The notes: generated by a model from the letters alone, not told the origin. A stretch of DNA of 63,685 nucleotides, filler included, from Octopus bimaculoides (GCF_001194135.2; 5 parts of 5 records of this genome joined end to end with filler, not necessarily neighbours in it), one strand, 5' to 3'; shown: positions 1 through 63,685, numbered from the whole stretch's first letter. Numbers and translations are program-made.

Positions 1-695
1 GATGGCTTGAATCTGTAATCTTCTAATCAGCCTTTTTCTTTCAGGTTTTGAGAACCCTAATTTTTCCAGGTTTTTGTTGAGGCAGTTCGTTACATATCCC
101 AATGCCCCAACAATCACGAGTATGAATCTGAACTTGTATGTATGTATGCGTGTATGTATGTATGTGTGTATGTATGTATGTATGTATGCATGTATGTATG
201 CATTGTACATGTGTGTGGGTTTGTATATGTATGTATTTGTATACATGTATGTATATGTGCGTATGTATATATATATATATGTGCGTATGCATGTATGTAT
301 ATATGTATACATATGTATGTATGTATGTATTGCAATGTTATTATCAGTCCGAATATGCTTGATGCATGTTCGAACTGGGGAACAAGCTACTCACTGTGCT
401 TCCACTTTAATAAGCTAATCATAGGACGATTTTTGATAAAAGTCTACTTAAGATGGATGCTTCCGCGACAGTTCTGAGTTATAAGTTTTTGGCATAGGCT
501 ATCTTAGACTACACTAACTACTTTGTCCTGCTCGTCATTGAAAAACTGAAGTGTGCCTTGAAGGATATTCCAGTATCTTTTTTTAGAGACTCCATTAGTG
601 GCTTGATGTACTTACTTATTTCTGTTTTGTTACAATTTTTCTACAGGTGGCGCTCAGCGACATTCATTGAAGAATCTTTAACTGAAAATATTTAC

Positions 696-3645
696 ATGGA
701 CAGCATCGAACTGGGTGGATATGGCGCTAGTAGTGGAGAAAGAGAGAGAGGTGGTAGAGGACAATATGACAATGGTGGTAGTGGTGGTGGAGGTAAAATA
801 TGGGAAGGAATTGGTGTGTTGTGGTTAATGGTAGTAGAATCAAATCATCTTATATTTCAGGATTTGCCAATTGTATGGCGGAGACGTATTGGTGAGGGAA
901 CAGAAGGAAGAGTTACTATACGGGGAGGAATGTTTGCTAGTGTACAGGTAGGGAGTGGTCGGGTAGGAGGATTCTTAATGAGGTCGATATGGAAACCAGA
1001 CTATTGTTCGACGGTTTTACCGATTGCATGGCACAGCCATATTGGTGAGGGAATAGAAGGAAGAATAATTGAACTGGAAGATGAAGTATGCGAAGCGGTT
1101 TGTATGCCACGGTGTACTCGAGATAATTTGCGGCACCTGTCTATTGCATGCAGGTGGGATATCCAAGGTGGATTAGAGGTAAGGGTTTTTGGGACGAACA
1201 GGATTAGGAGGGGGTGGTTTTATAGTGTGGATGAAATTGTAGAGGAAAGGAATGGCAATAGAATGGGAGGAGCTGCTAGGGTAGAGGGAAGAGATTCTAT
1301 TGTATCGGGAGGTGGTTGTAGTGTAGAGGGAGGAGGTGATAATGTAGAGGGAGGGGATGGTAGGGTAGACGGAGGGGAAGGAGGGGTGGGTGGTAGGCTA
1401 GAGATAAGGAATGGTAATGTAGATGGAGGGCATGAAAAAGTAAAGAAACGGGGTAGTAATGTAGAGGGCGAGGAAGGTAGGGATGAGGAAAGGGAAAGTT
1501 GGGTAGAAGAAGGGGATGGTAGTGTGGGTGGTGGTCACGGTATGGCAAAGAGAAGAGANNNNNNNNNNNNNNNNNNNNNNNNNNNNNNNNNNNNNNNNNN
1601 NNNNNNNNNNNNNNNNNNNNNNNNNNNNNNNNNNNNNNNNNNNNNNNNNNNNNNNNNNNNNNNNNNNNNNNNNNNNNNNNNNNNNNNNNNNNNNNNNNNN
1701 NNNNNNNNNNNNNNNNNNNNNNNNNNNNNNNNNNNNNNNNNNNNNNNNNNNNNNNNNNNNNNNNNNNNNNNNNNNNNNNNNNNNNNNNNNNNNNNNNNNN
1801 NNNNNNNNNNNNNNNNNNNNNNNNNNNNNNNNNNNNNNNNNNNNNNNNNNNNNNNNNNNNNNNNNNNNNNNNNNNNNNNNNNNNNNNNNNNNNNNNNNNN
1901 NNNNNNNNNNNNNNNNNNNNNNNNNNNNNNNNNNNNNNNNNNNNNNNNNNNNNNNNNNNNNNNNNNNNNNNNNNNNNNNNNNNNNNNNNNNNNNNNNNNN
2001 NNNNNNNNNNNNNNNNNNNNNNNNNNNNNNNNNNNNNNNNNNNNNNNNNNNNNNNNNNNNNNNNNNNNNNNNNNNNNNNNNNNNNNNNNNNNNNNNNNNN
2101 NNNNNNNNNNNNNNNNNNNNNNNNNNNNNNNNNNNNNNNNNNNNNNNNNNNNNNNNNNNNNNNNNNNNNNNNNNNNNNNNNNNNNNNNNNNNNNNNNNNN
2201 NNNNNNNNNNNGTTGCTAATGGACTTGGATGGGTGGCTAGTTCTGCAATGGAATTGTCTGGTGAGGGATTAAAAAAAGTTGCTAATGGACTTGGATGGGC
2301 TGCTAATGGTTCAATGAAATTGGCTGGTAATGGAGTGAGAAATGTTGCTAATGGACTTGGATGGGTGGCTAGTTCTGCAATGGAATTGTCTGGTGAGGGA
2401 TTAAAAAAAGTTGCTAATGGACTTGGATGGGCTGCTAATGGTTCAATGGAATTGGTTGGTAATGGAGTGAGAAATGTTGCTAATGGACTTGGATGGTTTG
2501 CTAGTAGTGCAATGGAATTCGCTGGCAAAGGAGTAGAATATGTTGCTAATGGACTTGGATGGTTTGCTAGTAGTGGAATGAAATTGTTTGGAATAGGTTC
2601 TAGTGGTGTCATGCAATGGGTTGGTAGTAAAATGTCATGGCTTGCTAATAAACTAGAATGGCTTAGCTCTGGAATGGATTGGTTCAGTAGCGTATTGAGA
2701 AAGGTTCGTTACAGCCTCAATCTTGTTAGAAGTTTAGTGGAAGGGGTTAGTACTAGATTAAAACAGATTGGTAGAATAATGGGATTGGTTGTCAATAGTA
2801 TAGCGGGAATAGTTCATAGTGTAGTGGGATGGGTTGCTCATAGTGCCGTGGGAAAGTTTATTTTTAGTGTAGTGGAATGGACTGCCCGTACCGCAGTGGG
2901 GTGGTTACTTCTGAGTGTACTGAAATTGGTTGTTAGAGCGGTAGGAAAGACTTTCCTGAATGTTATAAGAGGTATTGCTACTCTACTGGAATTGTTTGGT
3001 GCTGTAGCGCAATTGGATTTTAGTAGAGTGAAAGATGCCATTAATAGTTTAGAGAAAAATATTGTCGAAGTACTAAAAATGCTTTATAAAGTATTTGGAT
3101 GGCTTTTGACTGGATTGAGGTACATTTCTTGTCCACACAAATGGTTTGATAAAGTATTGAGAAAGATCGGTAGTGTAGTTTTGTCGTCTTATGCATCTGT
3201 GATAGGCAGGTTGGGTGCTTTACTGATACTGTTTGATAGTATAAGAGGAGAAGGCGATGGACAACCACAAGAGGGCGGTATAATAGGATGGGTTCGTCGG
3301 AGCATAAGAAGATTTTGTAGTAGGGAATTGATAATGTATGGTAAAAGGATGGTAAAGCTGGGTTGTAAAATCAGAGAATCTGGTGTTAGACTGGTAAGTT
3401 ACAATAATGAGATAGAAGAAAATGATGGTGATGTACTAAAAAGGTTTGAAAATGCACTGGAAGTGCTCGAAAGTGGGACCAATAGAGTTGGTAAATTAGC
3501 TTATGTTCTCGCTGGAACAATGAGAATAAATGGTAAAAGACTTGAAGATTTTGCTAGATTTCTAGAAAAGGAAGAAAACTTCTGGTCCATGGTGGGTTGT
3601 ATGGCGTTGATGGTGATAATGTTGGGTGTGTGGTGGATTCTCTGA
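696..3645 (+). CDS. Large single-exon ORF (interrupted by N-gap 1559-2211): Gly/Glu/Arg-rich N-terminus, 22-aa amphipathic repeats, helical region, C-terminal hydrophobic tail anchor; uncharacterised protein
   Basis: Acceptor TTTTTCTACAG|G at 645-647 and in-frame ATG at 696. Frame is open to the gap at 1558 and again from 2212 to TGA 3643-3645. The internal motif LPIxWxxxIGEGxEGR occurs twice (864 and 1017) with synonymous third-position changes (TTG/TTA, CCA/CCG). The protein ends in FWSMVGCMALMVIMLGVWWIL. Continuity across the gap is inferred. Confidence 0.62.
2212..2607 (+). repeat. Coding tandem repeat, 66 bp (22 aa) x6, alternating A/B units (132-bp higher order)
   Basis: GTTGCTAATGGACTTGGATGG starts at 2212, 2278, 2344, 2410, 2476 and 2542 (exact 66-bp period). 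Units are VANGLGWVASSAMELSGEGLKK and VANGLGWAANGSMKLAGNGVRN. More copies probably lie in the adjacent gap. Confidence 0.95.
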
Positions 3646-3873
3646 TACTGTCAGTGGTCAAGGGAAAGTAGTTAGTAATGGCCAATGAATACTGTTGCAA
3701 GTGGCCATCGATAGTGATCAGATCAAGTGGATGTAGTTATATATTAAGGGCTAGAAATTTATAAGAAATGAAAAACAGAAAAATCGATAACAAAATACGA
3801 AAACATTAATGTTAAAAATACGATTTTAAAATGTCCCATGTACCTTATAGGGTAGGAAATAGGGGAGGGATCT

Positions 3874-4025
3874 TTAGCTTGGGTGGATCTGAACACCCCA
3901 TGGTATCAGATTTCTACCATATCTTGGAACTTCTGCTATAAGAGTGATTTGCTTTGGATAGGTTTGAAGGGTAAACTGGACATTTGTAGTTCTTGGATTG
4001 ATTAAAGTGGTTTTCAATGACAGAT
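3874..4025 (-). CDS. Candidate exon of a minus-strand gene (internal to 3918, or terminal to the stop at 3874)
   Basis: Pyrimidine-rich acceptor CTCTCTGCTTTTATTGTTATTGTAG| at 4027-4026. Open frame xLSLKTTLINPRTTNVQFTLQTYPKQITLIAEVPRYG. Phase-compatible with the candidate exon at 8430-8526. Confidence 0.33.
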
Positions 4026-4441
4026 CTACAATAACAATAAAAGCAGAGAGCAGTAACAGTCGCATAAGGGATGTGGCGTTCCTACTTGAAACAGAGCGAG
4101 ATCAGATATCTGAGAGCTACTCCACCCCCGCCATAAACAGTACCATCATAGTTACTACCACAAACCAGGACCACAAAACCACAAGTCACAACCACAACAG
4201 TGACTACCACCAAAACGTCAACCATCACTATAATGACTACACAAACGCCATCACTTGTCCAACCACCTCCATCGCTGCCACAACCACCACAGCCAACACA
4301 TCAGCCACCACTATTCTTACTACTACTGCTTCGAATACCACCACTATCACTGTAACCAGTACTACACGGACAGAGTTGGTGATCAAAACAGTTGACCAAT
4401 GAAAGAGAATGACCACTGAATATGAAATGCAGAAGCTTCAG

Positions 4442-4482
<41 letters not shown>

Positions 4483-4626
4483 GTATATGTTTATATATGT
4501 ATATGTATATGTTTATATATGTATATNNNNNNNNNNNNNNNNNNNNNNNNNNNNNNNNNNNNNNNNNNNNTTAATTAATTAANNNNNNNNNNNNNNNNNN
4601 NNNNNNNNNNNNNNNNNNNNNNNNNN

Positions 4627-4669
<43 letters not shown>

Positions 4670-5177
4670 CATGCATACACATACATATGTATGTACATGC
4701 ATACACACACACACAGGCCATTACTACATCTGCTCTGTACATATATGTGTGTATATATATAGATATATATATTTATATATATACACACACACACACACAT
4801 ATACACTCCTGTGCTGCTGTTCCTCTGATAATGATCTTAATTCAACACAAGATAACAGCTTTGATGTCAGCCTTCTCGTTACTCGGGAAAATCCTTATCA
4901 TCGTTACTGTCGTTACCTTCTCACACGTCTTCCCCCCCCCCTCTCCTAATCACCAACANNNNNNNNNNACCTTCTCACACGTCTTCCCCCCCCCCTCTCC
5001 TAATCACCAACACCATCATTAATAGCATTGTCATCATCAACATCATCATTATTACCACCATCATCATCATTATCGTCATCATCATTATTGTCATCATCAT
5101 CATCATTATCACCATCATATATACATACATACATATGTATATATATATACATATACATACATACATACATACATACA

Positions 5178-5216
<39 letters not shown>

Positions 5217-6243
5217 NNNNNNNNNNNNNNNNNNNNNNNNNNNNNNNNNNNNNNNNNNNNNNNNNNNNNNNNNNNNNNNNNNNNNNNNNNNNNNNNNNNN
5301 NNNNNNNNNNNNNNNNNNNNNNNNNNNNNNNNNNNNNNNNNNNNNNNNNNNNNNNNNNNNNNNNNNNNNNNNNNNNNNNNNNNNNNNNNNNNNNNNNNNN
5401 NNNNNNNNNNNNNNNNNNNNNNNNNNNNNNNNNNNNNNNNNNNNNNNNNNNNNNNNNNNNNNNNNNNNNNNNNNNNNNNNNNNNNNNNNNNNNNNNNNNN
5501 NNNNNNNNNNNNNNNNNNNNNNNNNNNNNNNNNNNNNNNNNNNNNNNNNNNNNNNNNNNNNNNNNNNNNNNNNNNNNNNNNNNNNNNNNNNNNNNNNNNN
5601 NNNNNNNNNNNNNNNNNNNNNNNNNNNNNNNNNNNNNNNNNNNNNNNNNNNNNNNNNNNNNNNNNNNNNNNNNNNNNNNNNNNNNNNNNNNNNNNNNNNN
5701 NNNNNNNNNNNNNNNNNNNNNNNNNNNNNNNNNNNNNNNNNNNNNNNNNNNNNNNNNNNNNNNNNNNNNNNNNNNNNNNNNNNNNNNNNNNNNNNNNNNN
5801 NNNNNNNNNNNNNNNNNNNNNNNNNNNNNNNNNNNNNNNNNNNNNNNNNNNNNNNNNNNNNNNNNNNNNNNNNNNNNNNNNNNNNNNNNNNNNNNNNNNN
5901 NNNNNNNNNNNNNNNNNNNNNNNNNNNNNNNNNNNNNNNNNNNNNNNNNNNNNNNNNNNNNNNNNNNNNNNNNNNNNNNNNNNNNNNNNNNNNNNNNNNN
6001 NNNNNNNNNNNNNNNNNNNNNNNNNNNNNNNNNNNNNNNNNNNNNNNNNNNNNNNNNNNNNNNNNNNNNNNNNNNNNNNNNNNNNNNNNNNNNNNNNNNN
6101 NNNNNNNNNNNNNNNNNNNNNNNNNNNNNNNNNNNNNNNNNNNNNNNNNNNNNNNNNNNNNNNNNNNNNNNNNNNNCTTCTTCTTCTTCCTCTTCTTCTT
6201 CTTCTCATGTACGTGTATATATATATATATATATATATATCTT

Positions 6244-6669
6244 CATCATCGTTTAACGTCCGTTTTCCATGCTAGTATGGGTTGGATGATTTGACCGAGG
6301 ACTGGTGAAACCAGAAGGCTGCACCAGGCTCCAATCTGATTTGGCAGAGTTTCTACAGCTGGATGCCCTTCCTAATGCCAACCATTCCGAGAATGTAGTG
6401 GATGCGTTTTACATGCCACCGGCACGGGTGCCAGTCAGGTGGCACTGGCATTGGCCATGTTTGGTTGGTGGTTTTTACATGCTACTGGGGTCGATGTAAT
6501 CAACTTAATCCCTTTGTCTGTCCTTGGTTGGCGTTAGGAAAGGCATCTAGCTGTAGAAACTCTGCCAGATCAGATTGGAGCCTGGTGCAGCCATCCGGTT
6601 TCACCAGTCCTCAGTCAAATCGTCCAACCCATGCTAGCATGGAAAGCGGACGTTAAACGATGATGATGA

Positions 6670-6673
<4 letters not shown>
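6244..6673. mobile_element. Two copies of an RTE-tail SINE/LINE 3' end in inverted orientation (arms 6244-6384 and 6525-6673)
   Basis: CATCATCGTTTAACGTCCGTTTTCCATGCTAG... on the left is the reverse complement of ...CATGCTAGCATGGAAAGCGGACGTTAAACGATGATGAT on the right. Both carry (GAT)n tails. Confidence 0.85.
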
Positions 6674-6708
<35 letters not shown>

Positions 6709-7768
6709 CATACACATGCACATAAAAGCNNNNNNNNNNNNNNNNNNNNNNNNNNNNNNNNNNNNNNNNNNNNNNNNNNNNNNNNNNNNNNNNNNNNNNN
6801 NNNNNNNNNNNNNNNNNNNNNNNNNNNNNNNNNNNNNNNNNNNNNNNNNNNNNNNNNNNNNNNNNNNNNNNNNNNNNNNNNNNNNNNNNNNNNNNNNNNN
6901 NNNNNNNNNNNNNNNNNNNNNNNNNNNNNNNNNNNNNNNNNNNNNNNNNNNNNNNNNNNNNNNNNNNNNNNNNNNNNNNNNNNNNNNNNNNNNNNNNNNN
7001 NNNNNNNNNNNNNNNNNNNNNNNNNNNNNNNNNNNNNNNNNNNNNNNNNNNNNNNNNNNNNNNNNNNNNNNNNNNNNNNNNNNNNNNNNNNNNNNNNNNN
7101 NNNNNNNNNNNNNNNNNNNNNNNNNNNNNNNNNNNNNNNNNNNNNNNNNNNNNNNNNNNNNNNNNNNNNNNNNNNNNNNNNNNNNNNNNNNNNNNNNNNN
7201 NNNNNNNNNNNNNNNNNNNNNNNNNNNNNNNNNNNNNNNNNNNNNNNNNNNNNNNNNNNNNNNNNNNNNNNNNNNNNNNNNNNNNNNNNNNNNNNNNNNN
7301 NNNNNNNNNNNNNNNNNNNNATATATAGATATATATATATATAGATATATATATATATAGATATATATATATAGATATATATATATATATAGATATATAT
7401 ATATATAGATATATATATATATAGATAGATATATATATAGATATATATATATATATAGATATATATATATATAGATATATATATATATAGACATATATAT
7501 ATATAGACATATATATATATAGACATATATATATATATAGACATATATGTAAATATAAAAATATAGACATACATACATATATGCACCTATATATAGTCAT
7601 TTGATCAGGTCAATTCGAAGTTAATAAGCCAGCCAGATTGTTAGCATTAAGATCCTTGAATAACCCGCTCAAGGCAGCTGATTCCATAACACGAAGAATT
7701 TCGGACCAAAGATAAGCTCTAAGTAGGATATTAACAATATATACTTATATACCTGTACATACATATAT

Positions 7769-7821
<53 letters not shown>

Positions 7822-8141
7822 ACAGTGTTGGTTCTGTGAGATAAGTTTTAAGAGGTATTTTGTGGACATGTTATTCTTTTTGTGTTTGTCTTTTGTTTTT
7901 GATGGGTTTTTTGGTCAAGATTATGGAATAATATATTAAGACCACTTTGATTCTTGGTGGTGGCAAATCGAAAGATGGCTTACAGCTCTGTGTATTGCCA
8001 TTTTGGCAATCATCATCATCATCATCACCACCACCACCATCATCACCGTCATCATCATCATCATCATCATCATCATCTTTGCCATCATCCCCGCCACTAC
8101 CTCCACTGCAATCATCATCAACATCACCATCATCATCCTCG

Positions 8142-8175
<34 letters not shown>

Positions 8176-8429
8176 CATCATCATTACCATCATCACCACT
8201 ACCACCACCACCACCACCACCACTACCACCACCACCATCATCATCATCATCTTCAACAACAATTCTAATAGAAAAAAATTATTAGCCAATCGTATTTTCT
8301 TCCTTTGTTTTTTTTTGTTTTTTTATATATATATATTTTGTTGCATGTCTGCTGAATTAAAAAAAAAAAAAATAATTAAGAAGACACAACAACCACACCA
8401 ACGCCCGCCCGCCCGTACTTCCAACTTAC

Positions 8430-8526
8430 ACCACCACCCCCTTGACCCACACCAGAATAGAAAAACGAAAAGGCGAATAACAGACATTAGATCTATGTCA
8501 CAAAGCGACAAATTAACGGTTGCCAT
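8430..8526 (-). CDS. Candidate first coding exon (signal-peptide-like)
   Basis: AAAATGG start context at 8526. Reads MATVNLSLCDIDLMSVIRLFVFLFWCGSRGWW, then a consensus donor GTAAGT at 8429-8424 (phase 1). No recognised homology. Confidence 0.38.
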
Positions 8527-8642
8527 TTTCGACGGTGGAACCAACATGGTGACTCTGTCTGTCTTGTCATGCAATGTTCCTTGAATGCTATGGCTACAAA
8601 CATCACACAATTATCTGTGAGCTCTAGCGATGAAAGAAAGGC

Positions 8643-8674
<32 letters not shown>

Positions 8675-9047
8675 GGAATAGATTGTGTGGTGATAACAGG
8701 TGATCCTTTCTCAATGGTTGTCACCTGCTTTTGCTCCCCCGTTTTTACTTTTCCTTCTTTTTTTTTACCTCTTTTTCTTCTTGTGATATTCTGCTGCTCT
8801 GTCGTCTTTACTGGTACCATTTCTAATAGCAATGGCGAGAACAACAGCAACAGCTCTAACGACAAGAGAGACTAACAGCTACAGCATTTACATCATTATT
8901 CAGCTACACTGTCGTAGACATATACCTACCTACATACACACACACACACACGCATACATCTATATATATAAAACTGAGAATGTGTGTGTGTCTGTTTGTT
9001 TGTATGTGTGCCTCACTAAAACTCAAGAACTATACGTATGTATATAT

Positions 9048-9480
9048 CATCATCATCATCATCATCATCGTTTAACGTCTGCTTTCCATGCTAGCATGGG
9101 TTGGACGATTTGACTGAGGACTGGTGAAACCGGATGGCAACACCAGGCTCCAATCTAAATTTGGCAGAGTTTTTACAGCTGGATGCCCTTCCTAACGCCA
9201 ACCACTCAGAGAGTGTAGTAGGTGCTTTTACGTGTCACCTGCACGAAGGCCAGTCAGGCGATACTGGCAACGGCCACGCTCGAAATGGTGTCTTTTATGT
9301 GCCACCCGCACAAGCCAGTCCAGGGGCACTGGCAACGATCTCGCTCGAAAATCCTACGGAAGCCAGTCAGGCGGTACTGGCAACGGCCATGCTCAAAATG
9401 GTGCATCTTATGTGCCACCCGCACAAGAGCCAGTCCAGGGGCACTGGCAACAATCTTACTTGGCTTGCCGGGTCTTCTCA
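9048..9480 (-). mobile_element. RTE-tail repeat with internal tandem hairpin units
   Basis: Same (CAT)n-GTTTAACGTC...CATGCTAGCATGGG end as 6244. GCCAGT-N8/9-ACTGGC units at 9249, 9314, 9362 and 9429. Confidence 0.85.
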
Positions 9481-9670
9481 CGCACATATATATATATGTG
9501 TGTATGTATGTATATATATATATATATTTATGTATGTCTATGTATGTATGTATATGTATGTATACATATCTGTATATATATTTATATAAAGATTAGCAGA
9601 GTTAAAAATATGTCCTAGGGAATATCGCAGTATATTAAAAGACTGTATATTAAACCAGTCATTTAATATA

Positions 9671-9895
9671 CAGGGTTGGCCAAAAGTCACCCGACAGTAA
9701 ATCAAGATTCCATAAACACTATCTGTGATCCTGAATTGACTGAAATGGAAAAATGCCACTCAAGAAGGATTCCAGTTTAAACGATTTCCATGATGTTTCA
9801 TATTTAAATGCTTTCATTAAATTCATTCAGTCGTTAAACATAAATAAATCTTGGAATTAAATGATTTACTGTCAGGTGACTTTTGGCCAACCCTG
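9671..9895. mobile_element. Tc1/mariner MITE, 225 bp
   Basis: 34-bp TIRs (CAGGGTTGGCCAAAAGTCACCYGACAGTAAATCA, 1 mismatch). TA on both sides (9669-70, 9896-97). Confidence 0.93.
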
Positions 9896-10179
9896 TATGT
9901 AATATCATATCAGGGACATGTCTTTCATGTCAGTTCACAACATCTGTCTTTTCCAGTCTCTGCTGCTGAAGAGGAGATAACGACTTTGAAATGCATGGAT
10001 CCAAGACTCTGGTTAGGGAGCATTGGGGCTGACTTGATGTATTTACACCTATTCGCCAACAGCGAGAAATTCCCCGAAAGGATGAAAGCAAAGTCAACCT
10101 TGGTGGAATTTGAACTCAGAACATAAAGACATTTCACCCAGTGTGCTAATGTCTCTGCTAGCTTGCCTCCTTTTAAAAG

Positions 10180-10503
10180 GAGCATTTCGTCGGTTACGAC
10201 GGGGAGGGTCCCAGCTGATACGATCAACAGAACAGCTTGCTTATGAAATTAACATGCAAGTGGCTGAGCACTCCACAGACATGTGTACCCTTAACGTAGT
10301 TCTCAGGGAGATTCAGCGTGACACAGAATGTAACAGGGCTGGTCCCTTTGAATTACAGGTACAACTCAACCTTACCAGCTGAGTGGACTGCGGCAGCGTG
10401 AAATAAAGTGTCTTGCACGAGGGCACAATGCATCGCTGGGAATTGAACTTATGACCTTACAATCGTGAGTCGAACGCCCTAACCACTAAGCCACGTGCCT
10501 TCA
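10180..10503 (-). mobile_element. tRNA-derived SINE (tail shared with 27495 and 49831 copies)
   Basis: Minus strand has an A box (TGGCTTAGTGG) and B box (AAGTTCAATTCCC), then the tail GTCACGCTGAATCTCCCTGAGAACTACGTTAAGGGTACAC...GTCGTAACCGACG. Confidence 0.85.
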
Positions 10504-11266
10504 CATTTAAGCACATGTATTCTGTTTAGTCTGGCTTAACATGGAGATGGATTCTTTCGGTTGAAGGTTCAAGACCATAAAGAATACACAAGTAACATCG
10601 AAATACTCGAGGCAAACACTAAATGGTTCCAACCATTATCTTAATAGTGTGTATAAGGGGAGGGCAGCTTTTCAAGTGCAAACAGGAAATGGTTATGGAA
10701 CTGACCAACTGACCACAGGGGAGTCTGTGAAGCAAACATCAAATGGAGGTAATTGACATGGATTGAGTTAATGTAGGAATTTATAGCAAGGAATCTGAAT
10801 TTAATCTGTTGTTTGAAGAATATGTGTGTGTTTGTGTGTGTATGTGAATGTGTGTGTGTGTGTGTGTGTATGTGTATACGTCATTTTTTGATAAATAATA
10901 TATTGGAAAAATAAAAATCAACAGGGTATTTTTGTGTGTATGTATACATGTATACATGTATATATGCATTTATGTATGTATGTATGTATGTATGCATGTA
11001 TGTGTATATGTATGCATGTATGTATGTAGGTACGTATGTATATGTGTATGTATGTATGCATTATGTATGTATGTATATATGTATGTATGTGTGTATGTAT
11101 GCATGTATGTATGCACGTATGTATGTATGTCGTTATTCAGTGCTTTTTACGTGGCACATGCATCAGTGCCTTTTATGTGGCACCAGCGCCAGTGCCTTTT
11201 ACATGGCATCTTGGTTGTAGGATATCAAGTCTATTGTAGTGGGCGTGTCATCTTGAATACAGCACT

Positions 11267-11404
11267 CATCATCATCATCATCATCGAACTCCGTTTTCCA
11301 TGCTGGCATGGGTTGGACATACACTTCACGTCTCAGTTCTTGGACGTCTCCTTGATAAGGCTCAGCGTTTTGAGATTAGTCTTCAATACTTCTTCCCATG
11401 TCTT
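11267..11404 (-). mobile_element. RTE-clade LINE 3' end (reverse transcriptase C-terminal remnant plus tail)
   Basis: Minus strand translates KTWEEVLKTNLKTLSLIKETSKN*DV, matching the RTE C-terminal pattern (KTW.E.V..DL..L.L). It is followed by the TCCAACCCATGCCAGCATGGAAAACGG-(GAT)n tail seen in the 6244/9048 family. Confidence 0.65.
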
Positions 11405-11579
11405 TGAAATGCAGATAGCAGAAAACTGGTGCGAGCATTGCTAACTTAGTATCTCGTTAATTAAATGTTCAAACAGAAATCGTTAAAGGAGAAACATAAT
11501 TACTAAATCAATCCCAAGGACAATTTTTTCCTTTTCTTTCTTTCCTTCATTTTTGTATTTGTTTTCGAAACAATCTTAG

Positions 11580-11739
11580 TGGAGGGAAAGATGGAAAGAA
11601 AACAAGCGAGGCAGGAGATAGAAGTGAGAGAGACAAAGTGAGGGAAAAAAAGGGTGAAAATCAAAGTGAGGTTTTAATTGCAATAAAAACTTCCATCGTT
11701 CTGCTGATGATATTCAAATTTAAATGGACTTTTATTTAA
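11580..11739 (+). CDS. Possible terminal exon (charged segment then hydrophobic C-terminus)
   Basis: Long pyrimidine tract, AG at 11578-79, open frame GGKDGKKTSEAGDRSERDKVREKKGENQSEVLIAIKTSIVLLMIFKFKWTFI*, and AATAAA at 11746. An opposite-strand reading is also possible. Confidence 0.25.
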
Positions 11740-13087
11740 AGAGGAAATAAAGGTTAATCTAGAGTTGTCGTTAGCGTTCATGGCAAATATGTTAATTGTA
11801 TTTAGATATACGGGAAAATGTTAATTAAATGTAGTTAAATAGAGAGATTTATAGTATCTTCCAAGACAGGTATTTAGATATTGTTTTATGTGTGTGTGTG
11901 TGTGTGTGTGTTAGACAAAATGTGATAACAAATCCAAGGCTGTGAGGAGTTTTCAGGACATTTATAAGGACAAAGATATACATTGGGTCTGGTCTTCTTG
12001 ATTCCAATACNNNNNNNNNNNNNNNNNNNNNNNNNNNNNNNNNNNNNNNNNNNNTTAATTAATTAANNNNNNNNNNNNNNNNNNNNNNNNNNNNNNNNNN
12101 NNNNNNNNNNTATATACATATAAATTGACGATGATTTAGTCACTCTGTATGCCACCTATGGCAAATGTGTTCTACTATAAATCTGGGTTGACCAAAGCCT
12201 TGTGAGTGTGTTTGGTACATGGAAACTGAAAAATAAAAAAGTCTGTTGCATACGTGTGTGTGTGTTATTGTCTCCTTGCCTTGATATCATGTAGCAGTTG
12301 TAAGCAAGTATCACTCATGCAAGCGATGTCCTTCGTTTCCAATCTTTTGTGGAAGTGTGTCTGGTCATGGAGAAATATCATTCTTAGAAATAGTTGAGTG
12401 TTGGTGACAACAAGAGCATCCAGTCATAGTAAATCTGCTTCAACAGATTCTAGGAAAAGTAGCCATTAAATGATATGATGATATTGCTTTCCTTGTATTT
12501 GTTGATAAGGAAGGCATGTTTGAATTTGTCTTGTTGTTATTTTTTTTATTGGGTAACATATTTACTGAATTTATCTACCAATGTAATCATGGCTGGCTGT
12601 AAGCTCTTTTGGTCAAGTTTGTTTTGCTGTGTGTTGCATTGTTTGCAAATATTGATGTCATTTTATAATGATTCTATAGGGGTGAGTTTCAACTTTGTTA
12701 AGGTTGAGGAATTTTAAAGATTTGTTTGTGCATGTATTTTGATGTAGGCCTGATGAATTTAACTATAAAACTAATTAATGAATAAGTTTAGGAGTGTGTA
12801 ATACTGTAGATCAAGTTTTAGAATTACATCTGTCTCCATTTATGATGGGTGTTTGCTTCCAAAAGTACATCATGTTAAATGAATTCGTGATTATTGAATA
12901 ATAGAACATATAGGAAAACTAGGTTCTGTTCTGAGACCCCAAATTGTTCCCCTAACTTGCTTCATGTTTGGAAAAATATTTAAGGTATAGTTTAATAACA
13001 TATGACCAGTAAATGATAAAAAAAAAATAACTGAAAAACATAACAAGCAGAACCTTCGACTGACTACTGATCCTTGTTATCACAGAT

Positions 13088-13290
13088 CATCATCATCATC
13101 ATCATTTAATGTCTCTTTTCCATGCTGGCATGGGTTAAATGGTTTGACTGGAGCTGGTAAGGCCAGGAACCACATCAGGCTTCTTTGTCTGTTCTGGCAT
13201 GGTTTCTATGGCTAGATGGCCTTCCTAATGCCAACCACTCCACAGAGTGTACCAGGTGCCTTTTATGCAGCATAGCACCATTGCTTTTAA
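13088..13290 (-). mobile_element. Diverged RTE-tail SINE copy
   Basis: (CAT)n followed by TTTAATGTCTCTTTTCCATGCTGGCATGGG...CCTTCCTAATGCCAACCACTCC. Confidence 0.75.
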
Positions 13291-13488
13291 CATGGCACCA
13301 ACAATGCTGTGGTGGATGGGTGAGATCAGTTTGTGGTAAACATAACATGGTTCACAGTTGTGTATACTGTGTTATCTTGAATCAGTGATGAATGTATCAA
13401 TGATAAATGAGAAGAGATATATAAATCTTTAAGTGTGTTTGCATGTATATGTGTAGGTTTTGTTGCATGTTTTTATATTCTATATTAA

Positions 13489-13699
13489 CCCTTTTGATAC
13501 CAACCCACCTGAAACTGCCCCTAGTTCTGAGATACAAACTTCCTGTTTTGAAGTGTTTTAAATTAAAACCTACCATTAAAAATTCATGTTAATTTATATT
13601 CCAAATATAAGCTTAATAATTTTACTAAATTCTTCATTGTTCTTGAAATTACTTGAAACAAAGTCAGTGTATATCAAGAGAAATATGGTAACAAAAGGG
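13489..13699. mobile_element. piggyBac-like MITE, 211 bp
   Basis: TTAA at 13485-88 and 13700-03. TIRs CCCTTTTGATACCA / TGGTAACAAAAGGG (13/14). A reverse fragment of the same family lies at about 24780-24930. Confidence 0.85.
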
Positions 13700-13952
13700 T
13701 TAATACATATGGTTCAGTTTGTTTGTGTGTGTGTGTGTGTGTGAAGTAACCAAAACTTGTCTTTAACTTGTCTTTGTATTTGTGGTGTACTGTGTGTTTA
13801 ACTTGTGTTGGTTGTTGGTGATTCAATTCTTGCAGGTGTCTCTATTTTTTCTTTCACATAAATGTGTGAATGTGTAACTTGGCCAAGGTTTGAATTGTCT
13901 CTATATATGTCTATGTGTTGTATAATGTGTATTTAACTCTTGTAGGTGTCAA

Positions 13953-13985
<33 letters not shown>

Positions 13986-16900
13986 CTTCAGGGTTATCTT
14001 ATCCTGTTTGGAGTTTGGATAAGTTTTTGAAGACAAGTTTATTTTACTGTCTGCAGTATGACATAATATCATTACTCTTCTCAAGTGAATGTTTGTTTCG
14101 TGTGATTATGTGCTATTTTTCTCTGGTGCATAAGGGGCAGATTCAGGTGTGGTTTATATATAAAGACATGTAGTTTGTTTTTTCCTATTCCATATTTTAA
14201 TTCCTGGATGCATTAAGTTAGTGATGTTGTGTTTATTTTTGTTTGTGTGTTGTTTGAATGTGTCTTTGAAAGTTCCAGTATTAGTGCCAACAATTATTTT
14301 CAGTTTGCTCAGCTTGTGACACTGTTGCTTTGTAGACTAGACATGTTTTCCTCATGCTGTCACATGAGTTTGTGGTTATATCTTGCATGTTTATTTGTTA
14401 AGCTATAGTTTAGTAATTATATGGTGTGTTTTATGGGGGGGGGGGGTATGCAGCTGTAGCTAACTTTTGAATTGTTTCTGTTCAATAATTCATATTTATG
14501 TTATTTTAGGAAGTGTCAGTTAGAGCTAGCAATGTATGTGCTTGCTATATTTGTTGCTACATTCAGGTTGAACAGTGGGAAGTACAAACCTTCTTAGCAC
14601 AAGTGTGTGTGGCCAGTCACTTTGAATTTTTAAAGACCTGTTGAATAAAGAAATTGCTTACTTGAGAGAAAGGTAAGGATTGGCGACAGGAAGAGCAGCT
14701 AACCTCAAATGAGAGTATTGTAGGAGAGAGTAATGAAAGAGTGACAGTGAGAAACAGTTATATATTTATTCCTTTATATCCTACAGGGGACAAATAAGGA
14801 CAGACAAAGGGATTAAGTCGATTACATTGACCCCTGTGTGTAACTGGTACTTATTTAATCGACTCCGAAAGGAGGAAAGACAAAGTTGACCTTGGATAAA
14901 CAGTTATATATTGGTTGATTGGTAAGGAGATTGGATAGAAAAACACCATGAGTAGCTGTTTTCCAGAAGAAGGATGTAAGATGGGGGGTAGGGTGATATA
15001 AGAGGGATATAGAGGAGTGGCAGGGGGTGGAACAGGGAATAGTGGCAGCTGGTGGAAATGATGCATGTCAATAATGATTGATAGTGAAAAGAGTAATGTG
15101 CAAGAGAGAGAATAAATGATTGAAGTTTGGTAATAATGATAAGTAATGGTAAGAGCATGTGAGTGATGGATGGCAAGAGATGTGTGCTGGTAAGAGAGAT
15201 TGGTGGATGTCAGTAAAAAGGACATTAGAGAGGAGGGAGAGACAAAGGAGGTCATAGTAAGGATGTGTAATAATAAGGGGTATTGAATATGGACACATTC
15301 ATTGTCATTCTTTGTTACACAGGCATTGTGATGGAAGCGAGGTTGACTGATAAAAGACGATGATGGGGAGATTGAATATGGAGAGATGCAGTACCATCTC
15401 CTGTTATACAAGAGGCATGGCACAGAGAACAGGAAAAAGTGGTAGATAAGGAAGTAATGAAGTTGGAGGAAGAGCACAAGATAGTGACTTAATAAAAAAA
15501 TAGTGGGTCAAAGAGAGACCTGTTGATATTGTTCATTCCAACATCAAGTATATCATCTGTTTTGTCAAGCTTATACAAGTGGGTGGGTCATTTTTCATTT
15601 GTTCTTAACATATTATTGAGGCATTATTTTGCTGCTGGTTATCTTCCTGTTGTTAATCCATATCTGTTTTCAAGTAAGGGATCTCTTATTCTACAGAGCT
15701 TCAAACATGCAAGGCCAGAGGATGATTTGTTGACAGGAAATGACAACGTCACTGTTTGTAGCTTAGTAAGACTGTATGCTGAAGGAGCTTTGCAACCACA
15801 TGGTTTCAGATTCATTGCGACTGCCTGGCACCTTTAGCCCCCATCTGGGTAATGCTTTGTGAGTGTATTTGGTAGGCAAAGAATATGTGGAAATCTGTTA
15901 AATATATGTGTGTGTGTGTGTGTGTGTGTATCAACCCATGCTAGCATGGAAAGCGGACGTTAAACGACGATGATGATGNNNNNNNNNNNNNNNNNNNNNN
16001 NNNNNNNNNNNNNNNNNNNNNNNNNNNNNNNNNNNNNNNNNNNNNNNNNNNNNNNNNNNNNNNNNNNNNNNNNNNNNNNNNNNNNNNNNNNNNNNNNNNN
16101 NNNNNNNNNNNNNNNNNNNNNNNNNNNNNNNNNNNNNNNNNNNNNNNNNNNNNNNNNNNNNNNNNNNNNNNNNNNNNNNNNNNNNNNNNNNNNNNNNNNN
16201 NNNNNNNNNNNNNNNNNNNNNNNNNNNNNNNNNNNNNNNNNNNNNNNNNNNNNNNNNNNNNNNNNNNNNNNNNNNNNNNNNNNNNNNNNNNNNNNNNNNN
16301 NNNNNNNNNNNNNNNNNNNNNNNNNNNNNNNNNNNNNNNNNNNNNNNNNNNNNNNNNNNNNNNNNNNNNNNNNNNNNNNNNNNNNNNNNNNNNNNNNNNN
16401 NNNNNNNNNNNNNNNNNNNNNNNNNNNNNNNNNNNNTATATATATATATATATATATATATATGTCTATATATATATATATGTCTATATATATATATGTG
16501 TGTGTGTGTGTATATATATGTGTGTATGTATATATATATGTGTGTGTGTATGTATATGTCTATATATATATGTAAAAATTTAGATTCAAAATTGAATGTG
16601 GCACTTAAGTTTAGGCACCAGAATATAGTATGGTATTATCCAAACAATTCCAAAAACAAGGTGATCAAAAATCAAAAAAAGCAACACGGATTTCCGAGGT
16701 TATTGCAGTACGCACGTTTCATGCTACTCCATTATTTTAAGTAATGTGAGCATTACATTAAAATGCAAAATGCAGAGCAATCTTCAGCTGCACAAGGATA
16801 TAGAAAATTTACTGAAAATTTCATTTCAGCAGAATGGACATATTTACTGTTGTTATTCATGGGCAACTGCTAGTCTTCTATAAACAACTCTGCCCTTTTA

Positions 16901-17789
16901 TATATATGTATGTATGTATGTGTGTGTGTGTGTGTGTGTGTGTCTTTGTGTTTGTATTTGTTCCCTACCACCACTTGACAACTGTTACTGGTTTATTTGT
17001 GACCTTGTGACTTAGCAGTTTGGTAAAAAAAAAAAAAAAAAAGGCTGATAGAATAAATACTAGACTTAAAATTAGTTCTGTGGCTGATTTGTTTGACTAA
17101 ACCCTTCAAGGCAGTACCCAAGCAATGGCGATGGTCAAATCACTTAAAGTCAAGGTAAAACACTACGATTTTTGGTGAAGTTCAAATGTAAACTGACACA
17201 TCTGAGTATCAGGTCTCAACAATTGTTCTTTACAGGGCCTTTCAGCGACCAGTCATTTAATGAAACTTTTGAGTTTATTGCCCCATGATTCTGGAATTTA
17301 TTGTCAGCCAATATAAGAATGTTGTCTGATTATAAGCTGCTTCATAAATTATAAACAATGTTTTCTGAATACCATAGGACAAATTGATTTATTATAATCC
17401 TTTAGTTGTACCAAGTATTTGTATGAGTATTTAGTTTTATACACACAGCAGCAGCATTAGTAGTAGTAATGGTTAGGCACAAGTAGTGTCAGAAGTTTAA
17501 GAAGATCTCACAAAGATTTGCTTCATTGTCTCACTTACAAAGCTGGTGATTAGAGCATGGATGGAGGTCACACACATGCTTTTTTTAAACATATATACCA
17601 TTCTTCTTCTTCTTCCACTACTGCTGCTGCCTCCTCTACCAATATTGCTACTACAGCCTTGCCAACCACTGCATTAATTTGGAATTATTAATTCAAAGAT
17701 ATTCTCTAACCCCAAGGGTCCAATTTGACAAGAGACAAAAAAATGCCTTCGAGACATTCATAGCAATTTTATTTTGTGTAACGAATCAT

Positions 17790-18225
17790 GTCAAAATTTA
17801 ATAATAATAATAATCCTTTCTACTAAAGACACAAAACTTGAAATTTGGGGGAGGGGGATAATTGATGTAATCAACTCCAGTACTCAACTGGTACTTACTT
17901 TATCGACCCCGAAAGGATGAAAGGCAATGTTGGCTGCAGCAGAATTTGAATAATAATAATAATGATAATAATAATAATAATCCTTTCTACTATTGGCACA
18001 AGGCCTGAAATTTTGAGGAAAGAGGGTAAGTTGACTACATCAATCCCAGTGTTGAACTGGTACTTATTTCGTTGACCTAGAAAGGATGAAAGGTAGAGTG
18101 GACCTTGAGGTATTTGAACTCAGATGAGAGGCAAAGTCATTCATCCCTAAAGGATAAGACCTTTAGGATGAGAGGCAAAGTCAACCTCAGTAGAATCTGA
18201 ACTCAGAACATAAAGACAGACAATA
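17790..18225 (-). mobile_element. Cluster of three partial tRNA-SINE copies separated by (AAT)n
   Basis: Repeated AATAATCCTTTCTACT...GGTACTTATTT..CGACCCCGAAAGGATGAAAGG...GAATTTGAACTCAG. Confidence 0.85.
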
Positions 18226-18532
18226 GAATGGGCACCATGGTCACTAGATTTAACTCTCATGGACTTTTCCTTCTGGGGCTACATTAAATCCCTTGTGTAT
18301 TCTGAAAAGATTTGTGACCAAGGACATCTTCAGAGAATTGTTGAAGCGTGTGAACAAGTCAACAGCAATTAAGAGCTATTTGAGAAGGTTCATTGCAATT
18401 TCAGATAGCGTATGGTCACTTGTTTAGAGCTACATGGCCAACACTTTGAACATTTGTAATGGATTACCTACTTCATTGCTAATAAAGCATACTTGATAAT
18501 CTCTCATGGTGCATAACTTTGTGGCTATCCTG
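18226..18532 (+). pseudogene. Tc1/mariner-superfamily transposase C-terminal fossil with 3' TIR
   Basis: Translates EWAPWSLDLTLMDFSFWGYIKSLVY...RIVEACEQ...RMVTCLELHGQHFEHL* (WPPRSPDL.P.DF..WG.LK and G.HFEHL motifs) with 2 internal stops. Ends GTGGCTATCCTG|TA. Confidence 0.85.
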
Positions 18533-18575
18533 TATACATATATATATATATATATATTCTTTGTTATTTTTTATT

Positions 18576-18972
18576 TTTATTCTTTTATTTGTTTCAGTCA
18601 TTTGACTGCGGCCATGCTGGAGCACTGCCTTTAGTTGAACAAATCAATCCCAGAACTTATTCTTTGTAAGCCTAGTACTTATTCTATTGGTCTCTTTGCC
18701 GAACCACTAAGTTACAGGGACATAAACATACCAGCATCGGTTGTCAAGCGATGGTGGAGGGACAAACACAGACACACAAACATACACACGCACACATATT
18801 TACATATATGTATACGACGGGCTTCCTTCAGTTTCCGTCTACCAAATCCATTCACAAGGCTTTGGTTGGCCTGAGGCTATGGTAGATGACACTTGCCCAA
18901 GGTGCCACACAATGGGACTGAACCCAGAACCATGTGGTTGGTAAGCAAGCTGCTTACCACACAGCCACGCCT
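18576..18972 (-). mobile_element. Full-length CORE-like tRNA-SINE with internal (TA/CA)n
   Basis: Minus strand has the head GGCGTGGCTGTGTGGTAAG...GGGTTCAGTCCC, the CCTTGGGCAAG core-like motif and an A-rich tail. Further copies at about 45330-45770 (+), 47681-47888 (+), 50815-51186 (-) and 60471-60854 (-). Confidence 0.88.
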
Positions 18973-21516
18973 ATATCATCATCATCATCATTTTAATATC
19001 TACCTTTCTGTGCTTCCATGGTGTTCAATGGCATTTACTGAGGCAGATTTTCTATAGCCAGATGCCCTCCCTGTCATTAACCTTTATCTGCTTCCAAACA
19101 AAGTAATATTTCCCCATGACCAGACATTTTCTCACAGAATATTGGCAAGGAACAACACTACTTGGAGTGCAGTGACAATCATTTACAACTATCACACAAT
19201 GTTAAGACAAGCAGACACTAACACATACACACACACACACTCGTACACATATATGGCAGGCTTCTTTCCGTTTCCATCTACCAATTCCACTTACAAAGCT
19301 TTGGTTAGCTCAGGGCTATAGCAGGAGATACTTGTCCAAGTTGCCAAACAGTGGCTGTGAAGCAAACTTCTTCGCAACACCTGTACACACGTTCCATATT
19401 CGTTTATTTTTCACTCCTTGGTCCCTTGGCCATGCTGGGGAACCATGTTAAAGGATTTACTCAATGAAATCAAACACAGTATTTTTCTAGGTTTGGTAGT
19501 TATTCTATTAGTTATTCTTTGCTAACTGCCAAGTTAAAGAGATGAAAACACTCCAACATCATCTTGAAGCAGTGAGAGATGAACGAACACAAAAGACGCA
19601 CAGATACACACATATCCGTCCAACCCATGCCAGCATAGAAAGCAGGCGTAAAACTATGAGGAGCGGATATGGGCATGTTTCTGATCTTGTGCAGGCTTAT
19701 GTTCACTAGTGTAAAACCCCGTGTTTTGTCAAAAAGATTACTGAACCAGTCGATAAATGTAGATCGCAAATAAAATAAAATTAAAAAAAAAATAATTAAA
19801 AAAATTAAAAAACAACAACAACAAAAACTGTGCAAGTACTGCTGAGTTTGATGACCCTTGAAGGCGATGCTCCAGATATATCGCAGTTCAGTGACTGAAC
19901 AGCTTAATTATGTATCGGAATGTCTGCTTGTATATGTATGTATATAATGTGGTATAAATTTTCGTGAATGTCTTGGTGTTTTTTTTTTTTTTTTCATATG
20001 TGACGTCATATTGTAAAGTTGGGTACTGGGCAACGTTGCTGCAATTAATAATTGCAAATTAATGCAGTGGGTGGCANNNNNNNNNNGCAACGTTGCTGCA
20101 ATTAATAATTGCAAATTAATGCAGTGGGTGGCATAGTGGTAGTAGTACTAATGGTGGTGGCATACGCGAAAAAAAAAAAAAAAGGTGTGTGACCTGCACG
20201 CTTTTAATACTAGGTTTGAGTGAAAGAACGAAGCGAACCTATGTGAGGTTCATCTTAAACCGCCGACACTAGTTGCACTAACTACTATTACTACTACTAC
20301 TACCACCGCCACCACCACCACTACAGCTATTGTTGTATTCGTCTACAGGTGGCTGTCGGAGCCAACGAGTGAGCGTCTGCGTGGGAGCTCGATTTGCTAG
20401 AAATGAAAGTAAATTGAGCATAAATCACGACATACAAATCATCGAATTACCTTCCGAACGGTGTTCGTTGCTAGATGCATTACGTTGGAAAGACGTACTT
20501 CAGCTGCTGTTTCTGAAATATTTAAGATATCATTAGAATGTTACTATACACTTACGCGTGGCACAACGAATGTACACTGTTAATAAAATTAGGGGATTTC
20601 ACCAGTTCTCTTAATGAAATTATAGAATGTTACTGTTGTCAGTTCCGGTTAATTTTCATATTTATGAAACCCCTAATTAAGGGCTATGCAGGACTACAAT
20701 GAGTTAAAATGTTAACCCATTGTATGGTACGCTTGTTAACTCATTATAGCCCTACGTGGCTCTTAAATTACTGAATGGTGACAGTTGAAATGATTTTGTT
20801 CATAGTTTGTTTAAACAAGAACTGACTTGGAGATAAATGAAAGTGACAACAGGTGTCTGTATCGACCCAACGGAGAAGCATCTACTTAGTTGCTCGAGCT
20901 GTTACAAATAGCAGCCAAATATTCCTCAAACTACACACCGACGTGAATAATGTGATACACTTGTCTTTAAGTAAAAACAAAGACAGATGGTATAGTTACA
21001 GCTAGATTGCTTTTGAACAAATGTGTTTGATCAGGGCTGATCTAGAGTTAAGTAGTTACACCAAGGGAAACACCTTGCATAATATAATCCTAGATATACT
21101 GTGCTTGAAAATAGAATAAAATAAAATAAAAAAGACTTGGCAAAATGTGGTCAGCGCTGACCTGGAATAAAACAACAACTTTAATTACACATTTTTATAT
21201 TTCTGATCCTATAAACACGAGTCACTCACTACAAGAAGCTTTGAAATGCATTTAAAACATCGTTATATTTATTTTGTTTCAGACAATTGATCTCTGCCTT
21301 ACCGGCCGGTTTCATGTGTTGAGAGAGAGAGAGAGAGCAGACATTCGCGTGAACACCTATGGTTGTTGTACACGTATACAAAAATTTACACAAGTCATGC
21401 TTTCCGTACAAGACGTTAACAGTTAGTGTGGTTGGTAGATGGGCTGATACACTTACAACACCATCATTATAAGAAACTATTCATTGTAATAAGCTTTTCT
21501 CTCCCCCTTCCTCCCT

Positions 21517-21552
<36 letters not shown>

Positions 21553-21824
21553 AATATATATTGAGGACATGGACGCAAGGTATACAATGCACACATAAGA
21601 TATTTATATCTATTTATATAGATAAGTCTGACTTTAAAATCGGATTTATAGTTTTCATTCATTTATATATTTGCTAATAAAATCTATGATTTTTTAAATT
21701 ATTAATCTTTAATTCTCATGAGTGATAGATGAAAAACTGGTGCATACATTCCCTACTTAATTATATGGCTTTCATTTTTCAAATTGTACATCCTGGCTTA
21801 ATAGTCAGGAGTCATTTCCGTTAA

Positions 21825-22900
21825 ATAATAATAATAATAATAATAATAATAATTTCTTTATCAATCACAAGGGTTTACATTAAGAAAAACAGCCTTTCTA
21901 CTAAAGGCACAAGAGACTGAAATTTTGGAGAAGTGGTCTAGTCGATTTCATCAACCCCAGTGTTTCAGTGATACTCAATTTATCGAACCCGAAAGAATGA
22001 AAGACAAAGTCGACCTCGGCAGAATTTGAACTCAGGACGTAATGGCAGACAAAATACCGCTAAGCATTTCGTCTGCCATTATGTTCTGAGTTCAAATTCC
22101 GCCAAGGTCGACTTTGCCTTTCCTCCTTTCGGGGGCGATTAAATAAGTACCATTTACGCACTGGGGGTTGATGTAATCGACTTAATCCCTTTGTCTATCC
22201 TTGTTTGGCCCCTTGTGGGCAATAAAGAAATAAATAATAATAATCCTTTCTATTGAAAGCAAAAGGCCTGAAATTTGCGGGGAGGGGACTAGTCGATTAC
22301 ATCGACCACAGTGTTTCACTGGTACTTGACTCTGAAAGGATAAAAGGCAAAGTCGACCTTAGTGGAATTTGAACTCAGAACGGGAAGACAGATGAAGTAC
22401 TGCATAGCATTTCATCCAGCATGCAAACAATTCTGCCAGCTCGCTACCTTAAATAATAATAATAATCCTGAAGGCCTGAAGTTGTGGGGAGGAGGCTAGT
22501 CGATTACATCGACCCCAGTACATAGCTGATACTTATTTCGTCAACCCCAAAAGGATGAAAGGCAAAGTTGACCTCAGTGGAATTTGAAGTCAGAATGTAA
22601 GACAGACGAAATGCCACCAAGCATTTTGCCCAATGTGCAAATGATTCTGTCTGCTCACTGCCTTAATAAGAATAATAATAATAATCCTTTCTACTATAGG
22701 CACAAGGCCTGAAATTTTAGAGGAGGGGGAGGCTAGTTGATTACATTGACTCCAGTGTCTGACTGGTACTTATTTCCTTCAGCTAGAAAAGATCAAAGGC
22801 AAAGTTAACCTTAGTGGAATTCAAAATCAGAATGTAAAAACAGACAAAATGCCAGAAAGCATTTTGTCTGGCACGCTAAGGATTCTGCCAGTTAACTGTC
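21825..22900. mobile_element. Dense array of about 5-6 tRNA-SINE copies in (AAT)n, including a fold-back pair
   Basis: Repeated head (GGCGAGCTGGCAGAA...GAGTTCAAATTCC) and core (GGTCGACTTTGCCTTTCATCC) modules. Inverted pair at about 21940-22054 and 22067-22182. Confidence 0.88.
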
Positions 22901-22904
22901 TTAA

Positions 22905-23119
22905 CCCTTGAAGAATTAAACTGTCCATATCAGGTCTGAATAGCCTATCTGTTATATGCCCATATTGACCAGATCCAGCCTCTTACACATCCCCATACAA
23001 TATCATTCTAAGAATAAACAATTACATCATTGAAAGCTCAAAGCTATGAGATAATACATGATTAATTCAAAACAATGTGAATGTATAAGCATTATATGAC
23101 TAATCTGAATGCTAAAGGG
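22905..23119. mobile_element. piggyBac-like MITE (second family)
   Basis: TTAA-CCCTT...AAGGG-TTAA. A reverse-oriented copy lies at 33920-34139. Confidence 0.75.
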
Positions 23120-23129
23120 TTAATAAGTA

Positions 23130-23780
23130 TAATAATCCTTTCTTACTATGGGCACAAGGCCTGAAATTTTGAGGGAAGGGCTGGTTGATTACATTGACTC
23201 AAGTACTTAATGGGTACTTTATTTTATTGACCCTAAAAGGGTGAAAAACAGTTAACTTTGATGGTGTTTGAACTCAGAACATAAAGAGCTGGAAGAAATG
23301 CAAGGCATATATCCTGACATCCCAACTATTCAGCCTGTTCTCTATTTTAGATAGTTTCTTATTTAGGCACAAGGCCAGTATTTCTGGGGGAAAGGGTTTG
23401 TTGATACCATCAACCCCACTACTTGGCTAGTACCTTATTTTATTAATCTCTGTCAAAGCAATTTCAGGGGAGGGAGTCAGTCAATTACATTGATCCCAGT
23501 GTTCAACTGGTACTTATTTTATTGATCCCAGTATTCAACTGGTACTTATTTTATTGATCCCAAAAGGATGAAAGGCAAAGTCAACCTCTACAGAATTTGA
23601 ACTCAGAATGTAAAGAGCTGGAATAAATTCTGTGAAGTATTTAATTCGATGTTGTAATGATTCTGCAATAATCTTTGTTTCTTAATTAGGCACAAGGTCT
23701 CGGATTTAATGAGAAGGGGTTAGTCAGTTATATTAACCCCAGTATTTTGATGAAACTGTATTTGATTGATCCCAGGTAGA
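23130..23780 (-). mobile_element. Cluster of partial tRNA-SINE copies
   Basis: Same core module repeated, including a ~30-bp local tandem duplication (ATTGATCCCAGTRTTCAACTGGTACTTATTTT) near 23490-23555. Confidence 0.8.
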
Positions 23781-23907
23781 TGAAAGACAAATAATAATAA
23801 TAATTGTTTCATTATAGGCCACCATGATCCAAAGACTTCTGAGGAGCATTTATCATAATAATGAGTCTCCCTAGACACAAGATCCCTTTTTAAATGTAAG
23901 GAAAAGG

Positions 23908-24013
<106 letters not shown>

Positions 24014-24949
24014 AATTCAAATCTTGCTAGCACTAGTCTTGTATTGAAGACAGGATGTCAATTATGACCACCCACCAAATCTGTGGTACCCTTGTGCCAA
24101 TACAAGAACTTATACAATTGGCATCATTCCTAAATAACATCCTAGTTTGGTTTGTTGTATCCTGATCAAGCTAACTTTGATCAAGGATGTTCCTATTCTG
24201 ACTGTCTTGTCTTATTTTCAATGGTGTTTCTTGAATTACAGCCTTGTCAGTCTTCTTGCATTATTCAGGAATTTCCAGCATTTGCTATCTCTTCACACAT
24301 TCATGCATTTTGATGAATATTCCTGCATCTTAGAAATGTTCCCATATTTACAGCATTTTATTGTTTTGTTGTTCCCTTTGTGGAGTGCCAGTGGCAGTGT
24401 TCTTCAAACTTTGATTTGAACTGAAATTTCATGTCATAGTAATGCAAGAAAAAAAAAAAAGACTTGGTTTTTTCTAATTCTTTTGTTATATTTCTGTTGG
24501 AAAACACTGCCTTTGCTTCAAATAATTCTGAAAATAATGAAGAATTTAGTAAAAAATATTTCATATGTGTATTTTGTGTGCAAGATTCTTGATGTGGATA
24601 TGTGTGTTGAAAGAAATACAATTAAATGGAAGTGGAGAGACAAGTTACTGAAGAGATTGCAAGAGTGCAATGAAATGATTTAACAAAAAACTAAATACTG
24701 TTTATAAATTAATAAAGGACTGAACCAGTGCGTGTGTTTATTACCCGCATAATACCTCTCCCAAGGTTTAATTGTAGTAAAAAATAACTTAGTCATTATT
24801 AAGCTAGTGTCTGGAACATAATTTAACCTGTAAATTTAATGGAAGGTTTTAATTTGAATCACTTTACAAGTGGAAGTTTATATCATAGAACTAAAGGTGG
24901 TCTCAAGACAGGTTGGTATTAAAATGGTTAAATGTGTAACCAATATGAT

Positions 24950-26110
24950 TGCATTGTCACTTAGTACATAGTATTGCTTTCTTTGCCTCAGTAGACTTAA
25001 GGATGCATATGTTTCGGTCAAGAAGACTTTCACATTCGTTTTCTTTTTTGATGAGTGTACAAAGCAAAACAGGTAGTTAGAAGAGTTTTTTTGCTTTCAT
25101 GATACTGAATAGAGAGAAAATGCGGTAAGTGTTGACAGTATGGCTAAGCTTAGAAATGGCAATTAATATGGTTCTACATCATGATACATTGCAGAGTTTT
25201 TCCAAACACTGTATAATAAGTCTTCTAGGATTATTTGTTTGAAAGCAACCATTTCAAAATCCTATATCAAAGATATATTTGCTGTTTTATTTGGCTATTC
25301 TGCCTTCTTTCACCAATTTCAACAAGTTTTTTTGAAGAGAAGACTCATTTGCTAAACAATAAATTACATTCTTTTTCTTTTTTCTTTTTATAAACTTTCG
25401 AGTAAATTCATGATACAGGATACTATTTTAAACAAAATGTCTTGTCCGAATTATGTAAAATATGAAGAAAATCATTGTACTTTCCCTGATATCTTCATTG
25501 GGACAGTAACTATATACACAATGCACTTATTCAATGGAGGAAATGTTTAAGATTTGAGTAAATGTAAGGCATCGTTACATTTTATATTTTTTACATGAAT
25601 GCCATTACAAAATCTAGTAAAACACTGTCTGAAAGTGAATTCCAAAGGAATATATAATTCATTAATTTCCTTATAAGAATGTAACTCAGGCATTTTAAAA
25701 AAATATAGCTACAGTGATTTTTTTTTACTTGTTCTAGATCAACAATTGAAGTTGGAAAGCTTCACAATGAGTTTCTAGATTATCAAATGCTGCTAAATAA
25801 CATAATTGCCTACAATGGTGAAGCTTTATTTTCAAAATGTGTAGATAATGCAAACATAGCATCAGATATGAATGATTAGTATCAAAATTCCATAGAATTG
25901 ATATTTTATGAAATTATTCACAATCTTTGTCGCCGAAAGATGGTAAGAAAAGATATAACTATATAGAGTTGTTAATGATGTATTTATGATTCCACACTCT
26001 AATACGACTAAAAAAAAAGTGTTCAATTTAATTAAACCCAACAAAACTCCAAGTAGGTCATTGCTTAAGGCAGATAGCTTATTGTCTTCTCTCATTACAG
26101 TAAACGTAGA
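24950..26110 (+). pseudogene. Highly decayed hAT-superfamily transposase
   Basis: Ordered motif remnants across frameshifts and stops: VLTVWLSLE (25129; cf. VSTRWLSL), PISKIYLLFYLAILPSFTNFNKF (25261), LHNEFLDYQML (25760), IPHSN (25989) and VFNLIKPNKTPSRSLL (26019; cf. PHSNA.EERVFS dimerisation region). Element ends were not found. Confidence 0.7.
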
Positions 26111-26662
26111 TGTAGAATGATGTTATAAGTATTAGCAACACAGGAATATGTGGTTTAGTGCATTGGACATGTAAACATAAACTGTAATATTTAGTTTAAT
26201 GCATTGCACATTTAAACATAAAAAGTCAATTAATAAAGATCTGGTCCATTATGAGTGTGTTATGTCTTACTATGTATATATAATGTCTGTATGCCCTACT
26301 ATGGCAACAGTTGGTACAGGCAAACTTTTGACCTGAATAAAGCAACATATTTTCATGTATAAATGATATGTTCTCCTGTATAAAACACCTTAAATCCTGG
26401 CAAAGAAATCTTTTGTATATGTGCATCAGGCCGGTGCTAGAATGATTGCAGATTTTGTTACATATGCATATGAAAAGAAAAGTCAGCTATTGCTTTTGTA
26501 CCAAACTAGCTTTGTGTATGATGCATGCTCTGATTTTAAAATTTAAAAGCTGGGGGAAAATGCATGAATTAAACTTAAGAAAGCTCCAAAGTGGCTAAAA
26601 ACTAAAATATATATATATTATTTACAATTGACGGATATTTGTCTTCATCTTGTTTGTTGTTA

Positions 26663-26706
26663 ACACAACATTTCAGCTGATATATCCTCCAGCCTTCATC
26701 AGGGGT
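26663..26706 (-). ncRNA. Minimal type I hammerhead ribozyme motif (core intact, two CpG-type wobble changes)
   Basis: ACCC-CTGATGA-A-GGCTG(GAGGATATAT)CAGCT-GAAA-T-GTT-GTGT. Confidence 0.72.
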
Positions 26707-26991
26707 CTTGGGGGAAATTTTGAACCTGGATTCTCATTCCTAAGGTATTTTTTGATGTTGTTTAAACAATATTATTATTATTATTCTTATTATTTTTATT
26801 ATTATTATTATTCAGGTCACTGCCTGGAATTGAACTCGGAATCGTAGAGTTAGTAGTCTGCGCTCTTAACCACTAGGCCATATTCAGTGACCTGAATAAT
26901 AATAATAATAATAATAATATTAATAATAACAACAACAGCAACATCGAAAAATACCTTAGGAATGAGAACCCAGGTTCGAAATTTCCTCAAG

Positions 26992-27035
26992 ACACCTGAT
27001 GAAGGCTGGAGGGTATATCAGCCAAAACGTTGTGT
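26992..27035 (+). ncRNA. Minimal type I hammerhead ribozyme motif (G12A, probably inactive)
   Basis: ACAC-CTGATGA-A-GGCTG(GAGGGTATAT)CAGCC-AAAAC-GTT-GTGT. Stem I is ACAC:GTGT and stem III is the palindrome AACGTT. Confidence 0.72.
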
Positions 27036-27494
27036 TAACAACAAACAAGATGAGGACAAATATCCGTCAATTGTAAATAATGTACATAATTCCTCATCTA
27101 TAGAACTAAAATATATCTGTTGTAATTTCTGTGAATTTTTTTAGCTGATTTTTCTTCCAGTACTTACTATTATTTTGTAACAGTTTTGCAAAGTTTTTTA
27201 GTATTTTCATTCAAGTTGGTTGATGAACCTCAAATTACATTATTTACATGCCCTGCCTTACACTTAAAAAATAGCAAACCTACTTTTTATATTAAAAGAA
27301 AAAACTAATACTGATTTTATATTTACAAAAAAGAGCAAATACTGTCTTCATTACTTTATTCTCTGCATTCAGAATAATAATTATTATCTCATGTGTCTTT
27401 ATCCCTTTAATGGTAGTTTGGCAATAAATTTCTAACAAACTGAGCAACTGCATAGAGACGTTCTTGTTGGCTCATTGTTAATGTTTAGCCCTAA

Positions 27495-27865
27495 GTGGAG
27501 GCGCAATGGCCCAGTGGTTAGGGCAGCGGACTTGCAGTCATAGGATCGCGGTTTCGATTCCCAGACCGGGCGGTGTGAGTGTTTATTGAGCGAAAACACC
27601 TAAAGCTCCACGATGCTCTGGCAGGGGATGGTGGCAAACCCTGCTGTACTCTTTCATCACAACTTTCTATCATTCTTCCTTCCTGTTTCTGTTGTGCCTG
27701 TAATTCAAAGGGTCAGCCTTGTCACACTGTGTCACGCTGAATATCCCCGAGAACTACGTTAAGGGTACACTTGTCTGTGGAGTGCTCAGCCACTTGCATA
27801 TTAATTTCACGATCGGATCAACTGGAACCCTCGACGTCGTAAGCGATGGAGTGACAACAACAACA
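27495..27865 (+). mobile_element. Full-length tRNA-derived SINE with 15-bp TSD
   Basis: A box TGGCCCAGTGG, B box GGTTTCGATTCCC and (CAA)n tail. TSD AATGTTTAGCCCTAA at 27480-94 and 27866-80. Confidence 0.92.
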
Positions 27866-28633
27866 AATGTTTAGCCCTAAATCAGACCTAATTGTGGAGA
27901 TTTATAATTCAAAGATTTCAGAAAGCACTACCCTTTCCTCCAGATCAAACCAATAGCAAAATATATGAAAAAAAAAAAATTGCCTCAATAATATGTTGAC
28001 TGTCCTCCTTTAATCCATTCTGGCCTTTTTATTACATCTGTAACTGCTCTCTCATTGTTCTGAAAATTGTCAACAAATCTTTCTAGAATCTTTAGATGAC
28101 ATTGTTTTTAGTTCACCTCACAAGACTAAATATTGTTTTCAAATTTTGGTACAAGGCCAGCAATTTCGGAGGAGGGGTTAGGTCAATTACATTGTCCAGT
28201 ACTTATTTTATCGACCCTCAAAATTATAAAAGGCAGTTGACCTCAGCAAAATTTGAACTTGGAACATATAAAGATGGATGAAATACCGCTAAGTATTTTT
28301 CCCAGTGTGCTAATGATTCTACCAGCTTACTGCCTTAACAAGACTAAATATTTTGGACAAGCCAATAAGGAAACTTCTATGCACTTACTCATCATGCAAG
28401 AAAGAGGTGCTAATTCTCCTTTAAACTGCACACTAATGTTTGAAAAGAGGTTACTTACATCATTAAGTAATGTGGTTTCTGATGAGCATTACTTGAGGGT
28501 TAAAAATAAAAGGTACCTCAAAAACAAACAAAATCATGAAACTTGTCGGTCACAGCTTAAATGGTTTTGACCAGGACTGAATCATAGATTATTGATACGC
28601 GCGCGCGCACGCACACACACACACACATATATA

Positions 28634-29456
28634 CTAGGTTTGATCAATAAGTATCCGGACTGTTGCCATAGTAATGAAGCTAAAGTATACAGAGTGAAGC
28701 CACATGGCAAAGATTGACCTTTAACTCTGCTGTGCATTGCACACGCTGTTTACAGCAGTGCTTGGAAGGAAGGTGTGTAGCATGTGATCGTTGCATTGAC
28801 CATGACAGAGAAAGTTGTCATGCGATACCTACTCAGAGGCTGATGCGAAGTTGCAGAAAGTGTATGGAGAGGAGTGTATGAGCTGCACACAGGTGTACGA
28901 GTGGTTTAGACATTAACCAAAATGGCCAAATAAATGTTGATATTGATGAACGTTCTGGGAGACCTGCAACCAGCAGAACTGAGGAAAGCATCATAGATGT
29001 GCATGCAGCTAAAAGGGGAAAATCATATCACCATCCATGAGTTATCAGAGGATGTGCAGATTAGTTACAGTTCATTATCACTGAAGATTTGGGTATGAGA
29101 TGCATGTCTGCCAAGTTTGTGCCAAAACTGCTTTCAGCTCACCAAAAGAACACTCAGTGTTTCAGTTGCAAAAGATCTCCTTGATTGTGTCAAGAATGAT
29201 GAAAACTTTGCGTAGGCCTCTGAGCAGGTATTGCCAAGCTTTTGACAAAATTTGATACAGATTCTCTGCTCGGCTTTCTCTGTCATGGTCAATGCGATGA
29301 TCACATGCTACACATCTTCCTTCAAAGCACTGCTATAAACAGCAGAAGTGAGCTAGAATGTTAAAACTTAGTGCATATGCACAGCAGAGTTCAGGTTCAA
29401 TCTGTGCCAAGTGGCTTCACTTTGCATGCTTTAGCTTCGTTACTATGGCAACAGTC
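28634..29456. mobile_element. Mariner-derived fold-back element (5' end copied in inverted orientation onto the 3' end)
   Basis: The + strand encodes decayed mariner N-terminus (KLQKVYGEECMSCTQVYEWF, DERSGRP, AKFVPKLL, DLLDCVKNDENF). The minus arm 29204-29456 encodes MTEKAEQRICIKFCQKLGNTCSEAYAK from ATG 29286. TA lies at 28632-33. The right tip is lost where a SINE tail begins. Confidence 0.88.
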
Positions 29457-30371
29457 TACTTGACTGTGGCCATACTGGAGTACCACTTTAAAGAGTTTTT
29501 TAGTTAAACAAATTGACCCCAGGACTTATTCTTGTTTAGGCCTAGTGATTATTCTATTGGTTTCTTTTGCCGAACTGCCAAGTTATGGGAACCTAAACAC
29601 ACCAGGTTGTCAAGCAGAGGTGAGGAGACAGACAGACGTACACACACACACACACATGTATATATATATATATATATATATATATNNNNNNNNNNNNNNN
29701 NNNNNNNNNNNNNNNNNNNNNNNNNNNNNNNNNNNNNNNNNNNNNNNNNNNNNNNNNNNNNNNNNNNNNNNNNNNNNNNNNNNNNNNNNNNNNNNNNNNN
29801 NNNNNNNNNNNNNNNNNNNNNNNNNNNNNNNNNNNNNNNNNNNNNNNNNNNNNNNNNNNNNNNNNNNNNNNNNNNNNNNNNNNNNNNNNNNNNNNNNNNN
29901 NNNNNNNNNNNNNNNNNNNNNNNNNNNNNNNNNNNNNNNNNNNNNNNNNNNNNNNNNNNNNNNNNNNNNNNNNNNNNNNNNNNNNNNNNNNNNNNNNNNN
30001 NNNNNNNNNNNNNNNNNNNNNNNNNNNNNNNNNNNNNNNNNNNNNNNNNNNNNNNNNNNNNNNNNNNNNNNNNNNNNNNNNNNNNNNNNNNNNNNNNNNN
30101 NNNNNNNNNNNNNNNNNNNNNNNNNNNNNNNNNNNNNNNNNNNNNNNNNNNNNNNNNNNNNNNNNNNNNNNNNNNNNNNNNNNNNNNNNNNNNNNNNNNN
30201 NNNNNNNNNNNNNNNNNNNNNNNNNNNNNNNNNNNNNNNNAAAGAACACAAAATAACTGTGGTTATTTTAATAGCAAAGATCCCTATGGATCACACAGGT
30301 TGTAATCCTTTGAAACATATGTAGGAATAAAGTATGCAATTATAACATGCGTTTTCTCCAATCCTTAAATT

Positions 30372-30412
<41 letters not shown>

Positions 30413-30817
30413 TAAGAGAGAGAGAGAGAGAGAGAGAGTGTAACACACACATAAGCAAAGACTGAATTGTGCAACATATGTTGCCTATTTGTGAGGTTTT
30501 CAAGTAGAATGCATGCTTAAAAATGTTGCCTTCGTTATGATGCATCTTGCAAGTGTGTGTGTGTGTGGGAATTGAAATAGAATTGTATCAAAATCTTGTA
30601 CAAATAACTAAAGAAATACAAACACCAAGCTGTAGCAGCAACAATAACAGTAATGAAAGTAAAAGGCAGAGTGCGTTTACAATAACAGCAACGAATGCAG
30701 CAGCAAACTACAAAATAAAACTTCATAATACTGCATCAATATTTTACAGCTCTCTGATTTCAAATATGATATTTGGCACTGGCTGTGAAGTTTCTAAAGA
30801 GCCATCCTGATTTCATT

Positions 30818-30864
<47 letters not shown>

Positions 30865-30872
30865 AGAGAGAA

Positions 30873-30903
<31 letters not shown>

Positions 30904-31329
30904 TGGAGGGAGGGAGGGAGAGGGAGAGAGAAAGAGGTGTGGGGAGAGGATAATTTGAAATGCAGTAGCAGTGGGGTGCATAGTTGTTCCTGTCAGAATG
31001 TTACAGAAGGCTGCTGTTTCATGCACCTACCTGAGGAGCACTTAAAAAAGTTTGAATGGTAAGCAGTTTGTTTGACTGTTGTGCAGAGGAGTGATTGAAA
31101 AATTTCAGTTACTAAAAATAGTGATACTTTTAATATTTCTGAACTCCAGTTTGCCTGACAGGTGGGTAGGTGGGTAGGTTAGTAGACAGGTAGGCAGTTA
31201 GGTAGGTAAGTAGGTGGCTAGGTAGGTAGATAGGTAAATGTGCAGAAGTCTAAATTAATGTCTTGGAGCTCTCCCTTTGTCCAAACCCATGAATTCCATT
31301 GTGTAATTTTTGTCATTGCAGACTGAGGG

Positions 31330-31930
31330 CAGATTTGACTTGTTTGAAATAACAGCCAAATCTCCCTCAAATTGCACATCTCCACTTCACTATTTTAGAA
31401 GAGGACACATCAGGTAACATGGTCCTTTGTTCTCTGCTCATCTGGAATCCCCTTGGTTATAGGTCTGTTCAGTCAGGGCAGTCCTGGGGCTAAATAGCAA
31501 TAGCAACTAGTTTCCTTGGATGGATTGTTTAATACTGACTGACAGCCAACAATGGAGTCTCTGTATGGTCGTTTCACTTGCAAGAAATAGTAGCCAGATC
31601 ACCTTATCACCCTTCTTTAAAAAAAGGAAAAATGAATTCAAGACAAAAAAATGACTGGATGGTCACAACTGGAATGCTTTTGATGATCATGAGTCTGCTT
31701 GATCAAAGTTGTCTTGGGGCTAAACAACAACAGTAACTCCACAGCCATAGTGAATAAACAAAAATGAATCACTTAATCTGTTAGAAATAGCAGCTAAATC
31801 TCTCTTGAAAACCATTCTGTAATAGTTCTTCAAATATGAAGGAAACAAAGGATGGTGTAGTCTGAGATAAAGAATATCTGAGAAGATGGGATAGTCGTAG
31901 CTAGAATGTATTTTAATGATAGGGCTGACA
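31330..31930 (+). mobile_element. Three degenerate tandem copies of an abundant (CAA)n-tailed repeat family
   Basis: Recurrent GAAATAGCAGCCAAATCTCCCTCAAA...GATCAGGGCTGACCTGGGGCTAAACAACAAC modules. Related pieces at about 20780-21180, 33400-33850, 34500-34730, 37520-38040 and 51900-52200. Confidence 0.7.
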
Positions 31931-34900
31931 TGGAGGCAAACAACATCTGACAAATGAACAAAATGATAAATAAGAACAATGACAATAACTCAAATTCTTG
32001 TATTCATAATTGTTGTTTTTGTTTAGCCATGACCACCCTGTCTTATTCTGCAGACATAGTTGACAAAACACGGCTAAATTTTGGTCAAGAAGTTTACTTC
32101 ACAATTATTAGGTTCTGGACTCAATCCCATTGCATGGCGTCATTTGTGCAAGTGCTTTCCCCCATAGCTTCAGCTCAAACTAAGGCTTGTGAGTGAAATC
32201 AAATCGACAGAGACTGCAGAGAAGCCCATCAGATAGATTGTACCTGTAATTAAAAAATCCATCCTTGTCATGCACTATGACATTAATTCTGTTTTAGGAT
32301 TAACTACAGTATACACACACGTGTGTGTGTGTGTGTGTAATACTCTGCCACTTATATGCTAATGCAATGAGTTGGTAGATCAAACAACTCATTGAATTAG
32401 TTGTCAATCCAATGAGTTGTTTGATCTACCAACAACTCATGGATTTGTTGCTAGATCAACAATTCAGTGTCAAAACTGACAGAGATCTGTTTTACTTCAC
32501 TTTAGTATAAAGTGTCTAGGACTTCGTTGTGCAACATATGCTTCATTTCTTTCTCAAGACAATTAGGCATAATTTGAGAAAGATTTGGCTGCTATTTCTA
32601 ATAGTTTGAATGACTACACATATGGGCTTGTGTTTAACTCCAAGTTATTCCTGATTGAGTAAATATATGATTAAATGTGTTCTAAAGATGATCATTCTGT
32701 CCTTTCTTATATATCCAGGACCACATTGTGTAATGCACTCCTCTCTTCTCAGAATAGTAAGGTATAATTTGTGGGAATTTAGCTGATATTTGTAGCAAGT
32801 TAAGCAACCACTTAAAAGCTTCTGCTTTATATGTTATTTTATGTTGGTGTTGACCAACATAAATCTTGCATGTTATAATGAGCCTTGATTGAATAAACTC
32901 ATGATCAAATGCAGAGGTGTTTTTCAACTATGGCAGTCTTGTCTTTTTGTTTATGTGTTGTACACCTTGGACGACATTATCCAATGTGACCTTATTTGTT
33001 AGTAGCAATAAGGATGTAGTTTGAGTCAAAATTTTCTCATTTCCTTGACCCAAAGCAATGTTAGAGGATTGTAAGGGTTGAAAAGGAGTGGACAAATTGC
33101 CATGTTTAGTACAGTTAGCTTGTTTTTAAACTTTTTTCACTCAACCAGCACAATGACTGAGAAAGAAGAAATATTATATGGACGCAAATTATTTCCTTCT
33201 CATTAATAAAGTAGGGGAGGGGGACAAAAAATTTTTCTGCATATTGGGAGTGGTGGGGTCTGGTGTGGTATTTATCAGTTGAGAACCATTGACCTGCAGA
33301 GTAGTCAAGGTTGGCAGCTTAACTGGTAATAAATGTTGCTGAGTTAGATAAACTATTGCATATACCATGATTGTCACTGACACTTGTTAGGATGCCATTG
33401 ACAGGTGGTGGGTGGGCCAATGAATGGGTCTCTTTGTGGTTGTTTGATCAACTAGAAGTAGCAGCCAAATTTTTCTCAAATCACACCCTACCAGCTTAAA
33501 CACAGAAATAAATATTAGATAACATAGCCCTTACTATCCTAGGTATGTCACAAACCCTTGGACTCATAAGGCTGGAGCTTTAACCTCGTTTCCATGGGAT
33601 GCCAGTCTATCTATCATAGGGGTTAACTTCCCAACTATTGCTGGAACTCATTTACAGCTAGAGGTGAGTGAACTGAAACAATGTAAAATGGAGTGCTTTG
33701 CTCAAGAACATGACACACCGCTCAGTCTGGGAATCGAAACCATAATCTTGCAATCATTAGAGCAATTCCCTAATCACTTGGCCACACACCTTCACTTACT
33801 GTCTTACGTACCTTCAAAAAAGACAGGATAGGCATGACTAGAATACTTTAAACCAATGGTTCTCAACCTTTTTTTTACTATTTTACTCTGGTGGACTCCC
33901 CTCACCATTTGAAGTTTAATCCTTTAGCATTTGGATTATTCTATCAAATGTAATGCTTATTTATTCACATTGCTTTGAATTAATCATATATTATCTTGTT
34001 GCTTTGAGATTTCAATGATGTAGTTGTGTATTTTTAGAATGACATTTTAGAATAGGTGTGAGAGGCCTGATCTGGCCAGTTTGAACATAAAACAAAGAGA
34101 ATATTTTAGCTGGATATGGCCAGTTTAAATGCTAAAGAGTCAAAACCTGTTTTATATTCTTTCAAAATTCTTATTTTGGTTTTCACACATTCACTTTAGG
34201 CCTGTTTGATCAGGGCTGACTTGGGGTTAAATAACTGTAAGAATTGCCACAACTCTCTGCTATCTGTTTGGTCACTGGAGAGAAACATTATCATTACCAG
34301 TCTGGTCCTTAACATTGTCTAATCTAATCAGTAGGTTTCTCTATGAATTAACATATTTGCTTTCTTTTATCTCTAATTACCCTTCTTTCTATTCTTGTTC
34401 TCTTGTTCTGCTGTATTCCCATAAATGTTAGAATGCCATTCGGTGTTTAGTTACTGCTTCATGTTTCACCTTTCATACATTGCTCCAATGTCAATAAAAG
34501 CAGTACAACGAACGTGACAAAGAGACCTCTATGTGGTCGCTTGGGAACGGTAGAAATAGCAGCCAAAGCACTCCCAGCTGTTTTAAATACATAAATGAAT
34601 AAAGAGAAGACCACATTGGATAAACCTAGTTTTAGATTTCTGAAAAGACAGGATGATTCTGGCTGGAGTATCTTTGGCCATTGGTGGTCTGTTTGATAAG
34701 GACTAACCTAAGGCTTAAACTACAACAACAACAGAAACAGGAATTGCTACCAAAATATGTAGGAATTCACATGATTAGCTATTTTCCTTACTTGTGATTT
34801 GGTGGCCTTAAGCCAAGATCTAAATATTATTCTTACTGTTATTTACTTTCACCCAAATGACTTTAGCATTTTGATAAGAGCAGTAAATTTTAGAACTGTT

Positions 34901-35208
34901 TTTATTTTTTTATTTTAATTTTAACTTATTTATTTATTTATTTATGACAATTTTAGAATATAAAAATCTTCATTCTTAGAGTTTGCTCATCTCTGGTTAA
35001 CCGTCTTTAGTATCTTATTATAAATATGTTACTTATCATAAATAAATTACTTCATCTTTATCTTTATTGCAATTCATGTTCACATCTGGAAATTCTTTCC
35101 TTTTGGCTACTCAAATGTGCATGCAATAAAAAAACACAGATGCACATGCACAGAGTCAGAATGGCTTCTGTATTTGTGTATCAGGATGAGAAAAAGAATA
35201 ATAATAAT

Positions 35209-35407
35209 CTTCTTCTTCTTCTTCTTCTTCTTCTTCTTCTTCTTCTTCTTCTTCTTCTTCTTCTTCTTCTTCTTCTTCTTCTTCTTCTTCTTCTTTTTCT
35301 TTTTCTTTTTCTTTTTCTTTTTCTTTTTCTTTTTCTTTTTCTTTTTCTTTTTCTTTTTCTTTTTCTTTTTCTTTTTCTTTTTCTTTTTCTTCTTCTTCTT
35401 CTTCTTC
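35209..35407. repeat. Polypyrimidine tract (CTT)n-(CTTTTT)n-(CTT)n
   Basis: About 200 nt of C/T only. Confidence 0.95.
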
Positions 35408-35409
35408 CA

Positions 35410-35950
35410 TTGACCCAATACTCAGCTAGTACTTATTTTATTAACCCCAAAAAGGATGGGAAGCAAAGTTGACCTCAGTGGAATTTAAACTCACAATGTA
35501 TAGCTGGACGAAATGCTACTAGGCATTTTGCCTAGCATCCTTAAGATTCTGCCAGCTCACCGCCTAATAATAATAATGATTATAATAATCCTTTCTGCTA
35601 TAGGTACAAGGCTTGAAATTTTGGGGGAGGGAGCTAGTTGACTACATTGACTCCAGTGTGTAACTGGTACTTATTTCTGCAACCCTGAAAGGATGAAAGG
35701 CAAAGTCATCCTCGGCAGAATTTGAACTCAGAACATATGGACAGACCAAATACCACTATGCATTTTACCCGGCGTGCTAACAATTCTGCCAGATCACCGC
35801 CTTATAATAATAAGAACCCTTTCTGCTAAAGGCATGAGGCTTGGCATTTGTTGGGTGGGGGCTAGTTGATTATATCAACCCCTGTACGAAACTGGTATTT
35901 ATTTCATCATCCCCAAACAGATGAAAGGCAAAGTCAACCTCAGTGGAATT
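35410..35950 (-). mobile_element. Three tRNA-SINE copies in (AAT)n
   Basis: Same head and core modules as the 21825-22900 array. Confidence 0.85.
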
Positions 35951-36234
35951 ATAATAATAATGAAACAGGCGCTCCAGCTTGGCTGCAGTTAAATGATTGA
36001 AACAAGTAAAAGAATAAAAGAATAATGAGCCAGTAGCATCAGTAGCATATGGGGCATAATACTTAGTGGTGTTTCTTGCATCTCACTATGTTCTGGGTTC
36101 AAATGCTGCCAAGGTCAACTTTGCCTTTCATCCATTTGGAGTCGATAAATTAAATAACAGTGAAACACTGGGGTTGATATAATCGACTTATCCCCTCCAC
36201 CAAAAATGGCTGCCCTTGTGGCAAAATTTGAAAC

Positions 36235-36270
<36 letters not shown>

Positions 36271-37119
36271 CATTGCTACTATTAAGGCAGTGAGCTGGCA
36301 GAGTTGTTACTGTGCCAAGGAAAATGCTAAGAAGCATCTCTTCCAACTTTATGTTCTGAGTTCAAATGCCCCTGGGGTCGACCTTGCCTTCCATCCATTT
36401 AGGCTCAATAAAATAAGTACCAGTTGAGCACTTGGGATGATCTAATTGACTTAATTCCTCCCTCGAAATTGCTGGCCTTGNNNNNNNNNNNNNNNNNNNN
36501 NNNNNNNNNNNNNNNNNNNNNNNNNNNNNNNNNNNNNNNNNNNNNNNNNNNNNNNNNNNNNNNNNNNNNNNNNNNNNNNNNNNNNNNNNNNNNNNNNNNN
36601 NNNNNNNNNNNNNNNNNNNNNNNNNNNNNNNNNNNNNNNNNNNNNNNNNNNNNNNNNNNNNNNNNNNNNNNNNNNNNNNNNNNNNNNNNNNNNNNNNNNN
36701 NNNNNNNNNNNNNNNNNNNNNNNNNNNNNNNNNNNNNNNNNNNNNNNNNNNNNNNNNNNNNNNNNNNNNNNNNNNNNNNNNNNNNNNNNNNNNNNNNNNN
36801 NNNNNNNNNNNNNNNNNNNNNNNNNNNNNNNNNNNNNNNNNNNNNNNNNNNNNNNNNNNNNNNNNNNNNNNNNNNNNNNNNNNNNNNNNNNNNNNNNNNN
36901 NNNNNNNNNNNNNNNNNNNNNNNNNNNNNNNNNNNNNNNNNNNNNNNNNNNNNNNNNNNNNNNNNNNNNNNNNNNNNNNNNNNNNNNNNNNNNNNNNNNN
37001 NNNNNNNNNNNNNNNNNNNNNNNNNNNNNNNNNNNNNNNNNNNNNNNNNNNNNNNNNNNNNNNNNNNNNNNNNNNNNNNNNNNNNNNNNNNNNNNNNNNN
37101 NNNNNNNNNNNNNNNNNNN

Positions 37120-37469
37120 TGAATGGTGAAGTTCCAGAGGAGTGCGATGTGATCATTTTCAAGTACTGGGGGTGGTTTGTGTTCCCACCAGTTTTTATCA
37201 TGGGGCAAGTCCAGGTTTTTGCATATTACTCAGTGAATATATTGTGCAGCTCTATCATGCCTGTTGAGATACTCTGTAGGCACAAGCAGACTGCACATGG
37301 AGACAACATGATCGATGGTCTCATTTTGTTGTTGGCATATACGACATAATGGGGAGCTGCCGTTCTTTAATATGTTGGCCTGGTAGTTCTTTGTAGGTAG
37401 GCATTGATCTTGGGCTGCTATGATAAACCCCTCTGTTTCTGATTTCAAGCCAGAGGCCATCAGCCATTG

Positions 37470-37470
<1 letters not shown>
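37120..37470 (-). pseudogene. R4/Dong-like (RLE) non-LTR retrotransposon fragment, CCHC region
   Basis: WLMASGLKSETEGFIIAAQDQCLPTKNY...CRICQQQNETIDHVVSMC...RHDRAAQYIH*VICKNLDLPHDKNWWEHKP...LLWNFTI. One TGG>TGA stop. The 5' end abuts (TTA)n at 37471-37506, and the element runs into a gap. Confidence 0.85.
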
Positions 37471-37505
<35 letters not shown>

Positions 37506-38087
37506 TTATAAAAATAAAACAAGAAGCCAGAATTTGATGGGCACAGTTTGAGGTCTTTTGATCATAGGCTTATCTAGTCAGGGCCTACCTGAAGTTAACA
37601 ACAAAGGAAGATCACGTTGGATAAGGTAGTCCCAAATGCATTATGTTTGGGATGGGAGAAAGTAAGATGGTTGCAGCTAGATTACCCTTTGATGTTAGGC
37701 CTACACTAATTATGCTTAGCAAAAAATGTTGGGATGGATAGCAACTAGAATACTTTTGATCAGAGGTCTTCATAGTCTGATTCATTTTCTGAGGAAATGC
37801 TTCAGCAGGTAATGACAGTTTCAACACAAAATGATAAAGAAGCTTTTATGGTGTTGTTCGACCTGCTAGAACAAGCAGTCAGACCCTCCTCAATCAACAC
37901 TCAGCTGTCTTAGACAGTGACTCTTTGGATAATATAGCTATGGGTTGTCTGTACATAAAAGATGGAATGGTCATGTCTGGGATGTCTTTGATCATAAGTC
38001 AGCTCAGTCTGGGTTAACATGGAGCTACACCAACAACATCAGAAATAGTTATACTGTCTGTATTCTTCACTCTTTATTATTATTATT

Positions 38088-38374
38088 GTTCAGTAGTTTT
38101 ATTTTTATAACGTGCTTTCACTTCACTACCGAGCGCAGCTCTGTGCGCCTTGGGTATGTGCTGTGGTTTGCTGTGGTGCTCTTATGTTTACTGTATTGAA
38201 AGTGTTTTGCGTAGAATGTGTGCAGTACTCAGTAGTGCAATTTTCTGTATGTTATATATATTTGTAAGTCCTGGTGTTTTTGTTATGTATTTGTCTGAAT
38301 ATTTTTTTATTATACCTAAGGCACCTACTATGATAGGAATTGTTTCTGTTTTTAGATTCCACATTCGAGTTATC

Positions 38375-38375
<1 letters not shown>
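38088..38375 (-). mobile_element. 5'-truncated R4/Dong-like LINE 3' end within a (TAA)n array
   Basis: ITRMWNLKTETIPIIVGALGIIKK...IQKIALLSTAHILRKTLSIQ*, plus ~100 nt 3' UTR. (TTA)n on both sides (38074-87, 38376-38423). Confidence 0.85.
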
Positions 38376-38424
<49 letters not shown>

Positions 38425-39317
38425 TGGTAAAGCTCTCATCAACTTTTTCAAGTTACACTTAAAATGAGGGTGGAGAGGGAGATGCTGTTCTTGAGTGAAT
38501 TTATCAAAAGGTGGGTGAAAGTTGCAAAGGAATGGTACTGGTGAGTCAGAGGGAAGAAGTTGGAGAGGGTACTTGTCCTTGGTATTCAGGGTGATCTTGG
38601 ATGGTGAGGTTCTTTGATTATTCCTAGAGGGATAATCAGGAAGACTCCATCTCAGAAAGACCCCCATCTCAGGAAAACCTTATCACTATCACATTTTTCT
38701 TCTTCTTTTTTTTAGTGTCGTATACTATGTATACTTTCCTTCTTATAATGTATACTGTGTATACTTTTCCTTTTTATATGCAAACCCCTACACTTTATGT
38801 CTGTCTTTGTATTGTTCCCCTCATCCTTTGCCCTGGTGGCAAATAAAAGAAATCATCATCATCATCATCTTCATCATTATTATTATCATTATCATTATTA
38901 TTATGGCAGCAAGCTAGCAGAATTGTTAGCACGCTAGATGAAATGCTTAGTGGTATTTCGCTCGTTGTTACGTTCTGAGTTCAAATTCCACCGAGGTTGG
39001 CTTTGCCTTTCATTCTTTCAGGGTCAATAAAATAAATGGCAGTTGAACACTAAGGTTGATGTAATCAACTCGTCCCTTCCTCCAAAATTGCTGTCCTTGT
39101 GACAAAATTTATTATTAAGATTATACAGGACTGAAGTAACTCCTCCAGAAGTTATACAGAAATAAAATAAAAATATAGAAGAGTGCCATAGTTATGTAAA
39201 ATTGGTTGAATGATATTTCGGCATCTAGTGTGCCTTCCACAGGTTCAAAAATTACATGTCAGTCTACTTCATCTTTTGTTGAGATTATATAGGACTGAGG
39301 TAACTCCTCCAGAAGTT

Positions 39318-39902
39318 GGATCTTTTTTAAAACGGGGGCCACATTTTTCATTAACGAAACACTTTGAAACTTGGAACACTGGTAGAATGTGTCATATAAA
39401 ACATCTTTTTCTCTTAGTCTTCTTAAAAAAAAAAAGAAATCCATAAATTATTCCATGTTAAAGTTGTCGTATTTCTGTAATTTCAACCAATCACTGACGT
39501 CCATTCAGCCGATATACATTAAGCGCCGACTACATAAACAAACGATTCTGAAACAATTAACCCTAACCCTAACTCTAACCCTAACCCTAACCGTAGGGTT
39601 AGGGTTAGAGTTAGGGTTAGGGTTAGGGTTAAAGCAAATTTAAAATGAAAAAAGCAAATAAAACGAAGAATCGTTTGTTTATGTAGTTGGCACTTAATGT
39701 ATATCGGCTGAATGGACGTCAGTGATTGGTTGAAATTATCGAAATAAGACAATTTTTTACATGAAATAAATTCGAATACAAAAATATTTTTCTGTTCTAT
39801 AACACAAAATAGATAAGTATACGAAGTTTGAAAGTCTTTCGGTACCAAAAACACTACGTAAAACATTAATGAAAAATGTGGCCCCCGTTTTAAAAAAGAT
39901 CC
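39318..39902. mobile_element. 585-bp MITE with perfect 37-bp TIRs, 8-bp TSD, inner 72-bp inverted repeats and a central telomeric palindrome
   Basis: TIR GGATCTTTTTTAAAACGGGGGCCACATTTTTCATTAA (39318-54) and its exact reverse complement (39866-902). TSD CAGAAGTT at 39310-17 and 39903-10. Inner inverted repeats 39478-39549 and 39667-39738 (70/72). Confidence 0.92.
39558..39631. repeat. Interstitial telomere-like palindrome (CCCTAA)n-(TTAGGG)n
   Basis: About 6 units per arm. Each arm carries one variant unit (TAACTC / GAGTTA). Confidence 0.95.
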
Positions 39903-39913
39903 CAGAAGTTATA

Positions 39914-40032
39914 CAGAAATAAAAAAATAGAAGAGCGCCATAGTTATCATGTGAATTTGGTTGAACGATATTTCGGCATCATTCAACCAATTTCACATGA
40001 TAACTATGGTGCTCTTCTATTTTTTATTTCTG
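39914..40032. repeat. 52-bp-arm inverted repeat with 16-nt loop
   Basis: 39914-39965 pairs with 39982-40032, about 2 mismatches. Confidence 0.85.
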
Positions 40033-40083
<51 letters not shown>

Positions 40084-40084
<1 letters not shown>

Positions 40085-40722
40085 GAGAAAGTAGTACATG
40101 CCATCAAAGTGACACTGGGGTACAATATACAAAGCCCAGAATACCTCTCACGACTACTCGTCTGAAAAGGGTACTACAGGCACATGCATCACAACCATAT
40201 GTGCAAGACATGGTAATCTCATATTGAGATTAACAGTTCATGACCTTGCAGGTGGGGCCCAGTTAGAATTTTCTTCAGGTCAAGTAGCCCATCCCACTCA
40301 AAAGGTCCCTGAATAAGGGTTGTTTAAGGATGTTGAACACCACACCCTTGTTTCCAGAGATGAATTATCCAAATCCCAAAGAATTCCTTTCAAAACATGG
40401 CTATGATGTTCCCTCATTACGTCTGCTAGTGATCAAAGATGCACATATTGTCAGCCACTAAGGGACATGCTCAACTGGTTAAGGTCAAACAACTGACAAG
40501 CAAATCTGTGGAATTGAGCAGAATATTTGCTGTAGCCCTACTTTTATACCAAGACAAAACAATATGCATGATAACACTTCCAATCAGTTAAGATCAGAGG
40601 CCATGAGAGCAGCTGCCTGGTACTGCATCAGGGCATGGACACTGCCTGGTACTTCATCAGAGCATGGACACTGCCTGGTACAGCATCAGAGCATAGCCAC
40701 TGCTTGGTACTGCATCAGGTCA
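40084..40722. mobile_element. Unclassified interspersed repeat bracketed by (TTA)n, ending in a 29-bp tandem x4
   Basis: (TTA)n on both sides. CTGCCTGGTACTGCATCAGGGCATGGACA-like units at 40613, 40642, 40671 and 40700. Confidence 0.5.
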
Positions 40723-40730
40723 TATTATTA

Positions 40731-40770
<40 letters not shown>

Positions 40771-40797
40771 CATTATTATTATCATTATTATTATTAA

Positions 40798-41010
40798 GGC
40801 AGCGAGCTGGCAGAATAGTTAGCAAGCTGGGCAAAGCAATTAGTGACATTTCATCCATCTTCACATTCTGAGTTCAAATTTTGTCAAAGTCGACTTTGCC
40901 TTTCATCCTTTCCGGGTCAATAAAATAAGTACCAGTTGAACACTGGGGTTGATGTAATCGACTTAGCCCCTCCCCTAAAATTTCAGGCCTTATGCCTTTA
41001 GTAGAAAGGA
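40798..41010 (+). mobile_element. Full-length tRNA-SINE with (TTA)n tail
   Basis: GGCAGCGAGCTGGCAGAA head, GAGTTCAAATT B box, GTCGACTTTGCCTTTCATCC core, AGTAGAAAGGATTATT tail. Similar copies at 49011-49221, 53705-53825, 60200-60410 (-) and 60862-61070. Confidence 0.88.
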
Positions 41011-41517
41011 TTATTATTATTATTATTATTATTAGTAGTAGTAGTAGTAGTATTGGAAATTGGATCAGCAGTATTACAACTACAGCTCACATGTAGTGCA
41101 ACATCATATACATCTGCTCTAGATTTAAGGCAAAACAATATGGCCCATTGCGTACAGCTCTATTTCTGATTTCTTCTATGCAGTACAACAGTGACAACAA
41201 CAACAACAACTTATCAAATACATCTGGTTTTGACTTGGGGCAATGCAACAGCTTAAATTAGGTCAATACAACAACTACCCCCATGGCACGAAGTACTACT
41301 ATTACTACGACTACTAGTACTACTAACCACAGCCCATGACTTACAGGATGGAGTGCAGGTGCACTACATCATTGACTACGACATTAACCACTGTTGTTTA
41401 CGCAGTCACACATTTTCATTGGGACAATCCTGCAATAAGCAATTGATGACAGCAATCTTGCTGGCTCTTGAATCAAAACTGCTGCTGCTCCTCCTCCTCC
41501 TCCTCCTCCTCCTCCTC

Positions 41518-41591
<74 letters not shown>

Positions 41592-42046
41592 GCTGCTGCT
41601 GCTACTACACCCTAGGACAATAAATATAATCTCCCAGACACAGTTGATCCTCACATGTAGTGTATGTTTCCTGGAGTTTATAACTAAATAAACTAGAAAC
41701 TCTTGAGGATTAACTTCCTACTGGTACCTATTCATCTATGGGTCAATAAGAGTCCCTCTATTCCAGGATGGCATTCAAATCTGAAATCACCCACTGTTAA
41801 AATTCTTTAAAATTATACTATTTAAGTCTTAACATTAAAATAGTAATTTAATAGAAGTTTATAAATTAGACCTATAGATTTGTAAACTTAAAATTCATAA
41901 TTTTTTCTTTCTCAACACTGATGTGCCCTCTTGCCACAGACTCTTCTGCATTTGTAATTTGTCCCAGCTCTACAAAGAGTTGCTCAATCTGCTTGGAACA
42001 GCTGCTAAATGGCCTCAGATATATACGCTACTGTCTTTGAGAAACA

Positions 42047-42120
<74 letters not shown>

Positions 42121-43238
42121 ATGGACAATGTTGTTAGTGATATACTAAAAAATATGGGATAGTCTACTCAATGAGGGCAGAAGTGAGGCTAAGTAGCAAC
42201 CTATTATGTGCTGCAAAATTCATTAGCCGGATGTCTAGCTCCTCTATTTCAGATACCAGGCATTTTATCTTTCAAAGCCACCATACTTTACAAGTGGTGG
42301 TGGTGATATTAGTGGAATACTGTTATTATTAAATGAATCAAATCACAGCTTTATCCTTCTGCACTGTTACATTTCCTTATTTGTTCCTATATCCTGTTTG
42401 GAAATTACTATTTGAAACACTCTCTGTGCACATGTGTGTGTGTATGTTCATTTTTAACAACACATGCTCACAGTAAGTAATATGCTTGGACGAGAATTCA
42501 TCATTTCTGATATAGGTAAAGATTCGCTGATGCTGTGAATAGCTATCTGGCAATTAAAAATACAGTATATGCAATTGAAGCAATATTTGATTAAAGTAGC
42601 CACCTATGTATCATACTTAATGTATACACAGTGTCGATTGGCCAGTTACTGCAGTATTTGTCCTGAGATAACATCTCTTATGGGCTTGCTATGTTAAAAC
42701 ATGAGAAATATCAGAGAGACGACAATTCGTCTCAGCAATCGCCAGCAAAAACATCAGATGTATTTCAGCTGTTTTGAGCCTTTTCAGTGGTGTGTACTTG
42801 CAGCCATCCACATGCTAGGACATGAATTCATCGTCTCTGATTTTGTAAAAAGTGAATAAAATATTCACTAAGTTTGTGCCTAGCCACCCAGCTGTTTGAA
42901 ACTTCGGTATATGATATTGAGGCAGTATTTAATTAAAATAACCATCTGTGCAGCATACTTAATATATACACTCTGTTGATAGGCTAGTTACTGCAATATT
43001 TGTCAATATTATTTGAATATTGAATATCAAGACTCTGTGTAGGAGTATTTGTACTCAATATTCCTGTCATGTGTAGACAACGCAACCCAGCTAAGTGAAG
43101 ATATCCGCTCTTGGTAATTCAGACATGTACTTTCTATTAATGTACTTTCTATAAATGTACTTTCTATTGTATTTCCAAAGTGCAGGTTCAAGTTAGGTGA
43201 ACAGAATACAAATAAGTAACAATGATGTATAGATGTCA

Positions 43239-43327
43239 ATTAATTACAGCCATTTCAAGCAAGTCCATTTAATTGATTAATGAAAACATTACATCAATTT
43301 GAAAGAAACCATTCTCATCAGATGAAT
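43239..43327 (-). ncRNA. Decayed type I hammerhead motif with a long stem II
   Basis: ATTCAT-CTGATGA-[hairpin including AATTGAT/ATCAATT and TAATG/CATTA]-GAAA-TGGCTGT-A-ATTAAT. Stem III is restorable to the palindrome ACGGCCGT by reversing two CpG-type changes. Confidence 0.55.
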
Positions 43328-43470
43328 GCATAGACTTCAAATATAAAGGATAAACCTTTTTTTAACAAATTTGTTAAAAAATTTGTTAAAAAGTGGTTTA
43401 TCGTTTATGTTTGATGTCTCTGCATTCATCTGATGAGAACGGTTTCTTTCAAATTGATGTAATGTTTTCA
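43281..43470. repeat. 190-bp palindrome (divergent inverted pair of the hammerhead-bearing element, cut by a gap)
   Basis: The ~76-bp arms differ at about 5 positions. The right arm has CTGATGA at 43430-36. Confidence 0.85.
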
Positions 43471-44326
43471 NNNNNNNNNNNNNNNNNNNNNNNNNNNNNN
43501 NNNNNNNNNNNNNNTTAATTAATTAANNNNNNNNNNNNNNNNNNNNNNNNNNNNNNNNNNNNNNNNNNNNAGTTACCGGGAGGGAGGGTACGGGCTTTCC
43601 CAGGGGAGCGTATGCTATGGTGGAGGAGGGTCACATGCACAGGACCTGCTCACGGAAAGACCACCGCTCGGCAAGACCTTGAAGGGAGAGAAAGAGAACT
43701 GTGACGTTTGGGGGCAGAAACTTTCGTCAGAGGTTTCGCAGTGTTGTTAAGGAAATTCGCTTTGAAGATCGAGATTTCGATTTCGATACCAGTATACCGT
43801 ACATTGGACAAGTATCTAACTGCCATTGACACAGGCCTGTCTGCAAGGTTTGTGAATGACTATTTGGTTGATGGAAACTGTGTGGAAGCCTGTCTGAAGG
43901 ACTATACCTTGTTTTGACGGGTAGAATTAATTCGCAGACTAGTTTAACACTAACACCACCTTCTACCATTCGGGCCAAAGTTTTCAGTGGGAAACTCATT
44001 CAGGTTGGAGTTTTCAAATAGTTATTGCTATCCCACGAAGGAGGGGAAAGACAAGGAGTTGAATGGAAAGTAATTGTAAGGCTGGCGTTTTGTTTTTTGT
44101 TTTTTGTTGTTTTTTTGTGTTTTATGTTTTGTTTATTTTTTGTTTTGTTTTTTACTCCCATCTTTCCCACAATGGGAATTTCATTTCTGGAAGAATTTTT
44201 CAAGAATTTCTTCTTTTTATTTATTTTTTTTATCTTTAACATTTTTGCACCCACCCCCACCCCCACTCCCAATTCTGTTCCCTTTTTTTTTCTTTCCCAT
44301 GAGATTGTGATCGCTATTTCAAAACT

Positions 44327-44512
44327 TCATCCCCGTTCTATTATTGCATTCTTCAGTTCGAGGATCATCCAGTTCAGCACCACCACTTGGGTACCGTTAG
44401 CCAAGACCATTGCGTTGCATACATTCCAACCAGACCACCGCCCTTCAAGAAAACAAGCCCTTTTCTTCCCACCAATCAGCCTCAGAGACTCTGCAAAGTA
44501 ACACTTTTCCTC
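44327..44512 (-). CDS. Candidate exon with a partial Sushi/CCP-like pattern
   Basis: Acceptor GTTTCTGTTTGTTTTATCAG|. Frame EEKCYFAESLRLIGGKKRACFLEGRWSGWNVCNAMV...ERG* resembles C..G..L.G....C...G.WS....C. A + strand exon reading is also possible. Confidence 0.33.
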   Translation of the reverse strand, partial: EEKCYFAESLRLIGGKKRACFLEGRWSGWNVCNAMVLANGTQVVVLNWMILELKNAIIERG

Positions 44513-45241
44513 CTGATAAAACAAACAGAAACCCCAAAAAACAACTTCCTTCCTACCTTCAGTCCTACCTGCCCTCCCTAAGCCGTTAAAATAAATCACG
44601 TTTAAAAGTTGTACGTTAGGCTGAAGTGAATCAGTAAAATGTTTTCAGTGTAGACGATCGCTAGTTTCTTCCGTTACATTCTAATGTATTACCTCGATAT
44701 ATACGACTCAAGTGTCTGACTCTTGTATGTATGTATGTATGTATTTATGTATGTATGTATGTATGTATGTATGTATGTATGTATGTATGTATGTATGTAT
44801 GCATGTATGTATGTACGTATGGCAGTCTGTATCATTTTATCTAGCTGTCAGTCAATCGTTCATCTATTTATCTATCTACTTAAGTATGTTTCTACTTAAG
44901 TATGTAACTACTTATGTATGTTTATACATGCATATGTACATTTCTTTACGTATCTATATGCTTATCTCCTTCTTAAGACATCTATTTAGTTTGTCTATCT
45001 ATCCAGTCTATCTATCCACAGCTCAATCTATCTATCCAGTCTATCTATCCATAGCTCAATCTATCTATCCATCTACCCATCTATTTATCTACCTATCTAT
45101 CTATCTTTCTATTTATCGATCTATCAGTCTGTTTGTCTGTTTATCTGTCTACCTGTCTATGTATCTATCTATCATCCACTTTATCCATCGATCTATCTAT
45201 CTTTCTATTTACCTATTTATCATCCATTTTATCTATCTATC

Positions 45242-45272
<31 letters not shown>

Positions 45273-45884
45273 CTATCTATCATCCATTTTATCTTGGTCA
45301 TTCCTTAAAGTGATAAGGGTGGGAGGGCTTGTGTCTTATGAAAACAAGACCGTGGCCAATATCAAGAAACACCAGCCCGCATATGACTTTCAATTCACAG
45401 TTTGCCTTGTGGTTTTTAGTTCCGTTGAACTGCATGAAACCTTGGGCAAGTGTGTCTTCAACTACAAGCTCACACCGATCAATGCATTGTGAGTGAATTT
45501 GGTAGATGAAAACTGCGTAGAAGCCCATCGTATGTATGTGGTGGGACGTGTGTTTGTGCTTGTGCTTGTCACTCCACCGCCGCTTGACAATCGGTATTGG
45601 TTTATTTACGTCCCCCGTAACTTAACAGTTCGGAAAAAGACAGTGATAGAATAAATACAGATTTTTTTTTAAAAAGCTTATGTCCTGGTGTCGGTTTTAT
45701 TCCACTAAAACTTTTCAAGTCGATGCCCCAACATGGCCGCAGTCCAATGATTGAAACAAGTGAAACAGTGGCGCTCAACCATATTTTAGCTATGAACTTC
45801 TTGATTCTCATTTTACTTAGATGGACCGTTCTAGCAGTTCCATATTTAAACAATCCAATTATATTTTTATAATCAAATATTATT

Positions 45885-46307
45885 AGTAAAGATTATTTAC
45901 CAACATATTGTGGTTGTCCTGGTTAGGACGATTGTTACTGTTATTTAACCCCAGAAAACATCGTCTCCAGCTGGCTATACGACACACTATCTGCGCCTTT
46001 ATATTTTCGAACAAGGGAGTTTAGCGCACCCACTCAGCTCAAAGTAATATCTGCGTACCAATGGTTTCTGGATTATTTCCCTTCATCAGCAGAGAATAAC
46101 TGCTCGACTAGTGATGGTATCACTAAACTCTTATTCGAAATGTATACTTTTTAAAGTGACACACAGTCACTGATCTAATAAACAGAAAATTATTATTTCT
46201 AAATCTCTGAGACATTCAGTAACTGTACTCTAGAGCAAAGATTATTTGCCAACATAGTGTGGCAGTCCTGGTTAGGACGATTATTACTGTTATTTATCCC
46301 CAGGAAA
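45885..46307 (-). mobile_element. 349-bp unit with 74-bp terminal redundancy containing a hammerhead motif (retrozyme/PLE-like)
   Basis: Direct repeats at 45885-45958 and 46234-46307. Hammerhead motif at 46095-46050. Confidence 0.6.
46050..46095 (-). ncRNA. Type I hammerhead motif, catalytic core intact
   Basis: TCTCTG-CTGATGA-A-GGGA(AATAA)TCCA-GAAAC-CATTG-GTA-CGCAGA. Stem I pairs 5/6, stem III is ACC:GGT, and there is one mismatch at the base of stem II. Confidence 0.6.
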
Positions 46308-46716
46308 TATTAATAGGTAATGTATTACAAAATTGTTAAACTATTTTGTGAATTGTGAAAGTATAACCAATTTATTACGGATAAATCCTACCAGCGAAAT
46401 CTTATCTCCAAGGGCCATATGGACCCTGGATGAAAACCATTGAAGTAAAAAAAAAATAAACGATCAAGTTATTGAACGGTTCAAAATACATAGACATCTT
46501 TTCTGAGCAAGATGGTTAAGAAGGTGTGGACGTCTATTCTGTGAAACATTGGCTCCAGAAGAGGAGGCTGCATTGGACTGGCATAAACCCCTCATACCGT
46601 TTATTTCCATTACTCAATCCTATATGCTCTTTTAATCCTAAAAAGATATTTTCAGTGTTTAAGACAGGCGTTGACAAAAGAAATAAGGATGGCATAAGAA
46701 TGTCTTGAAATGTAGT

Positions 46717-46757
<41 letters not shown>

Positions 46758-47841
46758 TAGTANNNNNNNNNNNNNNNNNNNNNNNNNNNNNNNNNNNNNN
46801 NNNNNNNNNNNNNNNNNNNNNNNNNNNNNNNNNNNNNNNNNNNNNNNNNNNNNNNNNNNNNNNNNNNNNNNNNNNNNNNNNNNNNNNNNNNNNNNNNNNN
46901 NNNNNNNNNNNNNNNNNNNNNNNNNNNNNNNNNNNNNNNNNNNNNNNNNNNNNNNNNNNNNNNNNNNNNNNNNNNNNNNNNNNNNNNNNNNNNNNNNNNN
47001 NNNNNNNNNNNNNNNNNNNNNNNNNNNNNNNNNNNNNNNNNNNNNNNNNNNNNNNNNNNNNNNNNNNNNNNNNNNNNNNNNNNNNNNNNNNNNNNNNNNN
47101 NNNNNNNNNNNNNNNNNNNNNNNNNNNNNNNNNNNNNNNNNNNNNNNNNNNNNNNNNNNNNNNNNNNNNNNNNNNNNNNNNNNNNNNNNNNNNNNNNNNN
47201 NNNNNNNNNNNNNNNNNNNNNNNNNNNNNNNNNNNNNNNNNNNNNNNNNNNNNNNNNNNNNNNNNNNNNNNNNNNNNNNNNNNNNNNNNNGTCCTGGTGG
47301 TGCAGCAGACAGGTGCAACCAGCGATTGTGTTGACAGTTAATAGCAATTGCCGTCACCTGTTTACCGTTGTGCATGCAGACATGCAAATAACAGATGAAA
47401 GGTAACAAGCAAGTCATTTTATTCTCTTCAACTGTCCAAGCTGTCTACATTGTTGTAGTTGTTGTTGTTGTTGCTGTTGTTGTTGTTTTTAGCTCCCAGA
47501 TTCTGCTTTGATTTGAGGAAACCTAACATGAAAGGCCTTATTATTATTATAGCCAAGAGCATTTCGTCTTTTATTCAAATTGCACGCAGACCTGGATCGC
47601 GTTTCCCAATGTGTCCTTTAGCTAAGACGGTAGGTTGTGATTTGAGGAAGAACTTTTTTATGTTTTGCTGCTATTTCTAGCGTAGGAGTGGCTGTGTGGT
47701 AAGTAGCTTGCTCACGAACCACGTGGTTCTGGGTTCAATCCCACTGCTTGGCACATTGGGCAAGTATCTTCTACTATAGCCTCGGGCCGACCAAAGCCTT
47801 GTGAGTGGATTTGGTAGACGGAAACTGAAAGAAGCCCGTCG

Positions 47842-47888
<47 letters not shown>

Positions 47889-49830
47889 NNNNNNNNNNNN
47901 NNNNNNNNNNNNNNNNNNNNNNNNNNNNNNNNNNNNNNNNNNNNNNNNNNNNNNNNNNNNNNNNNNNNNNNNNNNNNNNNNNNNNNNNNNNNNNNNNNNN
48001 NNNNNNNNNNNNNNNNNNNNNNNNNNNNNNNNNNNNNNNNNNNNNNNNNNNNNNNNNNNNNNNNNNNNNNNNNNNNNNNNNNNNNNNNNNNNNNNNNNNN
48101 NNNNNNNNNNNNNNNNNNNNNNNNNNNNNNNNNNNNNNNNNNNNNNNNNNNNNNNNNNNNNNNNNNNNNNNNNNNNNNNNNNNNNNNNNNNNNNNNNNNN
48201 NNNNNNNNNNNNNNNNNNNNNNNNNNNNNNNNNNNNNNNNNNNNNNNNNNNNNNNNNNNNNNNNNNNNNNNNNNNNNNNNNNNNNNNNNNNNNNNNNNNN
48301 NNNNNNNNNNNNNNNNNNNNNNNNNNNNNNNNNNNNNNNNNNNNNNNNNNNNNNNNNNNNNNNNNNNNNNNNNNNNNNNNNNNNNNNNNNNNNNNNNNNN
48401 NNNNNNNNNNNNNNNNNNNNNNNNNNNNNNNNNNNNNNNNNNNNNNNNNNNNNNNNNNNNNNNNNNNNNNNNNNNNNNNNNNNNNNNNNNNNNNNNNNNN
48501 NNNNNNNNNNNNNNNNNNNNNNNNNNNNNNNNNNNNNNNNNNNNNNNNNNNNNNNNNNNNNNNNNNNNNNNNNNNNNNNNNNNNNNNNNNNNNNNNNNNN
48601 NNNNNNNNNNNNNNNNNNNNNNNNNNNNNNNNNNNNNNNNNNNNNNNNNNNNNNNNNNNNNNNNNNNNNNNNNNNNNNNNNNNNNNNNNNNNNNNNNNNN
48701 NNNNNNNNNNNNNNNNNNNNNNNNNNNNNNNNNNNNNNNNNNNNNNNNNNNNNNNNNNNNNNNNNNNNNNNNNNNNNNNNNNNNNNNNNNNNNNNNNNNN
48801 NNNNNNNNNNNNNNNNNNNNNNNNNNNNNNNNNNNNNNNNNNNNNNNNNNNNNNNNNNNNNNNNNNNNNNNNNNNNNNNNNNNNNNNNCTTTCATCTTTT
48901 CGGGGTCGATAAATTAAGTACCAGTTGCGTACTGGAGTCGATCTAATCGACTGGCTCCCCACTCCCCAAAAATTTCAGGCCTTGTGCCTAGAGTAGAAAA
49001 GAATATTTAAGGTGGCGAGCTGGCAGAAACGTTAGCACGCCGGGCGAAATGCTTAACGGTATTTCATCTGTCTTTACGTTCTGAGTTCAAATTCCGCCCA
49101 GGTCGACTTTGCCTTTCATCTTTTCGGGGTCGATAAATTAAGTACTAGTTGCGTACTGGGTCGATCTAAACGACTGCCTCACCTCCCCAAAAATTTCGGG
49201 CCTTGTGCCTAGAGTAGAAAATGTTATGTATGGGTTACTGGCGTTGATCTAAAAAGATAAAAGGATATATTGTTACTCTTTCACAGCGTCGACCAGATTC
49301 GTGTCATTTATAATCAAGCGAGACATAACACTATTTGCTGCTGCTTGCCTTCTACATAACGTGTTTCGAATTCTAATTTCTAGTATTTCATTTTAAGTGT
49401 ATTTGTGGTATGCCGATATCGTTGTTGCTGTTGATGAAGTTCATTAAGCTCCAGTTCAGTGTTGCTATCGAGTTGACCAAGTGTGGCCAAGTGATTAGGG
49501 TTTTCGGCTCACGATCGTATAATCGTGATTTCGATACTCCGCGATACGTTATGTCCTTGAGAAAGACATTTTATTTCACATTTTATTCCACTCGGCTGAC
49601 AAAATTGAGTAATACTTGTATTTCAAAGGGTCAGCTTTGTCACATCCGCTATCACACTGAATCTCAGCCACTTGCACATTAATTTCACAAGCCGGCTGAT
49701 CCGTTAACTGGAGTGACCAAAATCAAAGGCAATCAAGATGTGACCATCCCGCCTTTCCTTTCCCGAGACACAGTGTATCATGATAATAATCCTACATACA
49801 CTTAAGTGTTCCTTTTGTTTGTACGTCGAA

Positions 49831-50087
49831 TGTCCTTGAGCAAGACACTTTATTCACATTGCTCCAGTCTACTCAGCCTGCAAAAATGAGTAGTACTTGT
49901 ATTTCAAACGGCCATCCTTGTCACACTCTGTGTCACGCTGAATCTCCCTGAGAACTACATTAAGGGTACACGTGTCTGTGGAGTGCTCAGTCACTTGCAC
50001 ATTAATTTCACGAGCAGGCTGTTCCGCTGATCGGATCAGCTGGCACCCTCGTCGTCGTAACCGACGGAGTGCTCCTACTCCTACTCT
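49831..50087 (+). mobile_element. 5'-truncated SINE with 12-bp TSD
   Basis: TACGTCGAATGT at 49822-33 and 50088-99. Same tail as 27495 and 10180, ending in CTCCTA repeats. An older, internally deleted copy lies at about 49478-49710. Confidence 0.88.
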
Positions 50088-51621
50088 TACGTCGAATGTG
50101 ATTTGAATTAGAAGTAGCTACTCTTTCTAGCAGCTCCTCATTGTTTATGATGGCGGGATATGATTGTCTTTTGTATTGCTTGCAAAAAATGGAGTCACCG
50201 GTTAATCGCCGTTGTTGTTGTAGTTGTTGTTGTAGTTTAGTCCTAGCCAACCAGTGGTGAAGCAAGAGTGTTGCCGCATGGCGCAGCCCTCTAGTTTGCA
50301 CCCCACTACTTCCGCACCCACCACCACTACCACCACTTCTGCCTCTATACAGGCTTGTATATCTAAAAATCTCGCCCCCATAAAAGCGTTGCCCGGGGNN
50401 NNNNNNNNGCTTATGCTACAGAAAGAAGCCAACTCAAATCCTGCTAACCTATAAACAAAAAATTCCAGTATGGTCTCTTCTCCCCACCGTCACTTTTAGC
50501 AATATTTAAGACTACAATATCTAATGTTGCTATCCCTTTATTTCAGGCGACGATGTTATAATTTCGAGCAATGGCTCTCAACCGAGGTCCATATGACTTT
50601 CGGGAGTCCTCGTAAGATATCATTGTTAAAACTTATCTGTAATAAATTGGTTATAATTCTATACGACACGAAATATTTTTTTAATTATTTTTTTCATACA
50701 TGCTGTGTGGTAAGTAGCTTGCTTACCAACCACATGGTTCCGGGTTCAGTCCCACTGCGGGGCACCTTGGGCAAGTGTCTTTTTGTTATTTCTTTTTCCC
50801 CACACATTCACTTTTCTTTTATTCTTTCACTTGTTTCAGTCACTTGACTGAGGCCATGCTGGAGCACCGCCTTTTTGTCGAACAAATCAACCCCCAAGAC
50901 TTATTATTTGTAAGCCTAGTACTATTTTCTATTTGGCGAACTGCTAAGTTACGGGTACGTAAACACACCATCAGTTGACAAGCAATGGTGAGGGAACAAA
51001 CACAGACACACAAATATATATATGTATATATATACATATATATGACGGGCTTCATTCAGTTTCCATCAATCAAATCCACTCACAAGACTTTGGTCGGCCC
51101 GAGTATATAATAAAGGTGTCACGCAGTGGCACTGAACCCGGAACCATGAGGCAGGGAGGCAAGCTTTTTACCACACAGCCACGCCGAACTTCCAGCAATT
51201 CGGCTTTGAAAACTATATTATTGTGCCAAATTTTAAAATTTTCGATAAACTTTGATTTTTGAAATGCTGGCAGCCAAACCAATTAGATCCCCTGCGCTTT
51301 GTGTAACTTTGCAACAACAGTCTTGGAGAGAACATGCTTCAGAAGCCAGAAACACGTTGAACTATGTAAAGCATTAGAGAAAGAAACCTAGTTGTTTCTT
51401 GCATAAAGATTTTTGTACGATTTACGATTTTTGTGTCTTGTTTAAAGCATAAAGATTTTTGTACGTCAATCGTTGCTAAGCTCCAGATTAGCCCTAATCG
51501 AGCAGAACTATGATCAATATGTTCCAGATATTTTTTTATTGACCTTTAAAATAATACTTCGTTTTTTTTTTTGTTTTTTTTTTGCAAGATTCTTTTTATG
51601 AATTCGTGTGTTGAAGCATAT

Positions 51622-51814
51622 TTTATTGTCAGGGGACAGTCTTTTTCTTTTAATGCCTTATTAATTTAACACATTCACCAGACTGATTTCCACTCGTTTA
51701 GTGCCTTGTTAATTTAATTAAAGTAAAAATAAATAAATGAGTGGAAATCAGACCGGTGAGTCTGTTAAATTAATAAGGCACTAAAAGAGAATGGCTCTCC
51801 CCAGACACAATAAA
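51622..51814. repeat. Palindromic MITE-like repeat
   Basis: Degenerate ~75-bp arms (GCCTTATTAATTTAACA / TGTTAAATTAATAAGGC; CTGATTTCCACTC / GAGTGGAAATCAG). Confidence 0.7.
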
Positions 51815-52221
51815 TTAATACTGTAAATACAAAATATACTATTTTATATGCTTTGATCCCCAAATTTTATATAAATCCCCAGGGGGTATTTGGACCCCAG
51901 TTCAGGACAAATTTGGTTGCTATTTCGAGCGACAACATAAAGCATCTTTTTGGATTTAGTAGGGAGTGTTCCTTAAGAGGATCAGTTCTTTTTCTTGTTG
52001 TTTAGAATCAGATAAGCCCCGACTGAAGCAACCCTTTCAAAGACGTTCCAACTGTGACCATCCCATTTTTTTCTTCACGCAACATTATTTAGGACCACTT
52101 TATCTTAATATGCTTTGCTATTTTTAAAGGCAATAGGAGTCTGTCTTAGCGGCATTTAACTGCTGTTTTAGGAGGTCGGACGACCGCATAGTGACTCCCT
52201 AGAATAGTAATAGCTTCAAGA

Positions 52222-52288
<67 letters not shown>

Positions 52289-53017
52289 TCTTGTTTTGGA
52301 GCGGTAGCAGCAACAGACATGAATGAATAGGTTTAGTTGTTTGCCAGACGACNNNNNNNNNNNNNNNNNNNNNNNNNNNNNNNNNNNNNNNNNNNNNNNN
52401 NNNNNNNNNNNNNNNNNNNNNNNNNNNNNNNNNNNNNNNNNNNNNNNNNNNNNNNNNNNNNNNNNNNNNNNNNNNNNNNNNNNNNNNNNNNNNNNNNNNN
52501 NNNNNNNNNNNNNNNNNNNNNNNNNNNNNNNNNNNNNNNNNNNNNNNNNNNNNNNNNNNNNNNNNNNNNNNNNNNNNNNNNNNNNNNNNNNNNNNNNNNN
52601 NNNNNNNNNNNNNNNNNNNNNNNNNNNNNNNNNNNNNNNNNNNNNNNNNNNNNNNNNNNNNNNNNNNNNNNNNNNNNNNNNNNNNNNNNNNNNNNNNNNN
52701 NNNNNNNNNNNNNNNNNNNNNNNNNNNNNNNNNNNNNNNNNNNNNNNNNNNNNNNNNNNNNNNNNNNNNNNNNNNNNNNNNNNNNNNNNNNNNNNNNNNN
52801 NNNNNNNNNNNNNNNNNNNNNNNNNNNNNNNNNNNNNNNNNNNNNNNNNNNNNNNNNNNNNNNNNNNNNNNNNNNNNNNNNNNNNNNNNNNNNNNNNNNN
52901 NNNNNNNNNNNNNNNNNNNNNNNNNNNNAGGCAGGATACAGGAGAAGGGAAGAGTAAATGAGTTTGAGTCTATTTACTCGTGAAAGCAATATAAACAGTG
53001 CGTGCGTGTATGCGTGC

Positions 53018-53062
<45 letters not shown>

Positions 53063-54278
53063 CGTGTGCGCGTGTTTTAAGGCAGTGATGTGACAGAATC
53101 GTTAGAGCGTCGAACAAAATGCTTCGCAATACTTGTTCTGACTCTCGATCTGCGTTGTGAGCTCGAATCTAGCCGAAATCCAATTCGCTTTTCATCCCAC
53201 TCGGGATTGGAGAAACTAGAGATACCAATCTAAGGCCGTGAATTAGGGAAAGGACTTCGGACCGGATTTCTTGCCGTATTCATTTTGGCTCTTTATGTTC
53301 TAAGTTCAAATACTGCCATGTCCTACATGGTTGGTAACCTTAATCGGCTCCTCGGTTTATCACCGTCATTTCGTACCTCGAGTGTCTTTAATGGAGTCCA
53401 CTCTGTTGTCCACGGAAAAATATAAGATCCACAAGAAGGATTTTTGTACGTCAGTCGTTGCTAAGCTCTAGTTCAGCCTTAGTCGAGCAGAACTATGATC
53501 AATATGTTCCAGTTATGACCATCGCGCCAAAAATTCAGTATCAATCACATCCATTTCTGTCTGGCAGTATAATATAAGGCTAAAGCGGCGAGCTGGAAGG
53601 ATCGTTAGGACACCGGACAAAATGCTTAGGGTCGATGTAATCGATTATCCCCGAACTTATTGGCCGTGTGCCAAAATTTGAAACCATTATTAATAGCAGG
53701 AAAAGGCGGCGAGCTGACAGAAACGTTAGCACGCTGGGCGAAATGCTTGGCGGTATTTCGTCTGCCGTTACGTTCTGAGTTCAAATTCCGCCGAGGTCGA
53801 CTTTGTCTTTCATCCTTTCGGGGTCATATCAGAATCAATATAACATTCCTGTTTGAATAAGGAAGCCTTTGTACCATCATTTCATCTGTTTGATAACAGC
53901 CAAATCGCCCTCAAATCGCACCTACAAGTCGTCTTTAGAAAAATGTGCGACATATTTGATAATACAATATTGAATACATTGCTTAAATAATTTACTGATA
54001 GAGTTTATCTCTCGATGATTTGCAAATCACTTGACTCCCAAATCCGGGATCATCTCGAAAGGAATCAGTTCAATTTTGCAAATGAAGTTAAGTTTCTTCT
54101 AAGTGTCTTTTCCTGATGATCACGGTTTGGGGTTGAAACGATATGAAAAGTGCCAAGAAATATGAACTCGTTGAATAAATTTTATGTAACTTTGCTACTT
54201 TCGAGGTTCTGAGCTCCCAATAACTGAAAGCGGTCTTCTTTCTTTTTGAACTTTGAATACTATGAGCGTTGTTTAAAT

Positions 54279-54535
54279 CAGGGGTTTTCAACCATTTTTT
54301 TTTTATCTATGGATTCCTTTGATCCCTATTTTATTCTGCTGGTACCTCATAGCCATTCAATGTTTTAAACAATCCCATTATATTTTTATAATTAAATATT
54401 AAGAGAAATTGTATTAAAAGAATTAGAATATTTTGTGTATTGTAGAAGTATAACCAATTTATTATACATGAATTTTAACAAGAATATTTTATAGGGACCC
54501 CCAGGGGCCGTATGGATCCCGGTTGAGAACTGCTG
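54279..54535. mobile_element. hAT (Charlie-like) MITE, 257 bp
   Basis: TIRs CAGGGGTTTTCAACC / GGTTGAGAACTGCTG. 8-bp TSD GTTTAAAT / GTTTAGAT. Partial copies at about 46320-46443, 50566-50690 and 33855. Confidence 0.85.
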
Positions 54536-56093
54536 GTTTAGATAAACAATGTATCGCATTTGATCATAAGTCTGTTCAAGCATAGGCTATGACCTGGGGT
54601 TAAATTACATAACAAAAGACTTCTAGTGCTAAAATAGCATTCCTGATAAAAAAAAACATACATTGTAACACTTTCTAGCCAAAAGCAGCAGTAATGACTA
54701 CCATAAGGGCTGTTCAATCATAAGCTGTGACCTGGGGTTAAATTACATAACAATACAAGACTTCAAGTGCTTGAATAGTGGTATTCCTAATATAATAGAC
54801 ATATACATTGCAAGAGTTTCTAACCAAAAGCAGCAGTATGATAACTACGTAATCAATACCATAAAGCCCCCATATGTGTTGACAAGCAACATTAAATGAG
54901 AAAACAGCACCTTGAATATACATACAGCTATAGATATAGCTTCTTCTTGACGCTAATCTCAGATCTGTTAAGTAAATCTATATCTCCTGTAGCTTCGACA
55001 AGGCTTTTATAAGACGACACCCTCCTGTCTAACTACCCACATCATCATACCACAGCTCTGACGCGTTTCAGCTAATCTTCATTTAACTAATCTAAGTTAC
55101 CACACAGGTTCACAGCTTCCGACCAAACACATTAAGTTCTAACTTCGTATTTTCACAGATATTCGAGGTGCGTGGGGAAAACAGAGGGTACAGCTGGTTC
55201 GGGTTTTGTTTTTGTTATTGTTTTTCTTTTTGTAACATGTTTCCATTCCAAGCAGGTAATGCACCACTTATTTCGTGTTTCCTCGTAGACTTTCGTATTT
55301 TTCTTTTCCAGACAATTCTCTGAATTAGAAGAAAAAATAGCTTAAAATCACCAGATCAGAGAATTACATAAAACAGGGGGTTTTTTCTGCTTCTTATAAG
55401 TTATATAGCCCCAGGTTAAACCTGATTCAGTGAAGCTACATTCCAAGGCGTTACAACCGTGACTCTTCCATATTTTCTTCACGGATTCTCCGTTGGTAAT
55501 GACGATGGGTATTTAGTTGATGGAGCAACGTTATTCCTACTCGTAAAACTAAAGTGTAACACTGGAACTATAACGTAATTCTCACATTAAATCGGTAAAC
55601 CAAGCTGGATTTTTGATGTACAAACACATTCCAGAGAGTCAGAGACAGAGAACAGAAATGACCATAATATTGGTTTCATATTTTGGTACAAGGTCAACAA
55701 TTTCTAGGAAGGGAGTAAAACAATTACATCGGCCCTAGTGTAAAATTGGTACTTATTTTATCGACCCCGAAAGGATGAAAAGCAGAGTCAACCCCGACGG
55801 TAATCCAGTATTACAAGTAGCCCTTTATTATATTGATTTCAAATTTTTGACTTAAGGCCAGCAATTTCGTGGAAGGGGTAAAGCGATTTCATCGACCCCA
55901 GTGTTCAACTAGTACTTATTTTATCGACCCCGAAAGGATGAAAGGCAAAGTTGACCCCAGCAGCATTTGAACTCGAAGCGTAAAGTCGGAAGAAATGCCG
56001 TTAAGTATTTTTTCCTGTGCGGTGACGATTCTGCCAGCCTGCCACTTTAGAAACGACCCTAATATTAGACTGGTATTTTAGTTATCGACCCCA

Positions 56094-56254
56094 CAATGGC
56101 GTAGCTAGTGTGTGTGTGCCGTTCGGTACAGCCCTCGAGTTTAACGGCAACACCGCCCCTTATACGGGTTTATACAGCTGACCCAAAAATGCCACCTCCT
56201 TAAAAACGTCTCCTGGTGTGGACTGCCCCTGTCGTCCCCCTAGCTACACAACTG
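56094..56254. mobile_element. Possible hAT-like MITE
   Basis: Ends CAATGGCGTAGCTAG / CTAGCTACACAACTG. No TSD recovered. Confidence 0.4.
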
Positions 56255-59200
56255 ATTGGGCTGGTAATTTATTTCTCGATCCTGACCGAATGAAATCAAT
56301 GTTGACCATGGTGGAATTTGAATTCAGAGAGCCAAGATCCGGATCAAAAACTGAGATATTTTATCCGACATTTTAACGGTCTTGCCAATTCGCTCCCTTA
56401 TTTGTATATCTGTAACTATTACTTTACATATGTCATTTCATTTTTAAGACGGTCAGATGTAATTTGAGGGATGTTTGACAGCTATTTCTGATAGGCCCAG
56501 CGACTGCGTACACGCTTGTTCGTTGACTGCTTCTGAAGAGGGGTCAAGCCCCAGGACAGGTAAAAATTGAAGTCTATTGAATTGTTGGGTAGGGGATGGT
56601 GGTTATGTTACTACAGTTGCTGTTGGTGGTGGTGGTGGTCGTGATGGTGGTGGTGGTGGTGGTCGTCGTGGTAGTGGTGGTTTGGTGGTGGTGGTGGTGG
56701 TGGTTTTGGTTCATCCTACTCAAGTAAACTAATGATCAAAAGCAGTCCAACGATGCCCATCACATTATATTTATGGTTATCTACGACTACATTTCTCATT
56801 ATGTTCTATCTGTTTCATGAAGGTAAGATTCGATTTGAAAAGGATTCGTTGCTATTTCTTGTAGGTCGAGCCACCACAAAGAGGCAACGTGTACGTGTGT
56901 ATGAGGGTATCTGTGTATGAGTGTGAGTGTGTCTGTGTGATTGTCATCTGCACATCTGTGCATGTGTGTGAGTGTATGTAAAGGTGTGTGTATGTGTGTC
57001 TGTGTGTCAGTGTGTGTTAAAGAAATGTCAATACAATCTATAATTATATAAATAATATCACAATTTTCCTGTCTGATGTCATCTAAGTTGAAATTCTCCT
57101 TTCGTTAGTGTGAAAGAGGACACAGTTACGAGTGAGTACGGGTGCGTACACACACCACATTCACACATCCATATGTATGCGCGCGCGCGTTTGTGTGCGA
57201 AAGAGAGAGAGAGAGAGAGTATGGTAAAAGAGAAAGCGGTGGGGAGAGTGAGGGCAAAAGAGGAGATGGTGAATGATTGTTCTATATTTGTGAATGAAGC
57301 TTCATTGAATTCTTACAGTTATGACTAATCGCCACTGACACTTGATATCGAAAACTAAATCCGTCTGACACCAGTATGTTCTCTCTCGTTCATTCATTCC
57401 TTTTAAGCTACTATTATTATATCTTTTGTGTTGGGACGACCTTGTGTCATATATATATATATATATATATATATATNNNNNNNNNNATGTATAGGTGCAT
57501 ATCTGGGTACAGGACATTGCAAACAAAACGTAGATATATATATACATTCATTTATTTATTTATTTATATACATATTTATTATATATGAGAGCTTATTAGT
57601 ACAGTTACATAGGCGACGAGCTGACTGAATTTTAAACATGCCGGACAAAATTCTCAGTGGCATTTCGTCCCAAATTCTGTCGAGGTCGATCTTGCATTTC
57701 ATCCTTTCGGGGACAATAAAACAAGTACGAAGATCTGGGGTGATACAATTGACTAACCCTCTCCCTCAAAAATCTCAAGCCTTCTGCCTTTGGTGGAAAT
57801 GATATTAGTACAGGTACAACACCCAGTTTCCGGATACTAATGGCCCAGAACCTCTTGTAAACCGAACTAATTTACACTAATGTACAGGTACTTGTATTTA
57901 ATTTAATCAATTAAGTTTAATATTTGTTTGATATTAAGAGTGTGTTGACCAAGGTGACCACCTCTGGTTTGAAAAAAATCAGTGCTAAAAGTTTCGGAAC
58001 GTCGGTGTTGTACCGGTGACTTGATCTCAAGACCAGTGGATAGCAGGAGGGATTTATATGTCTTTTATCTTACTGCGGTCGATAGAATAAATATTATTTA
58101 CGAAAATTGGGTTTCCGTGAGGTATAAGTGACCCAGATCACAACATTGCCCATCAACGGGACGCCAGCCTGTTGCTGGGCTCAAAGCCAGTAATTTTGAG
58201 GGGAAGGGAAAAGTAGATTACATCGACCCTAGTGCTAGATTAAAACTTTATTTTATCGACGACGAAAGGAGGGAAGCTGACTATGGCGGAATTTGAACTC
58301 AGAACGTAAAGAGACAAAAAATGTGCCACAAAACTTTTTTGGTCCGGCATAACGATTCCGCCAGTTCGACTCCTTTTTTGTAGTTCGAGATAAGACTAGA
58401 AAGACATGGAGAGCTGGCTGAATCGTTAGCACACCGGACAAAACGCTTAGCGGCATTTTGTCTGTATTTACTTTCAGAGTTCAAATTCCGCCGAGGTCGA
58501 CTTTGCCTTTCATCCTTTCGGAATCGATGAAATAAGTACCAGTGGATCACTGGGATTATTGGGGTCGATATAATCAGCTAACCTCCTCCCCCCGAGAATT
58601 GCTAGCCTTGTGCCTTGAAACCAATAAAAGACAAGCAAAATAGCCAAACCACGGCGAGAATGTTTTTGATCTTAAATCAGCGGGATCAGGTCTGACCCAC
58701 TTTGAAAGCGTCTCAGCAACAGCAATAACCATAATTAGTATTGTGTTGCTCCTCCCCCTCTAACACAGTAATACTTTCAATAAAACATATGTACCATAAT
58801 ACTTTTTACATCTCGTAACAGTCATACGTCAAACCCCTAATTGCTAATTAAGTCTATTTTTATCTTTACATTTAATGAGGTGTTTTGACATGATATATTA
58901 TCATTGCTGACGTCATACACAAGGCTAAATTAAAATTATAACCCAACGTAATAATTAAACAAGATGTTTCCAGTGCCTAAGTGTTAATTAACCAACATAA
59001 GTCCCTTAAGTGACACGAGATGATGTCCCATCTTGATCCCATATGGCAACTAGACGCATGCTTACAGTCACAGAACCGAACTTCATCTAAATCTCTCTGG
59101 AATTCGGCTGAATTAAACTTTACATTCCTCTTATCTGATAAGGAAGTACCAGTGATATCCTGAGGTTGACGGGAGTGCCAAGAGGTGAAATAAGTGTCAT

Positions 59201-59362
59201 CGAGGATATGTTTTCATTTTTCTGTTTAAGAAATAGAAAAAAGAAAGAAAGAAAAGGGGAAAGGAACGAACGAATAAAGGAAGGAAATAGGATAAAAAGA
59301 AAAAAAATGAATTTAGAAAGAAAGAAAAAATGGACAGAGAAGGAAAGAAAGAAAGGAAGGAA

Positions 59363-59396
<34 letters not shown>

Positions 59397-59534
59397 AGGA
59401 AGGAAGGAAGGAAGGAAGGAAGGAAGGGGAGGGAGGGAAGGAGGGAGGTAGGGAACGAGGAAGGGAGGAAAGAATGCATGTGTCTGCGTGTGTGTGTGTG
59501 TGAGTGTGTACGTGCGTGCGTGTATTTGCATATA

Positions 59535-59739
59535 CGAGGGAGTGCTGAAAAGCTCCTGGTTTTAAGGGTGTCGCGAAAGGCCTGGCTGGAGGCCCAACCT
59601 TCCGAGCTCTTTTACAGGGCTTAGAAAAGCTGAAGGGCCGCTGCAGTGAGTGTGTGACTCTGGGAGAGGAATATATTGTATAAAATCATATTGTATAAAC
59701 TGATCCTCCTGTATTTTCTTTTACCCAAAGCCAGGAACT
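59535..59739 (+). mobile_element. Mariner deletion derivative carrying the transposase C-terminus
   Basis: TA-CGAGGGAGTGCTGAAAAGCTCCTGG 5' TIR. Reads AWLEAQPSE / LQGLEKLKGRCSECVTLGEEYIV* (cf. RW.KCV...GEY). Partial 3' TIR AAAGCCAGGAACT. Confidence 0.8.
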
Positions 59740-61093
59740 CAGTTGAGTTCCAGATTATCTTTGCAATTTCGGCCGGTTATGCTCGAGATTGCTCCAGTCT
59801 GGCCAGCCCCAAGGACAAACTAAGTTAAAAGATCATGAGATTCCTTGGAAGAAAGCAGCGAATGTAGACGAAAACAAGGACGGCAAAAACGGAGAAAGTT
59901 ACACAAATACAAATGACAGGACATAACAACAGGTGTCTTTCGACTATACATACATACACATATATATATATATATATATACTCATATATTGTTTATATAT
60001 ATATATATATACATACGCGCACGTGAGTCGTCTAAGAGACCACAAGTCGAGAAAAAGATGCACTCGTATATCTGTCAGTTGAGTGGGTTTATTAGCCGAA
60101 ATGTATAGTATTAAATATCAATCACGGCTGGTCTTAACACTCCATTGTANNNNNNNNNNAGTGAAAAGCAGTAGATGAGTTGATCAGTAGTATGAATATT
60201 GGTTTCAAATTTTGACACAAGGCCAGCAATTTCCGGGGAGGGTGTAAGTCGATTACATCGACCTCAGTGCACGGCTGGTACTTATTTGTCGATTCCGGAA
60301 GGATGAAAGGCAAAGTCGACCTCGGCGGAATTTGAACTCAGAACGTAAAGACAGACGAAATGCCGCTAAGCATTTTGCTCGACATGCTAACGATTCTGCT
60401 AGCTCTTCGCCTTCGGTAATGTAAATATTGATATGCCAGATATATACTCTCTCTCTCTCTCTCTCTCTCTTTTACTCTTTTATTTGTTTCAGTCATTTGA
60501 CTGTGGCCATGCTGGAGCACCGCCTTTAGTCGAGTAAATCGACCCCAGGACATTCTTTGTAAGCCTAGTACTTATTCGATCGAACCGCTAAGTTTCGAGG
60601 ACGTAAACACACCAGCATCAATAGTCAAGCGATGTTGGGGGGGGGGGGCAAACACAGGCACACAAACATATGCACACACACATACATATACATATATACG
60701 ACGGGCTTCTTTCAGTTTCCGTCTACCAAATCCACTCACATGGCTTTGGTCGGCCCGAGGCTATAGTAGAAGACACTTGCCCAAGGTGCGACGCAGTGGG
60801 ACTGAACCCGGAACCATGTGGTTCGTAAGCAAGCTACTTACCACACCGCCACTCTTGACGTAGCGTGATGGCAGATTCGTTAGCACGCCGGGTGAAATGC
60901 TTAGCGGTATTTCGTCCGTCTTTACGTTCTGAGTTCAAATTCTGCCGAGGTCGACTTTGCCTTTCATCCTTTCGGGGTCGATAAATTAAGTAGCAGTTAC
61001 GCACTGGGGTCGATGTGCTCGACTATAACCTCTCCTTCAAATTCCAAGCTTTGTGCCTGTAGTGGAAATGAAGAAAGAAAGAATTGTATAATG

Positions 61094-61402
61094 CAGTGGT
61101 TCCCAAACGGGGCGATGCTGCTCCTCTGAGGGCGGTAGAAAGTTCCAAGTGGGGCGCTGAAGAAAACTGGGGTGATAATGAGGTAGCAATTCATGTAAAA
61201 AGTGGGACGATAATGAGGTGGCGATTCACGTAAAAACAACAAAATAATGGGTTCATTAGGTTAAGTTATATTTGTGAAATACAGTTGTTTTGAATTTGCT
61301 TCAGAAAGGTTTATGCTTGTGATGGTTAGTTGGGGTGAAGGCGGTAGGAACGTGGCCCGGGTGTCAAGGGGGCGGCAGCCCGTAAAAGTTTGCGAATCAC
61401 TA
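61094..61402. mobile_element. hAT-like MITE
   Basis: CAGTGGTTCCCAAAC ... GTTTGCGAATCACTA. TSD only partly conserved. Confidence 0.65.
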
Positions 61403-61733
61403 GTATACAATGCTTTTCTTGAATAACTTACATGACTGAGAATATACGACCCATGTGTATATATTCATTATACACGTTCACATGTGGTTACATGTATATG
61501 CCAGCCGTCAACCGCGAGCGGGTTCGGCTAAGAAACATGCAATATGCTTTGGTGAATTATGTTTTCTGTCTTATGTAGTCGGGAGCAGATACAGATATCG
61601 TCTCGACTCTCCCACATTTTGACCTAACGGCGCAATGCAAAGTGTGACAGGTGGAGACAGAAACAGTTGGTATTCATTTCCAGCTGAATGGAGATTTATT
61701 TGTAGATAGATGTATGCGTGCGTGTCTATAAAC

Positions 61734-61764
<31 letters not shown>

Positions 61765-62011
61765 TGTATGTATACACAAACACATACACACACACACACG
61801 TATGTATATGAATATATCATGACTCCATACGTATGTTTAAGGTTATATGTGTATTGGTATATATGTAGATGTACATATGTAAGTATGTATATGTACATAT
61901 ATATATATATANNNNNNNNNNNNNNNNNNNNNNNNNNNNNNNNNNNNNNNNNNNNTTAATTAATTAANNNNNNNNNNNNNNNNNNNNNNNNNNNNNNNNN
62001 NNNNNNNNNNN

Positions 62012-62046
<35 letters not shown>

Positions 62047-62049
<3 letters not shown>

Positions 62050-62411
62050 GTGAAACTAATAGAAATGAAACTATTAAAAGTGAAACAACATATATGCAAA
62101 CATACTGAAACTAATAAAAATGAAGCTATTAAAAGTGAAACTATTGAAAGTGAAATTACATAAAAGTGAAACTATTATATCACATTACAATAGAGATGTT
62201 ACTGTTTCACTTTTGGCATGTAATAGCAAAACAGTCTAAGAGATTGCTCTGAGCTCGCATTAGGCAAGAAGTTGAAAGTGTTTTGGGCCCATGACATTCC
62301 ATGGACCCTAATTAATGCATGTATAAAACTTCAATGAAATCGGTTGAGTAGTTCTTAAGTTTTAGAGATGCAGACAGACACACATACAATCTCAGTTTTA
62401 TATATACAGAT
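62047..62411 (+). mobile_element. Possible Helitron/HINE-like non-autonomous repeat with ~14-bp AAAGTGAAACTATT tandem units
   Basis: 3' end AATGAAATCGGTTGAGTAGTT...CAGACAGACACACATAC...TATATATACAGAT resembles DINE/HINE-type termini (recalled pattern, not searched). Confidence 0.4.
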
Positions 62412-62465
62412 GTAAATATGCTCATAGTATTATATATATACATACATATATATATATACATATAT

Positions 62466-62830
62466 AATAATAATTTTAGGGAATAAAATCCAAACTTACA
62501 GGGAAAAGTTCAATTTAGCAAAACTAAATCAGATTTCCCAATATAAAATATATGTATATAATTTAGAGAAAAACCACTATTAAAATGAAGAATATAATTC
62601 ACACCTTCCAGAAAATAAATATATCATAAACACTTTATTCTAAAAATACAATAAAGTACATAAAAAAATAACTAGTAAAAGGTATAAGAATGACTACGCA
62701 TGTTTTGTGGCTATATTTTCAAATAGTTAACTAATAAAACCAATTCGATTATTAATTCTATTAATAATCAAATCGATCTATAATTAAATCTATTCAAAAA
62801 TATAGTCACTCGTCAGGTCTAAATAAAATA
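62466..62830 (-). mobile_element. Inverted terminal-repeat (pLTR/3' UTR) portion of the Penelope-like element
   Basis: Directly abuts the + strand endonuclease fragment and carries a hammerhead on the minus strand. Assignment to the same element is inferred. Confidence 0.6.
62692..62820 (-). ncRNA. Minimal type I hammerhead motif with extended stem II (G12A)
   Basis: GAC-CTGACGA-GTGACTATATTTT...AAAATATAGCCAC-AAAAC-ATGC-GTA-GTC. Stem II pairs 12/13, stem I is GAC:GTC, and the A at 62706 sits at a CpG site. Confidence 0.7.
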
Positions 62831-62955
62831 AAAAGAATAATAATAAAAAGAAACAATTTACTATTGCAACTTACAATAAGAATCATATAAATATATAGAA
62901 AATACTTGTTTTAACAAATTAAGGTATTCCTTAGAGATAATAAATAATATAATAA

Positions 62956-63557
62956 CATTTTTCTAGTGAAAATTTTGGAGTTGGTTACTCTACTACTAAT
63001 AATGTTGGTAATATTACTTCTTCTTTTAATAAATTTAAGCTGAATAAATTTTACGAAAACAAGTCAAGTAATTATTCCAATAATAATAATACAAACCAGA
63101 ACATAATTAATTGTACATGTAGAGATAAAAATAAATGTAAATTTAACAATAACTGTAATTTGGAGGATGTAGTATATAAATGTTTAGTGACGTTGCTTGA
63201 TAATAATATGAATGGTTATAATTTAAATACTATTTACATAGGGTCGACTTCTAACAAAATTAAATTACGTGTGGCTCAACATATGAATTCTTTTAAAAAT
63301 AGAAATTTAATTAATTCTACTGGTCTTAGTAGATATATATATGGGAACTAAAATCTAAAAATATTATGTACAATTTACATTGGGAGATAGTTTGTAAGGC
63401 TAAATCTTATCGAATTGGTAGTGCTTTTTGTTTATTATGTACTAATGAATTTAAGGAGATATTATTAGCTGATAATAAAAAATTGATTAATTCCCTAGAT
63501 GAACAAAAAATTAAATGCAGACATAAGTTAAATTTCTTATATAATAAGTTTAGCTAA
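62956..63557 (+). pseudogene. Penelope-like element: linker plus GIY-YIG endonuclease with one +2 frameshift
   Basis: GYSTTNNVGNITSSFNK...NCTCRDKNKCKFNNNCNLEDVVYKC...YIGSTSNKIKLRVAQHMNSF...NSTGLSRYI/WELK...WEIV...Y...CLLC..E...LIN...CRHK. Removing one AT from the (AT)n near 63333-63342 restores the frame. Confidence 0.92.
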
Positions 63558-63685
63558 TTTATGTATTTATATAAACCCTATTTTATCTTGCTAATTGTTG
63601 TAGTTGTATTTTGTAGTAGTAGAATGTGTATAAAGTAGCATGAGATTATAAAGGATATATTACATATTTAGAATAAGATTAAACT

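Follow-up and report, generated by a model that had tools for sequence, protein, structure and literature searches.

Hammerhead ribozyme motifs in an Octopus bimaculoides sequence, mostly decayed Penelope-like element leftovers, and a repeat family with a tRNA-like head

Introduction

The minimal hammerhead ribozymes (HHRs) found in the pseudo-LTRs that Penelope-like elements (PLEs) carry are the closest described relatives of the motifs treated here. In the available part of their description, they have an additional base separating positions 9 and 10.1, a G10.1-C11.1 pair, a 4-5-bp stem I, and a palindromic stem III, and occur as many unrelated families per genome and in opposite-strand pairs; such pairs 100-700 bp apart are read as probable truncated PLEs (Cervera and de la Pena, 2014; PMC4209133). 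The motifs in a 63,685-nucleotide stretch of Octopus bimaculoides DNA (GCF_001194135.2; five parts joined with filler; hereafter the window) are alike in these features; however, those at loci E and F (Table 1) have much longer stem II regions, and no tRNA-headed carrier such as locus A is described in that part of the source.

Among protein-coding PLEs, the comparable group is the Hydra clade, for which the accessible sections of Craig et al. (2021; PMC8557442) give a C-terminal GIY-YIG endonuclease without CCHH, a CxCx5C linker, CxxC and CxH motifs, a (TA)n target, and a 3′ HHR with palindromic stem III, features with established or probable counterparts in the window, and list an inverted, HHR-bearing 5′ copy for Penelope-13_HM. 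Compared by eye with Hydra-1_Obim from the same sections, the endonuclease copy and HHRs of the window are not identical to it and thus represent another family, and the window copy is dead and lacks a reverse transcriptase (RT).

Several non-coding elements are also similar. Animal non-LTR retrozymes are, in the portions of the literature covered, HHR units of 170-400 nt that have been proposed to be non-autonomous PLE derivatives and commonly occur as solo monomers (PMC7229834; PMC7761336; Li, Clavereau and Pollet, 2026, 10.64898/2026.07.22.740005). Loci B, D, F, and G match them in size, whereas the window contains no tandem of two HHRs, and these loci are known here from DNA rather than as circles; furthermore, retrozymes seem promoterless according to the review text available (PMC7761336), unlike A with its tRNA-like head. 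Sm-alpha and Sj-alpha of Schistosoma, as far as the source text at hand goes, likewise combine a tRNA-derived head and a hammerhead in a short, very abundant repeat (PMC2770079), so the combination in A is not unprecedented; by description, A differs in its PLE minimal HHR near the 3′ end, one-sided tail, inverted arms, and 5′ palindrome, and schistosome HHRs of the Sm-alpha kind are described as canonical in the available part of PMC4209133. The Poseidon PLE of Anolis, PAc, has several features observed or proposed for A, namely two RT start sites that give an optional 30-40-nt tail, AT-rich targets, an uncut RNA template, and an HHR site free of RNA-seq ends, but PAc is autonomous and protein-coding, whereas A is non-coding; in the sections seen, the optional 3′ tail is called unique to PLEs, and insertion by PAc, the one PLE studied in vitro, did not need HHR cleavage (Frangieh et al., 2024; PMC11167929). 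Abundant tRNA-derived repeats of octopus are credited in later citations to Ohshima and Okada (1994), with OR1 and OR2 cited as CORE-SINEs, and A may already be named in that work or in repeat libraries.

Results

Hammerhead motifs in the window

Because the descriptors were composed after the motifs had been seen, the following window counts are biased upward: five motifs with an intact core (both core boxes unbroken and at most one mismatch per stem) were found, compared with 0.60 ± 0.73 (maximum 3) in 40 local dinucleotide shuffles, or 5 versus 0.15 at a score ≥12; when CpG-type core decay was permitted, the counts were 10 versus 5.4, or 8 versus 1.3 at a score ≥12. The motifs thus exceed chance, and all six named in a preliminary description, made from the sequence alone, lie where it had placed them (cores at A 26702 and 26996, B 42787, C 43321 to 43239, D 46089 to 46050, and E 62816 to 62692), all on the minus strand except 26996. 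Its count of five clear HHRs was overstated: the motifs are present, but those at 26996 and 62816 have G12 changed to A, stem II of the locus C motif is closed by two contiguous pairs only, and stem I of the locus D motif contains one mismatch. Its list also overlooked two of the five intact-core motifs, F (minus strand, 16787) and G (plus strand, 24648), together with an endonuclease remnant at 14590-14014.

Rfam gave no hammerhead for the window at E ≤ 1, nor for locus A at E ≤ 10, and a strict descriptor forbidding an extra base before stem II found no motif in the window. Minimum-energy folds of single motifs mostly lacked a hammerhead fold, as expected for minimal HHRs, and were given no weight in either direction. 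Three weak candidates (682, 28479, and 13990) were rejected. It is exceedingly improbable that AT-rich repeats produced the motifs by chance; the lack of an Rfam match, the 5.4 motifs per shuffle under the loosest descriptor, and the individual weakness of C and B would agree with such an origin, whereas the excess at a score ≥12 argues against it, and for A a chance origin is ruled out by the family majority, which restores the HHR structure (see below). The HHR motifs in the window are genuine, mostly decayed leftovers of PLEs.

Table 1. Positions of ribozyme-bearing elements, their parts, and endonuclease remnants in the window.
Feature	Position	Strand	Remark
Second Hydra-type endonuclease remnant, more decayed	14014..14590	-	tblastn E=7e-7
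Locus F, 330-bp unit flanked by two (TA)n runs	16572..16900	-	intact-core HHR at 16787
Locus G, ~240-bp insertion	24555..24794	+	HHR at 24648
A, left 13-bp target-site duplication	26600..26612	.	exact repeat of 27104-27116
A, full arm: head, (AAT)n, HHR-bearing body, tail-less 3′ end	26613..26883	-	
A, minimal type I HHR	26662..26707	-	core 26702, stem I end 26662
A, tRNA-like head	26813..26883	-	box A-like and box B-like
A, inverted arm, head missing except last bases	26885..27103	+	
A, plus-arm HHR, G12 to A	26991-27036	+	core 26996
A, part of tail in plus arm	27089-27103	+	fits loose-end consensus of 1128 RNA reads
A, right 13-bp target-site duplication	27104..27116	.	pairs with 26600-26612
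Locus B, 342-bp unit and 109-bp terminal repeat (80%)	42554..43004	-	
B, decayed HHR, G8 to A	42793-42751	-	core 42787
Locus C, HHR-like motif 43329-43239 in minus arm	43238..43470	-	weak stem II
Locus D, 349-bp unit and 77-bp terminal repeat (88%)	45885..46310	-	
D, HHR, palindromic stem III	46095-46050	-	
E, minus piece, ending in (TA)n	62467..62830	-	
E, Hydra-type HHR, 103 nt between core boxes, G12 to A	62819-62692	-	
E, dead Hydra-clade PLE endonuclease region	62835..63557	+	upstream of 62956 by eye only

Loci B, C, D, F, and G

The two terminally redundant units of ~330-350 bp described earlier hold up, with periods of 342 at B and 349 at D, the latter with a possible 8-bp target duplication. 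Loci B, D, F, and G each contain one HHR in 1.0-1.3 units rather than the two-HHR tandem of active retrozymes, and B and D, with one HHR in 1.2-1.3 units, cannot release a monomer unaided. Locus C is a fold-back (43281-43470, 92%) whose plus arm is cut by an assembly gap, and G sits within another repeat, an uninterrupted copy of which lies at 13697-13485. Judged from their window copies, these five loci may represent either non-autonomous families or full PLEs truncated to their 3′ ends.

Locus E and the endonuclease remnants

The GIY-YIG Penelope open reading frame previously placed beside an HHR is indeed a Hydra-clade endonuclease, but this copy is a 5′-truncated, frameshifted pseudogene (frameshift near 63340) with no RT. 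It contains CxCx5C, GIY-YIG-like, CxxC, and CxH motifs, has a weak Pfam match to GIY-YIG (E=0.013), and aligns with RT-EN proteins at their C-terminus; between the two motifs there is no cysteine pair, in keeping with the lack of CCHH, and the CxCx5C linker, with CxxC and CxH around conserved E and N, follows the Hydra-clade pattern. Longer homologs were obtained with HMMER (377 hits; none by a word-based search), and four long relatives have RWK/RWR and DKT/DKS in the RT, by motif reading rather than a tree. The (TA)n at the end of the E minus piece and on both sides of F corresponds to the Hydra-type target. The second, more decayed remnant was recovered by tblastn, with 19 hits from 150 query proteins.

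With one protein as query, 46 Hydra-type loci were found, 14 of which were dropped because the match fell short of the endonuclease end and 10 because they left <300 nt of room. Among the 22 loci with at least 300 nt, 17 carry an HHR on the same strand, at 114-271 nt behind the endonuclease, although, with many loci drawn from few samples and a single family, these do not count as 17 independent cases; in the window, 128 nt follow the stop of the E endonuclease. At the DNA level, none of the 46 loci matched the window elements informatively. Of the three loci previously described as divergent inverted duplications, A and C stand, whereas E, although divergent in arrangement, has no duplicated sequence inside the window, its sole inverted match there being the HHR's own long stem II. 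We infer that the E minus piece and the endonuclease region are parts of the same element, and E is likely a 5′-truncated Hydra PLE with its own inverted 5′ copy.

Anatomy of locus A

Locus A (26613-27103) is a single insertion with a 13-bp target duplication, formed by an inverted pair of arms (26610-27088, 81% identity) in which the element order is tRNA-like head, (AAT)n, minimal HHR, and one-sided tail. The head contains box A-like (26880-26870) and box B-like (26837-26826) motifs, and was not recognized as a tRNA by ARAGORN or Rfam; neither arm contains any run of 4 T. In the minus-arm HHR, an extra A precedes a 5-bp stem II, and the predicted cut lies between 26667 and 26666. The HHR lies ~55 nt from the 3′ end, which has no poly(A), simple repeat, or LINE-type tail, and the tail occurs on the plus arm only, partly deleted in the window. 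No PLE coding remnant adjoins A in the window. Both ribozymes were likely harmed by CpG decay, and this copy has likely lost ~75 nt at the center of its plus arm. Priming of the inversion by the tRNA acceptor stem was rejected because other copies keep an intact head-to-head palindrome, and for the same reason the junction in the window more likely reflects a later deletion.

LINE-type insertion would also fit the 13-bp duplication and the (AAT)n tract found in A, and A could be an ordinary SINE moved by a LINE such as Dong-R4 or RTE, with the hammerhead as cargo. Both LINEs show high abundance and recent activity in O. vulgaris, and Sm-alpha, in the available text, is a tRNA-derived SINE with an HHR (PMC2770079). 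The 3′ end of A nevertheless lacks the poly(A) or simple repeat, its HHR belongs to the PLE minimal type and lies close to that end, and the one-sided tail and inverted 5′ copy are PLE signatures, which together make LINE mobilization improbable and leave PLE mobilization as the preferred reading.

Family A in sequencing reads

Family A is present in runs under four organism labels and is very abundant in reads from organisms A, B, and C. Each window arm alone is defective, but the majority letters in the variant rows listed restore a minimal HHR, with its core boxes, an additional base ahead of stem II, the G10.1-C11.1 pair, a palindromic 15.2-16.2, and a 4-5-bp stem I. Stem I is restored in 99% (DNA), the stem II closing pair in 62-64%, and the palindromic stem III in 69-74%, and G12 is lost in 6-7% in DNA; the variation consists of CpG-type and single-site changes only, as read from per-site tables unable to show compensatory pairs. 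The exact pattern of the A HHR had no match in metagenome, genome, and viral contigs. Two insect-metagenome runs with a share of 0.04 were counted as no evidence.

In other copies, the tRNA-like head is joined to the HHR body, with head-body linkage across deletions in four contigs and a head-tail joint in one among the joints listed. Loose ends behind the head carry the same 10-11-nt palindrome half in 4/4 runs and then diverge (agreement 0.47-0.71), which places the 5′ end of the family at the head, and 299 RNA reads continue from the head into an inverted head. At the other end, two types of 3′ end occur ~30 nt apart, with and without the ~30-nt tail (1128 RNA reads show it); in DNA contigs, the commonest loose end is not the tail. 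Family A thus shows traits of tRNA-derived SINEs (5′ box A/box B-like motifs, no internal terminator, non-coding, high copy number) and of non-autonomous PLEs (inverted 5′ copy, one-sided tail). No autonomous PLE with the A tail was found in the window, in the 46 non-octopus Hydra-type loci, or, by eye, at the 3′ end of Hydra-1_Obim.

In the RNA run, from an apparently unstranded library poorly suited to the purpose, both strands were equally covered and carried edit-like changes, no start or end pile-up occurred anywhere on family A, including the cleavage site, no go-back joints were among the rows listed, and ~7 reads, also among the rows listed, crossed the (AAT)n boundary. Passive read-through would give this pattern as readily as a discrete RNA would. 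Summed head DNA depth is several-fold to over tenfold lower than body depth, so many bodies may lack a head. Both observations favor a reading in which all HHR pieces, including the A body, are truncated PLE 3′ ends (pseudo-LTRs) and the head is a passenger, fused once and spread by read-through without involvement of Pol III; the available part of Cervera and de la Pena (2014; PMC4209133) interprets most minimal HHRs, single or on opposite strands, in this way. Such a reading is unlikely, since no shared sequence occurs upstream of the head apart from the palindrome, three organisms keep both boxes, the arms lack a run of 4 T, and no PLE coding remnant is adjacent to A; a SINE served by PLE enzymes remains the favored interpretation.

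Separate insertions rather than one system

The proposed PLE link is upheld by the Hydra-clade endonuclease, the PLE-type motif anatomy, and the PLE-type ends of A. A single local Penelope/HHR system is not: the elements are separate, decayed insertions with no common tail and a dead endonuclease copy, and no pair of elements matched better than E=0.078 except the two A arms and a 45-nt match between C and F. The stronger form of the earlier proposal, that these are functional retrozymes, cut, circularized, and forming one system with the neighboring PLE, is very improbable. Units B and D exceed one length, as from a circular or tandem template, and circular retrozyme RNAs have been demonstrated in coral, mussel, and axolotl; yet there is a single, mostly damaged HHR per unit, 8/9 Xenopus dimers were uncut in vitro, and ribozyme-processed RNAs of family A, for which the RNA run is a weak test, left neither cleavage ends nor go-back joints in the rows listed.

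PLEs make up 6.83% of the O. vulgaris genome, or ~3.9 kb per 57 kb, and HHR density in the window is about as expected at a ~7% share. PLE mobilization of HHR-bearing non-coding elements, minimal HHRs, and inverted pairs are previously published ideas.

Discussion

Seven separate and mostly decayed insertions, with eight arms between them, hold the HHRs of the window; each was probably made by PLE enzymes, and A is probably a tRNA-headed SINE that uses these enzymes. A fuller account of family A is put forward tentatively, at somewhat less than even confidence: a true Pol III SINE, carried across octopods in tens of thousands of copies and partnered with a PLE and not a LINE, whose 3′ part is a PLE pseudo-LTR with HHR and tail, and whose 5′ palindrome self-primes the second cDNA strand.

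Pol III would start ~13 nt before box A, at the short palindrome, and transcribe through the element into the flank. By analogy with the Anolis PLE, the uncut RNA would be bound by PLE protein at its HHR-bearing 3′ part, and the protein would nick AT-rich DNA and begin reverse transcription. Two internal start sites ~30 nt apart would account for the observed ends with and without the tail. The palindromic 3′ end of the cDNA may then fold back and prime the second strand, yielding head-to-head inverted arms of varying length, as the observed palindrome and arms suggest, and the unit would be sealed with the 13-bp duplication seen at A. The HHR of A probably serves as a recognition structure of PLE origin and would cut only when dimeric or aided by a protein.

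Taken across the whole window, the findings add little, because HHR-bearing PLE debris is expected in an octopus genome. SINEs are normally paired with LINEs, and a literature search found no description of a tRNA-headed SINE moved by a PLE and no report of hammerheads in octopus SINEs; a PLE-paired family A, if true, would interest mobile-element specialists. Such a pairing would be mechanistically sensible because internal initiation by a PLE RT would trim a flank-extended SINE transcript precisely. The inverted pairs of A may supply edited double-stranded RNA. As a ~300-nt, very abundant substrate, A would make testable both the origin of PLE 5′ inversions and the role of a minimal HHR that is conserved yet dispensable for insertion in vitro. 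If this account is true, a self-priming 5′ palindrome would explain the inverted arms, and A would be a minimal natural substrate for PLEs.

Hammerhead Motifs and Their Density in the Window

All six hammerhead ribozyme (HHR) motifs named in the preliminary description, five of them called clear and one decayed, were found by a sequence check at the positions it gave them, in a window of 37% GC with many microsatellites and assembly gaps. Rfam detected no hammerhead for the window motifs, and a descriptor lacking the extra base before stem II, which is typical of the hammerheads of Penelope-like elements (PLEs) (PMC4209133), recovered 0 motifs in the window. The main descriptor, drawn up after the motifs had been seen, permitted this base and up to one mismatch per stem and required an intact core; it recovered five motifs, compared with 0.60 ± 0.73 in 40 shuffles in this post hoc setting. 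These were the motifs of the minus arm of locus A and of loci C, D, F, and G, the last two additional to the original six. Tolerating CpG-type core decay added the plus arm of locus A and loci E and B, as well as two weak matches. The motifs are present, but calling five of them clear was too strong: G12 is lost in the plus arm of A and in E, G8 is lost in B, and stem II of C is closed by just two contiguous pairs. Stem III is nearly identical in E and F.

Features of the window
Positions	Strand	Description
1–130	-	Short frame, presumably like the C-terminus of a restriction-like-endonuclease LINE
2212–3645	-	Open frame, 477 aa, 22-aa repeats (66-bp period), entering an assembly gap; no Pfam match
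14014–14590		Second Hydra-type endonuclease remnant, then half an HHR core (~13990) broken off by a (CA)n run
16572–16900	-	Locus F, HHR at 16787; (TA)n runs on both sides
21940–22182, 32371–32433, 51619–51817		Non-microsatellite fold-backs; no HHR match, Rfam miRNA matches below threshold
24555–24794	+	Locus G, HHR at 24648; ~240-bp insertion in a repeat (uninterrupted copy at 13697–13485)
26613–27103		Locus A, two HHR-bearing arms
27495–27865		SINE-like repeat headed by a tRNA, judged by eye; distinct from locus A and 400 bp away from it
28660–29460		Decayed frame bracketed by inverted ends 28658–28814/29274–29456 (78%), which suggest a DNA transposon relic
38188–38400	-	Short frame, presumably as at 1–130; no Pfam match for 38191–38400
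39445–39772		Fold-back, centre of six TAACCC units versus six TAGGGT units, telomere-like
39913–40033		Second fold-back, adjoining the preceding one
42554–43004		Locus B, HHR
43238–43470		Locus C, HHR
45885–46310		Locus D, HHR
62467–62830	-	Locus E, HHR piece
62835–63557	+	Locus E, endonuclease; 62956–63557 codes for a PLE protein's C-terminal portion, frameshift near 63340

Three loci had been described as divergent inverted duplications; A and C are, whereas E is divergent but shows no duplicated sequence within the window. Loci B and D are terminally redundant, as proposed, each comprising 1.2–1.3 units with terminal repeats of 109 bp (B) and 77 bp (D). Among the nine element sequences compared, the only standout matches were between the two arms of A and between C and F (45 nt, 73%, E = 0.002), and there was no common 3′ tail. 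PLEs, grouped into 190 families, make up 6.83% of the Octopus vulgaris genome (PMC13282606 supplement), a share at which about 3.9 kb would be expected in the window's 57 kb; the seven HHR loci, together with the two endonuclease remnants, therefore represent background rather than a cluster. Overall, the observations of the preliminary description were confirmed in part and its interpretation supported in part.

Anatomy and Abundance of Family A

Locus A is a single insertion with a 13-bp duplication. In its minus arm, a tRNA-like head is followed by (AAT)n and, about 60 nt further on, by the HHR, after which come about 55 nt; the head carries box A-like and box B-like motifs and had no match to tRNA models. 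The plus arm begins within the head's final bases, and its other end has 15 nt of tail added. Damage in both ribozyme cores and stem III sits at CpG sites, a pattern in keeping with neutral decay.

Locus A belongs to an abundant repeat family (family A), with 0.66–0.80 of its words present in fourteen runs under four organism labels. Reads were aligned to 26540–26900 at 80% likeness in four of the 24 listed runs (two of DNA). Majority letters from both DNA runs restored stem I (99%), the pair closing stem II (62–64%), and a palindromic stem III (69–74%), and G12 was lost in 6–7%. Summed depth relative to the flank was 37,000–79,000x for the HHR and 2,300–9,500x for the head; since this is not a copy number, it is read only as a very abundant family with a less abundant head.

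Loose ends lying behind the head opened, in every one of the four runs, with one shared stretch of 10–11 letters that completes a palindrome and diverged after it, and at least 299 RNA reads ran on from head into inverted head. The palindrome spacer is constant apart from CpG decay and is thus likely templated. The palindrome starts 13 nt ahead of box A, a common spacing in SINEs. At the 3′ end, at least 1128 RNA reads carried a ~30-nt extension that is present in part on the plus arm and missing from the minus arm, and most 3′ ends in DNA contigs passed into varied AT-rich flanks. Among the joints listed, head and body were linked across deletions in four contigs and head was joined to tail in one; about 7 RNA reads spanned (AAT)n.

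The raw RNA set, pooled from up to four studies, contributed 7147 aligned reads; as a library, it is a weak test for discrete starts, cleavage, and circles. Within it, family A showed no site where many molecules start or stop and, among the rows listed, no go-back joints; Pol III starts, RNA ends at cut sites, and circles were not seen. Mates were equal on both strands. Across 26636–26747, at least eight substitutions of the A>G or T>C type, found on both strands, reached 11–17% in RNA reads and no more than 1.3% in DNA contigs, which looks like possible A-to-I editing of double-stranded RNA. Alternatively, a few highly expressed copies could account for them, since a T>A change at 15% is likewise present and the RNA and DNA were not matched.

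The Locus E Endonuclease and Hydra-Clade PLEs

HMMER returned 377 relatives of the endonuclease, several of 700–780 aa with reverse transcriptase (RT) and endonuclease, and a homologue from Argonauta hians was present among the ten looked up. In the alignment, CxCx5C, CxxC, and CxH were present and CCHH absent, the marks of the Hydra clade, of which an octopus member, Hydra-1_Obim, has been published (PMC8557442); judged by eye, the locus E endonuclease belongs to another family. A GIY-YIG Penelope reading frame next to an HHR had been claimed; adjacency and PLE identity hold, but the frame is not intact, and this copy lacks RT and cannot mobilize anything.

In metagenome Hydra-type loci, a same-strand HHR lay 114–271 nt behind the endonuclease in 17 of the 22 with enough room. 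The window stops 128 nt past the endonuclease stop codon; the HHR belonging to this copy therefore likely lies a short way beyond that point. The adjacent minus-strand HHR carries the stem II base of several Hydra HHRs and runs into (TA)n; by analogy with Penelope-13_HM, for which an inverted 5′ copy is listed (PMC8557442 supplement), it is a likely inverted 5′ copy. Additionally, two HHR motifs (L003:136 and L003:311) precede a coding region of Hydra type, a placement that would fit a 5′ pseudo-LTR.

Putative Mobilization of Family A and Comparison With Known Systems

The anatomy, duplication, family majority, palindrome, and optional tail of A are supported directly. In the Anolis PLE, reverse transcription begins at two internal sites, yielding an optional tail, AT-rich targets are preferred, uncut RNA is used, and the HHR cleaves only with protein (PMC11167929). 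For A, Pol III would make the transcript, a PLE protein would copy the RNA, and the cDNA would fold back at the palindrome and prime the inverted arm. We consider mobilization of the tRNA-headed element by a PLE fairly probable and, granted such mobilization, the fold-back step somewhat probable.

Minimal HHRs, family diversity, and opposite-strand pairs have been on record since 2014 (PMC4209133), PLEs have been proposed as mobilizers of animal retrozymes (PMC7229834, PMC7761336), a 2026 preprint backs PLE mobilization in Xenopus by homology (10.64898/2026.07.22.740005), and non-autonomous PLEs are reported from Chlamydomonas and Heliconius. Schistosomes have a tRNA-derived SINE that carries a hammerhead (PMC2770079). 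The literature searched, which included few subscription papers and neither Repbase nor the O. vulgaris consensus set, described neither a tRNA-headed SINE that has PLE-type ends nor any octopus SINE that carries a hammerhead; given that coverage, family A may already have a catalogue entry by a different name. The window-wide PLE/hammerhead system proposed earlier is known biology at background density, and family A is a variant on a known kind of element.
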